Shown piece by piece: positions 1 through 64,000 of a stretch of DNA of 64,000 bases. The stretch spans positions 1,792,001 through 1,856,000 of the forward strand of contig OZ244197.1 of NCBI GenBank assembly GCA_965216785.1, read 5' to 3'. The notes beneath the pieces were generated by a model that was given only the letters and a program-made list of their open reading frames with translations, did no database searches and had not been told where the DNA came from. The translations under genes were made by a program, and so were the position numbers. This stretch comes from Thermodesulfobacteriota bacterium. Its GTDB lineage: Bacteria > Desulfobacterota_D > UBA1144 > Nemesobacterales > UBA2774. The first letter of the stretch is position 1, and each line of letters begins with the position of its first letter.

Positions 1-1614
1 GAGTCTGAGGGGCTTACCTCTTCAGATATCGATCTAGACGGGAAACAGGATATTGTCGGGGGTGGGCGATGGTTTAAGCACGTCGGTGAAAATAATTATG
101 AACCCGAGACAATAGACGACGCGCAGAGCTTCTCACGGGTAAAGGTGGGGCAGTTAGTTAAGGGTGGCCGGCCCGAAGTGGTTTTTGTCATAGGAGACGG
201 CGTGGGGCCGCTCAAATGGTATGAGTGGAAAAACGGGACGTGGGTAGGGCATGATTTGCTGCCATTTGATGTTGACCACGGTCACTCGCTTGAGATTGAG
301 GATATGGACGGCGACGGCAATCTGGACATATTCTCCGCGGAAATGAGGCTTGACGGTACAAACGAAGATGCTAAAACATGGATTTTTTACGGGGACGGCA
401 GCGGGAATTTTACCCGGAGACAGCTTGCCGAAGGGTTTGGCAATCATGAATCCAAGGTTGGAGACCTGGACAACGACGGCGATCCCGACATTTTGGTTAA
501 GCCTTACAACTGGGATGCCCCGCGCGTAGACGTACTGCTCAATAATTGGGATTGGGAGCGTCATGAAATCGACTCGGATAAGCCTTCTAGGAGCATTTTT
601 GTAAAATCAGGAGACCTGGACGGAGACGGGAAAAAAGACATAGTTACCGGGGGCTTCTGGTACAAAAACCCCGGCATAATCAACGCAAAATGGGAGCGTT
701 TCCCGATTGGTGACTCATTTAATAATATGGCGTTGGCCCATGATTTCGACGGCGACGGGGATATGGATCTCCTAGGCACAGAAGGACGGGGCTCTGACCC
801 CAATTCTACATTGCTTTGGGCCGAAAATGACAGCTCGGGAAATTTTAAAATACATAAAAACTTGCCCCCCGGGGACGGTGATTTCCTTCAGGGAGTAGCT
901 GCTGATAGTTTTCAAGAGGGGGGTACTCAGGTCGCGATGTCATGGCATGAAGAGGGGAAGTGGATTCAGATGTTGACAGTTCCGGAAAATCCCGCAGAGA
1001 AGAGATGGACTATCTCAAAAATAATGGATTTTTCCCAGGATGAAGCGCTTAGCTCGGGCGATATAGACAGCGACGGCGATCAGGACTTGCTTTTGGGTAC
1101 AAAATGGCTTCGCAATGACGGTTCGTTCTGGGAGATAATGACAGTAAGCGACACTGCCGATCCGCCTGACCGCAACCGTCTAGCCGATATAAACAGGGAC
1201 GGCAAGCTCGATGCGGTAGTGGGTTTTGAGGCAATTAACAAACCGGGCAAGCTCGTCTGGTATGAGCAAAAAGGTGAACTGCCATCTTTAGAATGGGAAG
1301 AGCATTTGATCGGAGTTATTACGGGGCCCATGAGTCTTGATGTAGGTGATTTAGATCAAGATGGCGACCTCGACGTAGTGGCGGGAGAACACAATACCGA
1401 GCAGCCGTCGAGAGCTACAACTTATTTTTTTGAGAATAAAGACGGCACTGGTACGAATTGGATAGCTCACAAATTACATATAGGTGACGAGCATCACGAC
1501 GGTACTGAACTTGACGATATTGATGGTGACGGGGACCTCGATATCATTTCAATCGGCTGGACGCACCCAAGAGTAATAATTTATGAAAATAAACTGTCTC
1601 CGGGAAGTTCCTGA
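1..1614 (+). CDS. FG-GAP/VCBS repeat protein (5' end outside window)
   Basis: Frame is open from base 1; many DxDGDGDxD Ca-binding repeats (e.g. GDLDNDGDPDI, GDIDSDGDQDL). Confidence 0.85.
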   Translation, partial: ESEGLTSSDIDLDGKQDIVGGGRWFKHVGENNYEPETIDDAQSFSRVKVGQLVKGGRPEVVFVIGDGVGPLKWYEWKNGTWVGHDLLPFDVDHGHSLEIEDMDGDGNLDIFSAEMRLDGTNEDAKTWIFYGDGSGNFTRRQLAEGFGNHESKVGDLDNDGDPDILVKPYNWDAPRVDVLLNNWDWERHEIDSDKPSRSIFVKSGDLDGDGKKDIVTGGFWYKNPGIINAKWERFPIGDSFNNMALAHDFDGDGDMDLLGTEGRGSDPNSTLLWAENDSSGNFKIHKNLPPGDGDFLQGVAADSFQEGGTQVAMSWHEEGKWIQMLTVPENPAEKRWTISKIMDFSQDEALSSGDIDSDGDQDLLLGTKWLRNDGSFWEIMTVSDTADPPDRNRLADINRDGKLDAVVGFEAINKPGKLVWYEQKGELPSLEWEEHLIGVITGPMSLDVGDLDQDGDLDVVAGEHNTEQPSRATTYFFENKDGTGTNWIAHKLHIGDEHHDGTELDDIDGDGDLDIISIGWTHPRVIIYENKLSPGSS

Positions 1615-1677
1615 TTTTGCTTTTATGAATATTCCGGGGCTATTAAAAAATATATGAAGGTAATCTGAGCTTCTATT

Positions 1678-2790
1678 ATGAAATCAAATACGAAATCACA
1701 ATCGAAGAAGATATTCCCCAAAATTATCCTGGTAATGGTTTCGCTAATCTTTACGTTGTTTTTAGCTGAAATCGCCTTGAGATATTATTTTTTTGGAAGT
1801 CTTTCGATAGCAGCTAAAACACCTGACAGTAAGTTCATAGGTTATGACGAGCAACTGGGTTGGTCTAATATTCCCAATTCAGAGGGATACTTCGAGAACT
1901 ACAAAGAGGGATTTAAAGGCTACGTAAAATTTGATGAGAACGGAATTAGGGTAAACGATAATAATTTAGATAATGAGGGTGAGGCGATACTGATAGTGGG
2001 CGACTCAGTGACTGCGGGTATGGAAGTCGATAATAACGAAACATATTCGGCAGTTCTAGAGAGGATGTTTTTCGAAAATGGCTGTGAGTACAGGGTCTAT
2101 AACGCGGGGGTGCGCGGCTATGGGACAGATCAATCTTTTTGGAATATGGAAAGATTAGTAGAAATTATTAACCCGAAGTACGTCATTTATATGTTTACCA
2201 GTAACGACTTGCAGGATAATAAAACCATAAAGCAATCCAATAGGGTAGATGGAAAACCGGTGTTTATTTTCGATGAAAATAAGCTTACTGTGACAAACAG
2301 GCCCGCTAAAAAACTTGAAACGAACCGCTTCGCGTTTGTTACTTATAACGGCGATGGCTATGAGATCTACGAAGGTGATATAGATGAAAACCTGCGGTCG
2401 GTAATGGAATTTATTAAAAACAATTTTGCCCTGTATTATCCGCTGAACGTTCTGTATCAACAACTGCAAGTCTCTCCTATGGCTGTACTTGAAACAAAGG
2501 CCGAATACCCTGACATGGAGATTCTGGAGCTTATTTTACAATCGATGAAAAGAGATGACATAGAATTGTTTATTACATCCTTCCCATATGATGGTGAAGA
2601 GGTATACATCGATGATTTTATAAGAATATCGGACAAGCAGGGCATGACATACTTAAATATTTATCCCTATTTTACTGAACAATGGGAGAATTATCATTGG
2701 AAGAAAGATAGGCACTGGAATGAAAAAGGCCATCTCCAGGCGGCAACAGGGTTATACGAGCTTCTAAGCCCCCAATTATGTGATAACTAG
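1678..2790 (+). CDS. SGNH/GDSL hydrolase-family protein with N-terminal membrane anchor
   Basis: N-terminal TM; GDSVTAG block I, NAGVRGYG block II, SND block III, DRHWN block V. Confidence 0.8.
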   Translation: MKSNTKSQSKKIFPKIILVMVSLIFTLFLAEIALRYYFFGSLSIAAKTPDSKFIGYDEQLGWSNIPNSEGYFENYKEGFKGYVKFDENGIRVNDNNLDNEGEAILIVGDSVTAGMEVDNNETYSAVLERMFFENGCEYRVYNAGVRGYGTDQSFWNMERLVEIINPKYVIYMFTSNDLQDNKTIKQSNRVDGKPVFIFDENKLTVTNRPAKKLETNRFAFVTYNGDGYEIYEGDIDENLRSVMEFIKNNFALYYPLNVLYQQLQVSPMAVLETKAEYPDMEILELILQSMKRDDIELFITSFPYDGEEVYIDDFIRISDKQGMTYLNIYPYFTEQWENYHWKKDRHWNEKGHLQAATGLYELLSPQLCDN

Positions 2791-2912
2791 ACGCTCTTCA
2801 GTTCGGACAAATGATAAACGCGTGCGCGGTATAAGACAAAGCTGTGAGTTAATCTAAATTAGTTGTTTCCCACGAAAAAATAGTTTTCTATACGAGTAAG
2901 GAGCCCGCTACG

Positions 2913-3197
2913 ATGCAAAAAATATTGACTTTAAATAATCAGGAAAAAGAAATAGAAAAACCGAGTATTCCCCGTAGATTCTGGGAATGGTGGAAAAGGG
3001 TCGCGAGAAAAATCGGCGACTTTAATGCCAGAGTTATACTCACCATTTTTTACCTCATACTCTTAAGCCCTTTTGCTCTTGCGGTGAGGTTTTTAACCGA
3101 CCCGTTAAGTATTAAGAAGAAGACCGAAAAAAGATGGATTACCAGGGAAGAGGATGAGGAGACGACCCCTATGGAAAGGGCCGCCAGGCAGTCCTGA
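2913..3197 (+). CDS. SxtJ-like small membrane protein
   Basis: IGDFNARVILTIFYLILLSPF..DPL motif; directly upstream of a carbamoyltransferase. Confidence 0.7.
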   Translation: MQKILTLNNQEKEIEKPSIPRRFWEWWKRVARKIGDFNARVILTIFYLILLSPFALAVRFLTDPLSIKKKTEKRWITREEDEETTPMERAARQS

Positions 3198-3292
3198 ATA
3201 TCCGGGGAGGGGGATGTTCACCTGACATTATCTGTTATATCTCATGCATACCACAGACATTTACACTAAGATTCGAAAAGGAGTTTTATAAT

Positions 3293-5083
3293 ATGTATAT
3301 ACTAGGTATATCCTGTTATTTCCACGACGCCTCGGCGGCGTTGCTAAAGGACGGAGTCCTCGTCGCGGCTGCCGAAGAAGAGCGCTTCTCGCGCGTAAAG
3401 CACGACTTTGAGTTCCCTGAGAAGGCTATAGAGTTTTGCCTTGCGACCGAAGGTATAGAAGCTCAGGACGTGGACTATGTAATGTTTTTTGAAAAACCTT
3501 TCGTTAAGTTCGAAAGGCTTCTGCTCTGTACTATGCAGACGTTCCCAAGATCGATGAAGCTCTTCCGGGAGGCGATGGTTACGTGGCTTGGAGACAAGCT
3601 CTGGGTAAAGCACCTTCTCCAGAATAAACTCGGCATCTCTCCTGAAAAGATTCTATTCAGCGAGCACCATCTCTCTCACGCGGCTAGCAGCTTTTACTGC
3701 TCACCGTTCGATGAATCCGCCATACTAACAGTTGACGGGGTGGGTGAATGGACAACTGCCGCGCTTGGAGTAGGGAAGGGGACAGATATCAAGCTGATAA
3801 AAGAAATTAACTTTCCCCATTCCCTTGGGCTTCTGTACAGCGCTTTTACCGCCTTTTTGGGCTTTGAGGTAAATGAAGGGGAGTACAAAGTGATGGGCAT
3901 GGCGCCTTTCGGAGAGCCAAAGTACGTAGACAGGGTATACGAAACCGTGAAAGTGGATGACGACGGCGGGTTTGAGCTCGATATGGATCTTTTCTCCTTT
4001 CATTACTCTTCGGAGAAGACGTTTAATAAAAATTTCGAGAATATATTCGGTCCTCCAAGAGACTCAGGATTGAATTTCTTCACGCCCACAAGCGGATTTC
4101 CTTCATACTTCGGCGAGAAGCCGGCCAATTTCGAAGAGCTCGGGCGCCAAAACCAGTACTATGCCGATATAGCGGCCAGCATCCAGGTAGTTACAGAGGA
4201 AATAATGGTCAGAATGGCCAATTACGCCTACAAAGAGACCGGGATGAGCAAACTCTGCATGGCCGGCGGGTGCGCGTTAAACAGTGTCGCCAATAGACGC
4301 ATACTTAAAGAAACACCTTTTGAAGAGATATACATTCACCCGGCCGCCGGAGACGGAGGGGCCGCCGTTGGCGCCGCTCTCTACGGCTATCACTCGTTGC
4401 TGGGAAAACCCCGGCACTTTATCATGGAGCACGCGTACTGGGGTCAGGAGCATTCACCCGAGGACACACAGAAGTTCCTTAAGGAAAACGATATACCTTA
4501 CGATTTTATAGAGGATGACGATAAGCTAATAGAACGGGTTACGCAAGGACTTGTTGACGGTAAAGTGGTGGGCTGGCACCAGGGACGTTTTGAATGGGGC
4601 CCGAGGGCGCTTGGCAACAGGAGTATAATCGCAGACCCGGGACGCACCGATATGAAAGATATCGTCAACGTGAAGATCAAATTCAGAGAGCCTTTCCGCC
4701 CATTTGCCCCCTCTGTACTGGTTGATAGGGCCGCGGAGTATTTTGACCTCGAAGATGTGGAAAAACACTATCCGGCAAGATTTATGCTATACGTCACAGA
4801 TGTTAAAGAAGATAAGCGAGAGAAACTCCCGGCAATCACGCACGTAGACGGTACCGGAAGGCTCCAGACCGTAATTGAAGATTTAAACCCCAAGTACTAC
4901 AAGCTTATAGAGTCCATGGGCGACGCCACAGGAGTGCCCGTAGTGTTAAACACCTCTTTTAATTTAAAGGGCGAGCCTATAGTGAACACGCCTGCGGAGG
5001 CTTTCAATTCCTTTAACGCAAGCGGTATGGACTTACTCGTAATTGGCAATTATGTGGTAGATAAAAACGCGCTTAGAATTTGA
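3293..5083 (+). CDS. Carbamoyltransferase, NodU/CmcH/SxtI family
   Basis: ILGISCYFHDASAAL, EEERFSRxKH, HHLSHAAS, GPRALGNRS, LNTSFN motifs. Confidence 0.95.
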   Translation: MYILGISCYFHDASAALLKDGVLVAAAEEERFSRVKHDFEFPEKAIEFCLATEGIEAQDVDYVMFFEKPFVKFERLLLCTMQTFPRSMKLFREAMVTWLGDKLWVKHLLQNKLGISPEKILFSEHHLSHAASSFYCSPFDESAILTVDGVGEWTTAALGVGKGTDIKLIKEINFPHSLGLLYSAFTAFLGFEVNEGEYKVMGMAPFGEPKYVDRVYETVKVDDDGGFELDMDLFSFHYSSEKTFNKNFENIFGPPRDSGLNFFTPTSGFPSYFGEKPANFEELGRQNQYYADIAASIQVVTEEIMVRMANYAYKETGMSKLCMAGGCALNSVANRRILKETPFEEIYIHPAAGDGGAAVGAALYGYHSLLGKPRHFIMEHAYWGQEHSPEDTQKFLKENDIPYDFIEDDDKLIERVTQGLVDGKVVGWHQGRFEWGPRALGNRSIIADPGRTDMKDIVNVKIKFREPFRPFAPSVLVDRAAEYFDLEDVEKHYPARFMLYVTDVKEDKREKLPAITHVDGTGRLQTVIEDLNPKYYKLIESMGDATGVPVVLNTSFNLKGEPIVNTPAEAFNSFNASGMDLLVIGNYVVDKNALRI

Positions 5084-5123
5084 TCGGCTTTATCAAATAT
5101 ACATGTAGGAGGAACTATAAATT

Positions 5124-5303
5124 ATGTCATTTCTAAAGGGATTAACCAACAGAATGGGGATAGCAGGGGAGCTTCTTCAGTTCTTTGTTCAGAACAAGTG
5201 GTGGTGGATTACCCCTATGCTTCTCATTTTACTCATGTTCGGATTTTTAATCGTTTTCGCTCAGAGCTCTGCAGTGGCTCCTTTTATCTATACTCTATTT
5301 TAA
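5124..5303 (+). CDS. SxtK-like (DUF5989) 59-aa membrane peptide, below the ORF-track cutoff
   Basis: Translated by hand: MSFLKGLTNRMGIAGELLQFFVQNKWWWITPMLLILLMFGFLIVFAQSSAVAPFIYTLF; AGGAGG upstream; KWW..P and APFIYTLF terminus are typical of the family. Confidence 0.85.
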   Translation: MSFLKGLTNRMGIAGELLQFFVQNKWWWITPMLLILLMFGFLIVFAQSSAVAPFIYTLF

Positions 5304-5381
5304 TAGATAGGTTCTGTAGTAGAACCTCATTTGATGAAAAGTAAGTTTTTGACCGAACATAATCGGAGGAGATAAATACAG

Positions 5382-6686
5382 ATGAAATCAAAAGCGGCTG
5401 AGTTATTAGCGCCAAATACTTTTATTGAGCTTAGTTGTCCGGGTTGCTACGCAAAGAAAGTGGCGATATTTTATGACATTCGAGACCTGCCTGTCCATAG
5501 CGTTCTTCTTCTGAATACGAGGGAAGAGGCTTTAAACTACCCTAAGGGGAATATTGCGCTCGGGTTCTGCTGGTCTTGCGGACTGGTCTCTAACTATGCG
5601 TTTAACGCAAGCATGCATGAGTATTCGGGCAAGTACGAGTCATCTCAGGCCTTTTCCCCAACATTTAACAGTTTCTCTAATCGACTGGCTGAGTCTCTGA
5701 TAAATCAGTACGGTCTTTATAATAAAAATATTATAGAAATTGGCTGCGGACAGGGCGAGTTTATAACTCATCTGGTACAGCTGGGCGGCAATCACGGCAT
5801 TGGTTTTGACCCGGCTTATGAAGGCTCCAGAAGCTACAACCTCCCGGAAATTCCATCAAGCGTAGTGAGTCTGTCCAAGAGCCGCGAAGGGCTCTTAAAT
5901 AGGGAGCATTCCAATTCGTGCGGTGGGTGCGTTACGTTTGTGAGTGACTTTTATGGAGAGAAATACCGGACTCTGGATACTGACTTTATATGCTGTAAGA
6001 TGACCCTTGAGCATATTCAAGACACCTCAAATTTTATAAGAACTGTCAGAAATTCTCTGCAGATCGGAAGTGAGGCGGTAGTATTTTTTCAAATACCCGA
6101 ATTTACGCGCGTTCTCGATGAGCTTGCCTTTTGGGATATTTACTATGAGCACTGCTCTTATTTCTCCCCTGGCTCCCTCGCCCGTCTGTTCCATAGCAGC
6201 GGTTTTGAAGTAAGGGACATCTGGACTGATTATGACGATCAGTACTTGATGATTGAAGCAGGCCCGAATGGAAACGGAAACGCCGCTCATCCTGTGCTTG
6301 ATAACGATATTGAGGATCTCGGCAGCAAAATAGATAACTTCTCAAAAAATTGCGGTCAAAAGATTGACGCATGGAAGGGCCGCTTAAAAGAGATCGGAGA
6401 GAGGGGTCTTAAAGCGGTTCTCTGGGGATCGAGCTCTAAAAGCGTCGCGTTTCTAACGACCTTAAAGATTCCATATAGTGATATTGAATACGTTGTGGAT
6501 ATAAACCCGCACAGACAGGGAAGCTATATGGCGGGCACAGGGCAAAAAATTGTTTCTCCGGAGTTTTTGCTAGATTACAAGCCGGATATCGTTATTGTGA
6601 TGAACCCGATTTATTCTGAGGAAATAAAAACGCAGCTCAAAAGCATGAGATTAGAGCCTGAGATACTTACGGTTAATGATGTATGA
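5382..6686 (+). CDS. NDP-hexose C-methyltransferase-like SAM-dependent methyltransferase, paralog 1
   Basis: CPGC..CWSC Zn motif, EIGCGQG SAM motif, YYEH, C-terminal WG...VDINP domain. Confidence 0.8.
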   Translation: MKSKAAELLAPNTFIELSCPGCYAKKVAIFYDIRDLPVHSVLLLNTREEALNYPKGNIALGFCWSCGLVSNYAFNASMHEYSGKYESSQAFSPTFNSFSNRLAESLINQYGLYNKNIIEIGCGQGEFITHLVQLGGNHGIGFDPAYEGSRSYNLPEIPSSVVSLSKSREGLLNREHSNSCGGCVTFVSDFYGEKYRTLDTDFICCKMTLEHIQDTSNFIRTVRNSLQIGSEAVVFFQIPEFTRVLDELAFWDIYYEHCSYFSPGSLARLFHSSGFEVRDIWTDYDDQYLMIEAGPNGNGNAAHPVLDNDIEDLGSKIDNFSKNCGQKIDAWKGRLKEIGERGLKAVLWGSSSKSVAFLTTLKIPYSDIEYVVDINPHRQGSYMAGTGQKIVSPEFLLDYKPDIVIVMNPIYSEEIKTQLKSMRLEPEILTVNDV

Positions 6687-6747
6687 ACGCCTATTTGACC
6701 ACTCTCAGATAGCGGTTAATTGCTTACTTGGAAGGGGCCTCAACAAA

Positions 6748-6777
6748 GCCGGCATTAAAGCCGCTTTAATGGCCGGC
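6748..6777. terminator. Strong intergenic hairpin (terminator or mRNA stabiliser)
   Basis: gccggcattaaag-ccg-ctttaatg(g)ccggc; no clear U-tract on the + strand. Confidence 0.45.
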
Positions 6778-6819
6778 GAAAAATTTAGATTACATACAAG
6801 AGTGTAAAGAGGGAAAATT

Positions 6820-7998
6820 ATGCCTAATACTTGTCCCATATGTGAATCAAAGAGTAATTCCATATTTCTTTCACTTACTCAGGTGCCTGTTCATTGCAAT
6901 TTGATTTGCGAGGAACAGGCCGATGCCATAAATACTCCAAAAGGTGATATTGAGCTTACCTTGTGTAATGATTGCGGCCACGTATATAACTCCGCTTTCA
7001 ATACGAAGCTTATGGAATATTCTGGGAGTTATGAAAACTCCTTACATTTTTCCGAAAGGTTCCGGGAATATATTAATTGGCTCGCGGACCAGTTAATAGT
7101 GCGCTATGCCCTTTATGATAAAAAGATCGCTGAAATAGGTTGTGGCCAGGGGGACTTTTTAAGACTGGTATGCGAGAAAGGCGGCAATACGGGGATAGGT
7201 TTTGATCCGGGTTACAGGCCGGATCAGGATTTAAACGGGAGCCACGAAGCAGTAAGGATTGTTAATGAATTTTATTCCGGTCAATTATCCGGCTGCAGCG
7301 CGGACTTTCTTGTTTGCAGACACGTGCTCGAACATATATATGATCCGCAGAATTTCTTGAGTATGGTTAACAACGCAGTTGATAAGCAAACGAACGCGAA
7401 TTTATTCTTTGAGGTGCCAAGTTTACTGTGGACTCTCAGGGATCTTTCAATATGGGATATCATATATGAGCATTATTCATACTTTAGCTACAATTCGCTC
7501 AGCCAGCTTTTTATTAGGTGCGGATTAACTGTTAACGCAATTTATGAAACGTACGGGAAACAGTTTCTATGTATCGAAGCTTCCAAATCAAAGTCTCAAA
7601 CAGATGCATATGACCTTGATGCTGATAGTGTGAATGGGTTAGAAAACTATGTAGCGGATTTTACTGAGAAGTTTCAAAATAAAGTAGACACCGCAAATAA
7701 AATGTTAGCGGATGTAAAGCAGGCCAAAAAGAAAATTGTGCTGTGGGGAGCGGGCTCGAAGGGAGTTACTTTTTTGAACATCCTTAATATTAAGGATCAA
7801 GTTCGGTATGTTGTGGACATTAATCCTCGTAAGCACGGAAAGTATATTGCCGGCACCGGACAAGAAATTGTACGTCCCGAGTATTTAAAGTTATACAGAC
7901 CTGATTATATCGTTGTTATGAACCCTATTTACTTAAATGAGGTTGAACAGTATGCCAATAATGAGCTTGGATTATCTGCCAACCTTTTAACCGTATAG
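6820..7998 (+). CDS. NDP-hexose C-methyltransferase-like methyltransferase, paralog 2
   Basis: CPIC..CNDC, EIGCGQG, IYEH, WGAGSKG, VDINP; collinear with the upstream paralog. Confidence 0.8.
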   Translation: MPNTCPICESKSNSIFLSLTQVPVHCNLICEEQADAINTPKGDIELTLCNDCGHVYNSAFNTKLMEYSGSYENSLHFSERFREYINWLADQLIVRYALYDKKIAEIGCGQGDFLRLVCEKGGNTGIGFDPGYRPDQDLNGSHEAVRIVNEFYSGQLSGCSADFLVCRHVLEHIYDPQNFLSMVNNAVDKQTNANLFFEVPSLLWTLRDLSIWDIIYEHYSYFSYNSLSQLFIRCGLTVNAIYETYGKQFLCIEASKSKSQTDAYDLDADSVNGLENYVADFTEKFQNKVDTANKMLADVKQAKKKIVLWGAGSKGVTFLNILNIKDQVRYVVDINPRKHGKYIAGTGQEIVRPEYLKLYRPDYIVVMNPIYLNEVEQYANNELGLSANLLTV

Positions 7999-8090
7999 AG
8001 TTTTGCAGCTCTTTAAAATAGGTATAAGTTTTATAGTAGTTAAAATCGTTGAATAATCTATGCTAAATTCCAGAAACTGCAGAGGCACAT

Positions 8091-9134
8091 ATGAAAAAGG
8101 CACTAATAACCGGGATAACAGGACAAGACGGATCTTATCTCGCGGAGCTGCTGCTGTCTAAAGGTTATGAAACCCATGGTTTGATAAGAAGGTCGAGCAG
8201 CTTCAATACCGATAGGATCGATCATATATATGTTGATCCGCACGACCCCGATGCCAAACTGCATCTTCACTATGGAGATCTGAGCGATTCCAGCCAGCTG
8301 ACAAATTTAATATATAATATCGAGCCGGATGAGATATATCACCTGGGCGCACAAAGCCACGTTAGAGTGAGTTTTGAAATGCCCGAGTACAGCAATGACG
8401 TTACCGGACTCGGTACGGTACGGATACTTGAATCCATAAGGAAAAGCGGCATTAAATGTCGTTTTTATCAGGCGTCAAGCAGTGAGATGTTCGGGGCAAC
8501 GCCTCCGCCGCAGAATGAATTAACACCGTTTCAGCCCAGAAGCCCTTATGCGTGCGCTAAACTTATGGCTCACTGGACAGCCGTGAACTACAGGGACGGG
8601 TATGACCTGTTCGCCGTAACAGGAATACTTTTTAACCATGAATCTCCCCGAAGAGGAGAGACGTTTGTAACGAGAAAAATAACCAAGGCAATATCAAATA
8701 TACTTCTCGGCAGGCAGGACTATCTATTCCTGGGAAATTTAGAGCCGACGCGTGACTGGGGCTATGCGCCCGAGTATGTTGAGATGATGTGGGCCATGCT
8801 TCAGCAAGATAATCCCGAAGACTTTGTAGTCGGCACCGGGGAGACCCATTCGGTAAAAGAGTTCGTTGAGGAGGCTTTTTCTTACGCGGGGCTTGATTGG
8901 AAAGAATACGTGAAAACAGATCCTAACTACTTTCGGCCGACCGAGGTAGAAAGCCTAAAATCGGATCCCAGCAAGGCCAAGGATATTCTCGGATGGAAAG
9001 CAGCGGTCGGGTTCAGCGACCTCGTAAAAATAATGGTTGATGCTGATATGAGTGCAATGGGGCTTGAACCTGTAGGAGATGGTTACAAAATATTAAAAGA
9101 AAAATTTCCGGACAGATGGTGGAAAAGAGATTAA
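8091..9134 (+). CDS. gmd: GDP-mannose 4,6-dehydratase
   Basis: [46 protein letters not shown]. Confidence 0.97.
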
Positions 9135-9196
9135 AGAATCTTATAGAACAGGGTAAGTCGTCTTCGTATTATTGTTTATCACGATAGAAGGTAACT

Positions 9197-10135
9197 ATGG
9201 TTAACGATATAAGCTCAAAACGTATACTTTTAACCGGCGGCAGCGGGTTTCTCGGCTCTTTTGTTGTGGATGAACTTATTTCCAGAGGGGTTAAAAGGGA
9301 GAATATTGTAATACCCAGAAGCAGCGACCTTGATTTGAGAAAGTGGGAGAACTGCCAGAGCGCTGTAAAAGATGCGGATGTGGTTATACATCTTGCCGCA
9401 AGGGTAGGGGGTATAGGTTTTAACTTAAAATTCCCGGCTGAGCTTTTTTATGATAACGCAATTATGGGTATACAGCTTATGGAAGCTGCCAGACTATCTG
9501 GAGTCGAGAAGTTTGTGGCTGTCGGCACTGTCTGCGCCTATCCAAAATTCACCCCGGTACCTTTTAAAGAGGAGAATTTGTGGGACGGGTACCCGGAGGA
9601 GACGAACGCGCCCTACGGAGTGGCTAAAAAAGCCCTCCTGGTTCAGGCTCAGTCTTACAGGAAGCAATATGGGTTTAACGCCATATACCTTGTGCCGGTG
9701 AACCTCTACGGCCCGGGTGATCATTTTGATCCTGAGGACGCTCATGTGATTCCGGCGCTAATATTAAAGTTCTTTGATGCAAAGCTAAGGGGTTTGGATA
9801 AGGTTGTCGCCTGGGGTACAGGCAGCCCTTCAAGGGAGTTTCTCTACGTAAAAGACGCCGCGCGCGGAATTGTGATGGCGACCGAAGGGTATGACAAGGC
9901 CGACCCTGTGAACCTGGGTTCCGGAGAGGAAATCAGGATCAAAGATCTTGTAAATATGATAAAAGAGATGGTGGGTTATGAGGGGGAGCTTGAGTGGGAT
10001 ACCACACGTCCTGACGGACAGCCGAAGAGAAAACTCGATGTATCTAAGGCAATGGAGGAGTTCGGCTTTCAATCCGAGACATCCTTTAAAGAGGGACTGG
10101 CCAAAACAATTGAGTGGTATAAAGAAAATATGTGA
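9197..10135 (+). CDS. fcl: GDP-L-fucose synthase
   Basis: LAARVGGI, YGVAK, PVNLYGPGD, WGTGSPSREFL; follows gmd. Confidence 0.92.
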   Translation: MVNDISSKRILLTGGSGFLGSFVVDELISRGVKRENIVIPRSSDLDLRKWENCQSAVKDADVVIHLAARVGGIGFNLKFPAELFYDNAIMGIQLMEAARLSGVEKFVAVGTVCAYPKFTPVPFKEENLWDGYPEETNAPYGVAKKALLVQAQSYRKQYGFNAIYLVPVNLYGPGDHFDPEDAHVIPALILKFFDAKLRGLDKVVAWGTGSPSREFLYVKDAARGIVMATEGYDKADPVNLGSGEEIRIKDLVNMIKEMVGYEGELEWDTTRPDGQPKRKLDVSKAMEEFGFQSETSFKEGLAKTIEWYKENM

Positions 10136-10314
10136 CCGTAACTTTTCAATATGAAAATATGACCTCTCGCGTTTGTTATTTCTACTCCCTATTATGATCA
10201 AATCTTGTAGTACTTCCTCAAGAATGCGCGATACTTAAAAATATTTTTGTGTATATGAAAAAGAACTAGGACTATAATTAATATGGGTTATTATAGATTA
10301 GCAGAAAGATTGTT

Positions 10315-10445
10315 GCAGGCGAAAAAGGGCAAACCGCTAGAAATAGCGGGGCGCAAAGCTACTGGCCTAAGTCCCGGATCTTCTTTCTTAGTCACGTTTA
10401 TACGATAAGGCTTCTGATGGGATATGGCGGCAGAGTTGCCGGCTG
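10315..10445 (+). ncRNA. c-di-GMP-I (GEMM-I) riboswitch
   Basis: GGGCAAA-CCGCTA-GAAA-TAGCGG-GGCGCAAAGC...GGCCTAA...TATGGCGGCAGAGTTGCC matches the GEMM-I consensus (GAAA tetraloop with CCTAA/TATGG receptor); lies in the 5' leader of a secreted-protein gene. Confidence 0.88.
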
Positions 10446-10495
10446 GATAAACCCCTTCACGTCTGCAATCATTAACGGACTTGGAGAGGTGAGCA

Positions 10496-12658
10496 ATGAT
10501 TCGGTCGTTATGCATTAATAAATCCATATTAACGCTGTTATTTCCCGTATTTTTTGTTTTCATCGGGCTAATGCAAACAAACGCAGCGGAACTTATCCTT
10601 TCATGGCAGGACAACTCGAGCTTTGAAGAAGGCTTCTACATCGAGCGGAGTCTGGGTCAAGGCGGGCCGTTCGAAAGAATCGCGACATTAGAACCCGATT
10701 CAACTTCCTATGTAGATTCATCCATCTCATATGAATTTATATATTGTTATACGGTAGTTGCCTTTAATTCGAGCGGCACATCACAAAGTGAAGTCGGTTG
10801 TAATTTAGTGCCGTGTCCCAATTCTTTAAACTGCACGACGGGAGGCCAGCCCTCTGAGGGGAGCAATCCTGTTCTCTCTTTTGACTTTGAGGGATACGGA
10901 GCGGGTGAAGACCCTGAGCTCTGGAAGGATACGAAGAAGAATAATAGTTTTAACGAAGACCCGAGCCTTTTTACGACTAGAGCGGCGCAAAATACGATTG
11001 TCTTCGGGACCGATTCCGAGGACACCAATATTCATTCCCATTACGCCGGCGAAGATGCCCTTAACTTATCTAACTACACCTACAGCGGAAAAATGTATAT
11101 CACAGACAGCGGAGGCGGGGTCGGGGTTACATTCTTTAGCAGGTATCCGGAGGACCAGGATGTTTACTACAGGCTGAGGAGATACGGAAGTAAACCCAAG
11201 TTTCATATATCCGCGCACGGGACATCGGTTAAGGGAGATACTAAAACCGAAGTCAATCCACAAACTAATAAATGGTATCTCTTCCGGATAGAGGTGGAGG
11301 ATACGGGGACGCGGACGAATATTCGCGCCAAGGTTTGGAAGCAGGGAGCGGCGGAGCCACAGGAGTTTCAGATAGACGCATATGATGACAGCGGCTCAAG
11401 GATTAGTTCCGGTACGGTTGGTGTTTGGACTATGGGTGATGGAACAAAACTTTTCGATGACCTCGCAGTTTTATCTGATGAGTCGGGAGCTGTGGCTGAG
11501 CCTGTGAATAATCCCCCTGTTGCTGTTTTTGAGATGCCCGGTTCTGCTTTAGTTGAGGAAGATGTGTTATTGGATGCTTCGGAAAGCTATGACCCGGATG
11601 GTGATGAGCTCAGCTATACTTGGGATTTTGGAGACGGCTCTTTTGGGGAGGGAGTAACGGTGGATCATCAGTTTTCGGACCCCGGAACTTATGAGATTAC
11701 GTTAACTGTGATCGATTCAAGTCTCACAGACTCCAGTACCTCTGCACTGATTGTAGATCTTCCCGTAAATGCTCAGCCCGTAGCGCTAATTAAGGTTGAG
11801 CCTTCAAACGTAGCTATTGCGGGGGAAATGCTATTTTTCAATGCTTCAGATAGTTATGACCCGGACGGTCATCCTATGAATTACGCATGGGACTTTGGGG
11901 ACGGTTCTAACGCAACTGGTATTGAGGTAAGCCATAGCTTTTCTGAACCCGGCGTATATGAGGTCTTGTTAGCTGTAGACGACGGTCAGTTGAGCGGCAC
12001 CGAGAGCATTGAAATAGTTATAAGTGAGGACGTGCAATCCATAGTGCTTTCGGATAATTTCGAGCTATACGGGGCGGAGGAAGATCCAGACAATTGGAAT
12101 GATACTGGGAAGAATAATAGTTTTAATGAAGACCCGGGGCTATTTGAGACAAAAGCGCTTGGAAGCAATATTGCATTCGGAACAGATAGCAGAAAAACCA
12201 ATATTCACTCCCATTACAACGGTGAAGGTGCGGCTATGTGGGCAAATTATACCTATACCGGGAGGATATACATCACTAACAGCAGGGCGGGAATCGGGGT
12301 TACCTTTTTAAGCCAATATCCTGACGAAGAAGATGTTTACTACCGGCTGAGGAGATATTCTCGCAAGTCTGAATTCTATATTTCCCCTCACGGGACTTCG
12401 GTTGAGGGAGATACCAAAACCGATGTAAATCCGGAAATCAACATGTGGTATCGATTCCGGATTGAAGTGGAAGATACGGGGACGCGTACGAATATACGCG
12501 CGAAGGTATGGAAAGACGGGGACATGGAGCCTGTAGGTTTTCAGATAGACGCTTATGATGACAGCAGTTCAAGGATTACTTCCGGTACAGTCGGTACCTG
12601 GACTATGGGCAGAGGTTTAAAACTCTTCGATGATCTTGAGGTTGAACTTAGGCAATAG
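10496..12658 (+). CDS. Secreted protein: FN3-like domain, two PKD domains and two copies of a ~200-aa beta-sandwich (lectin/DUF1080-like) domain
   Basis: Signal peptide; WQDNS..E.GF.IER FN3 motif; 2x SYDPDG..WDFGDG PKD; duplicated KNNSFNEDP..YYRLRRY..RAKVWK..FDDL domain. Confidence 0.75.
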   Translation: MIRSLCINKSILTLLFPVFFVFIGLMQTNAAELILSWQDNSSFEEGFYIERSLGQGGPFERIATLEPDSTSYVDSSISYEFIYCYTVVAFNSSGTSQSEVGCNLVPCPNSLNCTTGGQPSEGSNPVLSFDFEGYGAGEDPELWKDTKKNNSFNEDPSLFTTRAAQNTIVFGTDSEDTNIHSHYAGEDALNLSNYTYSGKMYITDSGGGVGVTFFSRYPEDQDVYYRLRRYGSKPKFHISAHGTSVKGDTKTEVNPQTNKWYLFRIEVEDTGTRTNIRAKVWKQGAAEPQEFQIDAYDDSGSRISSGTVGVWTMGDGTKLFDDLAVLSDESGAVAEPVNNPPVAVFEMPGSALVEEDVLLDASESYDPDGDELSYTWDFGDGSFGEGVTVDHQFSDPGTYEITLTVIDSSLTDSSTSALIVDLPVNAQPVALIKVEPSNVAIAGEMLFFNASDSYDPDGHPMNYAWDFGDGSNATGIEVSHSFSEPGVYEVLLAVDDGQLSGTESIEIVISEDVQSIVLSDNFELYGAEEDPDNWNDTGKNNSFNEDPGLFETKALGSNIAFGTDSRKTNIHSHYNGEGAAMWANYTYTGRIYITNSRAGIGVTFLSQYPDEEDVYYRLRRYSRKSEFYISPHGTSVEGDTKTDVNPEINMWYRFRIEVEDTGTRTNIRAKVWKDGDMEPVGFQIDAYDDSSSRITSGTVGTWTMGRGLKLFDDLEVELRQ

Positions 12659-12671
12659 GAGGTTAGTAGTA

Positions 12672-14861
12672 ATGATGCGCATTCTATTAGCATTTGTAAT
12701 TGCTCTTCTATGTAGCTTCTCTAGCGCATACGCGGTAGAGATCTATGTATCCGTATCAGGTGACGATAATAACCCCGGAACGGCATCTTTCCCCTTAAGG
12801 ACTATAGGAAAAGCGGTCGAGATGGGGAAGATAGAAAATGCCAAAAACGAGCCTGTAACTATCACTTTATTGCCGGGGACTTACAGAGAGGCTGTGAAGT
12901 GGTATAGAAGCGGCAATACTACGGACTCTCCGATAGTTTTTCAAGCGTCTCCTTTAAAGAGCGCTGTTATTTCAGGCTCCGATATTTTTACTAACTGGGT
13001 TAGTGAATCACAGCCCAATTTGTATTCGCACTCATGGACTAAAAATTGGGGTGTTCCCGGCAATTTGGGTGAGACTTCGGGGGAAGTGGCCAGGCGCAGG
13101 GAGTTGGTTTTCATAGACGGTGAATTGCTGACTCAAGTTACATCGTTCAATGCGCTTACGGACAACTCTTTTTATGTAGACGATCCTGCCCAGAAGCTCT
13201 ATATCCAGACAACCTCTAACCCTAATAATAGTAGAGTGGAAGTAGGGGTCCGGCAAGAAATCTTTGATATCAATCAATTAAATAACCTTTCGGTAAAGGG
13301 GATAGTCTTTCAGCACGATACTACGCCCGCAGATAAGTGGGCTGTGATTTTTAGAGGGGTTGAGAATGTCTTGGTTGAGGATAGTGAATTTCTGTGGAAC
13401 ACATGGGGAGGGCTGCGTTTTGAGACCAGTAATAATGTGGAGATCCGAAGGATCAAGGCAAACCATAACGGTGGTAAGGGTACGGAGGTATTCCGGACAA
13501 CAAACCTGTTGTTTGAAGACAGTGAGATGTCCTATAACAACTGGCGCGGGTTTGCGGGCGGCTTTACGGGCTGGTCAGTCGCCGGGTCTAAGCATTTGAG
13601 GATTCACGGCGCAGTATACAAAAACTTGATAGCCATAGATAACAAAGCTCGCGGTTTTTGGCTTGATTTTGACAGTCAGGATATAGAATTTGACGGGCTA
13701 ATCGCGCTTGGAAATATGGAAGGCGGATTAGGGGTTGAGGCAAACCAGGGCCCTATTGCAATCCGCAACAGTGTCATCTGTAATACTATTACTCGCGATG
13801 GTGTTCAGTCCTTTGGAGGTATTCTAGCCTCCAATTCCGAGAACATCACTTTGGAAAATAGTGTGCTTGGCCATAATCAAACGGGTCAGATCAGGCCCAG
13901 AGGTTCGAGCGGCAGGCCTGTGGATAATTGGGAGACCGGTCAGACTGTTACCTTGTTTAGTAAGAACTGGACAACCAATAACAATATTGTTTTCGGGTCA
14001 GGGAAGAGCGAAATATTATGGTATTACGCCGATAGTGGAGGCGATCTATTCCTCAGTACGTATACAGGCAATAACAATATTTACTGGAATACGAGACCGG
14101 ACGTATTCAGATTGCAGGGTGACAACGACTTTCAAACTTGGCAGCAGATGACCGGACAAGAGCAAAATTCGGTTTTTGACGACCCCACACAGGCCAGCTT
14201 GTCGAATGAGCAGCAGAGGAGATTAGATATATGCCTTGGCTTGATTCCACCTACCCCTCCGGCAGCTACTGTAGGCACTCTTACTCACGATTCCGCTGAA
14301 ATAATTTGGCATACCAGTGAGCTGTCCGACAGCAGAGTGGAATACGGGCTAACGGATTCGTACGGCAGCACTAGCGCGCTTGATCCTGCGCTCGTATTAG
14401 ATCACAGGGTTTTGCTAACTGGTCTTAGCCCGGAAACTACATATCATTTTAGGGTTATATCAAATGATGAATCCGGCAGTACATTTATTTCGGAAGATTT
14501 TACTTTCACCACTACGCCGTTCGCCGATAACTCTCCGCCTTCAATCCCGACGGTTCTTACGGCAATAGTGATTTCCAGCTCTCAAATCAATCTGTCATGG
14601 GGCGCTTCTACGGATAATGTAGGTGTAACGGGCTATCGCATATATAGGGATAATTCCCTAGTTGCCACGACCGCCGATACGTTTTATTCCGATACGGGTT
14701 TAACACAAACCACTCAATATATCTACACTGTGACAGCTATAGATGCGGCAGGCAACGAGTCGGCACATTCCGAACAGGTTTCTGCAACCACAAAAATCGA
14801 TCCCTCAAGTTTGCCACCTGAGGCTCCTAGTAATCTCGAAGTTAATATTCCTCAAGAGTAA
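12672..14861 (+). CDS. Secreted right-handed parallel beta-helix (pectin-lyase-like) protein with C-terminal FN3 domains
   Basis: AGGAGG then ATG at 12672; signal peptide; GDDNNPGT..PLRTI..PGTYRE; beta-helix repeats; STDNVGVTGY FN3. Confidence 0.8.
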   Translation: MMRILLAFVIALLCSFSSAYAVEIYVSVSGDDNNPGTASFPLRTIGKAVEMGKIENAKNEPVTITLLPGTYREAVKWYRSGNTTDSPIVFQASPLKSAVISGSDIFTNWVSESQPNLYSHSWTKNWGVPGNLGETSGEVARRRELVFIDGELLTQVTSFNALTDNSFYVDDPAQKLYIQTTSNPNNSRVEVGVRQEIFDINQLNNLSVKGIVFQHDTTPADKWAVIFRGVENVLVEDSEFLWNTWGGLRFETSNNVEIRRIKANHNGGKGTEVFRTTNLLFEDSEMSYNNWRGFAGGFTGWSVAGSKHLRIHGAVYKNLIAIDNKARGFWLDFDSQDIEFDGLIALGNMEGGLGVEANQGPIAIRNSVICNTITRDGVQSFGGILASNSENITLENSVLGHNQTGQIRPRGSSGRPVDNWETGQTVTLFSKNWTTNNNIVFGSGKSEILWYYADSGGDLFLSTYTGNNNIYWNTRPDVFRLQGDNDFQTWQQMTGQEQNSVFDDPTQASLSNEQQRRLDICLGLIPPTPPAATVGTLTHDSAEIIWHTSELSDSRVEYGLTDSYGSTSALDPALVLDHRVLLTGLSPETTYHFRVISNDESGSTFISEDFTFTTTPFADNSPPSIPTVLTAIVISSSQINLSWGASTDNVGVTGYRIYRDNSLVATTADTFYSDTGLTQTTQYIYTVTAIDAAGNESAHSEQVSATTKIDPSSLPPEAPSNLEVNIPQE

Positions 14862-14935
14862 AGGTTCTCCCGTTATTCACTTGTCCACAGAATAAACGCT
14901 GATGTGTAAGTGTCGAATATTATTGTAAAAAAGAG

Positions 14936-15009
14936 CGTCCCCGAGAGGATTCGAACCTCTGGCCTCAGGATTAGGAATCCTGCGCTCTATCCTGCTGAGC
15001 TACGGGGAC
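14936..15009 (-). tRNA. tRNA-Arg (anticodon CCT), CCA not encoded
   Basis: Reverse complement GTCCCCGTAGCTCAGCAGGATAGAGCGCAGGATTCCTAATCCTGAGGCCAGAGGTTCGAATCCTCTCGGGGACG folds as a cloverleaf with a GTTCGAAT T-loop. Confidence 0.97.
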
Positions 15010-15015
15010 TGTTTA
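14968..15015 (+). repeat. att direct repeat, left (48 bp; 5' half of tRNA plus 6-nt leader)
   Basis: ggattaggaatcctgcgctctatcctgctgagctacggggactgttta, identical to 33190-33237. Confidence 0.95.
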
Positions 15016-15021
15016 ATGATA

Positions 15022-16125
15022 TCAAGGGGTTATGAGCTTAATATTTCTATTGGTCTCGTCATCAGTGTCCAAATAGGTGACCGTTGGCGAGAATTGTAAG
15101 TGCTCAACAGCTTCCTTTTTGTGTTGGGGTGATGGGTGTATGTATCTTTTAGTAGTGCTTATATCTTTATGTCCCATCAGTTCTTGTATCGTAGCAATAT
15201 CTACACCAGACATTGATAGATTACTCCCGAAACTATGTCTTAGATCATGGAACCTTAAATGTGCTATCCCTGACCTTCTTAGAGCACCCCAGAAGGCCTT
15301 TTTTACCGTCTTGACTGGAATACCATTGGCTCCAGCAAAAAGGTGCTCACAATTGTTATTATTAATAACAGACTTTAGAGTCTTCATCAATAGGGAATTA
15401 ATCGGTACATGCCTAATATCTCCATTCTTGCTTTCTCTGACGAGTATATACCTGTCTCTAAGGTTTATGTCAGAAACCCTTAGATTAAGGATCTCAGACC
15501 TTCTTAACCCTGTATGTATGGCTATCATAAGGATAGGTTTTAGGAATTCAGAAGCTGCTGCATATAGTTTTGCGAACTCATCTATTGAGATCACTCGTAA
15601 TTGTTTAGGCTTTTCAGGAAATAATTTTACTTGAGCAACTGGATTGTTCGATATCATATTCCACTCAATTGCTTTTTTAAACATATGTTTCAGCATTGAA
15701 AGTTCTCTATTAATACTTGCCTTAGCAGGACTTTTACCATTTTTCATTATTTCCTTTTGCCGAGATGATTTATATTTTTCAACATGCCAGTTGGTAATTT
15801 GCTGGATTGTTCTTCCATTGAAATATCGCCTAAGATGTTTGGAGGATGTCATGTCTCTGTCATAAGAGTTTGGTCTTTTGTTCGCTTTTGAATATTCAAG
15901 ATATTGTGTAACCAACCTTTCAAATGGAGTTGGCTTGATAGCACTTTCTAATTTGAATTTACCTTGGGCCATTTCTGCTTTTCTTATAGACAAGGCTTTC
16001 TTAGCATCTTCACGATTAATTCTGGAAGGATCGACACCGGGGATTGAAACAACCTCTCGTTTCCTCTTCCCATTCGGCATATAATAATCTATGTACCATC
16101 TGTTACCTTTTCGATAATATCCCAT
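15022..16125 (-). CDS. Tyrosine recombinase/integrase
   Basis: TGLRRSE, SKNG, HDLRH, MGH, KRY catalytic motifs; N-terminal arm-binding-like segment RWYIDYY..GKRKRE. Confidence 0.95.
   Translation of the reverse strand: MGYYRKGNRWYIDYYMPNGKRKREVVSIPGVDPSRINREDAKKALSIRKAEMAQGKFKLESAIKPTPFERLVTQYLEYSKANKRPNSYDRDMTSSKHLRRYFNGRTIQQITNWHVEKYKSSRQKEIMKNGKSPAKASINRELSMLKHMFKKAIEWNMISNNPVAQVKLFPEKPKQLRVISIDEFAKLYAAASEFLKPILMIAIHTGLRRSEILNLRVSDINLRDRYILVRESKNGDIRHVPINSLLMKTLKSVINNNNCEHLFAGANGIPVKTVKKAFWGALRRSGIAHLRFHDLRHSFGSNLSMSGVDIATIQELMGHKDISTTKRYIHPSPQHKKEAVEHLQFSPTVTYLDTDDETNRNIKLITP
15064..15082 (+). repeat. Putative integrase arm-type sites, left arm (2 x GTGWCC, 12-bp period)
   Basis: agtgtccaaataggtgacc; 17/19 identical to 33054-33072. 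Confidence 0.65.
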
Positions 16126-16408
16126 ACTGCTTTCTCCTCTTGAATTTTTTCTCTAATTCTTCAAGTGGATCTATTTCTTTTTTTTCCTTTCCTACATATA
16201 TACAGTGAGTTTTGTTTTTATAAGTGAAGTACGCATACCAGTACAAACCGTGACCCGAACCCCCTTCTCTACACTTACTACAGCCACATTTCGAGGGCTT
16301 CTGCTGATAAACAACCGCTGGGGGTAAAAGAGTTTCTATATGATTATGGAGCTGTCGAAGTTCATAAACACTAAGTTCCTTTAAAATAGGAGCAATCTTA
16401 TCTAACAT
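16103..16408 (-). CDS. Small Cys/His-rich protein, DUF6788-like
   Basis: KCGCSKC....GHGLYWY..Y.GK motif; overlaps the integrase start by 23 nt. Confidence 0.6.
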   Translation of the reverse strand: MLDKIAPILKELSVYELRQLHNHIETLLPPAVVYQQKPSKCGCSKCREGGSGHGLYWYAYFTYKNKTHCIYVGKEKKEIDPLEELEKKFKRRKQYGILSKR

Positions 16409-16418
16409 TATTAGATAT
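16397..16418 (+). repeat. Palindromic site TATCYAA-N5-TTRGATA, copy at left cargo edge
   Basis: cttatctaacattattagatat; 18/22 identical to 31168-31189, with compensatory changes. Confidence 0.55.
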
Positions 16419-16542
16419 GCTACTACATTTTATCTTCAATTTCAAGACTCCTTTAAAATTGTTCGATAAGCATCATCCTGGAAGAATAATAATTCTTGTT
16501 ATATCATTTAAATGTTAGAGAGTTCTTCTCAGGATGTGAGGA

Positions 16543-18825
16543 ATGATAGAAAAAGTTGTATTTATAAAAAATATAGGGCGTTTTATTAACTGCAATGCGT
16601 ATGGCGACATCCATTTTCGTAAATGTAATCTAGTTTTTGCAGAAAATGGTCGTGGAAAAACTTCTTTTTGTTCTATTTTACGTTCCCTAAGTACTGGTGA
16701 GTCATCTTTTATTCAGGGTCGAAGAACACTCGGAACAGAAGAATTACCTGAAGTCCATTTAAGACTTGATGGGCAGAATTTCATTTTCAGAAATAATGAG
16801 TGGAATAATACTGTTCCCCATATAATGATTTTTGATGATAGTTTCATAAATCAAAATGTTTACTCAGGTGAAAATGTAGATGTAGATCACCGCCAAAACT
16901 TATATGACATAATAATTGGAGAAAGAGGTAAAGAACTTGCATCTGAAATCCGTAATATTGACAGAGATGTGCGAGATAAGAATGGGCGATTAAGCGAGGT
17001 TAGATCGGAGATAAGAGCATTAATACCAGAAGGAAGAATTGGATTTGAGGCTTTTCTGGATTTACCTTCTGATGGTGAAGTTGATAAGCGTATTACAGAG
17101 AAAGATAGGGAATTAGAAGCAGTTAAACAGTCAGCCATATTACAAAGAAGTCCAGTTTTAAAAACTATCATAATACCCAATATGCCTGAGGGTTTCTTTC
17201 CATTTTTGGCTAAAAGTTTTGATGAGATTGCTGAGGATGCTGAAAAGAAGATAGCAAGCCATATCGAAACCCATAAGATGCAAGATAGTGGAAAGGAATG
17301 GTTATTCGAGGGCTACAAACATATAGAAAAAGATAAATGTCCATTTTGTGCACAGGATTTGTCAAATTCAGAACTTATAAAATCTTATACTAGTTTTTTC
17401 AGTGAAGCTTACAATAAACTCAAAGAAGAAATTAAAATCTTGGAAGAAAGAATTCTCGAGGACTTTGGAGAAGTCAGAATTGCATCGTTAGTAACTAGTT
17501 TAGATAAAAACAAAGCTGCACTTGAATTCTGGAGACGTTATTCTGACCTAAAGGAACCTGTTTTTTCTGATAGCGAGAATCTTAAAGACTACATTTCGCA
17601 GGTTAGGGACATTGCTCAAGAATTACTAATCCAAAAATCACAGACACCCATAGAAAAAATTGAGCCTGATCCTGAGCAAAATATGCATTTTACCAAACTA
17701 AGTAGTTATATAGAGGGGGTTGAGACCTATAATAAGGGAGTCACTGAGGCGAACTCAATCATCCAAGAGATGAAGGAAAAAACACGATCAAGAAATCTTC
17801 GTGATGTCGAAGCGGAAATGATTCAATTAAAGTCAGTGAAGAAACGTCATGAAAGTGAAGTTGCAACAATTTGTGAGAATTATCGCCGATTACTTACAGA
17901 AAAACGAGCTCTAGAAACTAGTAAAATAAGGACTAGGGCATTGTTAGATACGCATACAGACGAAGTAATTGAACAATACGAAAATGCTATTAACCGTTAT
18001 TTAGATTATTTTAATGCGGGGTTCCAAATAGCTAGAACTAATTACGACTATATGGGTGGAACGCCTAATGCACATTACAAGATTTTAATTAATAGGACTC
18101 ATGTTGATCCTGGTAACTCATCATCACCTATTAGTGAGCCTTCTTTTAGAAATACATTAAGTTCTGGTGATCGTAGTGCGCTTGCTTTAGCTTTCTTCTT
18201 AGCGCAATTGGAGAATAATCCTGACAAAGCACAGAAGATAGTCATTTTCGATGATCCATTCAATAGTCAGGACGATTTTAGAAAGGGGAACACCGCACAC
18301 CGTATCAGACAGTGCGCACGCGAATGTACTCAGGTAATAGTATTATCTCATGACAAGCATTTTTTAAAACATGTGTGGGATGAACTACCGAGGGAAGAGC
18401 GTAAATCTATCCAATTTTTCCGAGTTTCAGAGGATTGTACAGATATTGCAGAGTGGGATATTGACACTGCTGTTCAAGCACGGTTTAAAGCTGATATTAT
18501 TACCTTATTGAAATATTACGGTAGCAACGAAGGAGATTCGAGAGATGTTGTAACTAAAATACGACCAGTTTTAGAAGGTTTTTGCCGTAATCTCTATCCT
18601 ACGAAGTTTAGTGAAACTGATACATTAGGTGTGATCGTAGAGAAAATACAAGAAGAGGGTTCAGGTTTTCCTCTTCATTCTATCCATGAAGAATTAGAGG
18701 AGATAAATATTTACAGTCGTAGGTATCACCATAGTGATAATCCAGAGTTCGCTACTGAACCGATCAATGATGCAGAGTTGAAAGGATATATTAAAAGAAC
18801 TCTTGCTGTCACTGGATATTTTTAA
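16543..18825 (+). CDS. AAA_13 / RloC-like Rad50-type ABC ATPase, putative anticodon nuclease
   Basis: Walker A AENGRGKT, coiled coil with CPFC zinc hook, LSSGDR signature, Walker B IFDDP, LSHD H-loop, C-terminal domain with NIYSRRYHH. Confidence 0.75.
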   Translation: MIEKVVFIKNIGRFINCNAYGDIHFRKCNLVFAENGRGKTSFCSILRSLSTGESSFIQGRRTLGTEELPEVHLRLDGQNFIFRNNEWNNTVPHIMIFDDSFINQNVYSGENVDVDHRQNLYDIIIGERGKELASEIRNIDRDVRDKNGRLSEVRSEIRALIPEGRIGFEAFLDLPSDGEVDKRITEKDRELEAVKQSAILQRSPVLKTIIIPNMPEGFFPFLAKSFDEIAEDAEKKIASHIETHKMQDSGKEWLFEGYKHIEKDKCPFCAQDLSNSELIKSYTSFFSEAYNKLKEEIKILEERILEDFGEVRIASLVTSLDKNKAALEFWRRYSDLKEPVFSDSENLKDYISQVRDIAQELLIQKSQTPIEKIEPDPEQNMHFTKLSSYIEGVETYNKGVTEANSIIQEMKEKTRSRNLRDVEAEMIQLKSVKKRHESEVATICENYRRLLTEKRALETSKIRTRALLDTHTDEVIEQYENAINRYLDYFNAGFQIARTNYDYMGGTPNAHYKILINRTHVDPGNSSSPISEPSFRNTLSSGDRSALALAFFLAQLENNPDKAQKIVIFDDPFNSQDDFRKGNTAHRIRQCARECTQVIVLSHDKHFLKHVWDELPREERKSIQFFRVSEDCTDIAEWDIDTAVQARFKADIITLLKYYGSNEGDSRDVVTKIRPVLEGFCRNLYPTKFSETDTLGVIVEKIQEEGSGFPLHSIHEELEEINIYSRRYHHSDNPEFATEPINDAELKGYIKRTLAVTGYF

Positions 18826-18914
18826 AAATTGATAATTAAAACCAGTGAGACTTCTAATAATAGTAATTGGCTCATACCGATTAAAACACTCTCACAAGAA
18901 TGTTTGAAAAAATT

Positions 18915-18931
18915 CTTTCACCAGATGAAAG
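18915..18931 (+). repeat. Palindromic island repeat CTTTCA-CCAGA-TGAAAG, copy 1
   Basis: Exact 17-bp match to 20147-20163 and 30988-31004. Confidence 0.85.
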
Positions 18932-19049
18932 TTTCAAGCTGGGTGATCAGAAGCTTGACCGAAATTTAGAAGATGATCTATCTCATGAAAGTGTAGTCTC
19001 AAACGCTACAAAAGTGTAAACTATGTTAACCGGAATTCCTATGAATCTT

Positions 19050-19670
19050 TTAGTTTCCAAAAATTATTTGAATTGCTTCTGTCGCAGAGTATGGACTTAA
19101 TCCAGTTTTTTCCCAAATCTCGGGATCGGCATCACGAGGCCATATAAGACTTGGTGTGATCTTCTTACTGGCTCCATTCAAAGGATAAGCTTTATCTATC
19201 AGTACAATCCAAATCAATTTTCGTTCAACACCATCAAAATTAGTTCTAGGATCATACACAAATACGCCATCACCTTTTGGATTGTTCATTGTCAAAAACT
19301 CTCTTCCCCCGACCTTTAATTGATTAGGTGCAATTGATTGTATTACAATTCCTCGAGCATAATGGTTGGGTTTAGAGATTGATAGTACTTGTGATTTATA
19401 TTTATAAGTCTCGGGAGATTTTTCTTTTTGGTATTCACGTATAGTTGCATAGCACCTGATATTAAAAAAAGTATCATCAAGATATATTTCTTTACATTCT
19501 TTTTCCATGCAAGATACATCTGGTCCACATTTTTCATAGATTTTTTCGACTTGTTCTTGAGACATTGAAAATTCTCTCTTCTCTATCTGATATTCATCTC
19601 CTAGTGTTTCCAGACAGTACACATTAAATATCAGTATGAATAAGATAAATCCTGTAATTGGTTTAGTCAT
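19050..19670 (-). CDS. Hypothetical exported protein
   Basis: N-terminal hydrophobic signal; AGGAGG upstream; no recognised motif. Confidence 0.6.
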   Translation of the reverse strand: MTKPITGFILFILIFNVYCLETLGDEYQIEKREFSMSQEQVEKIYEKCGPDVSCMEKECKEIYLDDTFFNIRCYATIREYQKEKSPETYKYKSQVLSISKPNHYARGIVIQSIAPNQLKVGGREFLTMNNPKGDGVFVYDPRTNFDGVERKLIWIVLIDKAYPLNGASKKITPSLIWPRDADPEIWEKTGLSPYSATEAIQIIFGN

Positions 19671-19869
19671 TGGTTGTCCTCCTTTTATTTATCGAGAATC
19701 ATGTTTCCATAGCTACCATCATGCATATATTCATTTAGCTAGTTAAATATCCACCGGAATCTAACCAACTTTATAAGTCTTGTTTATAAAAGTCGCATTA
19801 TACTGATTATTGTTATGTATTCAATAGTCTATGGTTTTAGTCACGATTTGACCAGAAGATATTGCCTAT

Positions 19870-20118
19870 ATGGCAACTCGGATAAATAAGAAACTTGTCA
19901 CAGCATTTGCAAGAGCTTTAAAATCTATCCGTCTTGAAAAAGAGCTCACTCAGGAGCAAGTAGCATATGCTGCTAAAGTTCATCGCACATATATTGCTTT
20001 CCTAGAAGGCAGGAGAAAACAACCTTCTATTGATGCAGTATTTAAGATAGCAAATGGTTTAGACATTAAACCGAGTGAATTAATAAGGAGGGTAGAGACA
20101 TATTATTCTAAAAAATGA
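19870..20118 (+). CDS. XRE-family HTH regulator (C-protein-like)
   Basis: LTQEQVA..AKVHRTYIAFLEGRRKQPS HTH_3 motif. Confidence 0.85.
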   Translation: MATRINKKLVTAFARALKSIRLEKELTQEQVAYAAKVHRTYIAFLEGRRKQPSIDAVFKIANGLDIKPSELIRRVETYYSKK

Positions 20119-20145
20119 TGGGTTTCATAGATGTAATGTTGCCCT

Positions 20146-20169
20146 TCTTTCACCAGATGAAAGAATTTC
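20146..20169 (+). repeat. Palindromic island repeat, copy 2
   Basis: tctttcaccagatgaaagaatttc, 24/24 identical to 30987-31010. Confidence 0.85.
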
Positions 20170-20400
20170 CTAGTAGGGATGAGGTTTGAATGAGATTAAA
20201 GCCAGATATCTTCTCCGAAAATCACCCAGCTCCTACTTGATACAGATTCAAAATCCATCGGCTTTATTCAAATACCCTTACGATTCGCTCTCTCCAGCAT
20301 GTCACAGACAACGGAATTTTCGCTTAGGATGTGGGAAATGACAACAATAAGATCAACCGCATGCTCTTATAACATGATTTGATTGCGGCGTTTATAACCA

Positions 20401-20583
20401 AGGTCTCCTAATTCTTTCGGGAGGCTCGATAAAGAGGGGCTGATGAATTATCTGGCAATCCCTTTACACCTGAACGTGCTTACAGTGCTTCCGTTTGGCT
20501 ATTTTGATGAGAGCCTCGGGGGTGGAGATAAATTCAGGAGGAGTCCCGAAGAGGTGTTTCATTTAAATAGGTTCGGGGAGTGA
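20401..20583 (+). pseudogene. Nitroreductase C-terminal remnant
   Basis: Startless frame ...LDKEGLMNYLAIPLHLNVLTVLPFGYFDESLGGGDKFRRSPEEVFHLNRFGE* resembles nitroreductase C-termini; upstream part is degraded. Confidence 0.55.
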
Positions 20584-20713
20584 CTATAGGTGCCGAGGAG
20601 AATTTTTACCGGATGGCCTTTATTTACACCCGGCGAGTGTTTGAGTACGCATCTTTTATTTATACAAGCCACTCTGCTATACTTAAACCAGACTTGCTCA
20701 AAGGATGCAATAA

Positions 20714-21940
20714 TTGAATCCAATTGAAATAATTGTCGATATAGCCAGAGAAGTCGGGATTTCTGGTTTCTTGGATATAGCATTTATTACGATATTTATA
20801 TATGCAATCCTGGTGCTGTTTAAGCAGTCAAAAGCAAGATTTATTATTACAGGCATTCTTATATTAAGTGTAGTATATCTTATAGCCCGACAATTAAATC
20901 TAGCCTTAACTACATCTCTTCTCCAAGCCTTTTTCGCGGTCATCTTGCTTGCTCTTATTATTATCTTCCAGGAAGAAATAAGGCGCCTTTTTGAGCACAT
21001 TGCACTATGGAGCTTAAATCCTAAAGTAAGGTCAAATAAGACTACCAGTCCTGACAATAAGGAAACAGGAATTCTTGTTGATACTCTTTGTGATTTGGCT
21101 CAGCATAAAATTGGAGCGCTCATTGTAATCAAAGGTAAAACGGATTTATCTGGATATTTGGAGGGCGGTGAGATATTAGATGGGAGCATCAGCGAACCTC
21201 TTCTTAAGAGTTTATTTGACCCACATTCGACAGGCCATGATGGAGCAGTGGTAATAAGTAAAGGGAGAATAACATTTTTTGGCACTCACCTTCCCCTATC
21301 AAACAACTTTTCTCAACTTAAAAATAGAGGCACCCGTCACGCGGCTGCACTCGGAATATCGGAAGTTACCGACGCGCTTTGTCTTGTTGTTTCAGAAGAG
21401 AGGGGAACCATATCAATTGCCCATACCGGTGAACTAAAACAAATCGGCTCGGAACAACTAAACATTACTCTTGAGTCTTTTTATGAAGACATAAACCCGC
21501 CTGCTAAAAAAATGCCTCGTTTGGATTTCTCTCGGAATTATAAAGAGAAAATACTAGCATTACTCGCAGCTATAATTCTTTGGTTCGTATTCGTACATGA
21601 ATCAAGAACTGTTTACAGAAGTTTTGAGATACCAATTGAGCATACAACTCTTCCAGCCGGTTTCAAAGTTAAAGAAATAGATCCAGATAAAGTAAGCGTT
21701 ACTTTTTTAGGACCTAGAAGAGAGTTCTATTTCTTTAATGAGAACCAGGTCAGTTTAATACTGAAAATCCCAAATGCCGAACACGGTTTAGAACGCATTG
21801 ATATTTCCGAGTCCAACATTAAGTTTCCAAATGATCTATCTTTAGAAGATGTCGAGCCAAGAACAGTTACTGTACACATTGAAAAAATAGAAGCATTGAA
21901 TAAACAAGGGGATAATTTAAAAAACCAAGATCCTAGGTAG
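20714..21940 (+). CDS. dacA: Diadenylate cyclase CdaA/DacA with fused C-terminal TM and YbbR-like domain
   Basis: 3 N-terminal TMs, FQEEIRR, HDGA, GTRHAAALG, VSEERG; extra TM and YbbR-like tail. Confidence 0.85.
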   Translation: MNPIEIIVDIAREVGISGFLDIAFITIFIYAILVLFKQSKARFIITGILILSVVYLIARQLNLALTTSLLQAFFAVILLALIIIFQEEIRRLFEHIALWSLNPKVRSNKTTSPDNKETGILVDTLCDLAQHKIGALIVIKGKTDLSGYLEGGEILDGSISEPLLKSLFDPHSTGHDGAVVISKGRITFFGTHLPLSNNFSQLKNRGTRHAAALGISEVTDALCLVVSEERGTISIAHTGELKQIGSEQLNITLESFYEDINPPAKKMPRLDFSRNYKEKILALLAAIILWFVFVHESRTVYRSFEIPIEHTTLPAGFKVKEIDPDKVSVTFLGPRREFYFFNENQVSLILKIPNAEHGLERIDISESNIKFPNDLSLEDVEPRTVTVHIEKIEALNKQGDNLKNQDPR

Positions 21941-21954
21941 GGGAGGACACACCT

Positions 21955-23268
21955 ATGGAAACAACTACACCACTTTTGCCCTATGTGCAAAAATTCTTTG
22001 AATACGATCCTTTGACTGCAACCCACGCACTTGAAACTATGGATGAGGAGGAGGCAATCAAGATACTCACCATTCTTCCGGCTTCTATGTCCTCAAGTAT
22101 CTTTCGAAGATTGCCCACCGAACTAGCTGCGTCGCTGCTTGAAAAGGTCCCGCCCGAGACATTTATAGAAATTGCGGAAAAAATGGAGCCCCAGCAGGGC
22201 GCTACAATACTCATGCACATAACTGATGAAATAAGAACCAGAATGCTGACACACTTGCCGGATAAGACCAAGATGGCAATACAAGAGATACTGACTTATC
22301 CGAAGGGAAGTGTGGCTAGTATTATGACCACTAAATACGTAGCATTCCATAAAGATATTAGAATTTCAGATGTAGTTGAAAACATCCGTCAAAGAGCTCA
22401 TTCCAAAGCTCCGCCAGCGAGTTATGTATATGTTATAGACAATGAAAATCACCTGATTGGTGTCCTCAATATGCGTGATCTCATAATTGCAGATTCCGAT
22501 TCAAAGCTTGAATCAATAATGATAAAAAATCCGTATTGTATAAACGCTTTTACAGAGAGGGAGGTTGCGGCTAATGAGCTCGCCGACCGAAAATATTTTG
22601 CAGCTCCCGTAGTCGATAATGAAAACCACCTTTTGGGCATAGTAAAAGCCGATCAATTAATCAGCCAAGCTCAAGAAGACGCAAGTGCAGACCTTCAGAA
22701 AATGTTCGGAGTATCTCCAAGTGAGCATGTATTCTCATCGATTAAATTTTCTCTTACTAAACGACTTCCCTGGCTTCATATTAACTTGGTTACCGCTTTT
22801 ATGGCCGGGTCGGTTATTGCTATATTTGAGGGGATCATTGCTAAGATTACTGTTTTAGCCATATTTCTCCCTATAATTGCTGGCCAGGGCGGTAACGCTG
22901 GTTCCCAGTCATTGGCTGTAGTGATGAGGGGGCTTGTAATGAGGGAAGTTTCACCAAGAGAGACAAAGCAATTGGTGATGAAAGAGGCTAAACTCGGTCT
23001 TATAAATGGCGTAGTAATAGGATTTGTTACTGCGCTTATTGCTTGGATGTGGAAAGGTAATCCATACCTTGGACTCGTGATTGGACTTGCTATGATAGTG
23101 AACTTAGTGGCCGCAGGTGTTTCAGGAGCAATTATTCCCCTTACTCTCAAAGCATTCGGACAAGACCCCGCTCAGTCTTCAGCTATCTTACTCACCACTG
23201 TGACCGATATTATAGGATTCTTTTCATTTCTCGGGTTTGCTATGATATTCCAGAGTTTATTAATATAG
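21955..23268 (+). CDS. mgtE: Magnesium transporter MgtE
   Basis: MgtE_N, CBS pair, RLPWL, GGNAGSQ, DPA..S..LTTVTD. Confidence 0.93.
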   Translation: METTTPLLPYVQKFFEYDPLTATHALETMDEEEAIKILTILPASMSSSIFRRLPTELAASLLEKVPPETFIEIAEKMEPQQGATILMHITDEIRTRMLTHLPDKTKMAIQEILTYPKGSVASIMTTKYVAFHKDIRISDVVENIRQRAHSKAPPASYVYVIDNENHLIGVLNMRDLIIADSDSKLESIMIKNPYCINAFTEREVAANELADRKYFAAPVVDNENHLLGIVKADQLISQAQEDASADLQKMFGVSPSEHVFSSIKFSLTKRLPWLHINLVTAFMAGSVIAIFEGIIAKITVLAIFLPIIAGQGGNAGSQSLAVVMRGLVMREVSPRETKQLVMKEAKLGLINGVVIGFVTALIAWMWKGNPYLGLVIGLAMIVNLVAAGVSGAIIPLTLKAFGQDPAQSSAILLTTVTDIIGFFSFLGFAMIFQSLLI

Positions 23269-23319
23269 CGTTGACCGATAAACTAACAAATTAGTTCGCT
23301 CTGCTGAGATTGCGTTCTA

Positions 23320-24342
23320 TTAACTATTCGGATTTTTCTTTTTAGCCAACTCCTGCATGTCTTCGTGTATATCTGATTCATCAACTATTTCTTCTCCGAT
23401 TAAAGACTCTATTACATCTTCTAAGCTGACTACTCCGATAAATCTGTTATTTCCATCCCTGACACAAAAGAGGTGGCGGCGAGTATCTATAAATTTATCC
23501 AGAAGCTCGTGTAAAGGCATCCCTCCATGAACAAAGTCTGGTGATACCATCAAATTGTTAATCTGCACATCGCTTTTTCCCTTAAGTAAAGCAAAATCAA
23601 TATCACGTCTATTAACTATTCCTATTATATTATTTTTGTCATTTTCGCCATACACCGGCATTCTACTGAAAATCCAGTTTTCAGAATCGATATCGATATC
23701 CTTGATAGCTATATTTCCCGGCAAACTGTAAACAACGGAACGAGGAGTCATAATGTCGTGAACAATAGACCTGTCAAGGAGCAATGCATTTATTACCATG
23801 CGGGCTTCATGAGACATTATGGCACGACTATGACGACCAAGTAATGCTAAGCTAATTATATCCTCTTCTGTAGGGAAATTTATGTGACTCTCTTTTCCCC
23901 AGACTCTTGTTATAACGACAGTAATTTTTACGAAGGGCCAGAGCGCTTTAACAAAAAAGGTAATAACACCAGCCAACCGGGGTGCGATTGAGCTTGCAAA
24001 AGTCACTCCTAATGATTTAGGGAGTATTTCACTCAAAAAAAGAACGGCTCCTGTGAATACCCCCGAAAATATACCAAGCCACATATCACCATAGTGTTTG
24101 GCGATTAATCCGGCTGACCATGTTGCCCCTATTATATTGATAGCGGTATTAAGAGTGAGGATTGCTGCAATCGGCTCATCAATTTTATCCCGCAGCTTAG
24201 CAAGCTTAACGCCGCCCGGATCACCACTTCGTTTTAAGGATTCGATGCGGCCCCTCGGTATTGCATATAGAGCTGCCTCCATAAGCGAACAAAAAAAATA
24301 ACCCAGGAGTGTAACCCCTACTATCACGGCTATAGCAAACAT
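23320..24342 (-). CDS. CNNM/CorC (DUF21 + CBS) putative Mg2+ exporter, paralog A
   Basis: FCSLMEAA, AILTLNT, SEILPK, MTPR, SRMPVY, GVVSLEDVIE.LIGEEIVDE. Confidence 0.88.
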   Translation of the reverse strand: MFAIAVIVGVTLLGYFFCSLMEAALYAIPRGRIESLKRSGDPGGVKLAKLRDKIDEPIAAILTLNTAINIIGATWSAGLIAKHYGDMWLGIFSGVFTGAVLFLSEILPKSLGVTFASSIAPRLAGVITFFVKALWPFVKITVVITRVWGKESHINFPTEEDIISLALLGRHSRAIMSHEARMVINALLLDRSIVHDIMTPRSVVYSLPGNIAIKDIDIDSENWIFSRMPVYGENDKNNIIGIVNRRDIDFALLKGKSDVQINNLMVSPDFVHGGMPLHELLDKFIDTRRHLFCVRDGNNRFIGVVSLEDVIESLIGEEIVDESDIHEDMQELAKKKNPNS

Positions 24343-24378
24343 AAGCTCCTTTCCTTATAACACTTAGAGATATGATTA

Positions 24379-25401
24379 TTAACCCTTAGGACCTTTCCTT
24401 TTTGCTAATTCTTGCATGTCTTCATGAATATCGAGCTCGTCCACTATCTCTTCGCCTATTAGGGACTCGATAATGTCCTCCAAAGTGACAATACCCATAT
24501 ACTCATCCTTTGAGTTCTTCACACAGAATAGATGTCTTCTTGTTAAGATAAAACGCTTAAGCAGCTCGTTCAGATGCATATCCTCGGGCACGATGTCAGG
24601 AGGTATCATAACACTCCTTAATGTTTTGTTACCCTCACCTCTCATTAGAGCCATATAGACATCGCTTCTTAAAGCCACGCCTACTATATTGTCAGGTTGC
24701 CCTTCTGTATAAACAGGAATTCTGCTGTAATGCCAGTAGTCCGAATCCAGGTCTATATTCCCCAGTATTGTGCTGTCCGGCATCTCCATTACTACGGATT
24801 TGGGTGTGTAGATCTCCTTAACCCTCAACTCGTCCAGCCTGAGTGCGTTTGTTACAATTTCCGCCTCCTCGGGCAGTATTCCGCCACCATGATGCGTAAG
24901 CTCGGCAAGGCTCTTTAAATCATCTTCCGTTGGGAAGTTCAGGTGAGAATTCTTGCCCCACAGGCTTGTAATAAACACGCTCAGTTTTACAAAAGGCCAT
25001 AGTATTTTGATGAGAAAATCAATCAGTATGGACAAGCGTGGAGCGAGGGCGTTTGCATAAGTTACTCCCAGGGACTTTGGAATAATTTCGCTGAATATCA
25101 AAACTCCCCCTGTAAATAGGCCGGAAAAAACTCCGAGCCAAGTATCCCCGTAATACCTGGCAACCAGAGAGCCCGCAATGGACGCCCCGATTACGTTTAC
25201 AGCAGTGTTGAGAGTTAGTATAGCTGCTATAGGCTGATCAATATTATCTCTTAGTCTGGCCAGCCTTATCCCGCCCGGGTCACCTTCCCGCTTCAAAGAC
25301 TCGATCCTGCTCCGGGGAATGGAATATATTGCAGCTTCCATAAGCGAGCAGAAAAACGATCCCAATAAGCTGATTCCTGTTATTATTGCAATAGCGTACA
25401 T
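24379..25401 (-). CDS. CNNM/CorC (DUF21 + CBS) putative Mg2+ exporter, paralog B
   Basis: Same motifs and same 340-aa length as the neighbouring paralog. Confidence 0.88.
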   Translation of the reverse strand: MYAIAIITGISLLGSFFCSLMEAAIYSIPRSRIESLKREGDPGGIRLARLRDNIDQPIAAILTLNTAVNVIGASIAGSLVARYYGDTWLGVFSGLFTGGVLIFSEIIPKSLGVTYANALAPRLSILIDFLIKILWPFVKLSVFITSLWGKNSHLNFPTEDDLKSLAELTHHGGGILPEEAEIVTNALRLDELRVKEIYTPKSVVMEMPDSTILGNIDLDSDYWHYSRIPVYTEGQPDNIVGVALRSDVYMALMRGEGNKTLRSVMIPPDIVPEDMHLNELLKRFILTRRHLFCVKNSKDEYMGIVTLEDIIESLIGEEIVDELDIHEDMQELAKRKGPKG

Positions 25402-25439
25402 AGATCAATTCCTTCCCTTTAGGCAACTAAGTGTAGCAC

Positions 25440-26396
25440 TCAGTTATCGGCTGTGTCCTCTATACCGACATTGATGAGAGCGTCTCCCCTATTTACAATC
25501 GGTAGACTTCTGATACCGATTATATAACCGTCCGTGCTAGTTCTTATTTTATGTTCAGTCTCGCCAAAGGGGTCGGTAATGCTCGCGATGATTTGGCTTT
25601 TCTTGACTTTCTCACCATATTCTACAAAAGCTCTATAAATTCCCGAGTTCCTTGCACGTATCCATGAAGTACTTCTAATCTCTACAGAGCTCTTTCGTTT
25701 TTGTGGATTTACTTTCATCATTTTTAAATGCTTCATGAGCCGCTTGATTCCCTCCATCCCTTCCTTAATTGCAAGCTCATCGAAGCGGAGTGATTCCCCG
25801 CCTTCGAAAACAAGAATAGTTTTCCCCTCTTTATGCGCCGATTTTCTCAATGAATCGTCTCTTAGTTTAGAATTTATTATAAAAGGTGGAGCGAAGGCAC
25901 GGGCCAGAGTTAAATTGTCCGGCGCATCAAACGTACATCTCACCTGTGGATAATTATTATTTGCCCCTCCAGTGTGCAGATCGACTCCATAATCAATTAC
26001 AGGCATTATTTTACTCATCAAAGTATGAGCTACTCGTGAAGCGAGTGAGCCGGTTTTTGTACCCGGAAAACTCCTGTTAAGATCCCTGCCGTCCGGAAGA
26101 TACCGGGACTTGTTTAAAAAGCCATAAACATTAACGATGGGCACAGCGACTACCATTCCTGCGGATGGTATTACTGACTGGTTAACTATCAAACGTCTGA
26201 TTGTTTCAATACCATTTAGCTCATCTCCATGTATACCTGCCATAATAAGAAGACTGGGCCCTTCCTTTTTACCTCTGAAAACAAATACAGGCAAGTCTAT
26301 CATTGTATGCGTCGGCAGTTTTGCGACGTTCAAGTTTATTTGAGCGTTCTGCCCAGGTGCTATTTCTTCACCATTTATTACTATGGTTTCTGGCAT
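25440..26396 (-). CDS. Succinylglutamate desuccinylase/aspartoacylase (AstE/AspA, M14) family
   Basis: AGIHGDELNG, DLNRSFPG, DLHTG; C-terminal biotinyl-like domain. Confidence 0.9.
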   Translation of the reverse strand: MPETIVINGEEIAPGQNAQINLNVAKLPTHTMIDLPVFVFRGKKEGPSLLIMAGIHGDELNGIETIRRLIVNQSVIPSAGMVVAVPIVNVYGFLNKSRYLPDGRDLNRSFPGTKTGSLASRVAHTLMSKIMPVIDYGVDLHTGGANNNYPQVRCTFDAPDNLTLARAFAPPFIINSKLRDDSLRKSAHKEGKTILVFEGGESLRFDELAIKEGMEGIKRLMKHLKMMKVNPQKRKSSVEIRSTSWIRARNSGIYRAFVEYGEKVKKSQIIASITDPFGETEHKIRTSTDGYIIGIRSLPIVNRGDALINVGIEDTADN

Positions 26397-27305
26397 TTAT
26401 GATTTTACTCTATCTTTTATTAGTCTTTTGCGGTGAGCGTTTTCTTCTACAAACTCAATGATTTTTGATGCAACATCAATACCACTGGCTTTTTCAATAC
26501 CCTCAAGACCAGGGGATGAATTGACCTCCATAATCTTGGGGCCCGTACTGGATTGCAGCATGTCTACCCCGGCAACGTTAAGCCCGAGTAGCTTAGCTGC
26601 TTTAATAGCGGTCGAGCGTTCGCTTCTGCTAAGTTTGATTTCATTAGCGCTTCCACCACGGTGTATGTTTGAGCGGAACTCCCCTTCAGCGCCCTGTCTT
26701 TTCATAGCCCCTACGACTTTCCCACCTACAACGAACGCCCTTATGTCAGCTCCCTTAGATTCTTTTATAAACTCCTGAATGAGGATGTTAGCCTGGATAC
26801 CATAAAAGGCTTCCAAAACGGATTTTGCAGCTTTTTTGGTTTCTGTAAGTACGACTCCGATACCCTGTGTGCCTTGAAGGAGCTTTATTACTAGTGGAGC
26901 TCCCCCAACTTCCTCTATCAGGTGGTTTATATCGTCAGGGTCCGATGCAAAAGCGGTAACCGGCATTCCGAGTCCCGCGCGTGAAAGTATTTGCATACTG
27001 CGAAGTTTATCTCTTGACCTCACAATCGCCTGTGACTCGTTTACCGGGAACACATGCATCATTTCAAACTGTCTGACAACAGCAGTACCATAGAAGGTTC
27101 TTGAAGCGCCAATCCTCGGAATAACAGCATCGATCCCTGTGAGTTTTTCCCCATCGATATATATCTCTGGATTCTTTTTCTCTATCACCATGTAGCATTT
27201 CAGAAAATCTAACACTTGAACATCGTGCCCTCTCTCCTGAGCAGCCTCTACGAGTCTTTTAGTAGAATAAAGATTCTCGTTTCTCGACAATATGGCTATC
27301 TTCAT
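26397..27305 (-). CDS. rimK: RimK alpha-L-glutamate ligase (ATP-grasp)
   Basis: [52 protein letters not shown]. Confidence 0.95.
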
Positions 27306-27766
27306 TTTTGTCTCCCTTTGTTTTTATGCTTATATGATAGATTCGATTTAGTTACATCGACAACAAACCCCTCTTTCAATAATTTTCTGCCTAATAGTAT
27401 GGGTTTTCCCATTTTTGAGCGGTCACTTAAAGAAATCTCTATATCATAATTTTCCCCGAAAAGCCTTATGGAAGTCTTAATTATGCATCTTTTCTCCGAT
27501 ATACCAAACGAACTTTTGACATTCCTTATTGCGTGTAGCTTTACTCTGAACCTCTTTTCGTCATAATCTGGATGTGAGGGATCGAGAAGATTGAAAGTTA
27601 CATATTTTTGCCCGTCCTTCTCTTTTACTTTGATATTGTGGCAGTGTATTGACGATGTGTAGGCACCTGTGTCTATTTTTGCGTCAATGTCATAAAGCCT
27701 CATTCTTGGAAAGTCAACTTTATCTCTTCTGCCAATTAAGCGTTTTTCTGTTCTATTTTTAGACAT
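27302..27766 (-). CDS. RimK-associated retropepsin-like protease (RimB-like / 'ATP-dependent Zn protease')
   Basis: [25 protein letters not shown]; 4-nt overlap with rimK. Confidence 0.85.
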
Positions 27767-27825
27767 CTATATGCTTGATATTATTACACAGATATATCAT
27801 TATGTAACTAGAGGACGGTGCATTA

Positions 27826-29622
27826 ATGTTTGATTTTGTGACACAGCTGGACGATTTTTTCCTAGCACTATATGTTCATCTAACTTCCAATATAAAAGAC
27901 GAGTTAGCAGCTGCCGCAGTTCTTCTCGTAGTTTTTGTGGTAACGCTTCTTGTGCATAAAAAAGCAATCGGGTTTCTCCTACGCACCCAATGGAAGTTCA
28001 AGCCGTATGTACTGTTTCTCATAGCTCTCGTCTTTCCGCTTATTTATATTCTTATCGTAATTGGGGCGGCTCCACATTTGAAAGGTGGATTGACTCTAAT
28101 ATTATTCTCCTCTCTTGCTTATTTCTATCTTGGCTTTTACCTAATAAAGAACCTGCTTGAACCGCTCAGGATAAACAGCGTACCATGGAAGATTATTTCA
28201 TATGTATTATTATTATTGACCGTAATTTTCAACGCATTAGTTGATCTAAACACGCAGTTCTTTAAAAGCCCCGATTTACAAGAAGTATTCTCCATATTTT
28301 TCAAAGTCTCTGCAATACTGCTTATTTACATGTTTTTACTCAGAGCACTTAGGTTTTTAACTGAATTTCTTCCAGAGCGGCAAATAGTTGCGAAACATAT
28401 TATAGAGAGCCTCATAAGCGTAGTGTCGGTTCTATATATTATCCTCGCAGCGCTCTGGCTCTTTAAATTAGTCGGGTTCGCATCATCGCTATTTGTCGGC
28501 GGCGTGGCTGTATTTATTGCCGTAGTGGGCTATGGGCTTCTCAAATCTTTTGCTGCTAGTTATCTGGGGCCGAAAACAGATGGAAATCCTTCATATAGTG
28601 CGTTGCTAAAGAGTATTGAATCTTTCCTCATTCTGCTGCTGATCTATGTTCTATACATTATATTCAAACTCTCTTTTAACCTGGAGCAGGTTCATCACTT
28701 CCTTTCCGAGGCGTATCTAGTAAATACAGGCGTGATTGTTATATCTTTATTCTCTCTAGTTTCTGGGCTCTTCATGTTCTTCTTTTTACTTTCAATGATG
28801 GGGATCTTAAAACAAATAGTTTATTTCTACAACATGAAGCTCGGCAGGGAGCTCGAAGCGGCTTCGCTCAGGTCTTTGGTATCTAATCTCGGCCTGTTGA
28901 TCGTAATAATGATTGCCCTTTCCGGGATCGGCCTTACATGGAAAGCATTACTCCCCATAGCGGGTGCTCTGGGAATAGGTATTGGGATTGGGCTCCAAAC
29001 TATTATGAATAACTATCTTAGCGGCTTCATACTCTTATTCAGTAAGCGCCTTAAGATTGGAGACATTATAGAATTTGACGGTAATGCGGGTAGAGCTATT
29101 GGGAATACATTAGAGACCATATATGGTCGTGTCGTAAGTATTGATACATTTTCAAGCGTAGTAACGACTACTGACGGCATCGAAATAGTTGTCCCCAACT
29201 CACAATTTATAGATAAGCAGATGGTAAATTATTCACTTTCTGACTATACAATCAGGGTTAGGATTCCTTTCGGTGTCTCCTATTCTGCAGATCCCAATAC
29301 AGTAAAAGATATACTTTTAAAAGTAGCCAATGAAAATACTCAAATACTCAGGTCTCCCGAGCCCGGCCTTTGGTTTACGGAATATGCCGATAGCGCCCTG
29401 GTGTTCTATCTGCTTTGCTGGGTTAATATCAAGGACATTTGGAAAATAAAACCTGTCATTAGCGATATTTACTTCAAGAGCTGGTATGAGCTGAAAAAAG
29501 CCGGTGTAGTCATACCATTCCCGCAAAGAGATGTGTGGTTTAAAAATAATCTTAAGGTCGAGATAGAGAAAGATCTCGGAGAGCACTTTCAAAAGAAACC
29601 GGGCGACTGGGGAGGTGAATAA
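27826..29622 (+). CDS. MscS-family mechanosensitive channel with extended N-terminal TM region
   Basis: GALGIGIGIGLQTIMNNYLSG, VPNS, GVSY, IPFPQRDV. Confidence 0.9.
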   Translation: MFDFVTQLDDFFLALYVHLTSNIKDELAAAAVLLVVFVVTLLVHKKAIGFLLRTQWKFKPYVLFLIALVFPLIYILIVIGAAPHLKGGLTLILFSSLAYFYLGFYLIKNLLEPLRINSVPWKIISYVLLLLTVIFNALVDLNTQFFKSPDLQEVFSIFFKVSAILLIYMFLLRALRFLTEFLPERQIVAKHIIESLISVVSVLYIILAALWLFKLVGFASSLFVGGVAVFIAVVGYGLLKSFAASYLGPKTDGNPSYSALLKSIESFLILLLIYVLYIIFKLSFNLEQVHHFLSEAYLVNTGVIVISLFSLVSGLFMFFFLLSMMGILKQIVYFYNMKLGRELEAASLRSLVSNLGLLIVIMIALSGIGLTWKALLPIAGALGIGIGIGLQTIMNNYLSGFILLFSKRLKIGDIIEFDGNAGRAIGNTLETIYGRVVSIDTFSSVVTTTDGIEIVVPNSQFIDKQMVNYSLSDYTIRVRIPFGVSYSADPNTVKDILLKVANENTQILRSPEPGLWFTEYADSALVFYLLCWVNIKDIWKIKPVISDIYFKSWYELKKAGVVIPFPQRDVWFKNNLKVEIEKDLGEHFQKKPGDWGGE

Positions 29623-30063
29623 TGTCTTCGAGGCTAGTAAAAAAGACATCAGCCAAAAAGGCCTACGACCGGGCTCACTAATTTACATTGGCGAACAAAA
29701 AGTCGATAAAGTCAGAATCAGGGTAATAGATTACGATGAGAAGAACCTAATTGAGTATGAATATGAAAGTATTGAAGAAACCTTTTCATTCAAAGATAAC
29801 AATTCTGTTTCATGGATAAATATAGACGGTCTACACGATGTGGAAGTTCTCAGAAAATTAGGCGAAAATTTCGGAATTCATAATCTCGTTCTTGAAGATA
29901 TTTTAAACACTGACTTCCCTGACTTTTATAGCCGGCCTTTACGGAATGAATTTTGATAATATGCCGGAGCTACATAAGAATTGGGGCTACCCTATAGTTA
30001 TTATCGTTATAGTAGTTGTAGCAGTAGGAATGATATATTATTTTAAGAAAAAAATGGTTTTAG
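29622..30063 (+). pseudogene. corA: CorA Mg2+ transporter pseudogene (internal deletion plus frameshifts)
   Basis: N-terminus MSSRLVKK../GLRPGSLIYIGE..WINIDGLHD..LEDILNT joined at ~29913, in another frame, to [21 protein letters not shown]; frameshifts in A-runs at ~29655 and ~30050. Confidence 0.85.
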
Positions 30064-30114
30064 TTGTTGTTTCTTAAATCGATAGTTATCGGTCAAGGAC
30101 TGAATGGGGACACT

Positions 30115-30960
30115 ATGAAAATTGCTGTAACAGCAGCGAGTGGGCATTTGGGTGCCGAGATAGTCAAGGCAACTGTTCAGCTTGTTGGTAAAGGTAACGT
30201 TGTCGGGCTTGCACGCACGCCTTCCAAAGCCGAACATCTTGGTATTGAAATTCGGAGGGGTGATTACGGTTCCAAGAAAGATTTAATGAAAACGCTGCGA
30301 CACGTGGACACCCTCTTGTTGGTATCCGGTATGGATGATCCTATAAAGCGCATTGATCAACACCGTAATGTAATTTATGCTGCCAAGTATGCTGGTGTGA
30401 AGAAGATTGTCTATACCAGCATTCAAGGTGCTGAGAAGCATACGGCTTTTTCTCCAATAATTCAAAGCAATCGCCAAACTGAGTGTGATTTACATCTCTG
30501 CGGATTAGATTGGGTAATTGGGCGCAATGGAATTTATATTGAATCAGACATTGAGTGTATAGCAACCTACAAGGAGAAGGGAGAAATCGCAAATTGTGCT
30601 GGCGATGGAAGATGTGGTTACACCACCCGGCCCGAATTAGCGTATGCCTATGCCCGAATCTTGACCGAATCCAAGCACAATGGTAGAACATATAATCTGC
30701 ATGGAGAACCGATTACACAGTATCAGCTAGCAGCTTATCTAAACATGACGTTTGGCACCAACTTGACATATAGACCTATGACAGTAGAAGAATATCGCCA
30801 AGATCGTATTACGGAATTGGGTGAATCAATGGGTAATATTATAACTGGCATCTATCAGGGAATTCGCGAAGGAGCATTGTTTAACATCAGCCATTATACT
30901 GACGCAACTTCCAGATCCCATCAAAGTTGGGAAAATTATTTCAATGCTCTGAAAATATAA
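30115..30960 (+). CDS. NmrA/atypical SDR NAD(P)H-binding oxidoreductase
   Basis: MKIAVTAASGHLG, GVKKIVYTS, RNGIY; ATG at 30115. Confidence 0.85.
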   Translation: MKIAVTAASGHLGAEIVKATVQLVGKGNVVGLARTPSKAEHLGIEIRRGDYGSKKDLMKTLRHVDTLLLVSGMDDPIKRIDQHRNVIYAAKYAGVKKIVYTSIQGAEKHTAFSPIIQSNRQTECDLHLCGLDWVIGRNGIYIESDIECIATYKEKGEIANCAGDGRCGYTTRPELAYAYARILTESKHNGRTYNLHGEPITQYQLAAYLNMTFGTNLTYRPMTVEEYRQDRITELGESMGNIITGIYQGIREGALFNISHYTDATSRSHQSWENYFNALKI

Positions 30961-30986
30961 GAATAATACTTTATATTTTTGTGTAC

Positions 30987-31010
30987 TCTTTCACCAGATG
31001 AAAGAATTTC
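30987..31010 (+). repeat. Palindromic island repeat, copy 3
   Basis: Identical to 20146-20169. Confidence 0.85.
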
Positions 31011-31167
31011 AGATGTATCCGCTCTTATTTCTTAGTAATTCGTATTTTATATAGACTGTGAACTTTGTGAGCCTATGTATAGTTATACAGGAACATCATT
31101 CAAGCTAGATATTATGTAAAATGCTTGCAACACAAAACGAGTATAGGGATCGCCACTTATACTCATT

Positions 31168-31189
31168 CTTATCCAATAGTATTGGATAT
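31168..31189 (+). repeat. Palindromic site TATCYAA-N5-TTRGATA, copy abutting the rep stop codon
   Basis: tatccaata-g-tattggata perfect palindrome at 31170-31188; second hairpin gagtata..tatactc at 31139-31164. Confidence 0.55.
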
Positions 31190-31674
31190 TATTTTCGGGT
31201 TCTATTAACTTCAGGGAAAACTAATTGCCCCTTATTAGTTTTGGGTGAGTAAAAATCAATCTCACTACCAAATCTAATGCTCTTAGTCAAATAAAATTTC
31301 GCTCCTAATTCAGGATCGTAATCATAAATACGAGCAAAACCATTTATGCTTTCATCTTCGTTTAAATTGAAGTTTTTTTCCCATAAATACATGTATTTCA
31401 GCTTATCTAATTTCCATACATCTCCGCCCATTAAAAAATGAAAGTGAATGACATTCCTTTTTTGATTTTCTAATACATAAACCCATGTTACGCCTAAATT
31501 CTTTTCTCTATATCTTCTGCCGTGAAGTTGCTGGTTTATTTTTTTTATGAAAGTGAAGAATCTTCTCTTAGCTATTTCAGGGTGAATTTGTTGCTGAAAT
31601 GTAAGTGTTCCATACCAATGGAAGGGTTCTAGCATAGATATTAGCTCAATCCAACCTAACTCTATAGGTCGCAA
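31189..31674 (-). CDS. Minimal HUH endonuclease / rolling-circle replication initiator-like protein
   Basis: Motif I GTLTF, motif II IHFHFLM, motif III YLTK in the canonical order. Confidence 0.7.
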   Translation of the reverse strand: MRPIELGWIELISMLEPFHWYGTLTFQQQIHPEIAKRRFFTFIKKINQQLHGRRYREKNLGVTWVYVLENQKRNVIHFHFLMGGDVWKLDKLKYMYLWEKNFNLNEDESINGFARIYDYDPELGAKFYLTKSIRFGSEIDFYSPKTNKGQLVFPEVNRTRK

Positions 31675-31693
31675 ATATGACTCATTAATATAA

Positions 31694-31885
31694 TTAATTA
31701 TAGCTCACCTCCACTCTATGTTTTTCAAGGAAATTCTCGAATTCAGATTGGTTGATTAGTATCTTTTTTTGGATTCGGTAGTGGGCAATCATTTTGTAAC
31801 GAATCCAATAATAAATCGTTGTTACATTGATTCCATATAATGCTGATAAGTCTTTGGGGGAGAGTTTCTTATCTTTGCTCTTCAT
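31694..31885 (-). CDS. Excisionase-like HTH_17 DNA-binding protein
   Basis: LSPKDLSALYGINVTTIYYWIR..I..YRI..KILI; 63 aa. Confidence 0.8.
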   Translation of the reverse strand: MKSKDKKLSPKDLSALYGINVTTIYYWIRYKMIAHYRIQKKILINQSEFENFLEKHRVEVSYN

Positions 31886-32063
31886 CTATCTCCACCTCAG
31901 CTAATTCACAGAGTCGACGTATTTTTTGCTCAAATATATTTAGCTCATCTGTTATCAATGAATAGAATGATAGAGCTTCACCTTTGTCTGCTGAAACAAA
32001 CGCTATGGTCTCTATGCCTTTAGGACTTAGGGTTAAAGCTACGCGACCTCTATTGAATCCCAT
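31869..32063 (-). CDS. Hypothetical protein
   Basis: AAGGAG RBS; co-oriented with and overlapping the xis-like gene. Confidence 0.5.
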   Translation of the reverse strand: MGFNRGRVALTLSPKGIETIAFVSADKGEALSFYSLITDELNIFEQKIRRLCELAEVEIDEEQR

Positions 32064-32128
32064 ATTTAACTCCTTAAATACTCTTCATGTATATAAGGGA
32101 AAAAACAGAGGGTTTTTAAAGGGGGGTT

Positions 32129-33034
32129 TTATAATTCGTTCATTTCTTTCTTTAAGTTCTTTTTAGCAGCTACTTCTAATTGACTTATTCTAGTTACAGA
32201 TATCTTTAATTCCTTCGCAGCTTCTGTCTTGTTAAAACCTTTGAAATACAACAATTCTATCACTTTTCGCTGTTGATCTGTAAGTTTCATTAATTGATTT
32301 TTTAGGTATTCCAGATCATTTATCAGAAAGATATCTTCCTCTAGATGAAAAGTATTATCATCAAACTCTTCAGGAATACCTTTCTGGAGTTCACCAAGTT
32401 GATATCTGATGCTGTCTTTGACTCGGAATGGTAACTTTTCTAAGTCTTCCAGGAGAGAAAAGAGCATTGAATCCTTACTTGTATCAAATGCATTTCTTAG
32501 AGTACTCTCAAATTCTTCTTGTAATAGTTCTTCTGGTAAGTCTTGTATATCTTTATGAAAAAGAAACTTTACTTCTCGTTCATGCTTTATATAGACACCA
32601 TATCTCTTGGATACTTTGGCAGTTGCATATCTGAGTTCATCCAATAATTGTCTATCGTCGTCAAGTATTCGTCTGAATCTGGGATAACCGTATTTTGGAT
32701 ACTCCTTTTCGAGGAACTTTAATATATTTCTCCATCGAGTGATGTATTCAGGAGTGCACATCACCCGTATAGCAAACATGGTATCCTTAGAAGAGTCAGT
32801 TATATCTTGGACGTAATATTCATTTTGTGTGCCGAAATATTGATCAATGATTTCAGCAGCTATATCTAATATTTTTCCATTCAGAGATTTATTTGAATCG
32901 ATACACTTATCCTTTGAAATGACTACAGCCTTTTCATTTTCGAATACCCTAATCTCAAATTTATCCAAAGTTTGGGCAATAGGTTCCGCTCTTTTCCGAA
33001 AATTCTTAACTTCAAGCTCACTTGCAGTAGGCAT
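32129..33034 (-). CDS. Protein with C-terminal sigma-70 region 4 HTH
   Basis: LTDQQRKVIELLYFKGFNKTEAAKELKISVTRISQLEVAAKKNLK; N-terminal part unrecognised. Confidence 0.7.
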   Translation of the reverse strand: MPTASELEVKNFRKRAEPIAQTLDKFEIRVFENEKAVVISKDKCIDSNKSLNGKILDIAAEIIDQYFGTQNEYYVQDITDSSKDTMFAIRVMCTPEYITRWRNILKFLEKEYPKYGYPRFRRILDDDRQLLDELRYATAKVSKRYGVYIKHEREVKFLFHKDIQDLPEELLQEEFESTLRNAFDTSKDSMLFSLLEDLEKLPFRVKDSIRYQLGELQKGIPEEFDDNTFHLEEDIFLINDLEYLKNQLMKLTDQQRKVIELLYFKGFNKTEAAKELKISVTRISQLEVAAKKNLKKEMNEL

Positions 33035-33042
33035 TGTATTAA

Positions 33043-33072
33043 GTGTTCCTTTTAGTGACCAAATAGGTGTCC
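33043..33072 (+). repeat. Putative integrase arm-type sites, right arm (3 copies, 12-bp period)
   Basis: gtgttc (33043), gtgacc (33055), gtgtcc (33067). Confidence 0.65.
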
Positions 33073-33189
33073 TTTCTGGTTATAAATACTCTACATATTC
33101 TAAATATACAAGTGTATTTGTAGGTGGAAATGTTTAATGTTCTTAGATAAATACTATGATTTGAGATACTTAGTAGTATACGTTCAATC

Positions 33190-33237
33190 GGATTAGGAAT
33201 CCTGCGCTCTATCCTGCTGAGCTACGGGGACTGTTTA
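33190..33237 (+). repeat. att direct repeat, right: orphan 5' fragment of tRNA-Arg on the minus strand
   Basis: 48/48 identical to 14968-15015; lacks T-arm and 3' acceptor strand. Confidence 0.95.
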
Positions 33238-33291
33238 GTTCTTCTAGAGGCTTATATTAATAACAGAATTTAGCGGCTTCATCAATAGCTT

Positions 33292-33648
33292 TCAGCCAAG
33301 TAGTGTAAGTATATTCCCGGCGGGGTCTTTGAGATGCGCGAGTGTTCCTCCCCAGTCTTGCTTTGTCGGGGGCCCTGTGAATTCAACGCCTTTTTCTGTT
33401 AGGTCTTTGTATACTGCATCTATGTCATCGACCTGAAGGGACATTCCTACAAACCGTCCGACAAGAGCTTTTCCTTCCTCATCGTTTTCAGCGACTTGCT
33501 CAAGCCCGAGGCTCGGGCCTCCTATGTCAAACTCGGCCCATCCGAGCGCGGGTTCTTTGTACTTAACAGGAAGCTCCAGAGTGTTTTCATAGAAATCGCA
33601 AGCGCTCTCCCAATCCCGGACAAATACTCTTACCGCGTAAAGTTTCAT
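33292..33648 (-). CDS. VOC/glyoxalase family protein
   Basis: VRDWE.A.DFY..TL, VDDID.VY..L..KGV, DWGG..AHLKDPAGN. Confidence 0.9.
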   Translation of the reverse strand: MKLYAVRVFVRDWESACDFYENTLELPVKYKEPALGWAEFDIGGPSLGLEQVAENDEEGKALVGRFVGMSLQVDDIDAVYKDLTEKGVEFTGPPTKQDWGGTLAHLKDPAGNILTLLG

Positions 33649-33726
33649 TACGATACCTCCAGATTATAAACTTAATGGACTTGTGCCTGAATATATACGA
33701 AAAATAATCGCATATATAGTAATGTG

Positions 33727-34320
33727 CTATTTTTTCACGTTCTTTCTTTCCTGCACATAACCGATGCGCTTATTCAAAGATGTTCTCTTGATGAAGTGGG
33801 CGAGCGCTTTTTCGTACAGCTCCTCACTGTGGCGTTTGCGGCTCTCGATGTAGGCAATACGTATTCTCTTGTAAGAGCCCGGCATCATTTGGAAATGTTT
33901 CCATGCATCTTTGTTCGTTTTAATCGCATTTAAGATATCAGGTGGAATTGTAAACTCTTCAGGATCATCATTTTCAGGGTCGAATACGTGCTCGATAGCC
34001 CGGAGACCGGCCTTTGTCATTTTCTTATGTTTTACAAGCTCTCTTACCCGCTCCAAATTCGTTTGCGATAACTTGCTTTTAGGTCTCCTTGGGCAGAAAC
34101 GCTGTGTGAACCGCTCTTCGTCTATTTTCTTCACGGTGCTGTCAATCCACCCGTAGCACAGGGCTTCGAGCACTGCGTCGTCATAGGGGATGCGAGGTTT
34201 CCCGCTGTCCTTCCGGTAATATATCAGCCATATCTCGGGCTCTTTCTTATGGTTTTTCGAGAGCCAGGAGCGCCACACTTTTCTATCTGTGACATAGAGT
34301 GTTTTACCGGGTAGTTTCAT
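33727..34320 (-). CDS. YdeI/OmpD-associated family protein
   Basis: WRSWL.KNH, EALCYGWIDS, RF.PRRPKS..S.TN. Confidence 0.85.
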   Translation of the reverse strand: MKLPGKTLYVTDRKVWRSWLSKNHKKEPEIWLIYYRKDSGKPRIPYDDAVLEALCYGWIDSTVKKIDEERFTQRFCPRRPKSKLSQTNLERVRELVKHKKMTKAGLRAIEHVFDPENDDPEEFTIPPDILNAIKTNKDAWKHFQMMPGSYKRIRIAYIESRKRHSEELYEKALAHFIKRTSLNKRIGYVQERKNVKK

Positions 34321-34361
34321 GGTTACTAGCAGAGTTGCCTAAGGGGCTCTTATCTGGAGAC

Positions 34362-35570
34362 TCAGCCGTGGATTTCCCTGTACGCTTTATCTCCGACAGA
34401 TTCAGTGATCTTAAGCCCGTACTCGTGTGCCTTCAGTATGGTGTCCAGTATCAGCTCTTCGGTTATCTCCATTGGCTCGTTATAAATGATTGGAATTGCG
34501 CGCGCCGCGGGCGGGAACTTTTTAATAATATCCATATCGCGCGCGGGGTCGAGACCAAACTGTCTCAGGTGTATGGGAAGGCCTACGTTCGCAAAAAAGG
34601 TAGCCGCTTTTTCAGCCTCATCCATTTTATCCTCAAGTAAAAGGTGGGCGACCAGACCGAAGGCAACCATCTCGCCGTGCATGAAGTTTTCATGTATCTC
34701 CGGCATCACGGTCAAGCTCTGCCCTATAGCGTGCGCGGCGGCCACGCCGCAGCTTTCAAACCCTAGCCCGCTTAAAAGAATATTGGCCTCTACGACTCTT
34801 TCCACAGCATCGTTTATCTCGTTTTTCTTAACAGCTTCAATTGCGCTCGGGGCATATTCGTAAAGCGTATTGGCGCAGAGCTCTGCTATAGCGACCGCTG
34901 CCATAGTGGGGCGGGTTCCTATAAGCGATAGAGCCTTTGGGTTCTGTACGCAAGTTCGCGCCTCATACCATGTGGCCATAGCGTCACCCAGGCCTGAAAC
35001 TACAAAACGGAACGGAGCTTCGGCAGCAATTTTTGTGTCTACTATAACCAGCGTCGGGTTGAACGGGTAAAACTCAACATCTTGGAATGCTCCTTGCTCG
35101 CTATATATAACGGAAAGGGCGGCGCAAGGAGCGTCTGTGGAAGCTATAGTCGGGCAGATTATTACAGGAATGGCTAGACGGTGAGCAACAGCCCTTCCTG
35201 TGTCGAGGCACTTACCGCCCCCTATGGCAACGATGGCATCGATGGGCTTTTCTTCTTTATTCAACAAGTTAGTTATACGGTCATATTCCTCCAAGCTGCT
35301 TTCTCCGCCAAAGATAACCAATGTTTCATCTATGCCGGAATGTTTCAGACTTTCACTTATCCTCCTGCCAAACCTTTTACTCCCACCACCTGTGATAATT
35401 ACTGCGGTATGCTTGGCATCACTCATGCCTAGATAGAGCCCTAGGTTGTCGAGCGCACCCTCACACTGAATATACTTTCGGGGAGAATTGAGCACTCTGG
35501 GGACTATATGTCCTTTGCTTACTTCGGCTGAAAATATTTCTTCAGGTTTGAAAGGCTTTCGCGGGGACAT
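34362..35570 (-). CDS. gldA: Glycerol dehydrogenase
   Basis: SPRKYIQ, GGGKCLDT, PTIASTDAPC, LLSGLGFES, HGEMVAFG. Confidence 0.88.
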   Translation of the reverse strand: MSPRKPFKPEEIFSAEVSKGHIVPRVLNSPRKYIQCEGALDNLGLYLGMSDAKHTAVIITGGGSKRFGRRISESLKHSGIDETLVIFGGESSLEEYDRITNLLNKEEKPIDAIVAIGGGKCLDTGRAVAHRLAIPVIICPTIASTDAPCAALSVIYSEQGAFQDVEFYPFNPTLVIVDTKIAAEAPFRFVVSGLGDAMATWYEARTCVQNPKALSLIGTRPTMAAVAIAELCANTLYEYAPSAIEAVKKNEINDAVERVVEANILLSGLGFESCGVAAAHAIGQSLTVMPEIHENFMHGEMVAFGLVAHLLLEDKMDEAEKAATFFANVGLPIHLRQFGLDPARDMDIIKKFPPAARAIPIIYNEPMEITEELILDTILKAHEYGLKITESVGDKAYREIHG

Positions 35571-35613
35571 ATGTTTCTCCTCTCTTTAGAAGGCAGTAAT
35601 GGTTTCAGTCATC

Positions 35614-36141
35614 TTACTCGACTTTTAATTTGTACTTAGACTTTGTTTCCCGCCCGTCGATGTCCGAAATTGAAAACCCTACTTTATACTTCCCTTTAGG
35701 GACGTGGATTGATTTCATATGAAGAACCGCCCCCTCCTTATCTGTTTTTACATACGGGAGTACCCGGCTCGTTAGGTTTTTTTTGAAAAAGAACTTCTCA
35801 CCCCAAACATCGAGTGATTCTAAATTGAGCGGAGAGGCGTTCTGTTTGAATATCACATATACGTTTACAGGCGTTATGGCCTCAATCATGGGGCCTTTCT
35901 TCATCTCCATTACGGCAGGCTCGTCAATAATTATGCTCGGGGCCTTATCGTCTGATTTTACTTCACCCGAAGCGGTCTCCTTATCGAATTCTTCATCTGA
36001 ATAGCGGAGCTTCTTGGCGTCATCTTCAGAGAAAAGCTCTGCCTGTTTTTCACCGAATGAGTCAGGCGGGCTTAGTAATATGAAGCCTACTAAGGATATT
36101 ACAAACAATATTATAAATTTTCCGGATACTGTTTTTAGCAT
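35614..36141 (-). CDS. Hypothetical exported protein
   Basis: Signal/TM after the probable ATG at 36141; no recognised motif. Confidence 0.55.
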   Translation of the reverse strand: MLKTVSGKFIILFVISLVGFILLSPPDSFGEKQAELFSEDDAKKLRYSDEEFDKETASGEVKSDDKAPSIIIDEPAVMEMKKGPMIEAITPVNVYVIFKQNASPLNLESLDVWGEKFFFKKNLTSRVLPYVKTDKEGAVLHMKSIHVPKGKYKVGFSISDIDGRETKSKYKLKVE

Positions 36142-36313
36142 ATTGCCTCGCATGTGTTGATTTGTATATTTACCAACTTTAATTTCAACAATATCCCTCT
36201 GGTGTCTAAGTGTCAAGCCCGATATGACAGGGCTAACTCGGGAAGCTTTTAATTTCTGTCTTTACATAGGATTAAAGAGTTGATATTATCCCGTCTCGTA
36301 GGAGGACACATCT

Positions 36314-37225
36314 ATGGCTAAAGTGAAAATAACGCCGTCTAGGACAAAGATAGGGTGGATAGGCACAGGGGTAATGGGAAGCTCGATGTGTATGCACCTT
36401 GTTAAAAAAGGATACAGCTGCACTGTATATAACAGGACTAAACGTAAGGCTAAAAAACTGATTGACGCGGGGGCAGCTTGGGCGAAGTCGCCTCGGGAGG
36501 TTGCCGAGGAGTCAGACGTTGTGTTCACGATTGTTGGTTTTCCCAAGGACGTAAGGGACGTCTATTTCAGTAAGAACGGTATATTCGAAGGGTCTGACAA
36601 GGGGAAAATACTGGTAGATATGACGACTACGGAGCCCTCACTCGCAGAGGAAATTTACAAACAGGCCAAGAAAGCGGGGGCTTCTTCGGTAGACGCGCCT
36701 GTCTCGGGCGGGGACATAGGGGCTCAGAGCGCAGCGCTGTCTATCATGGTCGGCGGAGATAAGGACACTGTGGCCTCTGTAATGCCTCTATTTAAGCTGA
36801 TGGGTAAGAACATCGTGCACCAGGGCGGAGCGGGCAAAGGACAGCATGCGAAGATGTGTAACCAGATAATGGTTACAGGGCTTATGATAGGGATGTGCGA
36901 GACGCTGCTTTACGGCTATAAGGCGGGGCTTGATCTCGACACGATGCTGAGCTCTGTAAGCAAAGGCGCTGCCGCGTGCTGGATGCTGGATAACCTGGCG
37001 CCAAGGATGCTGAAGAGGGATTTCAGTCCCGGGTTTTATGTGGAGCATTATATAAAAGACCTTGGTATCGCGCTTGAGGAAGCCAAGAGAATGAACATAT
37101 CGCTTCCGGGTTTAGCGCTCGTAAACCAGCTTTACATTGCCACTCAGGCACAGGGGCACGGAAGGAAGGGAACACAGGCGCTCTTGCTGGCATTGGAGAC
37201 TCTATCAGGGGTTAAGAGGCGGTAA
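36314..37225 (+). CDS. 3-hydroxyisobutyrate / 2-hydroxy-3-oxopropionate dehydrogenase family
   Basis: GWIGTGVMG, DAPVSGGD, K.CNQ. Confidence 0.88.
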   Translation: MAKVKITPSRTKIGWIGTGVMGSSMCMHLVKKGYSCTVYNRTKRKAKKLIDAGAAWAKSPREVAEESDVVFTIVGFPKDVRDVYFSKNGIFEGSDKGKILVDMTTTEPSLAEEIYKQAKKAGASSVDAPVSGGDIGAQSAALSIMVGGDKDTVASVMPLFKLMGKNIVHQGGAGKGQHAKMCNQIMVTGLMIGMCETLLYGYKAGLDLDTMLSSVSKGAAACWMLDNLAPRMLKRDFSPGFYVEHYIKDLGIALEEAKRMNISLPGLALVNQLYIATQAQGHGRKGTQALLLALETLSGVKRR

Positions 37226-37241
37226 TAGCGGGTGTGTACAT

Positions 37242-38648
37242 CTAACTAATAGTTCTGATCTGTATTGCGTCAATTCCGGCGCCGGCGATTATATCTGACA
37301 GCACAACAACCCGGTCTCCGGGCTCAAACCCCTCGCGGTTTTTTAATATTGAAAGTGCGTTCTGAATTGATTTCTCGGGATCTCTGCTGAATAAAATCCG
37401 GTGAGCCATCACCCCACGGTTCAAGAAGAGCTGTCTTCTGGTTCTGTTGTCGTTTGTGAACGCGTATATATATGTTTTAAAGGGTCTGCAGTTGGTTAAG
37501 TACTGCGCCATGATACCGCGGCGGGTAATTACTAAAATACCTCTGGCGTTGATAGACTCAGCAAGATTCACAGCGGACTGCGCGACGCTTTGTTTTATGT
37601 CATCACTTATAAGATTTGAGCTGAAGTTCATGCCCGGCAGCTGCTCGGAAGCGGTTGCGATTTTATGAATATTCTCTATGCAGCGGATCGGGTATCTCCC
37701 TACGGCGGTCTCGCCCGAAAGCATTACGGCATCGACCTCGCTATATACGGCATTGGCCACGTCCGTTACCTCGGCGCGGGTCGGAACGGGGTTTTCAATC
37801 ATGGACTCCAAAAGATGAGTAGCCACTATAACCCTTTTTCCTTTCTCCTGGCATTTACGGACTATAGTGCGCTGCACGTTTGGGAGCTCTTCGAGCTCAA
37901 TTTCAACTCCCAAATCACCCCGTGCCACCATTACGGCGTCTGAAACATCTATGATCTCTTCAATATTGTTGACCCCGTCCTGATTCTCGATCTTAGAGAT
38001 AACCTTTATTTTATTTACCTTATCTCCCAACAGCTCTTTTAGCTCCAGTACGTCGCTTGCCTGGCGGACAAACGAGAGAGCGATAAAATCCACTTCCTGC
38101 TCGACCCCGAATAGGACGTGCTCTTTATCATGCTCTGAAATCGAGGGCAGGTTGAGTCTGATACCGGGCAGGTTGACGTGACGCTGGCTTTTCAGCATCC
38201 CTCCGTCTATGACCTTGCATTCCATAGTCCCCCGGTTTTTCTTTAGAATCTCAAGGTTAATCAGTCCGCTGTCTACGGAGATCTTGTCCCCCTCGTTTAA
38301 CGTATTGATGAGGTCTTCGTAATCTATACTGAAAGAGGATATCTCGGCATCCTGGTTGCCCACGGATACTGTTATAACGTCGCCTTCCTGTAGCTGCAGA
38401 TCTTTGCTCAGTCTGCCCGTTCTTATCTCGGGGCCCTCCAGGTCCAGGAGCACTGGAATGGCGTCTTTTATTTTCTGGTTGATATTCTTGATGGACCTTA
38501 TGACTTTTTCGTGGTTCTCATGTGTGCCGTGCGACATGTTAAGGCGCACGATATTCATGCCGGCTACATACATTGCCATCAGCCTATCGTATGTACTGGT
38601 GGTAGGCCCTATGGTGCAGATGATTTTAGTTTTTCTTAATGGATTCAT
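37242..38648 (-). CDS. pyk: Pyruvate kinase
   Basis: RKTKIICTIGP, RLNMSHG, KIEN, MVARGDLG, MLSGETA. Confidence 0.96.
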   Translation of the reverse strand: MNPLRKTKIICTIGPTTSTYDRLMAMYVAGMNIVRLNMSHGTHENHEKVIRSIKNINQKIKDAIPVLLDLEGPEIRTGRLSKDLQLQEGDVITVSVGNQDAEISSFSIDYEDLINTLNEGDKISVDSGLINLEILKKNRGTMECKVIDGGMLKSQRHVNLPGIRLNLPSISEHDKEHVLFGVEQEVDFIALSFVRQASDVLELKELLGDKVNKIKVISKIENQDGVNNIEEIIDVSDAVMVARGDLGVEIELEELPNVQRTIVRKCQEKGKRVIVATHLLESMIENPVPTRAEVTDVANAVYSEVDAVMLSGETAVGRYPIRCIENIHKIATASEQLPGMNFSSNLISDDIKQSVAQSAVNLAESINARGILVITRRGIMAQYLTNCRPFKTYIYAFTNDNRTRRQLFLNRGVMAHRILFSRDPEKSIQNALSILKNREGFEPGDRVVVLSDIIAGAGIDAIQIRTIS

Positions 38649-38834
38649 GACAGATTATGACATCTAATTATGACGGGAGTTTGAAAATTGTAAATATTCG
38701 TAACGTGAGATTAATTTCTCGATAAAGGCCGGGCAGCTTTAGGCGTATTCGATTTTGGTAAAATGGAATACTTGAAAAATAAAGAATCGGTCCTCGGTTT
38801 ATAGTCTCACGCAAAATATGCTATTCTCAAATAT

Positions 38835-39293
38835 ATGTCCGCAACACTCGAAAGAGGGATATTAATAGTAGTCGGAATAGTGATCGCGTTTCTCCTGATA
38901 CGCTTGTTTTTGATCATCTTTCTTCTCTTGGCAACTTCCGAGGGCGAGACGCACAGATAAGGTGTAACACTTGGAAACAGAGGCGATTGGCACGGGGCAA
39001 TCGTGCATTTTGATAGAGTCATTGAAATGAACCCGAACCATGAGAAGGCCTACGCATCGAGAGCCTACGCGAAACTCAAGACAGGTGACACAGGCGGTGC
39101 GATTGAAGACTCTCAGGCGGCGCTTAGATTAAGCCCGTATTACGGTCAGGCTTACGCATACCTGGGTTTGGCTGAGCTTAAGTCCGGGAATAAAGAAATA
39201 GGCTGTGAAAAATTAAACGAAGCCTCTGAGCTCGGATACCTGGAAGCTAAGTACTACTTGAATGAATATTGTTATGGGCTTGAAGGCCGCTAA
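38835..39293 (+). pseudogene. Membrane-anchored TPR protein with in-frame TAA at 38958-38960
   Basis: MSATLERG..TM..ETHR*GVTLGNRGDWHGAIVHFDRVIEMNP.. reads through in one frame; TPR motifs follow the stop. Confidence 0.65.
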
Positions 39294-39308
39294 GTATACA
39301 GTTATGGA

Positions 39309-39737
39309 TCACTCTATAGTCTGATACCCTTCCATACCCTCGTTTGAGACAAGCTCTATCAATATCGCTTCCTGGCCCAGCTTCTCAGTCAGCTCTTTAT
39401 TTAGCTCATCGATTTTTTTCCGGAATTTTTTGTCGCTGACCTTCCAGTCGCAGCAGTTAATGATGGTTATATTAAGGCTCTTTTCCCTTTTCCCCTCGTA
39501 GTACCCTACTGTTTCCTGCACGGTAGCCCCGGAGAAGTGTTTAACCAGTATCGCCTCTACATCTTCTAAATCGTATTTCTTTCCGTTTTTGTCTGAGGAC
39601 AGGGCGACGTAGATCCTGACAACTGAGTCCTCATACCCGGTCTCGATCTTAATTGAGCTAAGCTCACGGTTTTGGAAAATTAGAAATATTATCAGTACTA
39701 CTATGATAGCTAAAAGAGTCGTTGTCAGGTATTTCAT
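39309..39737 (-). CDS. Membrane-anchored DUF3574-like protein
   Basis: N-terminal TM; HFSGATV..TVGYY....EKS..I...QEAIL pattern. Confidence 0.5.
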   Translation of the reverse strand: MKYLTTTLLAIIVVLIIFLIFQNRELSSIKIETGYEDSVVRIYVALSSDKNGKKYDLEDVEAILVKHFSGATVQETVGYYEGKREKSLNITIINCCDWKVSDKKFRKKIDELNKELTEKLGQEAILIELVSNEGMEGYQTIE

Positions 39738-39852
39738 TGCTACATTGTCTCAATAATCTATTGGTAATAAAAGTCTACGGCATCGACCGGCCCTTTCCAA
39801 TAGTAGATCAGCCATATACTTTATCAGGGGAGTGTTCGATTATGTTGGAAAA

Positions 39853-40161
39853 TCACTTGCTTAACGCTACGAGAAGCAGCCTGATTATAATGGCGAAGAA
39901 CACGACCACAAAGCTCACGTTCAGTACGAACCATAGTACGTGGACCCAGGCTTTGCGCGACTCGCAAAGGTAATGATATAAAAAGCCCGACACAAACGCT
40001 GAAACCGCTATGGGAAGAAACGACGATAGCCAAAGCAGCATAAAATGTTCCTTTAAGAGTGCGGATGACTGCCCTAAATCTTTTACTATAAAGAATGAAG
40101 CCGCTGCGGATATTAAAGCGAGCGCGAGTGCGAATAGTAATGTGCGTTTTATTTTAGTCAT
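39853..40161 (-). CDS. Hypothetical membrane protein
   Basis: Three hydrophobic segments. Confidence 0.5.
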   Translation of the reverse strand: MTKIKRTLLFALALALISAAASFFIVKDLGQSSALLKEHFMLLWLSSFLPIAVSAFVSGFLYHYLCESRKAWVHVLWFVLNVSFVVVFFAIIIRLLLVALSK

Positions 40162-40239
40162 ATTGGCGTAATTTTATACTGTGTGTAGTATTATCTTCCC
40201 GGATATTAGTGAAAAAACAAACGGAGGGGCAAGGTCAAT

Positions 40240-40482
40240 ATGAAGAATGTTATCGTTACGGGACTTTTAATACTGGGGGTTACTCTAGGGGCGGCGTCAT
40301 GCGCAAAGGTGGCGGACGATATCGCGGCGCCCGCAGAGCCCGCAGACACGGACGAGCTTGCGCCCAGAGTCGAGCCAAAGGATTTAGAAAACACATACAA
40401 CCCTTTAGTTGAGGAAGAGATCGAGTCCGACGAGGCCCCTCTTGAGACAGAGGAAATGGAAGATCCGCCTCTTATAAAGTAA
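40240..40482 (+). CDS. Small acidic lipoprotein
   Basis: Signal peptide ending AAS-C; RBS upstream. Confidence 0.6.
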   Translation: MKNVIVTGLLILGVTLGAASCAKVADDIAAPAEPADTDELAPRVEPKDLENTYNPLVEEEIESDEAPLETEEMEDPPLIK

Positions 40483-40505
40483 TCTAGATCGCTTTTTGCG
40501 CGGGA

Positions 40506-41333
40506 TTATTTCCTTTTGTTTTCAGGAACTATCTCTATTTCAAATAACTTTGGCCAGAGCTTGCCGGTGACCAGCAGTGTTTTACTGTTTTTATCGTAAG
40601 CTATGCCGTTTAAAACGTCTACCTTGTTCTTTCGATCCTCTTTGGTGAGTAGTCCCGACAGGTCGATCCATCCAGTCACACGTCCGGTATGAGGGTCGAT
40701 TCTGGCAATCCTGTTTGCTCCTAATATGTTCGCGAATATTTCGCCTTCCACGTACTCAAGCTCATTTAATCCTACTACATTTTTACCTTCGTCATGGACC
40801 TCGAGCTCTCCTGCGACTTTAAAAATGTGCGGGTCAAGAAACTTGAGGGTAGCCGAGCCGTCACTCATGATAAGATGCTTATCGTCAGACGTAATTCCCC
40901 AACCTTCACCATTATATCTAAATCTGCCGATCGGTTTCAGATTGCTAAGGTTATAAATGAATCCGGTTTCAGAGCGCCAAGTAAGCTGTACGATATTCCC
41001 ATATAAAATAGCGATCCCCTCTCCGAAATACTTATCCGGCATACTGTAGGACTCTAGGATTTCCCCTGTTTTTCTATCAACCAGTCTTAACGTGGACCGT
41101 CCCTTGATGCCTGTGCTTTCGTACAGCTTCCCATTATGTAAAAGTAAGCCCTGTGTGAACGCCTCAGGGTCGTGGGGGTAGGTGTTTATGATTTTATAGC
41201 CGTAGACGGGCACAGTCTCGTCTTGCTGTGCATGAGCTCTCTGCGCTTGCTCGAGTTGCGCGAACAGAACGCAAAAAGTAAATAAGATGATTCGTGCCGC
41301 CATGTTTAGCTCGTAAACTTCACGTATTTTCAT
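40506..41333 (-). CDS. Glutaminyl-peptide cyclotransferase
   Basis: YPHD..AFTQGL, YESTG, FGEG, EGWG, MSDGS, LNELE, VLNGIA, TGKLWP. Confidence 0.92.
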   Translation of the reverse strand: MKIREVYELNMAARIILFTFCVLFAQLEQAQRAHAQQDETVPVYGYKIINTYPHDPEAFTQGLLLHNGKLYESTGIKGRSTLRLVDRKTGEILESYSMPDKYFGEGIAILYGNIVQLTWRSETGFIYNLSNLKPIGRFRYNGEGWGITSDDKHLIMSDGSATLKFLDPHIFKVAGELEVHDEGKNVVGLNELEYVEGEIFANILGANRIARIDPHTGRVTGWIDLSGLLTKEDRKNKVDVLNGIAYDKNSKTLLVTGKLWPKLFEIEIVPENKRK

Positions 41334-41436
41334 AATCGTATAGGCCGCCGTATTCGTAATTATGCATAAAGGATAGTATTTGTATTATCTATAATAATAT
41401 CCTATAGGTGTCAAATTTCTCTTTTATTTCCCTCTA

Positions 41437-41480
41437 TTGACAGAAAGTCCCTCTGGTTTATATTTTAGGTCAATCTAAAA
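41437..41480 (+). promoter_or_regulatory. sigma70 promoter overlapped by DtxR/MntR-type operator
   Basis: TTGACA at 41437; TTTTAG-gtcaat-CTAAAA at 41463-41480. Confidence 0.7.
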
Positions 41481-41562
41481 ATATAGTTTGCGTCGACGAA
41501 TTATATTTTTAGCTATAACGGAGTATTCTGGTGCGTATGAAAGAAAGGGAGTGTTAAGAGAG

Positions 41563-42381
41563 ATGATAGAAATCACAAGAGGTTTAATATTGATCCTGTT
41601 ACAGCGTAGGTTGTTGCGAGTTTCCATTACTGCTTTAGTGACTGTTCTTGCATTATTGGTATTAGAGGTGAGCACGGCGCGGGCAGTGGGTGGTATTTCT
41701 AACTCCAAAGTTATAGTCCCGAGCGCGGAGAGCGTACCAAAGGGGAAATTTGAGATTGAGCCTTTTTTCGGGCTTGAATTTGTAGATGACAGTGACAATA
41801 CCACAAGGTTCGGAGGCGGAGTGAGGTTCACCTTAGGCGTGCTTCACAACCTTGAGATCGGTGCCAATGTTAACTATCTGGACGTTGAGGACTCTGACCT
41901 CATCCAAAGGAACTCTGACTTCGGAGACATAGAAACGGGGTTAAAATTCAGGCTGCTCGATGAGGGTGAGAGTTATCCATTCTCACTTGCTTATCAGGGC
42001 GGGGTCACGATACCGACGAATGACGATGCTCTTTGGATAGTAGAGCCTGGCGGGCTGATTCTTACTAAGAACTTCACCCAAGAGTTCTCAATGGACGCGG
42101 ATTTTGTATTTGGAATAATAGAGGACGACGCCTGGAGCTTTGTCTCTGAGATCGGGTTTGGATATTTTGTAACACATTGGTTTCAGCCTGTTGTAGAGGC
42201 GGCATACGCGTTTGAAGATCCTGACGGGGAGGATAACGTGCAGATCGTCAATATTACCGCCGGTTTCACGTCTCCAGTGACTGACTGGCTGACGGTCATA
42301 ATGGGCGTGACCCCGGACATTTATACCAAGAATACGGATGAGCAGGTAATACTTACAGCCGCGTTTACATTTCTATTCTAG
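41563..42381 (+). CDS. Putative outer-membrane beta-barrel (MetA-pathway 'transporter'-like)
   Basis: Signal peptide, alternating beta-strands, DFGDIETGLKFR motif, C-terminal Phe; start uncertain. Confidence 0.6.
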   Translation: MIEITRGLILILLQRRLLRVSITALVTVLALLVLEVSTARAVGGISNSKVIVPSAESVPKGKFEIEPFFGLEFVDDSDNTTRFGGGVRFTLGVLHNLEIGANVNYLDVEDSDLIQRNSDFGDIETGLKFRLLDEGESYPFSLAYQGGVTIPTNDDALWIVEPGGLILTKNFTQEFSMDADFVFGIIEDDAWSFVSEIGFGYFVTHWFQPVVEAAYAFEDPDGEDNVQIVNITAGFTSPVTDWLTVIMGVTPDIYTKNTDEQVILTAAFTFLF

Positions 42382-42394
42382 TGTTTTATCGGCC

Positions 42395-42445
42395 TTGACA
42401 GAGGGGGTTCTTGCAAATAAACTATTTTTTAGACATGTCTAAAAA
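42395..42445 (+). promoter_or_regulatory. sigma70 promoter with DtxR/MntR operator (autoregulation)
   Basis: TTGACA-17-TAAACT (42395-42423); perfect palindrome tttttagacatgtctaaaaa at 42426-42445. Confidence 0.8.
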
Positions 42446-42545
42446 TTGATTTAGGAGATTTTAATAAAGACTTGTGGGGCAGCATAAATATTACGAGAGC
42501 ATCTGGGTACTTTAGGTAGAGAAAATTCAAACCAGGAGAAGCTTA

Positions 42546-43223
42546 ATGTACACCGAATCCATAGAAAATTATTTGAAAACAATATACGAAATTCAAAAGG
42601 AATCCGAGAAAGTTACTACTAACTCAATCTCGGAGAAATTGGGCGTTGCACCTGCTTCCGTGACCAGTATGATGAAAAAGCTCTCGGAAAAGAAACTCAT
42701 CACCCATAAACGCTACCAGGGCGTTAAGCTCAGCGGCCCCGGGAAAAAGATCGCGCTCGAGGTGATACGCCATCACAGGCTGATTGAGCTCTATCTGGCA
42801 GAAGCGCTCGGGGTTCCGTGGGACAAGGTGCATGAAGAGGCCGAAAAGTGGGAGCACGTGCTCTCAGAAGATCTGGAAGACCGTATGGATAAGGCTCTAG
42901 GATACCCGACAAGAGACCCGCACGGCTCGCCAATACCAAGCCGTGACGGCACGGTGATAGAGCTTGAGTCTATACCTCTTGTGGAACTTCAGCCGGGACA
43001 GTCAGGTGTAATTGCCGAGGTAAGCGACCACGACCCGGATCTTCTAAGATATGTAGGCAAGATGGGTCTCTACCCGATGACTAAAATAGAGGTGCTCTCG
43101 GTAGAGCCTTTCAGCGGGCCTATAACTATTAAAGTTGAGGACACAAGTCACATACTGGGTTCGGAGGCGGCACAGTACGTCTTCGTATCAGACGTGGAAG
43201 GTGAGCACGGGGAGGCATCCTAA
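42546..43223 (+). CDS. mntR: DtxR/MntR/TroR metal-dependent repressor with FeoA domain
   Basis: ENYLKTIY, RHHRLIELYL, EAEKWEH, DPHGSPIP. Confidence 0.9.
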   Translation: MYTESIENYLKTIYEIQKESEKVTTNSISEKLGVAPASVTSMMKKLSEKKLITHKRYQGVKLSGPGKKIALEVIRHHRLIELYLAEALGVPWDKVHEEAEKWEHVLSEDLEDRMDKALGYPTRDPHGSPIPSRDGTVIELESIPLVELQPGQSGVIAEVSDHDPDLLRYVGKMGLYPMTKIEVLSVEPFSGPITIKVEDTSHILGSEAAQYVFVSDVEGEHGEAS

Positions 43224-43224
43224 C

Positions 43225-44169
43225 ATGAAAAGCATAAAAGCAATCTTAGCTCTTATATTGGTTGTAACTCTAATTTCCTGCTCTTCTGAGGACAGAGAAG
43301 GCGCGTTAAACAAAGAGACTATTAACATTGTAGCCACTACAGGTATGATCGCGGACGCGGCGCAAGTGGTCGGGGGGGATAAGGTCAAAGTGAAAGGCCT
43401 CATGGGCCCCGGAGTTGACCCTCACCTCTATAAAGCAAGCGCGGGCGACGTGGGGCTCCTGTCAAAAGCCGATCTGATTTTCTACAACGGGCTCCACCTC
43501 GAAGGGAAAATGGCCGAAATATTCGAGCAGATGAAAAAACGCGGCATAGACACGGTGGCTGTTACGGACGGAATCGACAGAAAGCACCTGCTTACTCCTC
43601 CGGAGTTTGAGGGCAATTACGACCCGCACCTATGGTTTGACGTAAGTTTATGGATGGGCGCCGTAAATACGATAAGGGACTCTCTTATTGAAAAGGATCC
43701 TGACAACGAGCAGATTTACCGCGCGAATACCGAGGAGTATTTAGTAAAGCTTTCCGAGCTTGATGAATATGTAAAGACTAAGACCGCCACCCTTCCCGCA
43801 GACAAAAGGGTTCTTATAACAGCGCACGACGCGTTTAATTACTTTGGCAAAGGGTATGGGTTTGAGGTCAAGGGTCTTCAGGGGATAAGCACCGATTCCG
43901 AGGCCGGTACCGCGGATGTGCAGGAGCTGGCCGGCTTTATCGTAGAGCGTCAGCTGCCCGCTATTTTTGTTGAATCTTCAGTTCCTCCCAAATACATAGA
44001 GGCCGTTCAGGCCGCTGTCAGGGCCAGGGGCTTCAACGTGGAGGTGGGAGGAGAGATCTTCTCAGACGCCATGGGTAACCCGGGAACGCCTGAAGGAAAC
44101 TACATCGGTATGGTAAGACATAATGTAAATACCATAGTGGGCGCTCTTAGTGAAGGCGGGGAATCGTAG
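43225..44169 (+). CDS. troA: Mn/Zn ABC transporter substrate-binding lipoprotein (TroA/MntA)
   Basis: Lipobox, GVDPHLY, DPHLW, HDAFNYF, IFVESS; ATG at 43225. Confidence 0.9.
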   Translation: MKSIKAILALILVVTLISCSSEDREGALNKETINIVATTGMIADAAQVVGGDKVKVKGLMGPGVDPHLYKASAGDVGLLSKADLIFYNGLHLEGKMAEIFEQMKKRGIDTVAVTDGIDRKHLLTPPEFEGNYDPHLWFDVSLWMGAVNTIRDSLIEKDPDNEQIYRANTEEYLVKLSELDEYVKTKTATLPADKRVLITAHDAFNYFGKGYGFEVKGLQGISTDSEAGTADVQELAGFIVERQLPAIFVESSVPPKYIEAVQAAVRARGFNVEVGGEIFSDAMGNPGTPEGNYIGMVRHNVNTIVGALSEGGES

Positions 44170-44211
44170 CGGATAATCTCCAACATATTTTTTCTGACCC
44201 GGAGTAATGAA

Positions 44212-44994
44212 ATGAAATACGCAATTGAAGTTGAAGACTTAACTGTAGCTTATAAAGAAAAGCCGGTACTGTGGGATGTCGATCTGAACGTGCCGGAGGG
44301 CGTGCTGATGTCAATAGTGGGCCCTAACGGAGCTGGAAAGACAACTCTTATAAAAGCGATGCTGGGTCTCGTAAACACCGCCGCGGGCAGGGTGAGTATA
44401 TACGGTAAACCCTATTTAAAGCAGCGGAGCCTGGTGGGCTACGTCCCGCAGAGGGGGAGTGTGGACTGGGATTTCCCGACAAGTGTCGGTGATGTAGTAA
44501 TGATGGGCAGATACGGCGCCCTGGGATGGATAAAGAGACCGGGCAGGGAAGAGGCCAGACTATCATTAAAGGCTCTTGAAAAAGTAGGCATGGCAGAATA
44601 TGCCGACCGCCAGATAAGCCAGCTGTCGGGCGGGCAGCAGCAGAGGGTGTTCCTCGCGCGCGCGCTGGTACAGGACGCCAGGATATACCTCATGGATGAG
44701 CCTTTTCAGGGGGTTGACGCAACCACTGAGCGTGCGATTGTCACACTGCTGCAAGAGCTGCGCGCGGCCGGGAAAACCGTCGTAGTCGTTCATCATGATC
44801 TCCAGACGGTGCCCGAATACTTTGACTGGACTACGCTCCTTAACGTGCGTCTTCTCGCAAGCGGGCCCGTAGATAAAGTATTTACGGAAGAGAACCTCCG
44901 TCTCACCTACGGGGGACGAGTCTCGTTCCTCAAGCATAACGGACATAGTACTGGCGAGGACAACGAAAAGAGGGCAGAAGCCGGGGGGATCTGA
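44212..44994 (+). CDS. troB: Mn/Zn ABC transporter ATPase (TroB/MntB)
   Basis: [29 protein letters not shown]. Confidence 0.9.
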
Positions 44995-44995
44995 T

Positions 44996-46135
44996 TTGGA
45001 CGTCCTTTCGTTATTGAATGACCTTCTTTTCGATTATACCCTTCGTACCGTAGCGCTGGGCTCAGCCGTTCTGGGTATAGTGAGCGGGGCGCTTGGCTCC
45101 TACGCTGTTTTGCGCAAGCAGAGTCTTCTAGGGGACGCTATGTCTCATGCCGCGCTCCCAGGTATTGCCATCGCATTTCTACTAACCGGAAGCAAAGTCT
45201 CGCTTGTTCTCATACTTGGGGCGGCTATCGCAGGCTGGGTAGCTACGCTCATTATTATGAGCATTGTTCGAACGACAAGAATAAAATATGACACCGCGCT
45301 CGGCATGATTCTATCCGTATTCTTCGGATTCGGCCTTGTGCTTCTCACCATTATCCAAAAACGACCCGACGCCACTCAGGCCGGACTGGATAAATTCCTC
45401 TTTGGCCAGGCCGCGGCCCTATTGGAGCGGGACGTAATAACAATGGCTGTCCTTGGGGCGGTTGCGATAGCCACGATGCTGGTATTCTGGAAGCAGTTTA
45501 AGCTCTTAAGCTTCGATCCAGATTTTGGCGCCACTCTGGGTTTCCCAATGCGGTTTCTCGACGTAGTGCTTACGACTCTTATTGTTATCGCCATAGTCAC
45601 AGGGCTTCAAACAGTGGGAGTCGTGCTCATGAGCGCGATGATCGTCGCACCGGCTTCCGCCGCTAGGCAGTGGACCGACCGTTTGGGCCCTATGATATTT
45701 TTATCGGCCGCTTTCGGAGCATTGGCGGGGGTATCGGGAGCTCTTCTGAGCAGCAGTATATCGAGGCTCCCTACAGGTCCCACAATTGTGCTTTGCGTAA
45801 GCGTGATAGTCGTAATATCGATTTTCCTGGCTCCTGCACGGGGTCTTGTTTGGAGCTGGCTGCGTGAGAGAAGGAACAGGGGGAAGCTTCGTCTTGAAGG
45901 TATGCTGGAGGATCTGTACTCACTTGCCCTTCAGCATAAAGATCCCGGGCACGCTCACCCTGTGTCGGTTCTCAGGCTAATGAGCGCGGACAAAGGAGGG
46001 GTGGACAATAGCCTCCAAAAACTCGAGGAGCAGGGGTTTGTGCGCCGTGTAAAATCGGAAGAATGGGCGCTTACGAGGAAAGGTGTTGAGCAGGCAAGGC
46101 AAATAATAAAACTAGGGGTCGGCGGCGGACAATGA
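44996..46135 (+). CDS. troC: Mn/Zn ABC transporter permease (TroC/MntC)
   Basis: GDAMSHAALPG, ABC-3 TM domain, C-terminal cytoplasmic extension. Confidence 0.88.
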   Translation: MDVLSLLNDLLFDYTLRTVALGSAVLGIVSGALGSYAVLRKQSLLGDAMSHAALPGIAIAFLLTGSKVSLVLILGAAIAGWVATLIIMSIVRTTRIKYDTALGMILSVFFGFGLVLLTIIQKRPDATQAGLDKFLFGQAAALLERDVITMAVLGAVAIATMLVFWKQFKLLSFDPDFGATLGFPMRFLDVVLTTLIVIAIVTGLQTVGVVLMSAMIVAPASAARQWTDRLGPMIFLSAAFGALAGVSGALLSSSISRLPTGPTIVLCVSVIVVISIFLAPARGLVWSWLRERRNRGKLRLEGMLEDLYSLALQHKDPGHAHPVSVLRLMSADKGGVDNSLQKLEEQGFVRRVKSEEWALTRKGVEQARQIIKLGVGGGQ

Positions 46136-47250
46136 GCGCAGAGCAGATAGAAATTCAGATAATAGCCTCTCTTGTGGCTGTGACCTGCGCGATCCCGGGG
46201 GTATTTCTCGTTTTGCGCCGAATGGCTATGATGAGCGACGCGATCAGTCACGCGATTTTGCTCGGTATTGTGCTCGCGTTTTTCGCGGTCCACGATATAT
46301 CCTCGCCACTGCTCATAATCGGGGCCGCGCTAAGCGGCGTGCTCACCGTGAGCTTCGTTGAAATTCTCAACAAAACAAAGCTAGTTAAAGAAGACGCGGC
46401 GATAGGGCTGGTATTCCCGGTACTATTCAGCATAGGTGTAATTCTGATCGCGCGCTACGCGTGGAGCATTCACCTCGATGTACACGCCGTTCTGTTAGGA
46501 GAGCTTGCTTTCGCTCCGTTTGACAGACTCATCGTAGGCGGGCTCGACCTGGGGCCGAAGTCGCTTTATGTAATGGGTACTATTTTACTCGTGAATCTCA
46601 TATTTATTTCCCTTTTCTACAAAGAGCTCAAGATATCTACGTTCGATGCCGGGCTGGCTGCGGCTCTGGGGTTTTCTCCGGGCTTAATACATTACGGGCT
46701 CATGGGGCTTGTTTCTGTAACCGCTGTCGGGGCGTTCGATGCGGTAGGCTCAATACTGGTCGTGGCTCTTATGGTAACGCCGCCCGCGGCTGCTTATCTT
46801 CTGACAGATAAGCTCTCTTACATGATAATTCTGAGCGCGCTTCTAGGCGTTTTGAGCGCTATAAGCGGATTCTGGCTCGCTATATTGCTCGACGCAAACA
46901 TAGCGGGCTCCATGGCTACCATGGCGGGGATAGTGTTCGTAGTAGTTTTTCTCTTTGCTCCCGACAGGGGGATTATCGCGATCGCCATGAGACGCTCGAG
47001 ACAGCGCTGGGAATTTGCGGGTAAGATGCTCGCTATACATCTTTTGAATCATGAGGGGACCCCGGACGAGGAACGAGAATCACAAGTCGTACACCTGGAA
47101 GAGAATCTATGCTGGAAAGAAGGTTTTGCGAATAAGATTATTAAGTATACAGAAAATAAAGGGATTCTTTTTCGGGACCGGGACATGCTCAGGCTGACGG
47201 ATTACGGCAGGGAATACGCGAAAAAATCTGTAATTGATGAGAGCACTTAA
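46132..47250 (+). CDS. troD: Mn/Zn ABC transporter permease (TroD/MntD)
   Basis: SDAISHAILLG, AFDAVGSILV. Confidence 0.88.
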   Translation: MSAEQIEIQIIASLVAVTCAIPGVFLVLRRMAMMSDAISHAILLGIVLAFFAVHDISSPLLIIGAALSGVLTVSFVEILNKTKLVKEDAAIGLVFPVLFSIGVILIARYAWSIHLDVHAVLLGELAFAPFDRLIVGGLDLGPKSLYVMGTILLVNLIFISLFYKELKISTFDAGLAAALGFSPGLIHYGLMGLVSVTAVGAFDAVGSILVVALMVTPPAAAYLLTDKLSYMIILSALLGVLSAISGFWLAILLDANIAGSMATMAGIVFVVVFLFAPDRGIIAIAMRRSRQRWEFAGKMLAIHLLNHEGTPDEERESQVVHLEENLCWKEGFANKIIKYTENKGILFRDRDMLRLTDYGREYAKKSVIDEST

Positions 47251-47257
47251 TAGAAGC

Positions 47258-48121
47258 TTACTTAGAGTCTGCTCTTTGTTTTAGAAGTTTTAGTATTATG
47301 CTGAGAAGTATTATGCCCTTGGGTCCGTCGTCATCCTCTTTTAGTGACTGAATATAGTCCATGTTATCCATTACGGACTCGTCTTCGGGAGCTATCTGCA
47401 GAGCGGCCCTAAGCACTTCCAAGGCTTCGTCATACCACCCCTTTTCGGCCAGCGATAACGCTAGCGCGTTGTAGCCCGGGATAAATTCGGGGGCAATGGT
47501 TATTACCTCTCTGAACTTGGCCGACGACTCATCGATCCAGCCAAGGTCAAAATAGCAGTTCCCAATGGATAGGTGCGCCCATGTGTCGTCGGGGCATATA
47601 TCGATCTGCTTTCTGAACTCCGAAAGAGCCTCTCTGGTCCAGCCCATATCGAAATAACAAAGGCCAATCTGATAGTATATCTCTTCCTTTATATAATCCT
47701 GCTCACAATCTCCCTGTAAGCACTCCTCGAAATACTTTAGAGCCTCTTCGTATAGCCCGATAGTTCTGTAGGCGACCGCTTTGTGCCAGATCGCGACAGT
47801 GTATCCGGAATCGATTTCTAGAGCTGCGTCAAAGCACTTTAAAGATTCCGAGTGTCTGCTCATTCTGGATAATGTGATGCCGAACTGAGTCCAGATATAG
47901 GCGTCGTGGGTGTTTAGCTCGAGCGCTTTTCTGAAATAGTGGATGGAGCTCTTAAACTCCTCCATGGCGTCGTATGTGAGAGCGAATGAAAGATAAACGT
48001 CCGGGTCTTCCGGGGCTATTTTATTCGCCTGAGTCAGCTCTCTCAGAGCTTCCTCGAACCGCCCGGCTTCCTTAAAATCATCTGCTTTATTTAGGTGTCT
48101 GTCCAGCCTTCCCATTATCAA
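47258..48121 (-). CDS. Tetratricopeptide repeat protein
   Basis: Several 34-aa TPR repeats. Confidence 0.85.
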   Translation of the reverse strand: MIMGRLDRHLNKADDFKEAGRFEEALRELTQANKIAPEDPDVYLSFALTYDAMEEFKSSIHYFRKALELNTHDAYIWTQFGITLSRMSRHSESLKCFDAALEIDSGYTVAIWHKAVAYRTIGLYEEALKYFEECLQGDCEQDYIKEEIYYQIGLCYFDMGWTREALSEFRKQIDICPDDTWAHLSIGNCYFDLGWIDESSAKFREVITIAPEFIPGYNALALSLAEKGWYDEALEVLRAALQIAPEDESVMDNMDYIQSLKEDDDGPKGIILLSIILKLLKQRADSK

Positions 48122-48408
48122 CCCAATAAGGTGTGTGCACTAAAATTGTTTAAAGCATATTTGGTGCTGAGCCGAATGTCAATATTCTCACGTCGATAGC
48201 CTGTCTAATTTGCCGTTTTTTGACGCTCCGGGCGGTTAATTAGGGGCAAAAAAACAATTTCCGCCGCATTCACGTTGTAAAAAAACGGATATCAATTCAA
48301 CAGTTCGAGAGTGTAAAGAGGGAAGTTTTATCTCTTTCTATATGCAACTTTTTGGCAACTTTTACATCGAATAATTACAAATCCATTAGGAGAATTCATA
48401 CAAGAACC

Positions 48409-49695
48409 ATGCATGTTGCAGTTATAGGTAACGGGATTACAGGGGTTTCGGCCGCAATCCGCATAAGAGAGTTAAGGCCCGAATGGAAAATTACTATGAT
48501 TTCGGGCGAGAGCGATTATCACTATTCCCGGCCCTCGCTGATGTACATATACATGGGGCACATGCGCTATCGGGAGGCAAAGCCCTATGAAAACAGTTTC
48601 TGGGACAGAAACGATATCGGGCTCTTAAGAGACTGGGTTTTGGAAATCGACACCGACGCCAAAAGGCTCATTATGCATTCAAACGACCCCGTTTACTACG
48701 ATAAACTCCTTATCGCTACAGGGTCCAAGTCCAATAAATTCGGCTGGCCCGGGCAGGACTTAAAGGGCGTGCAGGGGCTTTACGACCTTATGGATCTGCG
48801 GGAGCTGCATGAGAATTCACAAGGTGTTAAGAACGCTGTAATCGTCGGGGGAGGCCTGATCGGCATAGAGCTTGGAGAGATGCTTCATTCAAGGGGAATT
48901 CACGTCACTTTTTTAGTTAGAGAGAACTCTTACTGGGATAATGTGCTTCCGGCACAGGAATCGGTCTTGATAAACCGGGTGATTGAGCAGGAAGGAATGG
49001 AGCTAAGACTCGGGACCGAGCTTAAGGAAATACTAGGAGACCGCTCCGGGCGCGTTCGCGGCGTTACAACGAGCGCGGGTGAGCTTATAGAGTGCGCTCT
49101 TGTAGGGCTTACAGCGGGCGTGAGCCCGAACATAGACCTGGTGAGGGACCACGAGATCCCAACAGGTCGAGGGGTACTCGTTGACCGGGGGTTCAGGACC
49201 GGCGTCGAAGACATATACTCGGCGGGGGACTGCGCCGAGATCATCACCCCGGGAGAGGGGAGAAACCTGATACAGCAGGTGTGGTACACGGGGAAGATGC
49301 AGGGAAAAGCGGCGGGGGAATCGATAGCCGGCCTCGACACTGCATACGAGCCGGGCGTATGGTACAACTCAGCAAAGTTCGTAAACCTCGAATATCAGAT
49401 TTACGGTACGGTGAATAACGCTCAAGGCACGCTCGATATTCAGGGAGAGAAAAACCTCTACTGGGAGCACGAAAACAAAAAGCATGCTCTCCGCCTGGTG
49501 CATGACGGAAATTCAATACTGGGCATTAATACTATGGGACTACGCTACCGTCACCGCATATGTGAGTCCTGGATAAAGGAGAAGCGCTCTGTCGAATACG
49601 TCCTGGATAACCTTAGGGAAGCGAATTTCGATCCCGAATTCTTCAGAAGATATGAAAGCGAAATTGTAGGGAGTTTAAAGGAGCAGCGCGCATGA
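48409..49695 (+). CDS. FAD-dependent pyridine nucleotide-disulfide oxidoreductase
   Basis: VIGNGITG, LLIATGS, GGGLIGIE, YSAGDCA; probable ATG at 48409. Confidence 0.85.
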   Translation: MHVAVIGNGITGVSAAIRIRELRPEWKITMISGESDYHYSRPSLMYIYMGHMRYREAKPYENSFWDRNDIGLLRDWVLEIDTDAKRLIMHSNDPVYYDKLLIATGSKSNKFGWPGQDLKGVQGLYDLMDLRELHENSQGVKNAVIVGGGLIGIELGEMLHSRGIHVTFLVRENSYWDNVLPAQESVLINRVIEQEGMELRLGTELKEILGDRSGRVRGVTTSAGELIECALVGLTAGVSPNIDLVRDHEIPTGRGVLVDRGFRTGVEDIYSAGDCAEIITPGEGRNLIQQVWYTGKMQGKAAGESIAGLDTAYEPGVWYNSAKFVNLEYQIYGTVNNAQGTLDIQGEKNLYWEHENKKHALRLVHDGNSILGINTMGLRYRHRICESWIKEKRSVEYVLDNLREANFDPEFFRRYESEIVGSLKEQRA

Positions 49696-51089
49696 TAGAC
49701 GTAAGGACTCTTGATCACGGTTACGACGAGGAAAAGCTCGGATTCCCTGAGCCCCCGAAAGCCGAGGAGCGAAGGCTCGACGTATGGGAGAAACTCTCAC
49801 TCTCACTCGTGGGTCTGGGCGTCTTATTTTTTATAGTCCTACTATTCAATACGCCTCTCAGGGGCACCTGGCCCGGGTTTATTCTGGCATTCGCCCCTAT
49901 GACGGCGGGAGGCGCTCTATATTTCTGGCTTGGCTACAAAAACACCGTGCCCGGCATAAAAAACGACAGGAACTTCTATAGGAATATTACATCGCGCGGA
50001 AGTCTCGGCTGGATAGCGGGCATACTGATGACAGGCTTTTACATAGTGCTTTACTGGTGGCCCCAGTACCTTGAAGGAGGGGTAAGGCTAGTTGATCCGT
50101 CTTCCTACGCTATATCCGGGGCGCCCGCTACACACTGGTTCCTCTACGGTTTTATTTACACGCTCGCCGTCCTCGTATTCGGCATACGTATGCTCATGCG
50201 CTACCGAGGGAACCGCTACCAGCAGATAAGGACTCTTTCCGTAATGTTCTTTCAGCTAGGGTTTGCTTTCATACTCCCTAACATCCTCATGATCTTTAAT
50301 CAGCCTGAATATTACTTTTCATACTTCTGGCCGCTTAAGTATGACTACCTGTTTCCCGGCACTGTGAGCTACCTGGCAAACAGTCCCGGAGGCTTCGGTG
50401 TGTTCTTTATCTTCTGGGGATTGGTCATGTCCTTTTTCGCGGTTCCCGTACTTACCTATTTCTTCGGCAAGAGGTGGTACTGCTCATGGGTCTGCGGCTG
50501 CGGAGGGCTTGCCGAGACCCTCGGGGATCCGTGGAGACAGCTCTCGGATAAATCCCTCAAGGCATGGCGGATCGAGCGCTGGATGATCCATACCGTGCTC
50601 GTACTGATAGTCATTGTAACAGCAGCGCTCTGGATTAACTCCGCGACCCAGGGGAAAGTGCTGGGCGAGTTCTCGGGAGCGGCGGCAAAGTGGTACGGGT
50701 TTTTCATAGGCGCGATATTCTCAGGCGTCGTAGGAGTAGGGTTCTACCCTCTCATGGGAAGCCGCGTATGGTGCCGCTTCGGATGCCCGCTCGCTGCCAC
50801 TCTGGGCATATTCCAGCGCTATTTCTCTAGATTCAGGATTACCACAAACGGCGGGCAGTGCATGTCTTGCGGCAACTGCTCGACATACTGCGAGATGGGT
50901 ATTGACGTGCGCTCCTACGCGCAAAAAGGCGAGAACATCATCCGCGCCTCCTGCGTAGGCTGCGGGGTGTGCAGCGCGGTGTGCCCTTCGGGTGTGCTAA
51001 GGCTCGAAGGCGGCTCCTATAAAAACCGCTACAAGAGAGCGGACGACCCTGTGCAGGCGTTCATAGATTCCATAAAGCACCTGCCTTGA
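49692..51089 (+). CDS. Membrane-bound 4Fe-4S polyferredoxin (NapH/MauN-like)
   Basis: Multiple TMs; YCSWVCGCG, WCRFGCP, two CxxCxxCxxxC motifs. Confidence 0.82.
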   Translation: MIDVRTLDHGYDEEKLGFPEPPKAEERRLDVWEKLSLSLVGLGVLFFIVLLFNTPLRGTWPGFILAFAPMTAGGALYFWLGYKNTVPGIKNDRNFYRNITSRGSLGWIAGILMTGFYIVLYWWPQYLEGGVRLVDPSSYAISGAPATHWFLYGFIYTLAVLVFGIRMLMRYRGNRYQQIRTLSVMFFQLGFAFILPNILMIFNQPEYYFSYFWPLKYDYLFPGTVSYLANSPGGFGVFFIFWGLVMSFFAVPVLTYFFGKRWYCSWVCGCGGLAETLGDPWRQLSDKSLKAWRIERWMIHTVLVLIVIVTAALWINSATQGKVLGEFSGAAAKWYGFFIGAIFSGVVGVGFYPLMGSRVWCRFGCPLAATLGIFQRYFSRFRITTNGGQCMSCGNCSTYCEMGIDVRSYAQKGENIIRASCVGCGVCSAVCPSGVLRLEGGSYKNRYKRADDPVQAFIDSIKHLP

Positions 51090-51193
51090 CAGCTCTCATG
51101 TGAATTCCATATCAATTTACAGTTAGCCGGGGTATCTTGTGCGCCAATCCTCCTATTGAACCGCTATACAAAAACAATTAGACTCCCTTTCGT

Positions 51194-53608
51194 ATGAGTG
51201 AATACGCCCATATCGCCGTACCCATACCCGGAGAGGAGTACTATACGTATAAAGTGCCCGAGCGTCTTAAAGAAGGCGCGGCTTTGGGTAAACGCGTCCT
51301 CGTGCCCTTTAGGAACAGGCGGCTTATCGGCTTCATAGTAGGTTTCGGCGACACCCCGCCCGAGTTTAAGCTCCGGGATATACTGGACATTTTAGATGAA
51401 GAGCCTTTATTTGATAAAAAGAGGCTCGAGTTCTTAAAGTGGATCTCGGATTACTACCTTACCTCGCTTGGAATCGTGCTTAAGGCCGCTCATCCGGGCG
51501 GGCTGGGCGTGAGCGTTAAGAGAAAGATCAAACTTACCGAGCAAGGGCTCTCTGCTCTGACTGAGGACCGCTTTACCGATCATGAAAGGTTAGTGTTAAA
51601 TACCATAGAAAACTCGGGTGAGATTACTTCTCAGAAGCTCCTGGGCCTAATTCAGAACACTTCAAACGAGCTTCTTAACTCGCTCAGACGAAGGGGGCTC
51701 ATTGCGTTTGACTACGAGCTGCACTCTGACCCCAAGGTAAAGACAAGGAAAATAATCGCGGCCAAAGCGGGAGCTTCTTTAATGAGCCCGCTGCTTCAAA
51801 GAAAGCACGCTAAAACGGATATACTGGAATTCATTCTCACGCACGCCAGAGTGCCGCTTGATGATTTGAAGGAAATATTCGGCAACGTGAGTGCCCACAT
51901 CCCGTGGCTTGAGGAAAAGGAGTTTATACAGATTGAGCTTGAAGAGGTCGTGCGGGACCCGTTTGCGGATATCCGGATAGAGCGGGACACGCCGCCCGAG
52001 CTAAGCCCGGATCAGAAGTCATCTTTAAAGAAGGTTTCAGAGGCGATAGCTAAAGGCGGGTACTCTCCGTTCCTGCTCCACGGCGTCACAGGGAGCGGGA
52101 AGACCGAGATATATCTTAGAGCGATAGCGGAGGTGATAGAGCAGGGCAAGCAGGCGGTCGTGCTTGTTCCCGAGATTTCACTAACCCCCCAGCTAGTCAA
52201 GCGGTTCAGGGCAAGATTTGGTAAAAAGATCGCCGTTATACACAGCTCGCTTTCAGACGGCGAGCGCTTCGACGCCTGGCGCATAGCCAGCAGGGGGGAG
52301 GTTGATGTAGTTATCGGCGCGCGCTCAGCCATATTCGCCCCGTTCAACAACATAGGCATAATCGTTGTAGATGAGGAGCACGAGACTACGTACAAGCAGG
52401 AAGAAGCCCCTTCTTACAATGCGAGGGACCTTGCCTTGGTGCTTGGAAAGATGACAGGATCTGTAGTGCTTCTGGGCTCGGCGACCCCGTCTCTTGAGTC
52501 TTACCATAATGCGGTTAAGCATAAATTCGGCTATCTGTCGCTGCCGCTGAGAGTGCAGGACAGGCCACTTCCGGAGGTCTCTGTCGTCGACATGAAATCT
52601 GAAGACGCGTCCGTATTCTCCGGCGCCTTAAAGAGCGCAATTCAAAAAAACGTCGAAGATAAGAAGCAGACTATACTCTTTTTAAACAGAAGGGGGTTCT
52701 CTACACTTATAATCTGCCCGTCCTGCGGCGATACGCTAAAGTGCCCTAACTGCTCGGTGACCCTCACTTACCACGCGCGGGAGGACTCGGTAAAGTGTCA
52801 TCTGTGCGGGCTGTCTGAGAAAATGAAGCCGGAGTGCGGCGAGTGCGGAGCTGACCTCAGGGGGCTCGGGATAGGCACTCAGAAGGTGGAAGAGGAGCTA
52901 AGAGCCATGCTCCCCGGCGCTGTGCTTGCCAGAATGGACAGGGACTCGGTGGCGGGAAAGTCAAAACTTCTTAGGCTTTATGAGAGGCTTGAAAGGGGCG
53001 AGGTGGACGTGCTCATTGGAACGCAAATGGTGGCGAAGGGGCACGACTTGCCGGGAGTGACTCTCGTGGGCGTGATATCAGCCGACATTTCACTCGGCAT
53101 TCCCGACTTCCGCTCGGGCGAGCGTACGTTTCAGCTCGTCACTCAGGTTGCGGGAAGAGCGGGGCGCGGGAGCGACCCCGGGCGCGTCATAGTGCAGACG
53201 TTTAACCCCGAGCACCCGAGCATAACTCACGCCGTAAAACAGGACAGTGTCGGCTACCTTCGGGAAGAGATTAAATTAAGGGAGGACCTTGGATACCCGC
53301 CGTTTTCCAGACTGGTGAATGTGCGGTTTTCAGGTACTAAGGAGCTTGAGACCAAGGGCGTGGCCGATAAGGCGGGAGGTATCGCCAAGAAACTCGCTTC
53401 AAAGCTCCCTGCGGGAGCGATCGAGATACTGGGGCCTTCCCCTTGTCCTATAAGCAAGATGAGTAACCGCTACCGTTTTCAGATGCTCGTGAAATCCGGG
53501 TCCACAGGCGTAATTCACGGATTTTCAAAGAAGCTCTTAGCGCTAATGTCAGACGTCGCGGGACCCGTGAGGGTATCGGTGGATATTGACCCTTATAATT
53601 TTAGCTGA
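51194..53608 (+). CDS. priA: Primosomal protein N'
   Basis: GVTGSGKTE, DEEH, LNRRG, Cys-rich region, QVAGRAGR. Confidence 0.96.
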   Translation: MSEYAHIAVPIPGEEYYTYKVPERLKEGAALGKRVLVPFRNRRLIGFIVGFGDTPPEFKLRDILDILDEEPLFDKKRLEFLKWISDYYLTSLGIVLKAAHPGGLGVSVKRKIKLTEQGLSALTEDRFTDHERLVLNTIENSGEITSQKLLGLIQNTSNELLNSLRRRGLIAFDYELHSDPKVKTRKIIAAKAGASLMSPLLQRKHAKTDILEFILTHARVPLDDLKEIFGNVSAHIPWLEEKEFIQIELEEVVRDPFADIRIERDTPPELSPDQKSSLKKVSEAIAKGGYSPFLLHGVTGSGKTEIYLRAIAEVIEQGKQAVVLVPEISLTPQLVKRFRARFGKKIAVIHSSLSDGERFDAWRIASRGEVDVVIGARSAIFAPFNNIGIIVVDEEHETTYKQEEAPSYNARDLALVLGKMTGSVVLLGSATPSLESYHNAVKHKFGYLSLPLRVQDRPLPEVSVVDMKSEDASVFSGALKSAIQKNVEDKKQTILFLNRRGFSTLIICPSCGDTLKCPNCSVTLTYHAREDSVKCHLCGLSEKMKPECGECGADLRGLGIGTQKVEEELRAMLPGAVLARMDRDSVAGKSKLLRLYERLERGEVDVLIGTQMVAKGHDLPGVTLVGVISADISLGIPDFRSGERTFQLVTQVAGRAGRGSDPGRVIVQTFNPEHPSITHAVKQDSVGYLREEIKLREDLGYPPFSRLVNVRFSGTKELETKGVADKAGGIAKKLASKLPAGAIEILGPSPCPISKMSNRYRFQMLVKSGSTGVIHGFSKKLLALMSDVAGPVRVSVDIDPYNFS

Positions 53609-53775
53609 AAAGATTGAATAAACTCATATGGGGACAGAGGCAGACGCATGTCACCGCAAATAATAATATTAGAACTGGCATCTACATACCTAAAACTGCC
53701 TCATAACTAATCACACCCCCGTCTTTTATGGTACAATCTTGTTGTCGGACTAAAATCACATAGCGAGGCGCTACG

Positions 53776-54141
53776 ATGGTCGAGAAAAGACAGCAGAGAA
53801 AAACCGGGGCAAGGGGCGGCGCAAAACGCGCGTCCCGGGGAGCGGGCGCGAGGTCCAAAAGCTCTGAAAAAGAAGTTGACCTGGCCGACCTTGAGAAAGC
53901 TGGTGAGCATTTACTAATGAGCGCCGCGGAGCTGTTTGTGGGCGCTGGGTTTGCTATCAAAGGATTAAAGGGGCTTTTGGAGGACGAGCAGGGCAGAAAA
54001 TTCCTGCGCGATCTTCCGTTTAATGTAGTATCAAAGAGTTTTGAGATGGTCAAAGAGGCAGAAGAGGAATATAGAGCCAGGAAAGGGGCAAAAGGGAAAG
54101 CTAATAAGTCCAAAAGAAGCAGGAAAATAACCGTTGAATAG
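53776..54141 (+). CDS. Hypothetical basic protein
   Basis: GAGG upstream; overlaps the glnE start. Confidence 0.55.
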   Translation: MVEKRQQRKTGARGGAKRASRGAGARSKSSEKEVDLADLEKAGEHLLMSAAELFVGAGFAIKGLKGLLEDEQGRKFLRDLPFNVVSKSFEMVKEAEEEYRARKGAKGKANKSKRSRKITVE

Positions 54142-56917
54142 AGTTTTACCCGATCCGGACAATGCCCGGACCACCGTACTCCGTTACAAAGAGCAGCATA
54201 AGAGGATATCAAAGTCTAAAAAAGATATACTCGAGCTTCTATCTTCGAACAGTTGCTTTATTTCAAGAGTTCTTCTTAAGTATCCGGAAATACTCGAATA
54301 TTTATCACAATCCGCAGAAGTAAAGAAAAAGAAGCTTCCATCTGTCTATAACCGTGAAGCGTACAATATTGCAGTTGCCTCAGCTTCGGCAAACGAGCTT
54401 CAATCTTCACTCAGAGCATACAAATATAAAGAGCTTAGCAGGATTTTATACCGCGATCTGATGAGCTTTGAGAGCTTCCCAGGGGTAATGGAAGAGCTCT
54501 CGGATCTAGCGTGCGCGGTTTTAGGGGCTGCCGTAACGTATTTTAGAAGGGAGCTCGGGATAGAGAACCACGGTGAGTTTGTTGTGCTGGGCATGGGCAA
54601 GCTGGGGGGCAGAGAGCTGAACCTGAGCTCTGACATCGACCTTATCTATCTATACCGGGATATAAAAGACCCGGAGCCCTTTTTTAAGCTTGCCGAGAGC
54701 GTTACAAAATCTCTAAGCGCTGTTACAGAGGACGGGTTTCTCTACAGAGTCGACCTTGGGCTCAGGCCCGGGGGCGGTAAGAGCACAGTTGCCGTCACTA
54801 TTGAAGGCGCGCTTGAGCATTACTTTTACTGGGGAGATACGTGGGAGAGGGCCGCGATGATCAAAGCCCGGCCGGTGGCCGGGGATATAGAGCTCGGCGG
54901 GGAATTTATACGGGAGATTGAGCCCTTTGTATATAAGAAATTCCTTGACTACGCGTCGATAGAAAATCTAAAAGACATGAAGACCAAGCTCGACCGTTTG
55001 CAAAAGAAAAGGGACGTAAAGCTCGGGAAGGGAGGGATCAGGGAGATTGAGTTTTTTGTTCAGGCGCTTCAGCTGGTGAACGGCGGGGAGATAAAGGAGA
55101 TAAGAGGAAGGAATACGCTCGAGACCCTGGACAGGCTCAAGAACACTCATATAATTGACGATGAAGTTCACGAGAAACTCGGCTCTTCATATGTATTCCT
55201 TAGGAAAGTTGAGCACTATATACAACTGGTCGAAGAAAGACAAACTCACAAGATTCCGACTAACCCCGAAGATATCGAAAGGCTTGCGCTCCGCTCGGGT
55301 TTTAAGGATCTAAAAGAGTTTGAGAAAAACTATAAAGAAAATACAGATACTGTCTCGGGGATTTATCAGATGCTCTTTCACGAACCGTCCCGGAAAACGC
55401 AGCAGGCGGGTAAGGAGTTCTGGGAAGTAGCGGATTTTCTGACCGCGGGGAATATCTCCGAGGAAGAAGCGCTGGAAAACCTCACCAAGCTCGGTTTTAC
55501 ACGCCCTGAGACTGCCATACAGCTATTTTCAACGCTTCTCGATCCCAGAAGGGGTGGACTTACGGAAGAGGGCAGGGTCGCAATGAAAAAAGTTGTTCCC
55601 GCTTTCCTGGGCGGGATATTAAAGTCCCCTGACCCAGATGCGGCATTATTAAATGTAGAACGGTTCATCTCTTCAGTGGGGCTTAGGACCTCTATCTATG
55701 CCGTATTGTCCGAAAACCCTGACATCATTGAGCTTTTGGCAAAGCTCTTTTCCACTAGCGGTTACCTGTCGGGATTCTTAATCCGCCACCCCGAGTACCT
55801 TGACGCGCTCACATTAAAGGATGTGCGCACAGAGTTCGAATCAAAAGAAGACATGCTCGAGCAGCTTTGGGAAATGCTTTCAGGGGAGAAAGACTATGAA
55901 TCTAAGCTCGATGCGCTCAGGAACTTCAAGCACGCGGAAACACTCAAGATATGCCTGAGGGACCTAAACGGAGAGGTCGATCCATTCTATGTAGGGAGCT
56001 ATCTTTCTATGACTGCCGAGGCTGTGCTCGAAGCGGGAATGTGCCTTGCCTGGGAGGAGCTTCCGAGCTCCGTTCGAAAAAGAAAGTCCCTTCCTAAGAT
56101 GCTGGTGCTCGGGCTCGGTAAGCTCGGGGGCGGCGAGATGAGCTATAACTCTGACCTTGATATTATGTTTATTTACGAGGGGGCTGACCACGAGCTTTAC
56201 TCAAAGTTCGGGCAGAAGGTAATATCGGTGCTCTCTGTACCGACAGGTGCGGGTTACGCTTATAAGATCGATATGGGGCTAAGGCCCTCGGGCCGCTCAG
56301 GCGCACTGGTGACGTCGTTTGACTCCTTTAAGACCTACCATGAGCAGAGCGCACTTGTGTGGGAGAGGCAGTCCCTGATCAGGGCCAAGGTGTCCGCAGG
56401 GGATAAGGAGCTCGGTAAAAAGGTGATGGAGCAGGTCGAACGCTTCGTATACACGGAGCCACTCGACCCCGGGTTTTATAAAGAGATCTACAAGCTCAGG
56501 GGGCGGATGGAGCAAGAGCTCGCAAAGGAGAATCAAAAGAAGGTTAATATTAAGACCGGTAGGGGCGGTATCGTAGACATTGAGTTTTTAGTGCAGATGC
56601 TCCAGCTTCGTCATGGCAGGGAGCACAAGGAGCTTCGTAAAAGGAACACGGCGGAAGCGCTCGATGCTTTAAAAGATGCAAAAATAATACTCAAGAAAGA
56701 GTATCTTTTACTTAACGGTGGGCTATTCTTTTTAAAGAAAATGGAGAATCTGCTGAGACTACTGCACGACCGCTCTATTAACGAGCTTTATGAGAGCGAT
56801 TTTCAAAAGCTAGCGGCTGAGCTCGATATGGGGGCTACGGTTGAGGAGCTGAGGCAGAAATACGAATCCAAAACCGTAAAGATCAGAGAAATTTATGAAA
56901 AGTATTTCACAAATTGA
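54134..56917 (+). CDS. glnE: Glutamine synthetase adenylyltransferase / adenylyl-removing enzyme
   Basis: Two nucleotidyltransferase domains GKLGG.E...SD.D, LRP.G, WER, K.G.GGI..IEF. Confidence 0.93.
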   Translation: MNRVLPDPDNARTTVLRYKEQHKRISKSKKDILELLSSNSCFISRVLLKYPEILEYLSQSAEVKKKKLPSVYNREAYNIAVASASANELQSSLRAYKYKELSRILYRDLMSFESFPGVMEELSDLACAVLGAAVTYFRRELGIENHGEFVVLGMGKLGGRELNLSSDIDLIYLYRDIKDPEPFFKLAESVTKSLSAVTEDGFLYRVDLGLRPGGGKSTVAVTIEGALEHYFYWGDTWERAAMIKARPVAGDIELGGEFIREIEPFVYKKFLDYASIENLKDMKTKLDRLQKKRDVKLGKGGIREIEFFVQALQLVNGGEIKEIRGRNTLETLDRLKNTHIIDDEVHEKLGSSYVFLRKVEHYIQLVEERQTHKIPTNPEDIERLALRSGFKDLKEFEKNYKENTDTVSGIYQMLFHEPSRKTQQAGKEFWEVADFLTAGNISEEEALENLTKLGFTRPETAIQLFSTLLDPRRGGLTEEGRVAMKKVVPAFLGGILKSPDPDAALLNVERFISSVGLRTSIYAVLSENPDIIELLAKLFSTSGYLSGFLIRHPEYLDALTLKDVRTEFESKEDMLEQLWEMLSGEKDYESKLDALRNFKHAETLKICLRDLNGEVDPFYVGSYLSMTAEAVLEAGMCLAWEELPSSVRKRKSLPKMLVLGLGKLGGGEMSYNSDLDIMFIYEGADHELYSKFGQKVISVLSVPTGAGYAYKIDMGLRPSGRSGALVTSFDSFKTYHEQSALVWERQSLIRAKVSAGDKELGKKVMEQVERFVYTEPLDPGFYKEIYKLRGRMEQELAKENQKKVNIKTGRGGIVDIEFLVQMLQLRHGREHKELRKRNTAEALDALKDAKIILKKEYLLLNGGLFFLKKMENLLRLLHDRSINELYESDFQKLAAELDMGATVEELRQKYESKTVKIREIYEKYFTN

Positions 56918-56950
56918 TAATATATACTGAAGCGAGGGTGAACACTTTAT

Positions 56951-58366
56951 ATGTCTCAATATAAAAGCTGTATTTTCTTTATGGCCGACGGAGCCAGGGC
57001 CGATGTATTCTCTATGCTGATGGAGCGGGGTGATTTGCCCAATATCTCTAAGTACATTGTTGAAAAAGGCTCATACCGTGAAGCCGTATCTGTCTTTCCT
57101 TCGACCACTGGGCCTGCCTATACTCCTTACATTCTAGGCGTGTATCCGGGAAGGTGCAATCTTCCTGGGATAAGGTGGTTCGATAGGGCTAAATTTGAGA
57201 ACCGCAGGAAGCTTCTTTCATTCGAGAGGTTCAGAAGCTACATCGGGCTTGAGACGTATTTTATGAACAGCGATGTTACAAAGGATAACAAGAGCGTGTT
57301 TGAGATTTTCCCAAGGAGCGTGAATATCTTAAACGAGCTCTCCCGCGGCGTTAAATTCAGAAACGACAGGACTCGTTTCTCTAAGCTCTACTATAAGGTT
57401 AAAAGCCATTTTACGGAAAAGACTAATGAGGTAGATCAGGTAGCCAGAAAGATACTCCTTGACTCTTTGAAGGAGTTTCCGGAGTACGTATACGCGGTTT
57501 TTCTGGGTATTGATACCTACTCTCACGTAGGACACCCCTTTCACAAAATGACTCTCGAGTCTTACCGTCTGATCGATGAGACTGTAGGCGCCGCCGCCAA
57601 GTTCCTCGAAAATGAGGGCAGGCTAGAAGAGACGCTGCTTGTGGTAGCGAGCGATCACGGACTCAGCCAGTCGCATTCACACTTTGACACCCTGGGGTTT
57701 ATGCGCAAATCAGGGTATAAGACTCTTGGGTATACCAACGTGCTAAAACACTTCACCGACGCGGATTCTGCATGCATGGTTTCGGGGAACGCTATGAGTA
57801 ACCTGTACGTTAAGAGCCCGGAAGGGTGGAGCAGGAGGTCTACGTTTGAGGAAATGGAAGCGCTCATCGAGAGGCTTGTAGAGAGAGCTGAGATCGATAT
57901 TCTGGCCGGGTTAGACGCTGAGGGCAGAACCAGGATAAAAAGCATGAGAGGGGAGGCGCTGGCCTGGATTGATGGAAAGGGACTGTTAAATTACAAGAAA
58001 TTAAAGGGTGATCCGTTTGGTTATAACGGTGTGCCCGGTAAAATGACATCTGAAGAGGCTCTGGACAAGACTTACAGCACAGATTACCCGGACGGAATAG
58101 AGCAGCTCGTACAAATTTTGGAGTCTCCGAGAACAGGGGATCTGGTACTTAGCGCAACTTCAGGGTATGACCTGAGGGCTACAGACGAGAACCCCGAGCA
58201 CTGCTCTTCACACGGCTCGCTTCACCGTGACCATATGATAATGCCCCTTGTTATAAACCATAAGCTAAAGAAAGACAAAGTCAGATCGGTAGATCTATAT
58301 CCTACAATTTTAGAGCTTATGGGATACCCTCTCCCGGATAAATTCGACGGGGTAAGCCTCGCATGA
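56951..58366 (+). CDS. Alkaline phosphatase superfamily (nucleotide pyrophosphatase/phosphodiesterase-like)
   Basis: DGARAD, SVFPSTT, DTYSH, SDHG, SHGS. Confidence 0.85.
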   Translation: MSQYKSCIFFMADGARADVFSMLMERGDLPNISKYIVEKGSYREAVSVFPSTTGPAYTPYILGVYPGRCNLPGIRWFDRAKFENRRKLLSFERFRSYIGLETYFMNSDVTKDNKSVFEIFPRSVNILNELSRGVKFRNDRTRFSKLYYKVKSHFTEKTNEVDQVARKILLDSLKEFPEYVYAVFLGIDTYSHVGHPFHKMTLESYRLIDETVGAAAKFLENEGRLEETLLVVASDHGLSQSHSHFDTLGFMRKSGYKTLGYTNVLKHFTDADSACMVSGNAMSNLYVKSPEGWSRRSTFEEMEALIERLVERAEIDILAGLDAEGRTRIKSMRGEALAWIDGKGLLNYKKLKGDPFGYNGVPGKMTSEEALDKTYSTDYPDGIEQLVQILESPRTGDLVLSATSGYDLRATDENPEHCSSHGSLHRDHMIMPLVINHKLKKDKVRSVDLYPTILELMGYPLPDKFDGVSLA

Positions 58367-58388
58367 TCTGTATAGTGCTTTGAGCCAC

Positions 58389-60344
58389 TTATGAGAAAAG
58401 CGCCCTTGCCGCGGACTCGGATATAAATAACGCTATGACACCCCAGAGGAAGTAGCGCCAGAGCTCCTTGAAAACCTTGACCAGCCCAAGCTCGCTCTTA
58501 GGCTCAGACTCTATGCTTAATGCGCCAAGCTTCTCAAGATTTGACTCTAGCGGGTCAATGTTTACCGCGAACTCATACGCATCCTCACCGTCGATTATAA
58601 CTTCGTATATTCCTGAGCGTTTTGTATCCCGGAACAAAGGCTCTTCCGGGTCGATCTTGAAGTCCTCTCCCAAGGGGTTTTTGACAACTATCGACGTAGC
58701 CTCGGCAGTAGTGTCGATAGCGATCTTGTCTGTAACTATGTAATTTCTGCGTTTTGTATTGGATAGGCTCTCAAAATCGAGAAACTCCTTAATTATAGGA
58801 GCGAATACCGGGGTGATGGGAAAATTACTCCAGGCCGTGTCCGCTGTAGAAGTGAATAGGAAGACGTTTCCTTCCCCGTACCCTGAGTAGATCAAAAACG
58901 GGGATTCGTCAGAGAGCTTGAGGACTGTTTCTGAGCCTTGTGCCGGAATCAGAGGAAAAGACCTGTTAACCTTGGCACGGTCTATTTTTTCAAACAGCTC
59001 CTCTGAAAATAAACCGGACGCAACTGCTACAAGAGTGGAATCTATCTGAGCTGGAGCGCCCAGCTCGCCGGGCAGTATGTTTTTCAGCAGCGCGTTGTAA
59101 CTCGCCGCCCGGACCCTGTCGCCGGGGAAAATTACCAAAGTGCCGCCTCGCTCTACGTACTCTTGTAGCTCAGCAGCTTTTCCCGGGGTTATCTCGCCCA
59201 CGTTCGCAAGAAATATAAGATCATATGTTGGCAGCTCTTCGTCTAAAAAGCTCTCGTTATCTTTTATTCTGATTCTCGATCGAAGGAGCTCTGAAGCGGT
59301 CTCGGCAGCGCTTGCCAGATAATAGGATTCGCTTAGTCTCGAGTCCTCTCTCGGATCGCCGTCCACGATCAGGACATTAAGAGCGCCGGAACGGGAAAGC
59401 ACAAAGTGGCGCGTGTCATCTATACGCAGCTCGTCCTCGGGTATCGACGCGCTGCCAGACCCCTCGGGCTCTTCACCGCCGCGGGTGCGGGGAAATATGA
59501 ATTCCTTGTTTGTAAAATCCCCGGGGCCGATATCTATGTATGCTTTTATCTCTTCTCCCGATAATTCCGTTTCCGTGAGTAGATCGCTCGTTTCTGTATT
59601 TGAGAAATTGGATACATTGACCTTTAGCTTGATTGAGTCCTTTGTGTAGCGGCTTTGTATCTCTGTAACGCCGTGGTTTTCGGGAAACTCTATATCCGAT
59701 ACATCAATCAGTGTGAGCCAGTTTCTCGTATAGTCCTCTCTCTTCCATCCGTTTTTCTGAAAGTCAGTGACGAGCACAACTTGCTTTTCCTGATGTGGAG
59801 ACTTTTCTAAGGCGGAATAGACCTGCTCGAGTCTCCTTTCGTTATCTGTATAGGTGTCGGAAAGGGTTATTTTCTCTAAGTCCTTTTGTGCTGTTTGCCT
59901 GTTCTGAATGACGGATATAGCCGCGCTTTGCCCGGGCACGAGCGGCAGGGCTGCGAAAAAGCTGCCGTCGGGGGCAGAATCGATTATGCGCTCTGCCTCT
60001 TTCTTTGCCTTTTTAAAATTATCCCCGTAACCCATACTGAATGAGTTGTCTAATACCACTGCAAGTGAGCGGGGCTCTGAGCTCTCAGCTGTTGAGAAAG
60101 TAAATATTGCGGGTTTTGCGAATATTAACGCTATGAGCACTATTATGAGCGCGCGCAGTAGCAGCAGTATCAAGTCCTTTAACCTTGAACGGGTCGCCAT
60201 CTCTCCCTGTGAGGTCAACAGGAACCTGACGGCGGGAAACCGCTTTTGGAAACCGCTCTTACGGGATATAAGGTGCGCGATTACGGGCAGCGAGACCGCA
60301 ATTAGACCTATGAGAAAAATCGGGCTTAAAAAAGAAAAATTCAA
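58389..60344 (-). CDS. BatA + vWA domain membrane protein
   Basis: N-terminal BatA (P..AHL..R..F.A..FL), LDNSFSM MIDAS, TDFQ; C-terminal TM. Confidence 0.85.
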   Translation of the reverse strand: MNFSFLSPIFLIGLIAVSLPVIAHLISRKSGFQKRFPAVRFLLTSQGEMATRSRLKDLILLLLRALIIVLIALIFAKPAIFTFSTAESSEPRSLAVVLDNSFSMGYGDNFKKAKKEAERIIDSAPDGSFFAALPLVPGQSAAISVIQNRQTAQKDLEKITLSDTYTDNERRLEQVYSALEKSPHQEKQVVLVTDFQKNGWKREDYTRNWLTLIDVSDIEFPENHGVTEIQSRYTKDSIKLKVNVSNFSNTETSDLLTETELSGEEIKAYIDIGPGDFTNKEFIFPRTRGGEEPEGSGSASIPEDELRIDDTRHFVLSRSGALNVLIVDGDPREDSRLSESYYLASAAETASELLRSRIRIKDNESFLDEELPTYDLIFLANVGEITPGKAAELQEYVERGGTLVIFPGDRVRAASYNALLKNILPGELGAPAQIDSTLVAVASGLFSEELFEKIDRAKVNRSFPLIPAQGSETVLKLSDESPFLIYSGYGEGNVFLFTSTADTAWSNFPITPVFAPIIKEFLDFESLSNTKRRNYIVTDKIAIDTTAEATSIVVKNPLGEDFKIDPEEPLFRDTKRSGIYEVIIDGEDAYEFAVNIDPLESNLEKLGALSIESEPKSELGLVKVFKELWRYFLWGVIALFISESAARALFS

Positions 60345-60353
60345 TAGTCTGCT

Positions 60354-61226
60354 CTATTTATCGGCTATTTCGATAAGGGGCTCTTCAACTGAAACGTCCG
60401 AGCGAGTAAAGACGTAGCGGCATTCAAATTCGTGGCACATACTCTTAAGCTCGTCTATAAACTCTCTTACCCTTTTCTTATAAGTATGTCTTATGCTCGC
60501 CGTATCGACAATAACTTTAGCGTCCGATTCCATATCGAGAAACTCCACCGAACCCTCGAACCCAAAATCAGTCTCGTCCGGGTGGAGCACATGAAATAGA
60601 GTAACGTCCTTTTTTGAAGCCCTTAGAAGCTGAAGGGATTCTCTTATCTCCTTTGGCTCCATCAGGAAATCGGATACTAATACGAAAGTCGCGCTCGATC
60701 TATAGATTTCGAGTGCCTCTAAAAGCGGTTTTCTGAGCACCGTTTTGCCCTGTGGCGTAATATTCTCGAGCTTGTCAACGATTGGCATAATGGAGGAGTT
60801 TCCCGATCTCGGAGGTATAATTTCCGAATCGAGCCCGGAGTAGCAGCTGAGTCCGACCGAATCTCCTTGTCTCAATAGTAAATACGCCAAGGTAGCCGAG
60901 AGTTTTTTTGAGAAAGAAAGCTTGTTCGAGTGCTCGTCCCCATAGTCCATTGAAGCGCTTTTATCAACAAGTATGCACCAGCTAAGGTTAACTTCGTCTT
61001 CGTACTTCTTTACATAGAGCCTGTCGTGACGGCCGTAAAGACGCCAGTCCACCTGCTTAAGCTCATCGCCTTTGTTGTATTCCTTATACTCCATGAAATC
61101 GGGGCTTATGCCCCTGTATAGGCTCTTGTGAATGCCCGATTTCTGGCCTCTTACACTCGAACGGGTGCGGAAGTAAAATCCTTTAAGTCTCGATGCAGTA
61201 TCTATGTCCAGAATGCCGTTTGACAT
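60354..61226 (-). CDS. DUF58 (MoxR-associated vWA) protein
   Basis: G.H.S..RG..PDF.EYKEY..GD....DW, DKSASM. Confidence 0.9.
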   Translation of the reverse strand: MSNGILDIDTASRLKGFYFRTRSSVRGQKSGIHKSLYRGISPDFMEYKEYNKGDELKQVDWRLYGRHDRLYVKKYEDEVNLSWCILVDKSASMDYGDEHSNKLSFSKKLSATLAYLLLRQGDSVGLSCYSGLDSEIIPPRSGNSSIMPIVDKLENITPQGKTVLRKPLLEALEIYRSSATFVLVSDFLMEPKEIRESLQLLRASKKDVTLFHVLHPDETDFGFEGSVEFLDMESDAKVIVDTASIRHTYKKRVREFIDELKSMCHEFECRYVFTRSDVSVEEPLIEIADK

Positions 61227-61272
61227 AATTTACGGGTGGGTATGTGTTCTGGAATTCGGTAAATCTACGGGC

Positions 61273-61770
61273 TCAATTAAGAAGTTTATCTATCTCTTTA
61301 GTAATTGAGTCCTCGCCTAAATTCTTAGCAATGGAAATTTCTTTTGTCAGAAGCGTACGAGCCGAATCCATAATCCTCTTTTCGCCAAAGGAGAGGTCTT
61401 TGTCTTTTTGCAGCATATTAATGTCTTTCAGCACGTTCGCGACTTCGAATATATCACCAGACTTGAGCTTGTCGGAATATTCGCGGTAACGCTTGTTCCA
61501 GCTCTGGCGTCCGTTCTGATGTCCTGAGTTCTTGTCTTTGTTCTTGAGTATATTGTAGATTCGGTTGATATCTTTTTTGGTGATTACGGCCCTTAGCCCT
61601 ACGGCCTCCGCGTTGTCAGTCGGGACCATGACAGTGACGTCGCTGTCAATTACCTGAAGGATGTAGAAATCTTTTTTAGTGCCGCAAATTTCTTTAGATT
61701 CTATTGCTTGGACTTTTACTACTCCGTGGGCTGGATACACAGCCTGTTTGCCTACTTTAAACATTGTCAT
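61273..61770 (-). CDS. carD: CarD/CdnL-family transcription factor
   Basis: FKVG..AVYPAHGV, VMVP, WNKRYR, LSFGEK; probable start at 61770 or 61764. Confidence 0.92.
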   Translation of the reverse strand: MTMFKVGKQAVYPAHGVVKVQAIESKEICGTKKDFYILQVIDSDVTVMVPTDNAEAVGLRAVITKKDINRIYNILKNKDKNSGHQNGRQSWNKRYREYSDKLKSGDIFEVANVLKDINMLQKDKDLSFGEKRIMDSARTLLTKEISIAKNLGEDSITKEIDKLLN

Positions 61771-61855
61771 TACCAACCCCCTTAGCAACTTTGAACGAAA
61801 TTCGCCTAGATAAATAGTTTCGGATTTTGCTTTGCATGTTGTTTGTTTGACCCTA

Positions 61856-61990
61856 ATTTATTCCCGAGCATTGCTGTAAATCACTCGCCTCTGTCCTCAG
61901 ATTTATTCCCCGGCATTGCTGTGAAACGCTCGCCTCTGTCCTCTGATTTACTCCCCGGCATTACTGTGAAACGCTCGCCTCTGTCCCCAT
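61856..61990. repeat. Three tandem ~45-bp repeats upstream of carD
   Basis: Units start at 61856, 61901 and 61946: atttaYtcccNRgcattRctgtRaaWcRctcgcctctgtcc... Confidence 0.9.
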
Positions 61991-62428
61991 AGCCGACCCC
62001 ACAGATTAAATGTTGCCCGTAATGTTTAGACGCAAAATTTTGTGACCCTGCAACAATTTATTTTGTGTGATCTCCCGATTTAGTAGGTGGCTTTGATCGT
62101 TAACAGCCTATCATAAAATTATGCCAGGGTCAAATGAAAATTGAGGTCCGTGACGCTGTGGTATAAATACTAGAGGACAAAAAATTTCCCGAAATCTCAG
62201 TATTTTAGGCGCGTCATATAAAATTTCTGTGAACCGGGCAAAAATTATATATATGCAGTATAGCAATAATATATAAAATATTATTTTGTCCTGCTAATAT
62301 GTTGCAGATTCATACTTTATTTATATTATTACAGCTCAGGGTCTTGAAATTGCCCCGATTGTTATATACGCTTCTATGCTTTTCAAAACCCAGGCCATAA
62401 GCAATTGAACTCGGAGGTAGTACTTACG

Positions 62429-63982
62429 TTGCCAAAGTTAACACAAAGTGAGCTGGCTCAACAGCACGGAATTGAAGACCCAAAGAATATTTATTACAAC
62501 CTGTCCATACCTGAGCTTTATGAGGAGATGATAAGGCGCGGCGAAGGCCAGATAGGCGAGGGCGGCACTGTGGTAGCCTATACGGGCGTGCATACCGGGC
62601 GCTCACCGGCGGACCGCTTTATTGTTGAGGAGAGCGGTACGAAAGCGGATATTCACTGGGGAGCCATAAATAAGCCTATCAGTTCTGAGAGCTTCGACAG
62701 ACTTCATAAAAAAATTCTTGACTACTACAAAGGTAAAGACCTATTCGTAAGAGACCTCTACGTGTGCGCGCACCCCGACTACCGTAAAAAAGTGAGGGTG
62801 ATAAATGAGTACGCTTGGCATAATATTTTCGTAAATAACCTATTCATAAGACCTGACGAGAAAGACCTCCCACACGACTCTGTAGGGTTTACAGTTCTTA
62901 GCGCGCCGGGTGTGAAGGCCGACCCTGAAACCGACGGCACACGCTCTGAAACATTTATTATCCTGAACTTTGAAAAACGCATGGCTATAATAGGCGGCAC
63001 AGAGTATGCGGGCGAGATGAAAAAGTCCGTTTTCTCAGCGCTTAACTTCCTGCTCCCGAAATCAAACGTATTTCCGATGCACTGCTCGGCTAACGTAGGT
63101 AGTGACGATGACGTAGCTCTCTTTTTTGGTCTATCCGGTACAGGAAAGACCACCTTGTCCGCAGATCCGAACAGGCCCCTCATCGGTGATGACGAGCACG
63201 GCTGGTTTGACGGAGGGGTGTTTAATTTCGAGGGGGGCTGCTACGCAAAGGCAATCAAGCTCAACCCTGAAACAGAGCCCGAGATTTACAACGCGTCCCT
63301 TCAGTTCGGTACAGTGCTCGAGAACGTTACGATGGACCCTGACACAAGAAAGATAGATTTTGACAGTGACGAGCATACTGAAAACACGAGAGTCGCATAC
63401 CAGATAGATGCTCTAGACTGCATAGTTCCAGATGGTGTGGGCAGTACTCCGAAGACAATATTTATGCTCACTTATGACGCGTTCGGAGTGCTTCCTCCGA
63501 TATCCAAGCTTACGCCTGAGCAGGCTATGTACTTCTTTACCCTGGGCTACACGGCAAAGGTCGCGGGCACGGAGCGCGGAGTTGACGAGCCGCAGGCTAC
63601 TTTCAGCTCGTGTTTCGGATCGCCTTTTATGCCGAGACCTCCTCTATTTTATGCTGAGATGCTTAAGGACAAGCTGGAGTCCTCGGGCGCCACAGTTTGG
63701 CTCCTTAATACGGGAATTACCGGCGGCCCTTACGGTATCGGAAAGCGTATGCCGCTTCCACAGACAAGGGCGCTTGTAACGGCGGCTGTTGACGGCTCGC
63801 TCACAAGCGGATCGTTCGAGGATGTGCCGGTATTCGGACTTAGTGTTCCTAGCTCATGCCCGGGAGTTGACGATAAGCTCCTTCAGCCCAAGAAAAGCTG
63901 GTCGGATCCTGCGGAATACGATGCCAAAGCAAATGAGCTTCAAGCACGCTTCGAAGAGGAATTCGCCAAGCACAAGAGCTAA
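62429..63982 (+). CDS. pckA: Phosphoenolpyruvate carboxykinase (ATP)
   Basis: TGRSP, YAGEMKK, MHCSAN, GLSGTGKTTLS, GDDEHGW, NFEGGCYAK; GGAGGT RBS favours TTG at 62429. Confidence 0.96.
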   Translation: MPKLTQSELAQQHGIEDPKNIYYNLSIPELYEEMIRRGEGQIGEGGTVVAYTGVHTGRSPADRFIVEESGTKADIHWGAINKPISSESFDRLHKKILDYYKGKDLFVRDLYVCAHPDYRKKVRVINEYAWHNIFVNNLFIRPDEKDLPHDSVGFTVLSAPGVKADPETDGTRSETFIILNFEKRMAIIGGTEYAGEMKKSVFSALNFLLPKSNVFPMHCSANVGSDDDVALFFGLSGTGKTTLSADPNRPLIGDDEHGWFDGGVFNFEGGCYAKAIKLNPETEPEIYNASLQFGTVLENVTMDPDTRKIDFDSDEHTENTRVAYQIDALDCIVPDGVGSTPKTIFMLTYDAFGVLPPISKLTPEQAMYFFTLGYTAKVAGTERGVDEPQATFSSCFGSPFMPRPPLFYAEMLKDKLESSGATVWLLNTGITGGPYGIGKRMPLPQTRALVTAAVDGSLTSGSFEDVPVFGLSVPSSCPGVDDKLLQPKKSWSDPAEYDAKANELQARFEEEFAKHKS

Positions 63983-64000
63983 TAGTAAGCATTCTACTCA

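Follow-up and report, generated by a model that had tools for sequence, protein, structure and literature searches.

An 18,222-bp island with a tyrosine integrase lies in the only tRNA-Arg(CCT) gene of a Thermodesulfobacteriota genome (45 tRNA/tmRNA genes in all), in the reversed orientation that displaces the 5′ fragment of its target. Codons 245–256 of the integrase are identical at 31 of 34 positions to the native promoter of this tRNA, and the comparisons made here render it probable that the integration, with a likely crossover in the anticodon loop, has placed the restored tRNA under this integrase-borne copy. All positions below refer to the window, which is the whole 64,000-nucleotide stretch of contig OZ244197.1 that was analyzed (Table 1).

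The island is bounded by a perfect 48-bp direct repeat, which on the minus strand consists of a 6-nt leader and tRNA positions 1–42 and ends 3 nt beyond the 7-nt anticodon loop. The full tRNA and the upstream 5′ fragment lie in the same orientation at the two island ends, the full tRNA at the integrase end, so the repeat and the geometry are as described in the earlier note. Two empty sites fix both island ends and show that the host DNA formerly upstream of the tRNA is on the 33237 side. In G002, a genome of the same genus, OmdA/VOC-like DNA, the promoter, an intact tRNA and an fn3 gene are contiguous. In run X5, from another study, a contig of a near-identical strain (6 listed differences over ~1.6 kb) jumps exactly from 14967 to 33190, with 18,222 bp missing. 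The island-free relatives and the empty attB sought in the earlier note are thereby in hand, and its statement that the tRNA now depends on island DNA holds. In runs X2 and X4 the 48-mer assembles as a separate contig at about twice the depth of its flanks. An assembly artefact, or host upstream DNA at the integrase side, is ruled out for practical purposes by the exact X5 empty site, the doubled 48-mer depth and the G002 synteny, and nothing was found in its favor. No attP joint was present in the contigs of four runs, an assembly product that drops rare forms. In homologous islands the fragment ends at tRNA positions 39–43, in G005 at exactly the last base of the anticodon loop, which points to crossover within that loop, as had been proposed.

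Table 1. Features of the island and its flanks, in window coordinates.
Feature	Position	Strand	Remarks
Restored tRNA-Arg(CCT)	14935..15009	-	genome's only copy
48-bp att repeat, integrase-side copy	14968..15015	-	inferred 7-nt overlap = anticodon loop; 3-bp inverted repeat on flanks
IHF-site consensus match	15020..15032		beside core; exact
Arm-type-like double site in integrase 3′ end	15065..15082	-	1 of 3 pattern matches in genome; conserved at 7/7 close homolog loci examined
Tyrosine integrase, intact, 367 aa	15022..16125	-	PF00589 E=2e-37 plus SAM-like domain; catalytic set R208, K233, H293, R296, H319 and Y328 present
Native-tRNA-promoter copy in integrase codons 245–256	15360..15393	-	381 nt before tRNA
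-35-like TTGATG of copy	15390-15385	-	followed by 17-nt spacer ending in extended-10 TG
-10-like TATTAA of copy	15367-15362	-	
101-aa ORF	16103..16408	-	overlaps integrase start; weak DUF6788
AAA_13 ATPase	16543..18825	+	PADLOC PDC-S06-like; candidate defence cargo
Cargo block	20146..31010		between two perfect 24-bp direct repeats; CdaA-type diadenylate cyclase, MgtE, two CNNM, AstE-like, RimK, Zn protease, MscS, NmrA-like
Rep-like ORF	31189..31674	-	PF23343 33.5 bits vs cut-off 27.8; RepSA under its cut-off
HTH_17 protein, likely excisionase	31694..31885	-	
64-aa ORF	31869..32063	-	homolog in sister island; no Pfam match
301-aa protein	32129..33034	-	C-terminal sigma-70 region 4 HTH
Distal arm-type-like double site	33055..33072	-	orientation as integrase-side site
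48-bp att repeat, distal copy	33190..33237	-	displaced 5′ tRNA fragment
Native tRNA-Arg(CCT) promoter-like motif	33255..33288	-	now pointing into island; 54 nt before tRNA 5′ end
TTGATG of native motif	33285-33280	-	
TATTAA of native motif	33262-33257	-	
Host VOC/glyoxalase gene	33292..33648	-	flank

The native promoter candidate of the earlier note, TTGATG-17-TATTAA, is present at 33285–33257, and the motif is conserved upstream of tRNA-Arg(CCT) across the family. A pattern search of 101 genomes of the order returned 25 matches in 21 genomes, of which 22 lie 49–77 nt before the 5′ end of tRNA-Arg(CCT), two at contig ends, and the last is the integrase copy. With a profile built from 11 native promoters of other genera, the integrase copy ranks first at 38.5 bits and the native site scores 36.1, the next best of 6.2 million genome positions reaching only 14.2. 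Both copies match 4/6 positions of the -35 and 4/6 of the -10 and have the extended TG, but lack the nearly invariant final T of the -10. A sigma-70 consensus scan called neither of them; for the native site this is due to the missing T. By a generic promoter score the window's own copy falls short of significance (p=0.11). The generic scans for promoters and terminators performed at or below chance level and missed both copies.

The shared 34-mer could in principle be bound by a protein of the host or the island, or be the outcome of protein and codon constraint plus chance, which we consider improbable. Such a reading would suit the non-canonical -10 and the unusually specific conservation of the bases flanking the native copies, and the amino acids alone yield ~25/34 matches; part of the match is due to the protein sequence itself, L-K-S-V being also present in homologs outside the clade. 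However, when synonymous codons were sampled with the amino acids fixed, 31/34 was reached in only 44 of 200,000 draws (P ~2e-4), the tRNA distance of 49–77 nt and the 17-nt spacing are fixed, and at these codons other clades carry canonical hexamers, TTGACA or TAAAAT, the TTGACA being perfect in most of the Arg-CCG clade. A promoter copy is therefore the preferred reading. On neither side does the likeness extend beyond the promoter core, and native copies contain stops in the integrase frame, so that derivation of the native promoter from a leftover integrase piece is disfavored while retaining some probability. The copy may have arisen by short-patch transfer or by convergence, in either direction. 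At the genome's other three 5′-fragment loci (Ser, Leu, Pro), no native-promoter copy was found within 1.2 kb upstream of the tRNAs (best local scores 20–24 vs 53), and host-promoter mimicry is thus not general.

Conservation was assessed in integrase homologs (133 records, reduced to 111 by dropping four with duplicated names and dereplicating at 95%), whose 5′ label comes mostly from a co-oriented tRNA directly after the integrase. Several homolog loci share the 5′-fragment geometry, as the earlier note had suggested checking: a displaced fragment was found at L043, L047/L175, L178, L195 and the genome's own Ser island, and none within the 7.6–10 kb searched at L154, L173, L051, L059 and L050/L191. 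A TTGA and TA pair with a 16–17-nt spacer occurs at the promoter codons in 36/60 5′-type and 0/24 3′-type homologs, as well as in 0/24 unassigned ones and 2/3 at contig ends. Synonymous identity in a 12-codon window at the site ranks 6/190 in the Arg-CCT clade, where only the arm-site region is higher, 4/223 in the Arg-CCG clade and 1/351 in the Arg-TCT clade; in 13 3′-type homologs the same window ranks 268/269. Among five close homologs, a single codon is kept at 6/9 conserved residues inside the site vs 17/100 outside (p=0.003, for a window picked after the fact). The carriers form three clades only, one Arg-CCG clade accounting for 30 of the 5′-type rows, and the tree-corrected association of the site with the 5′ type is underpowered: an independent-pairs test was never in the wrong direction, but its median p was 1 over 7 pairs (based on 63 of the 84 labelled rows, 21 Arg-CCG rows being left out). 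The site is absent from 24/60 5′-type homologs, with only 4/24 having a best promoter score beyond codon shuffles (p<=0.05). Other 5′-type elements seem to meet the same promoter need by different means, for example, G005, whose repeat includes ~87 nt of upstream DNA, and L053, which has an intergenic TTGACA-16-TATCTT.

Expression of the tRNA mainly by read-through from the operon promoter of the 101-aa ORF and the integrase, with the internal site as an auxiliary, is unlikely. In its favor, the integrase ends only 12 nt ahead of the tRNA with no called minus-strand terminator at this point, a weak 9/12 promoter match lies at 16445–16417, and such use is described for archaeal pTN3-like elements. 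That match is no more than chance would give (8 such matches against an expectation of 7.7), however, and read-through leaves the codon-level conservation of the host-promoter copy unexplained. We consider it similarly doubtful that the internal promoter serves to drive the sigma-r4/xis/rep genes across attP in the circle, with the host promoter taking over upon integration in a state-dependent switch and tRNA supply as a by-product. The geometry would permit this: in line with the earlier note, no minus-strand terminator was called between the 5′ fragment and the sigma-r4 gene, and fold prediction of the region after the fragment gave no stable structure (z=0.92). Such switching is also shown for ICEKp1 (PMC13023037). 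Yet 3′-type homologs would need the same circle promoter and 0/24 have the site, among them a sister that is 52–54% identical and shares the arm motif and the module, and two promoters alike at 31/34 positions would hardly work as a switch. That read-through from the host promoter matters to the sigma-r4/xis/rep genes is a conjecture: directly before the module in this island there are two weak consensus promoter matches, and a sister island of the same genome has its counterparts of sigma-r4, the 64-aa ORF and xis ~15 kb from its edge, at a distance from every tRNA promoter. No relaxase or conjugation genes were detected among the island ORFs scanned against Pfam.

We therefore favor the integrase-borne copy as the likely promoter of the restored tRNA. 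Of the promoter swap claimed in the earlier note, the exchange of upstream DNA stands, and a regulatory effect is improbable, since two promoters identical at 31/34 positions are expected to differ little in output; the swap is likely like-for-like, giving the tRNA a substitute promoter and not creating a regulatory switch. The DNA upstream of the loop would be swapped by lambda-like recombination using the IHF site and the arm sites to either side. RNA polymerase would then start near 15355, inside the integrase gene, instead of at ~15010 as previously supposed, giving a pre-tRNA with a ~345-nt leader that would subsequently be trimmed, and the tRNA would be made without full-length integrase. 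The host promoter would now face sigma-r4/xis/rep; in the excised circle these genes would instead be transcribed from the integrase-borne promoter. Because the two promoters are near-identical, the exchange would be close to neutral.

Islands with a displaced 5′ fragment constitute 159 of 3919 in the Islander class (PMC4383910), and Zhao and Williams 2002 is cited as the first such case (cited in PMC6563490, PMC1635311). The present island shares with them the tyrosine integrase, the full tRNA preceded by a co-oriented 5′ fragment, a probably anticodon-centred site and a size inside the 2–200 kb range. While the word "promoter" is absent from the Islander text, a likely replacement promoter is located here, inside the integrase ORF and copying the host's own. 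Archaeal pTN3-like elements (PMC8371274, PMC5495485) also target the 5′ half of a tRNA and split it from its promoter; the tRNA is said to use the element promoter, and element DNA may be transcribed from the host tRNA promoter. In these elements, attP is situated within the integrase gene, which integration splits, and the promoter in use is that of the integrase itself, whereas here the integrase ORF is whole, with its stop (15022) outside the repeat (end 15015), unlike a pTN3/SSV-type split, and the promoter-like site is internal. In ICEKp1, ICEclc, and ICEEc1 (PMC13023037), att recombination exchanges the host tRNA promoter for an element promoter, as here. In the ICEKp1 type, however, regulation falls on the integrase and the tRNA retains its promoter, whereas here the tRNA loses its promoter to a near-identical one, and the integrase lies 17 kb from the host tRNA promoter, at the opposite island end. 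Both this geometry and the notion that the element supplies a promoter are already in print (PMC4383910, PMC8371274, PMC5495485). Literature searches, with Zhao and Williams 2002, Williams 2002, and the Mx8 and TIGER papers outside their scope, gave no report of a host-promoter copy inside an intact integrase ORF. What is likely new is the placement of the probable replacement promoter in integrase codons and its copying of the host's. SXT/R391 at prfC reportedly gives its target a new promoter and 5′ end, and myxophage Mx8, which integrates at tandem tRNA-Asp genes, may have a promoter within int for the downstream tRNA, in which case it would be a partial precedent. The SXT target is reportedly a protein gene and the Mx8 attP inside int, whereas here a tRNA is targeted and int is whole; host-promoter mimicry is not known for either.

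Strong branches of the integrase tree force at least 7 changes between 3′ and 5′ tRNA orientation, and this genome has four displaced 5′ fragments. We tentatively suggest, as a plausible but less secure reading, that a single integrase family flips orientation many times, and that its 5′ lineages repeatedly wrote a promoter into the same integrase helix, in this case as a nearly letter-for-letter copy of the host's. Such a promoter would license the reversed orientation and make integration silent at the transcriptional level. In 3′ lineages it would run antisense into the tRNA and would be purged; host tRNA promoters in this family may even trade sequence with the copy. The island provides a concrete, testable answer to how rare 5′-fragment islands keep their target tRNA expressed, in a lineage where this geometry is not rare, and for a tRNA that is the only dedicated decoder of AGG, a codon accounting for 30% of the genome's Arg codons (1237 long ORFs). 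It is also a clean case of dual coding, with a predicted promoter in recombinase codons and sister lineages as natural controls, and both island finders and att-site engineering should check the int interior for a promoter.

The 18,222-bp tyrosine-integrase island is bounded by a perfect 48-bp direct repeat comprising a 6-nt leader and positions 1-42 of tRNA-Arg(CCT). The complete tRNA gene, the only one in the window, lies 12 nt from the end of the integrase gene, and the 3.1-Mb genome, with 45 tRNA/tmRNA genes in all, has no second Arg(CCT) gene. In the same-genus genome G002, host genes, promoter-like motif, intact tRNA, and fn3 gene are contiguous without a gap, and a contig of a near-identical strain from another study (run X5) jumps exactly the 18,222 bp of the island. 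The 5′-fragment geometry described in the earlier note is therefore right, as is the island-free arrangement expected of relatives, and since runs X2 and X4 both cover the 48-mer at double depth, the repeat is no assembly artefact. The insertion is reversed, with loss of the tRNA's native upstream DNA, and the island is a member of the known 5′-fragment class. The Islander survey gives a 5′ fragment for 159 of 3919 islands (PMC4383910), bacterial tRNAs retain their promoter with very few exceptions (review, PMC8371274), the tRNA of pTN3-type elements is transcribed from the integrase promoter (PMC8371274, PMC5495485), and promoter switching in ICEKp1 acts on the integrase (PMC13023037). Our literature search, with incomplete coverage of key papers, turned up no earlier description of an intact integrase gene that contains a copy of a host promoter; a predicted host-mimicking promoter dual-coded in the integrase is what the sequence adds, with good support, to the known class.

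Coordinates of features (window positions unless the source contig G000:C1 or a locus is named)
Feature	Position	Strand	Remark
Direct repeat	14968-15015, 33190-33237		repeat finder
tRNA-Arg(CCT)	14935-15009	minus	ARAGORN
Tyrosine integrase	15022-16125	minus	
Integrase copy of promoter	15360-15393		codons 245-256
Native site	33255-33288		candidate native tRNA promoter
Presumed IHF site	15020-15032		exact consensus match
Arm-like double site	15065-15082		sequence pattern
Arm-like double site	33055-33072		sequence pattern
AAA_13 ATPase	16543-18825		PADLOC PDC-S06, E=1.5e-72
24-bp direct repeat	20146-20169, 30987-31010		perfect, internal palindrome
Tandem 45-nt unit, three copies	61856-61990		80-87% alike
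tRNA-Ser(TGA) 5′-fragment locus	G000:C1 1598983-1618944		43-bp fragment
tRNA-Leu(CAA) 5′-fragment locus	G000:C1 1322017-1330340		67-bp fragment
tRNA-Pro(CGG) 5′-fragment locus	G000:C1 109803-116018		48-bp fragment
Sister island	G000:C1 77157-97320		3′ geometry
G005 island repeat	L031 7902-8027, 18425-18550		5′-type

The earlier interpretation, partly supported and sound in its geometry, missed a promoter copy inside the integrase: a repeat search found 31 of 34 bases identical between the native site and a segment of the integrase gene 381 nt before the tRNA. A degenerate pattern of the native motif, run against 101 genomes of the order, has 25 matches spread over 21 of them. Two of these matches are cut by contig ends and one is the integrase copy; because the other 22 sit 49-77 nt before the 5′ end of tRNA-Arg(CCT), the native motif is a real promoter-like element. 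Genome G018 carries the motif three times (contigs C3, C8, and C15), each followed by tRNA-Arg(CCT) sequence. A profile derived from 11 native sites in other genera put the integrase copy at the top of the whole genome, at 38.5 bits, followed by the native site at 36.1 bits; nothing else scored above 14.2 bits. The integrase protein sequence alone leads one to expect ~25 matches of 34, and at least 31 arose in 44 of 200,000 synonymous draws. A consensus promoter scan called neither copy because both lack the last T of the −10 element. The prediction that the integrase copy is a dual-coded replacement promoter, made in the likeness of the host promoter, is well supported. It agrees with native promoters at 28-32 of 34 positions in its own genus and 20-29 in other genera, and this best match to its own genus hints at short-patch transfer. 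The L-K-S-V residues are also found in homologs outside the clade, which suggests that the integrase helix may be predisposed to promoter sequence.

Integrase homologs from genomes and metagenomes were labelled by the tRNA adjoining the stop codon; 133 records, less four with duplicated names, were dereplicated to 111 (60 co-oriented, or 5′-type; 24 convergent, or 3′-type; 24 unassigned; and 3 at contig ends). The 5′-fragment geometry is shared among them, a displaced fragment backing the label in five distinct loci; none was seen in five other 5′-labelled loci with 7.6-10 kb of upstream DNA. The nearest named homolog, L054, labelled Thermodesulfobacteriales, reaches 76% over residues 257-360. 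TTGA at codon 246 with TA 16-17 nt on occurs in 36 of the 60 5′-type homologs, leaving 24 without the internal site, in none of the 3′-type or unassigned sets, and in two of the three at contig ends; another significant promoter-like match is present in 4 of the 24 site-less 5′-type versus 1 of 23 3′-type homologs. Synonymous identity in the 12-codon promoter window ranks 6/190 in five Arg-CCT integrases, with only the arm-site region above it, 4/223 in 30 Arg-CCG integrases, 1/351 in three Arg-TCT integrases, and 268/269 in 13 3′-type integrases. The putative promoter copy bears the mark of selective conservation. In a tree built without the codons of this window, site carriers form three clades and geometry changes nine times, seven forced by strong branches; an independent-pairs test of site versus geometry did not reach significance (median p=1 over 7 pairs).

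The att region looks, by analogy, like the lambda type, with a 7-nt anticodon loop bordered by a 3-bp inverted repeat, two arm-like double sites, and an exact match to the IHF consensus. A crossover within the loop would fit, because the 5′ fragments of homologous islands end at tRNA positions 39-43 and repeat identity in the relative G005 ends at the final base of the loop. The G005 repeat extends ~87 nt into the upstream DNA and so takes in a promoter-like TTGCGA-17-TAAAAT; the integrase there is divergent from the tRNA. Further tRNA-Arg(CCT) 5′ fragments in six relatives (L035, L036, L038, L235, L239, and L243) mean that the 5′ geometry recurs at this gene across the order. Two other loci, L058 with a near-perfect TTGAAA-17-TG-TATATT that lies within the integrase and 369 nt upstream of the tRNA, and L053 with an intergenic TTGACA-16-TATCTT, probably carry independent replacement promoters. 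At L050/L191 the integrase ORF spans an entire co-oriented tRNA-Pro(GGG) gene. In the same-genus genome G001 (L034), the tRNA follows an Fe-ADH gene and a different promoter-like site. A degenerate sequence resembling the tRNA (73%) lies ~190 nt downstream of it, and the locus may be what remains of an island that decayed but left its promoter behind. The source genome holds three more displaced 5′ tRNA fragments (Ser, Leu, and Pro), and no promoter mimicry was found at these loci; the Pro island has its integrase immediately behind the fragment, and the Leu island showed none.

At its distal end the island encodes a sigma-r4 HTH protein, a 64-aa ORF, an HTH_17 protein, and a Rep-like ORF. Its cargo includes a PDC-S06-like ATPase, a candidate defence gene by its strong PADLOC match, and a block with Mg-transport, c-di-AMP, and RimK genes; none of the island ORFs scanned was recognised as a conjugation or virion gene. 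The 24-bp repeats, which have no further copy in the genome, enclose this 10.8-kb block (cdaA-like, mgtE, two CNNM, astE-like, rimK, Zn protease, mscS, and nmrA-like genes), which may form a cassette nested within the island and inserted at a site of its own; a third copy of their palindromic core lies at 18914. The sister island, whose integrase is 52-54% identical, shares the arm motif and encodes homologs of sigma-r4, the 64-aa ORF, and xis, and is without an internal promoter-like site.

Transcription from the integrase copy would start near 15355 and give a long-leader pre-tRNA, and the tRNA would be made without making full-length integrase. The native promoter may read into sigma-r4/xis/rep, as the earlier note proposed, but this may be of little importance to those genes: the 3′-type sister island has the module ~15 kb inside. 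Because the two promoters are nearly identical, swapping them should have little effect on either the tRNA or sigma-r4/xis/rep, and with AGG at 30% of Arg codons, keeping this tRNA on would be favoured.

Follow-up and report, generated by a model that had tools for sequence, protein, structure and literature searches.

A tRNA-Arg(CCT) island with a minimal HUH Rep and a copy of its target's upstream element in the integrase gene

What kind of element combines an integrase, an Xis-like protein and a very small rolling-circle initiator with no capsid or conjugation genes, and how would the tRNA gene that it splits stay expressed? These questions are raised by the window analysed here, the whole stretch of 64,000 nt (OZ244197.1, 1,792,001 to 1,856,000) in which all coordinates are positions. 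The explanation we prefer, with a probability of about 0.62, is a non-self-transmissible island in tRNA-Arg(CCT) that would excise, replicate by rolling circle and carry a promoter copy for its target. The 18-kb island of this uncultured bacterium extends from 14968 to 33237 and is flanked by perfect 48-bp repeats of the tRNA 5' half:

33190 to 33237, minus strand: att repeat on the host-promoter side, comprising 6 nt of leader and the tRNA-Arg(CCT) 5' half that was displaced
14968 to 15015, minus strand: second att repeat, which gives the restored tRNA its 5' half
14935 to 15009, minus strand: restored tRNA-Arg(CCT) (ARAGORN; Rfam 71.5 bits)

The repeats are identical at 48 of 48 positions and are the only two copies in the genome, the restored gene is its sole CCT tRNA according to ARAGORN, and Rfam gave no match besides the tRNA. 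An empty site is seen in a genome of the same genus (G002, locus L142), where the tRNA is uninterrupted and the flanks match. As Islander asks of a tDNA-targeting genomic island, the tDNA and a co-oriented end fragment enclose a tyrosine integrase gene; here the 5' fragment lies upstream. The preliminary description had set the element at 16103 to 33034; the backbone genes that it listed are borne out and are all on the minus strand, but that span leaves out both att sites and the integrase.

15022 to 16125, minus strand: 367-aa tyrosine integrase that reads out of the island into the tRNA (PF00589, 2e-37; phrog_1, 2e-76)
16103 to 16408, minus strand: DUF6788-like small Cys/His protein, a recombinase companion
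31189 to 31674, minus strand: HUH Rep, 161 aa from TTG or 170 aa from ATA at 31701 (PF23343, above cut-off)
31694 to 31885, minus strand: Xis-like HTH_17 protein (PF12728, 1e-9; TIGR01764)
31869 to 32063, minus strand: conserved 64-aa ORF with no family match (a sister island in this genome has a homologue at 50% identity)
32129 to 33034, minus strand: 301-aa protein with C-terminal sigma70 region-4 HTH, or sigma-r4 protein (PF04545, residues 248-296)

The integrase has its catalytic-motif stretches and stops 6 nt from the att repeat; together with Xis it likely excises the island. The backbone blocks inside the att repeats amount to 2001 + 1393 = 3394 bp, in agreement with the compact module of ~3.4 kb postulated earlier, and excision would join the integrase gene to the sigma-r4 gene, making this backbone contiguous on the circle. 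In the Pfam scan of the 19 element proteins, two had no match at all and none matched capsid, Zot, relaxase, coupling-protein or T4SS families, as had been claimed, nor the major capsid protein or small terminase and the primase/helicase that mark PICI and PICI-like elements. The hallmark of AICEs of the pSAM2 type is an FtsK-like TraB translocase, and no FtsK-family match was obtained among the element proteins in Pfam. The cargo lies between the two backbone blocks:

16543 to 18825, plus strand: AAA_13 ATPase, candidate defence protein (PF13166; PADLOC PDC-S06, 1.5e-72)
18914 to 18931, no strand: palindromic site, copy 1 of 3
19050 to 19670, minus strand: protein of 206 aa, N-terminus hydrophobic, without family match
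19870 to 20118, plus strand: XRE-type HTH protein (PF01381, 3e-10)
20146 to 20169, no strand: palindromic site, copy 2, at the left edge of the inner cargo (24/24 identical to 30987-31010)
20714 to 30960, no strand: inner cargo, 41% GC (Pfam; GC; host paralogues)
30987 to 31010, no strand: palindromic site, copy 3, at the right edge of the inner cargo

The inner cargo encodes a cdaA-like cyclase, MgtE, two CNNM paralogues, an AstE/AspA-like protein, RimK, a Zn protease, MscS, a broken corA and an NAD(P)-binding protein.

The Rep has the properties of an HUH rolling-circle initiator that the preliminary description had read from it. Motifs I-III, with the HUH and the catalytic Tyr, are conserved among 82 aligned sequences, in which T23-F26, H77/H79 and Y128/K131 are invariant or nearly so and H77 and Y128 invariant. 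The predicted model (pLDDT 91.9) is a single domain that leaves no space for a helicase, and SIRV1 ORF119 is its nearest structural match (Z 10.1, rmsd 2.7 over 106 residues); AAV5 Rep reached Z 7.7, ribosomal protein S6 folds ranked second in the structural comparison, and Foldseek with the model gave no match at E <= 0.001. Upstream of the TTG the frame continues without a stop as far as 31701; an ATA codon there, preceded by a GGAGG motif, would start a protein of 170 aa; the closest relatives have 170-171 aa, and the start overlaps the xis stop. Relatives occur in inovirus-like genomes (6 of 9 viral loci) and on two 2-kb circles, the Rep of the cultured inovirus Xanthomonas phage XacF13 (MN335248) is homologous (26% over 96% of the query), and the same family is found in the direct-repeat-bounded integrase islands L030, L033, L036 and L041 from four phyla-level lineages. 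The family PF23343 is shared among filamentous phages, circles of 2 kb and further islands bounded by att sites. A plasmid collection gave one marginal match, and a RepSA match of the element reached 22 bits against a cut-off of 34.

A candidate origin follows the rep gene. The motif CTTGA occurs within 170 nt 3' of rep in 21 of 24 loci, against 2 on the antisense strand, 5 upstream and 3.7 +/- 1.8 (maximum 9) in shuffled sequences over the same 24 loci, and 11 of the 21 sites fold at z < -2. It is absent after rep in the three other loci, including the circle L021 (both strands checked); in XacF13 it stands at +251, outside the 170-nt test window, and it is also present 3' of rep in metagenomic inoviruses. 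The same CTTGA core is contained in the pC194 origin, as given in Table A2 of PMC7072734. In the island the candidate is

31098 to 31104, minus strand: candidate nick site CTTGAAT, 84 nt past the Rep stop

which has no significant hairpin (z 0.0), a chance level of 12% if taken alone and a place outside the top six family-matrix matches within the element; a stretch of 128 nt that follows rep does fold, at z -2.6. The three-copy palindrome was rejected as nick site because it is missing from other rep loci, where CTTGA is found; it was present in 2 of 120 genomes. The Rep would likely nick just 3' of its own gene and start rolling-circle replication, with unwinding presumably done by a host helicase. 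The analysis supplies a testable origin motif for an uncharacterised Rep family that connects filamentous phages with tiny circles and with chromosomal islands, places that family in context, and bears on how islands without known transfer genes persist and move.

What is new in this analysis is that the integrase coding sequence carries a copy of the conserved upstream element of the target tRNA:

33255 to 33288, minus strand: promoter-like element of tRNA-Arg(CCT) on the host side of the island border
15360 to 15393, minus strand: copy of this element in the integrase coding sequence (31/34 identical to 33255-33288)

The copy is the best match in the genome to a matrix built from 16 other loci and is kept at 33 of 34 positions in a second integrase (L081); the element itself stands upstream of tRNA-Arg(CCT) in 17 of 29 family loci, and a consensus sigma-70 scan listed neither of the two promoter copies. 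To judge from these sequences, the 34-bp copy is likely a replacement promoter for the split tRNA-Arg(CCT), which would keep the gene expressed. Islander contains 159 islands with a 5' tDNA fragment among 3919, and there as here the island gives the 5' half of the restored tRNA, but here the upstream element of the target is in addition duplicated within the integrase coding sequence; promoters receive no mention in the available text of that paper (PMC4383910). The copy suggests a concrete way in which islands that insert into the front of a tRNA gene could maintain its expression, and offers a clean case of a single sequence under protein-coding and promoter constraint together.

The preliminary description recognised no named class in this combination. 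This holds for PICIs and inoviruses, but the island fits the operational definition of a putative IME and is therefore less far outside the known classes than claimed: as far as the available text of PMC5357655 goes, an integrase plus a relaxase or RCR initiator without T4SS suffices, and RCR initiators are proposed as relaxases in streptococcal IMEs. On this ground the Rep could double as a relaxase and the T4SS of a conjugative element could transfer the circle, which we consider rather unlikely. The streptococcal examples share a tRNA-type integrase, Xis and a stand-alone rolling-circle initiator, but in them rep, xis and int are adjacent and TcpA is usually present (same source), whereas the island has integrase and rep at opposite ends, no TcpA or other coupling protein, a PF23343-type Rep and a Gram-negative, environmental host. 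The initiator classes listed there are PF02486, PF01719, PF02407 and PHA00330, and the Rep matched none of the first three in Pfam. Dependence on a helper, as proposed in the preliminary description, would follow from the absence of transfer genes; the host genome, 92% complete, gave no match to the four helper families searched, namely Zot, VirB4, VirD4 and one capsid family.

A filamentous-phage satellite of the RS1/TLC type, whose ssDNA circles an inovirus would extrude, is improbable. The Rep family and the origin-like motif are shared with inovirus-like genomes, and the island L036 encodes an inovirus-type ssDNA-binding protein; against this, the present island of 18 kb with host-like cargo has no ssDNA-binding, coat or Zot/pI gene, the Zot/pI ATPase and coat proteins being the morphogenetic module that defines Inoviridae in the available text of PMC6668415, and in the tree its Rep clusters with Reps of cellular context, apart from the six inovirus Reps, by a weak branch (66/81). 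The integrated pCRESS plasmids described in the same text also pair an HUH Rep with site-specific integration and encode no virion proteins, but their Reps include an SF3 helicase, which the single-domain Rep of 161-170 aa lacks. Similar in layout, according to the available text of bioRxiv 10.1101/2020.12.28.424599 and PMC9618062, are tycheposons and VEIMEs, tRNA-integrated cargo shuttles of 10-20 kb with integrase, excisionase and, at the opposite end, a small replication module, and without capsid or conjugation genes. The island likewise combines a small replication module at one end with adaptive cargo, but its integrase faces outwards instead of inwards and an HUH nuclease takes the place of primase/helicase. 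Carriage by vesicles or phage particles is proposed for both in these sources, and for the island we weakly prefer such non-specific carriage over a dedicated helper, at somewhat less than even odds.

Similarly improbable is a once-mobile island whose replication module has decayed and which is kept passively for its ion-transport and defence cargo. The non-ATG start of Rep, the weak origin hairpin, the broken corA and a contig depth near that of the flanks would agree with it. Depths were taken from assembled contigs of runs X2, X3 and X5, which come from one study and possibly from the source sample (run X1 covers short pieces only), and showed no excess copy number in X3 (84.9 for the element, 75.9 and 80 for the flanks) or X5 (93, with 92.1 and 76.3); no attP joint was found in the run contigs, in which the 48-bp repeat forms its own contig and hence a circle is indistinguishable. 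Decay is at odds with the intact backbone frames, the identical att repeats, the good placement of GGAGG before ATA and the folding after rep. It is highly improbable that Rep and its motif form an independent small mobile unit of the IS91/Helitron type landing at island ends, since, despite weak Helitron-like matches (E 0.013 and 0.12) and three Reps in this genome that each end a differently built island (two with tyrosine, one with serine recombinase), Rep occupies the slot after xis held in sister islands by DnaB-like or primase genes, overlaps xis and was not seen outside islands in this genome.

The preferred reading of a rolling-circle integrative cargo element stands on the att repeats, the empty site, the intact integrase, the HUH fold and the origin-like motif. 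A fixed new backbone is not supported, as its three modules also occur separately and in other combinations in sister islands. Those of the same genome share the layout and have DnaB-like, primase or HTH replicases instead of Rep. On sequence grounds the backbone is a mosaic and no fixed unit, because the DUF6788-like gene tracks the recombinase, whose gene comes after it at 33 of 34 loci, while the replicase is exchanged among sister islands. The island is one member of a modular Dadabacteria-type island family with exchangeable replicase. Since islands with integrase, Xis and RCR initiator are already published, it is not a new class but a variant of known integrative rolling-circle/IME-like islands. 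A tentative possibility, which we rate well short of even, is an as yet undescribed family, spread over several phyla, of integrative replicons that lack a capsid and have an inovirus-type minimal HUH Rep and a downstream CTTGA origin; in it, integrases taking a tRNA 5' half would have evolved a copy of the split gene's promoter inside their own coding sequence. If so, integration would put a single-copy tRNA under the element's control and penalise its partial loss. Rep and the DUF6788-like gene occur together only in this genome among 120 class genomes, and the same backbone set probably recurs on one other contig, judged by equal contig sizes and not by sequence.

The linkage to recombinase genes assigns the DUF6788-like protein to recombination modules, where it may assist or regulate the recombinase. 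Its Pfam match is below the cut-off (0.003, 18.1 bits against 27.2), as is that to archaeal UBP in NCBIfam (16.4 against 90), and it scores 0.90 to DUF6788 clusters in Atlas; its model gave no Foldseek match at E <= 0.001 (UBP at E 1.4-2.0) and no fold match with Z >= 5 (best VIA, Z 3.8). A cytochrome match among solved sequences was judged spurious, and a free arm-binding domain was discarded, its sole basis being a 26-residue Cys-knuckle match to the integrase L062. In viral contigs the gene had one weak match. The sigma-r4 protein is likely an element regulator, and may act on the xis-rep operon. Its Pfam match covers region 4 only, its ECF match in NCBIfam (34 bits) is under the cut-off of 42.9, searches with its N-terminus gave no family assignment, and PHROG terminase matches at E 0.008-0.016 fall on its HTH. 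A 304-aa ORF beside the second Rep (L004), considered as sigma-like, proved unrelated. The 64-aa ORF (32063-31869) had been overlooked in the preliminary description. The sigma-r4 protein has two homologues at 60-61% and one at 26% in a sister island.

The island is a real element, bounded by perfect 48-bp direct repeats, each with 6 leader nucleotides followed by the 5′ half of tRNA-Arg(CCT), and it is ordinary in kind; what is unusual is its Rep family, its mix of modules and a putative promoter copy. The preliminary description was right that an element exists, and its span of 16103..33034 was too small, since the repeats give 18.2 kb. The main features are:

14968-15015 and 33190-33237: perfect 48-bp direct repeats
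14935-15009, minus strand: full copy of tRNA-Arg(CCT)
15022-16125, minus strand: integrase
16103-16408, minus strand: DUF6788-like gene
31189-31674, minus strand: Rep

In a genome of the same genus (G002, locus L142), the tRNA gene is uninterrupted, and both sides match the two host flanks of the window. The GC content is 33–37% in the backbone and outer cargo, 41% in the inner cargo and 45–49% in the flanks. One end of the backbone encodes the sigma70-r4 protein, a 64-aa ORF, an Xis-like HTH protein and Rep, and the other the DUF6788-like protein and the integrase. The two blocks sum to 3394 bp, in agreement with the compact ~3.4-kb module expected earlier if the cargo were removed, and they would meet across attP in an excised circle. 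The reported absence of capsid and conjugation genes also holds, as none of the 19 scanned element proteins matches a capsid, Zot, relaxase or T4SS family; two of the 19 have no family match. The cargo AAA_13 ATPase matches the candidate defence model PDC-S06, and the further outer cargo is one orphan gene and one XRE HTH gene. The 10.8-kb inner cargo, with c-di-AMP cyclase-like, Mg transport, rimK and MscS genes, is flanked by identical 24-bp palindromic sites.

Rep scores above the PF23343 cut-off, and 547 cluster representatives match it at E ≤ 0.001. The HUH motifs read from the sequence were borne out in an alignment of 82 sequences, in which the window's Rep and four relatives, close or local, were joined by 77 of the 150 representatives listed: H77 and Y128 never vary there, and T25, F26, H79 and K131 hardly do. 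The predicted fold is likewise of HUH type: the model (pLDDT 91.9) aligned best to SIRV1 ORF119 (Z 10.1, rmsd 2.7, 106 residues), with Z 7.7 to AAV5 Rep and 7.8 to S6 folds. Foldseek with this model returned nothing at E ≤ 0.001, and HUH nucleases occupy many top rows. The nine viral loci of the family comprise six inovirus-like loci (Zot confirmed by Pfam in both of the two tested), two contigs of 2.2–2.5 kb with terminal repeats and one large phage; the single match in a phage collection was inovirus XacF13. Among 14 genome loci, two of them without gene-by-gene listing, there are one cut integrase locus, one inovirus-like prophage, one tandem array, one virus-like locus, four loci cut by contig ends and four integrase islands with direct repeats, in whose ORF lists, short of a full scan, no virion genes were seen:

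L030: 62-bp direct repeat, tRNA-Leu
L041: 48-bp direct repeat, tRNA-Asn
L036: 20-bp direct repeat
L033: 18-bp direct repeat

In a tree of 37 rows, the window's Rep clusters with the homologues P0002–P0005 and P0008 (99/97), apart from the inovirus Reps, the branch between the labelled groups being weak. This Rep cluster may already figure in the supplements of PMC6668415. Two circular replicons of 2.0–2.3 kb (L021, L022) carry a Rep of the family, an HTH gene and little more, and in a Halieaceae genome (L038:733-12076) a Rep-regulator unit of ~2.2 kb occurs in five tandem copies between IS copies.

A candidate origin lies behind rep. In 21 of 24 loci the motif CTTGA lies no more than 170 nt past the rep stop, whereas the corresponding counts are two on the other strand, five upstream and, over 300 shuffles, 3.7 ± 1.8 with a maximum of 9; L022 (near-copy), L035 (duplicate), L029 (cut) and L013 and L043 (distant) had been dropped beforehand. 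Folding gave a hairpin z < −2 at 11 of the 21 sites. The window's own copy, at 31104-31098, has no hairpin signal and, taken alone, a chance level of 12%. The circular replicon L021 has no CTTGA downstream of rep. In pC194, nicking takes place at a CTTGA core. As given in PMC7072734, the origin of pC194 shares its core with the rep-downstream motif.

Another unusual trait is a 34-bp sequence at 33255-33288, 18–51 nt outside the island, of which a 31/34 copy lies inside the integrase gene (15360-15393). The host-side motif is found upstream of tRNA-Arg(CCT) in 17 of 29 family loci, and a matrix built from 16 of these, the same-genus locus excluded, ranked the integrase copy (34.7 bits) first in the whole genome, ahead of the host copy at 30.5 and a next hit at 10.9. 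When this integrase is compared with that of L081, which has the same target (74% nucleotide and 52% third-position identity), the copy stands out as the best-conserved stretch of 34 nt (33/34). Among 36 integrase rows, with integration mode inferred from tRNA orientation, seven are followed by a co-oriented tRNA, and six of these contain a 21–31/34 match to one or other of two native motifs; none of the 16 with an opposed tRNA exceeds 19/34, and 13 have no adjacent tRNA. Since the six make up roughly two related groups, among which a motif-less, opposed-type member is nested, they count as few independent cases. A consensus sigma-70 scan called neither copy as a promoter. The integrase copy would probably act as a replacement promoter. 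A second 5′-half island lies at tRNA-Ser(TGA) (L007, G000 C1:1598983-1618944), and there the native upstream sequence is not repeated in the integrase.

The idea of a fixed backbone unit was not supported, as its modules occur apart and, in sister islands of the host genome (G000), in new combinations. G000 has three Reps of the family: in the window island, in an island of 23 kb at tRNA-Ala that comprises xis, Rep, cargo, a small unrelated gene and integrase, and in a 32-kb comM island (C1 ~862.7-894.9 kb; L005, L020) with Rep at the end and a large serine recombinase. The latter also encodes a 2181-aa polyketide-synthase-like ORF. Other G000 islands keep the split layout but carry DnaB-like, RepB-primase or AEP primase genes, and the split sister island L001:4060-9371 has a sigma-r4 gene, a 64-aa ORF, an HTH_36 protein and two tandem small-terminase genes; it is PICI-like and stands in a tandem array at tRNA-Pro. 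The 43 metagenome loci of the DUF6788-like gene sit at many different tRNAs, with a recombinase directly behind in 33 of the 34 having at least 500 nt downstream; no HUH Rep was found in these mostly short 43 loci. In 120 class genomes, Rep occurs in three and the DUF6788-like gene in 13, both together only in G000. The closest Rep (74%) and the closest sigma-r4 homologue (61%), like one DUF homologue (67%), come from contigs whose longest length is 61,481, and another Rep/DUF pair likewise shares the figure 69,158; these agreements, which are of contig size, would speak against pure coincidence of the backbone genes. Two integrases (L062:446-1582, L108:989-2143) carry at their own N-terminus the Cys-knuckle found in the DUF6788-like protein. 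A further G000 element of 6 kb (L002:3377-5644; C1 ~109.8-116.0 kb) has the 5′ half of tRNA-Pro at its boundaries and encodes an integrase and a family-B DNA polymerase (PF03175); it is either pipolin-like or new.

Neither contig depth relative to the flanks nor a search for an attP joint gave any sign of current activity of the island, and profile searches of the host genome for Zot, VirB4, VirD4 and one capsid family gave no helper match. A search of mainly open-access literature turned up no account of this backbone or of a tRNA promoter carried by a bacterial integrase, and none that names PF23343. A relative of the cargo ATPase, likewise an AAA_13 protein, adjoins a Rep of the same family in a gammaproteobacterial element (L037:10486-12765). 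The corA-like gene at 29615-30040 has an internal deletion and a frame change, and two neighbouring CNNM paralogues (23320-25401) are 59% identical to each other. The stretch 20233-20576, non-coding here and without an Rfam match, is 74–82% similar to C1:99081 and C1:1011587 of G000. A palindrome with a 5-nt spacer, confined to the island, borders the cargo blocks in three copies (18914-18931, 20146-20169 and 30987-31010) and is possibly a cargo-exchange or operator site; a fourth copy lies close to the same tRNA in another genome, G018 (L171:1502). Outside the island, three tandem 45-nt repeats occupy 61856-61990.

Follow-up and report, generated by a model that had tools for sequence, protein, structure and literature searches.

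What role can a short palindrome play when it recurs between unrelated blocks of genes inside one mobile island? The window that we analysed, a stretch of 64,000 nt, raises this question: a 17-mer, CTTTCACCAGATGAAAG, is found exactly at 18915, 20147 and 30988, on the + strand each time, and the blocks that it delimits differ in origin and in GC content (0.34-0.36 vs 0.41 in the DNA between copies). A preliminary description read the palindrome as a recombination site at which cargo is gained or lost as cassettes. Its three positions were confirmed, as were the 24 bp common to copies 2 and 3 (20146-20169 and 30987-31010), its gene labels, which agree with Pfam, and its placement of the copies downstream of genes, each just past a stop codon. 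The features of the island are collected in Table 1.

Table 1. Coordinates of the island, its genes and the palindromic site copies within the window
Feature	Coordinates	Strand	Remarks
tRNA-Arg(CCT), island target	14935..15009	-	island on tRNA 5' side
Left attachment repeat, 48 bp	14968..15015	.	tRNA 5' half + 6 bp
Phage-type tyrosine integrase, 367 aa	15022..16125	-	
Probable integrase arm-type repeat	15065..15082; second copy 33055-33072	.	unlike the palindromic site
DUF6788-like small protein	16103..16408	-	recurs next to integrases in relatives
AAA_13 (RloC-like) protein, PADLOC PDC-S06 candidate defence gene	16543..18825	+	
Site copy 1	18910..18937; 18-bp core 18914-18931	+	88 bp past AAA_13 stop
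206-aa protein, hydrophobic N-terminus, probably exported (predicted)	19050..19670	-	without Pfam family
XRE / controller-like HTH protein	19870..20118	+	4 orthologues elsewhere
Site copy 2	20145..20169; core 20146-20163	+	27 bp past XRE stop
SLOG (YAcAr-like) gene, decayed 3' remnant	20233..20399	-	74% identical to sister-island gene G000:C1:99065-99478
Nitroreductase gene, 3' third	20417..20583	+	82% DNA identity to intact host copy
Mg block: DAC, MgtE, 2 CNNM, AstE, RimK, Zn protease, MscS, CorA-like	20714..30062	.	
NmrA/SDR oxidoreductase	30064..30960	+	best named matches in other phyla, up to 77%
Site copy 3	30987..31010; core 30987-31004	+	26 bp past NmrA stop, 178 bp from Rep stop
Double hairpin immediately past Rep stop	31135..31192	-	z = -4.6; candidate replication origin or rep terminator
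Rolling-circle Rep (PF23343)	31189..31674	-	distantly like filamentous phage XacF13 replication protein
HTH_17 excisionase-like protein	31694..31885	-	
301-aa protein, C-terminal sigma70 region-4 HTH	32129..33034	-	sister-island homologue
Right attachment repeat, 48 bp	33190..33237	.	

The island that holds all three copies measures 18,222 bp and is mobile as a whole unit. Related strains lack it entirely: contigs of runs X1, X2 and X3, from two studies, contained the empty site as a joint from 14967 to 33190, and the tRNA site of G002 was likewise empty. The island integrase scored 85.3 bits against the integron integrase model TIGR02249 (cut-off 265). Parts of the cargo were rare among relatives: at E<=1e-30, none of the 119 other genomes matched the AAA_13 protein, and the NmrA/SDR oxidoreductase was missing at that threshold from 100 genomes examined elsewhere in the order. 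The CorA-like gene of the Mg block carries an internal deletion. An Rfam search of 14500-34000 returned the tRNA alone. Contig depth, which is not copy number, was slightly higher over the island than over its flanks in X5-X7.

The palindromic unit is 18-27 bp long and its limits are sharp. Copies 1 and 2 have 19 bp in common; copy 1 has a full left arm and a shortened right arm. The claim that no copy lies outside the island stood: a search of the whole single-contig 3.12-Mb genome allowing up to 1 mismatch returned only the three island copies of the 17-mer. One match with 3 mismatches (G000:C1:1895033) lies inside a coding frame and was set aside as chance.

A repeat of this kind might arise by chance or by faulty assembly, and 3 of 150 random 18-kb windows of the genome did hold a comparable three-copy exact repeat (at least 18 bp, spacing >500 bp); the pattern is uncommon, not unique, and the genome is repeat-rich. 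This explanation is nevertheless extremely improbable and already largely refuted. Shuffled sequence gave a mean of only 0.20 matches to the 17-mer at up to 3 mismatches, independently assembled contigs of X5, X6 and X7 span 14986-33219 in one piece without a differing letter, and a copy matching at 23 of 24 bases occurs in a relative of another genus (G018).

Under a zero-order model, a match as close as this fourth copy is expected by chance fewer than 0.001 times in the class. The copy lies 2 kb from a different integrase, again at tRNA-Arg(CCT), and the two integrases are only 30% identical. It also coincides with the end of a gene: in five orthologous P-type ATPases the stop comes 2-6 codons past the motif GLRV, and the P-type (metal) ATPase frame of G018 runs 16 codons past GLRV and stops inside the site. 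In G021 synteny breaks behind the same ATPase, where the palindromic site is absent. A further match in the G018 mgtE gene, with 3 mismatches in 21, was inside a coding frame and was discounted as chance. Pairwise tests of the sequence flanking the four copies gave no sign of relatedness (12/12, p = 0.29-0.88); longer flank similarity in a four-way alignment was rejected after it failed a shuffle test.

Elsewhere the site is scarce. It was found in 2 of 120 genomes of the class, with two further 3-mismatch matches at the level of a reversed-pattern control (7), and it was missing from all 17 additional genomes whose integrase matched at E<=1e-60. As literal strings, the 17-mers appear in none of the openly accessible article texts searched. 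Motif scans of wider collections returned 7 viral-contig, 102 metagenome and 47 GTDB-genome matches (22 of the 102 metagenome loci being short stretches only). Each match stood alone, without a second exact copy and with flanks unrelated to the others, and among them only the G018 sequence had the full right arm. By tblastn, no island backbone protein lay next to the viral or metagenome matches, and among the genome matches an integrase adjoined L208, whose sequence is that of G018:C3, while at L195 one was detected weakly.

The geometry of the copies can be read in more than one way. They are odd-centred dyads, 10-1-10 to 12-1-12, and such dyads are typical of operators. The site could accordingly bind a dimeric regulator, encoded by the island (its XRE or its HTH protein) or by the host (a metal regulator), and lie at module borders only incidentally; the metal-related cargo of both islands (window and G018) would suit this role. 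We consider an operator highly unlikely, however. On neither strand does a gene start in the 500 bp that follow a window copy downstream; the XRE orthologues (4/4) have a common upstream box of their own and lack the palindromic site; and if the site served a regulon of the host, further copies would be expected in the rest of the genome, where there are none within 1 mismatch.

Alternatively, the dyad may be judged by the generic layout of tyrosine-recombinase cores, in which inverted arms of 9-13 bp enclose an asymmetric overlap of 6-8 bp. The arms, at 9-12 bp, are within this range and a 7-bp centre is possible, but the asymmetry of that centre depends on two bases in the window copies and a single base in the G018 copy. 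The preliminary description had stressed a conserved asymmetric spacer and likened the asymmetric core to that of tyrosine-recombinase sites. The spacer is not conserved: the fourth copy has a symmetric core, its dyad being 12-1-12 and containing one wobble.

Position relative to genes suggests another role. All four copies have the same orientation and lie 0-88 bp past a stop codon, and convergent reading frames flank the three in the window, rather than two as first described, since copy 2 faces the decayed - strand SLOG remnant. Their RNA hairpins have folding energies of -4.5 to -11 kcal/mol. The site may thus be a small 3'-end hairpin, acting as a weak bidirectional terminator or an RNA-stabilising stem, that was copied along with gene ends while modules were joined passively by short-homology recombination. 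The genome contains a hairpin family of ~25 copies with a conserved loop, so loop conservation does not exclude this role, and stem-loop-mediated shuffling is described for the PeSLs of T4-like phages (PMC2839356, PMC4122927). Against it, the stems are AU-rich without a five-U run, a terminator scan of 18700-20800 detected neither copy 1 nor copy 2, the minimum-energy fold of the copy 1 + strand lacks the dyad hairpin, and 18-24 bp is short next to the ~100 bp of a PeSL. On balance we regard a 3'-end hairpin as somewhat unlikely.

Proximity to the replication module points in yet another direction. Copy 3 and the end of the HUH Rep, which looks intact, are 178 bp apart. A different conserved non-coding motif is similarly placed behind more distant Reps; it is also found downstream of an XRE gene and within the island of G018. 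The palindrome could therefore be a cis element of the rolling-circle module, such as a Rep nick, termination, single-strand origin, transfer or packaging signal, duplicated by replication read-through or by tandem accretion of related elements. Three close Rep homologues (P0002-P0004, 64-74% identity) were found; plasmids yielded no match to Rep and phages a single distant one, and viral contigs searched with Rep, XRE and integrase contained no close relative, the integrase search there giving 10 distant loci. A rolling-circle role is quite unlikely: four Rep loci conserve instead the first 100 bp past the stop, with the strong double hairpin; the site has no counterpart at the other three of these loci (35-38% Rep identity); and G018 carries the site, but no Rep match was found there.

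If the palindrome is a junction, gene content should change at it, and here the evidence is divided. Homology breaks near the site in both places where this could be assessed, at the ATPase end in G018 and, weakly, at the right edge of copy 2, where similarity to the sister island restarts 15-65 bp from the copy (the nearer match is weak, p = 0.024); the corresponding place in the sister island lacks the palindrome. The ends of the Mg block do not follow this pattern. The block is present and syntenic in 7 family relatives at 66-77% DNA identity with no site at its ends, and its homology stops short of the flanking sites, ~500 bp inside copy 2 and ~925 bp inside copy 3. The 10.8-kb module is in fact a mosaic whose internal junctions lack the site. 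Contigs of X4-X7, a form of data that drops rare forms, pass through all three copies and contained neither a joint from one copy to another nor a mini-circle formed between copies. Besides the island integrases, no tyrosine recombinase gene was near the copies (15 matches in G000, 10 in G018). Small tyrosine recombinases of 210-230 aa common to G000 and G018 were considered and rejected, as they have a different upstream palindrome of their own and so are not tied to the site. Gain or loss of these particular modules as cassettes was consequently not borne out, although the site is, as proposed, restricted to the island, sharply bounded and unlike attC, the host dif and the att core.

The best reading is that the palindrome is likely a rare junction site serving cargo addition. 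More specifically, it would be a joining point for blocks added by recombination between copies, with a recombinase that probably comes from elsewhere; we give this a probability of about 0.4. A circle or fragment bearing one copy would cross over with a copy already present, so that the added block ends up with a copy at either side; such an addition may have happened twice. The captured blocks would already have been mosaic, or may have been eroded later by deletions, and exchange at the site is presumably now rare or silent. Taken on its own the case is weak, with four copies, no exchange observed and no enzyme linked.

A broader version of this reading is conceivable, though we think it unlikely. 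On this view, Dadabacteria-like tRNA islands would possess an undescribed system for exchanging modules, with the 24-bp dyad as its recombination site, in which an enzyme acting in trans, either a small catalytic-domain tyrosine recombinase or the island Rep, would join multi-gene blocks behind stop codons and so build co-oriented arrays without integron integrase or Xer. The palindrome would then represent one sequence type among a broader set of palindromes found in islands. A site at cargo seams in two genera offers a concrete, testable substrate for island cargo gain.

How does the site compare with known systems? Integron attC arrays consist of co-oriented imperfect palindromes right behind stop codons, with the consensus RYYYAAC ... 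GTTRRRY framing the hairpin. The present copies are likewise co-oriented imperfect palindromes behind stops, and in G018 the stop is within the site. They differ in being far shorter, in separating multi-gene modules and in having no integron integrase. Around each of the three window copies, ~100 bp of sequence searched on both strands contained neither RYYYAAC nor GTTRRRY; near the G018 copy there is one of each, unpaired. The proposed distinctness from attC, from the host dif and from the tRNA att was upheld. The best match to the host dif candidate (G000:C1:2550768) is 12-13/28, for an island background mode of 13, and no dif-like copy (at least 20/28) is present in the island; the best match to the 48-bp att is 10/24, so the site is not an internal att copy of a stacked tandem island.

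The dif modules, as set out in PMC13141974, require direct orientation and matching cores or spacers for excision and integration; a pdif site measures 11+6+11 bp, its XerC arm differs from its XerD arm and both match the host dif, C/D modules alternate, and exchange has been demonstrated for pdif of Acinetobacter plasmids. The window resembles them in its short sites between unrelated multi-gene accessory modules without an adjoining recombinase gene, and its three copies are directly oriented with matching cores. Unlike pdif, the site is odd-centred with near-identical arms, exchange has been seen for pdif only, and all three copies are on the + strand rather than alternating.

PeSLs (PMC2839356, PMC4122927) are ~100 bp long, combine a sigma-70 promoter with a GC-rich stem, number ~50 per genome and are proposed as crossover points for gene addition or removal. 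Both are repeated intergenic stem-loops behind gene ends in variable regions. The present site differs from PeSLs in its length (18-27 bp), AT-richness, three copies and lack of an associated promoter: no promoter plus stem-loop composite was found at copies 1 and 2, and none of 12 promoter-like matches in 18700-20800 overlaps the core.

At the scale of the island, the nearest likeness is to tycheposons and PICI-like elements (bioRxiv 10.1101/2020.12.28.424599). The main text of that paper does not contain the string 'palindrom'. The replication protein here is a rolling-circle HUH Rep, not a primase or helicase, and integration is at the tRNA 5' half. In the shared layout, a tRNA hosts an element of 10-20 kb that has its integrase at one end, a small replication module at the other and cargo between them. 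Here the integrase is a tyrosine integrase, 48-bp direct repeats flank the element, relatives have the tRNA site empty, and Rep (PF23343), HTH_17 and the sigma-4 protein at 31189-33034 form the far-end module. If a dedicated enzyme acts on the palindrome, such islands would possess a cassette mechanism separate from integrons and dif modules.

The 17-mer CTTTCACCAGATGAAAG lies exactly and on the + strand at window positions 18915, 20147 and 30988, confirming the three same-orientation copies of the preliminary description. Copies 2 and 3 have 24 bp in common, and copies 1 and 2 have 19 bp. The window corresponds to G000:C1:1792001-1856000. Across the whole source genome (G000, a single contig of 3,118,197 bp), the 17-mer at 0-1 mismatch occurs only as these three copies; the claim that none lies beyond the island therefore held against a check for a genome-wide repeat. 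The shuffle expectation was 0.20 at up to 3 mismatches. The genome abounds in short repeat families, and a comparable spaced three-copy repeat was found in 3 of 150 random 18-kb windows. The literal sequence occurs in none of the papers covered by a text search.

Allowing one mismatch to the window's 18-mer, a search of 61 genomes added only G018, which belongs to another genus. Its copy is identical to copy 2 at 23 of 24 bases (chance expectation <0.001 under a zero-order model; about 0.3 for the 18-mer alone) and terminates a heavy-metal block encoding MerR, an RND pump and a P-type ATPase. The flanks of the four copies were unrelated in 12/12 tests. A 23-mer search at up to 3 mismatches reached 4 of 120 class genomes: G000, G018 and two with single 3-mismatch matches, which is the background set by the reversed control (7 matches). 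The site is real and probably functional, since two genera share this 24-mer with sharp limits and in surroundings that are otherwise unrelated. The G018 copy is a 12-1-12 dyad, so the asymmetric spacer described earlier is not conserved. It lies 2 kb from an integrase on the 3' side of tRNA-Arg(CCT), the same tRNA whose 5' half the window island uses, and the two integrases are only 30% identical. In G068:C9 an integrase 59% identical to that of the window island sits on the 5' side.

We consider the site, with a probability of roughly 0.42, to be a junction used when cargo was added, a reading that we rank ahead of a passive 3' hairpin, a replication or transfer signal and an operator, in that order. 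Some homology breaks favour the earlier proposal that cargo is gained or lost at the site. Five orthologues of the G018 P-type ATPase stop 2-6 codons after GLRV, while in G018 itself the frame runs 16 codons further and ends within the site. To the right of copy 2, similarity to a sister island restarts after 15-65 bp, weakly in the case of the nearer match; that island has no site at the matching position. Other breaks do not coincide: the sequence of G021 also changes behind the ATPase, yet without a site, and none accompanies the four XRE orthologues (G000, G003). The DAC-to-CorA block, whose homology begins near 20670 and ends at 30062, is syntenic, whole or partial, in G021, G012, G005, G018, G029, G009 and G027, and its ends carry the site in none of them. 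Copy 2 is separated from this block by the SLOG remnant and the final third of a nitroreductase gene, and copy 3 by an NmrA gene for which 100 other genomes of the order gave no match. The 10.8-kb module is thus a mosaic, with no site at its internal seams. The CorA-like gene (29615-30062) has lost ~640 bp internally relative to G021, G012, G029 and G009. Near the G018 Mg block, a 698-aa frame (L154 8658-10754, G018:C18) looks by eye like a reverse transcriptase.

All window copies lie downstream of genes, the 18-bp core starting 88 bp (AAA_13), 27 bp (XRE) and 26 bp (NmrA) after the upstream stop. A convergent frame faces each of them (the 206-aa gene, the SLOG remnant and rep, respectively), one more than the two described previously. 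This constant place behind stop codons keeps alive a reading of the site as a 3' hairpin recombining passively, as proposed for PeSL elements (PMC2839356). As RNA the copies fold at -4.5 to -11 kcal/mol but have no U run, and a terminator scan did not call copies 1 and 2; we regard the hairpin as a doubtful second choice. As noted previously, an operator is quite improbable, because no gene starts within 500 bp after any window copy and the XRE gene has its own box. That box (19815-19845), conserved upstream of XRE orthologues, is probably a controller-protein-type autoregulatory operator.

No recombinase acting on the site was found, and a novel cassette system served by an enzyme of its own seems unlikely. 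Seventeen other genomes with an integrase at E<=1e-60 lack the site; the DNA compared covered 23 of their 33 integrase loci, many of which end early at contig ends. Sequence comparison excluded identity with attC or the island att, and a host dif candidate (G000:C1:2550768) matched at background level only, in line with the preliminary description. Small tyrosine recombinases common to G000 and G018 have their own upstream palindrome. This 210-230-aa catalytic-domain family (three in G000, two in G018, one in G004) could be a resolvase-module system that brings its own enzyme: one G000 island has another palindrome copy in direct orientation 5 kb off, bracketing a gene block. A replication or transfer signal would be a still less probable role for the site: Rep retains motifs that we take to be of HUH type (alignment of seven homologues), but the conserved DNA of four Rep loci, namely the 100 bp directly after the stop, forms a strong double hairpin and is not the site, and Rep has no match in G018. 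An 80-100-bp non-coding element conserved behind distant Rep genes and an XRE gene, also in the G018 island, is a possible origin or transfer signal.

Runs X5, X6 and X7 (one sample) each gave one 18,234-bp contig spanning all three copies, and X4 gave five main contigs with breaks near 22056, 25427 and 28992, none at the sites. The proposed forms skipping DNA between copies are listed in none of the X4-X7 contigs; contigs drop rare forms, and exchange is therefore bounded only loosely.

Coordinates of island features and repeat families (window positions unless a contig or locus is named)
Feature	Position	Remark
tRNA-Arg(CCT)	14935-15009	- strand
48-bp direct repeat (5' half of tRNA)	14968-15015 and 33190-33237	bounds 18,222 bp
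Decayed SLOG-family remnant	20233-20399	convergent to copy 2
60-75-bp repeat copies	L235 3782-3874, 5803-5889, 8537-8610	
~22-bp motif	G000:C1:867952, 869563, 1164497, 1282112, 1323522	and relatives
26-70-bp repeat family	G000:C1:1213632, 1614546, 2688039, 2690879, 2692871	
210-230-aa recombinase/palindrome loci	G000:C1:871656, 876732, 1164132, 1289320; L300, L301; L022	
80-100-bp element	G000:C1:893660 and 1214482; L021 1922; L022 near 12900	

Contigs of X1, X2 and X3 (two studies) link 14967 directly to 33190; close strains therefore have an empty site, as does G002 of the same genus. Just beyond the right att, 34 bp (33255-33288) match the island integrase (15360-15393) at 91%, and G002 has a similar piece after its empty site, likely a trace left by an older element of related type. 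Direct repeats within the island may be usual in this family: in a tRNA-Met island (L235, G044:C5) with a 50%-identical integrase, a different repeat of 60-75 bp stands between cargo genes in three copies, all direct and intergenic. A further intergenic repeat family of about 26-70 bp separates cargo genes in several G000 islands, one of which has three copies. A ~22-bp motif scattered across islands of the family is presumably an IS end remnant, because one copy has a transposase frame of the IS3 type (HTH_21, rve) at a distance of ~330 bp.

The left backbone holds a phage-type integrase, far under the integron-integrase cut-off, and a DUF6788-like gene; the right holds a rolling-circle Rep (PF23343), an HTH_17 protein, a 64-aa ORF and a sigma-4 HTH protein. 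The island integrase family has another short repeat in common, located towards the ends (15065 and 33055). This layout is similar to that of tycheposons (bioRxiv 10.1101/2020.12.28.424599).
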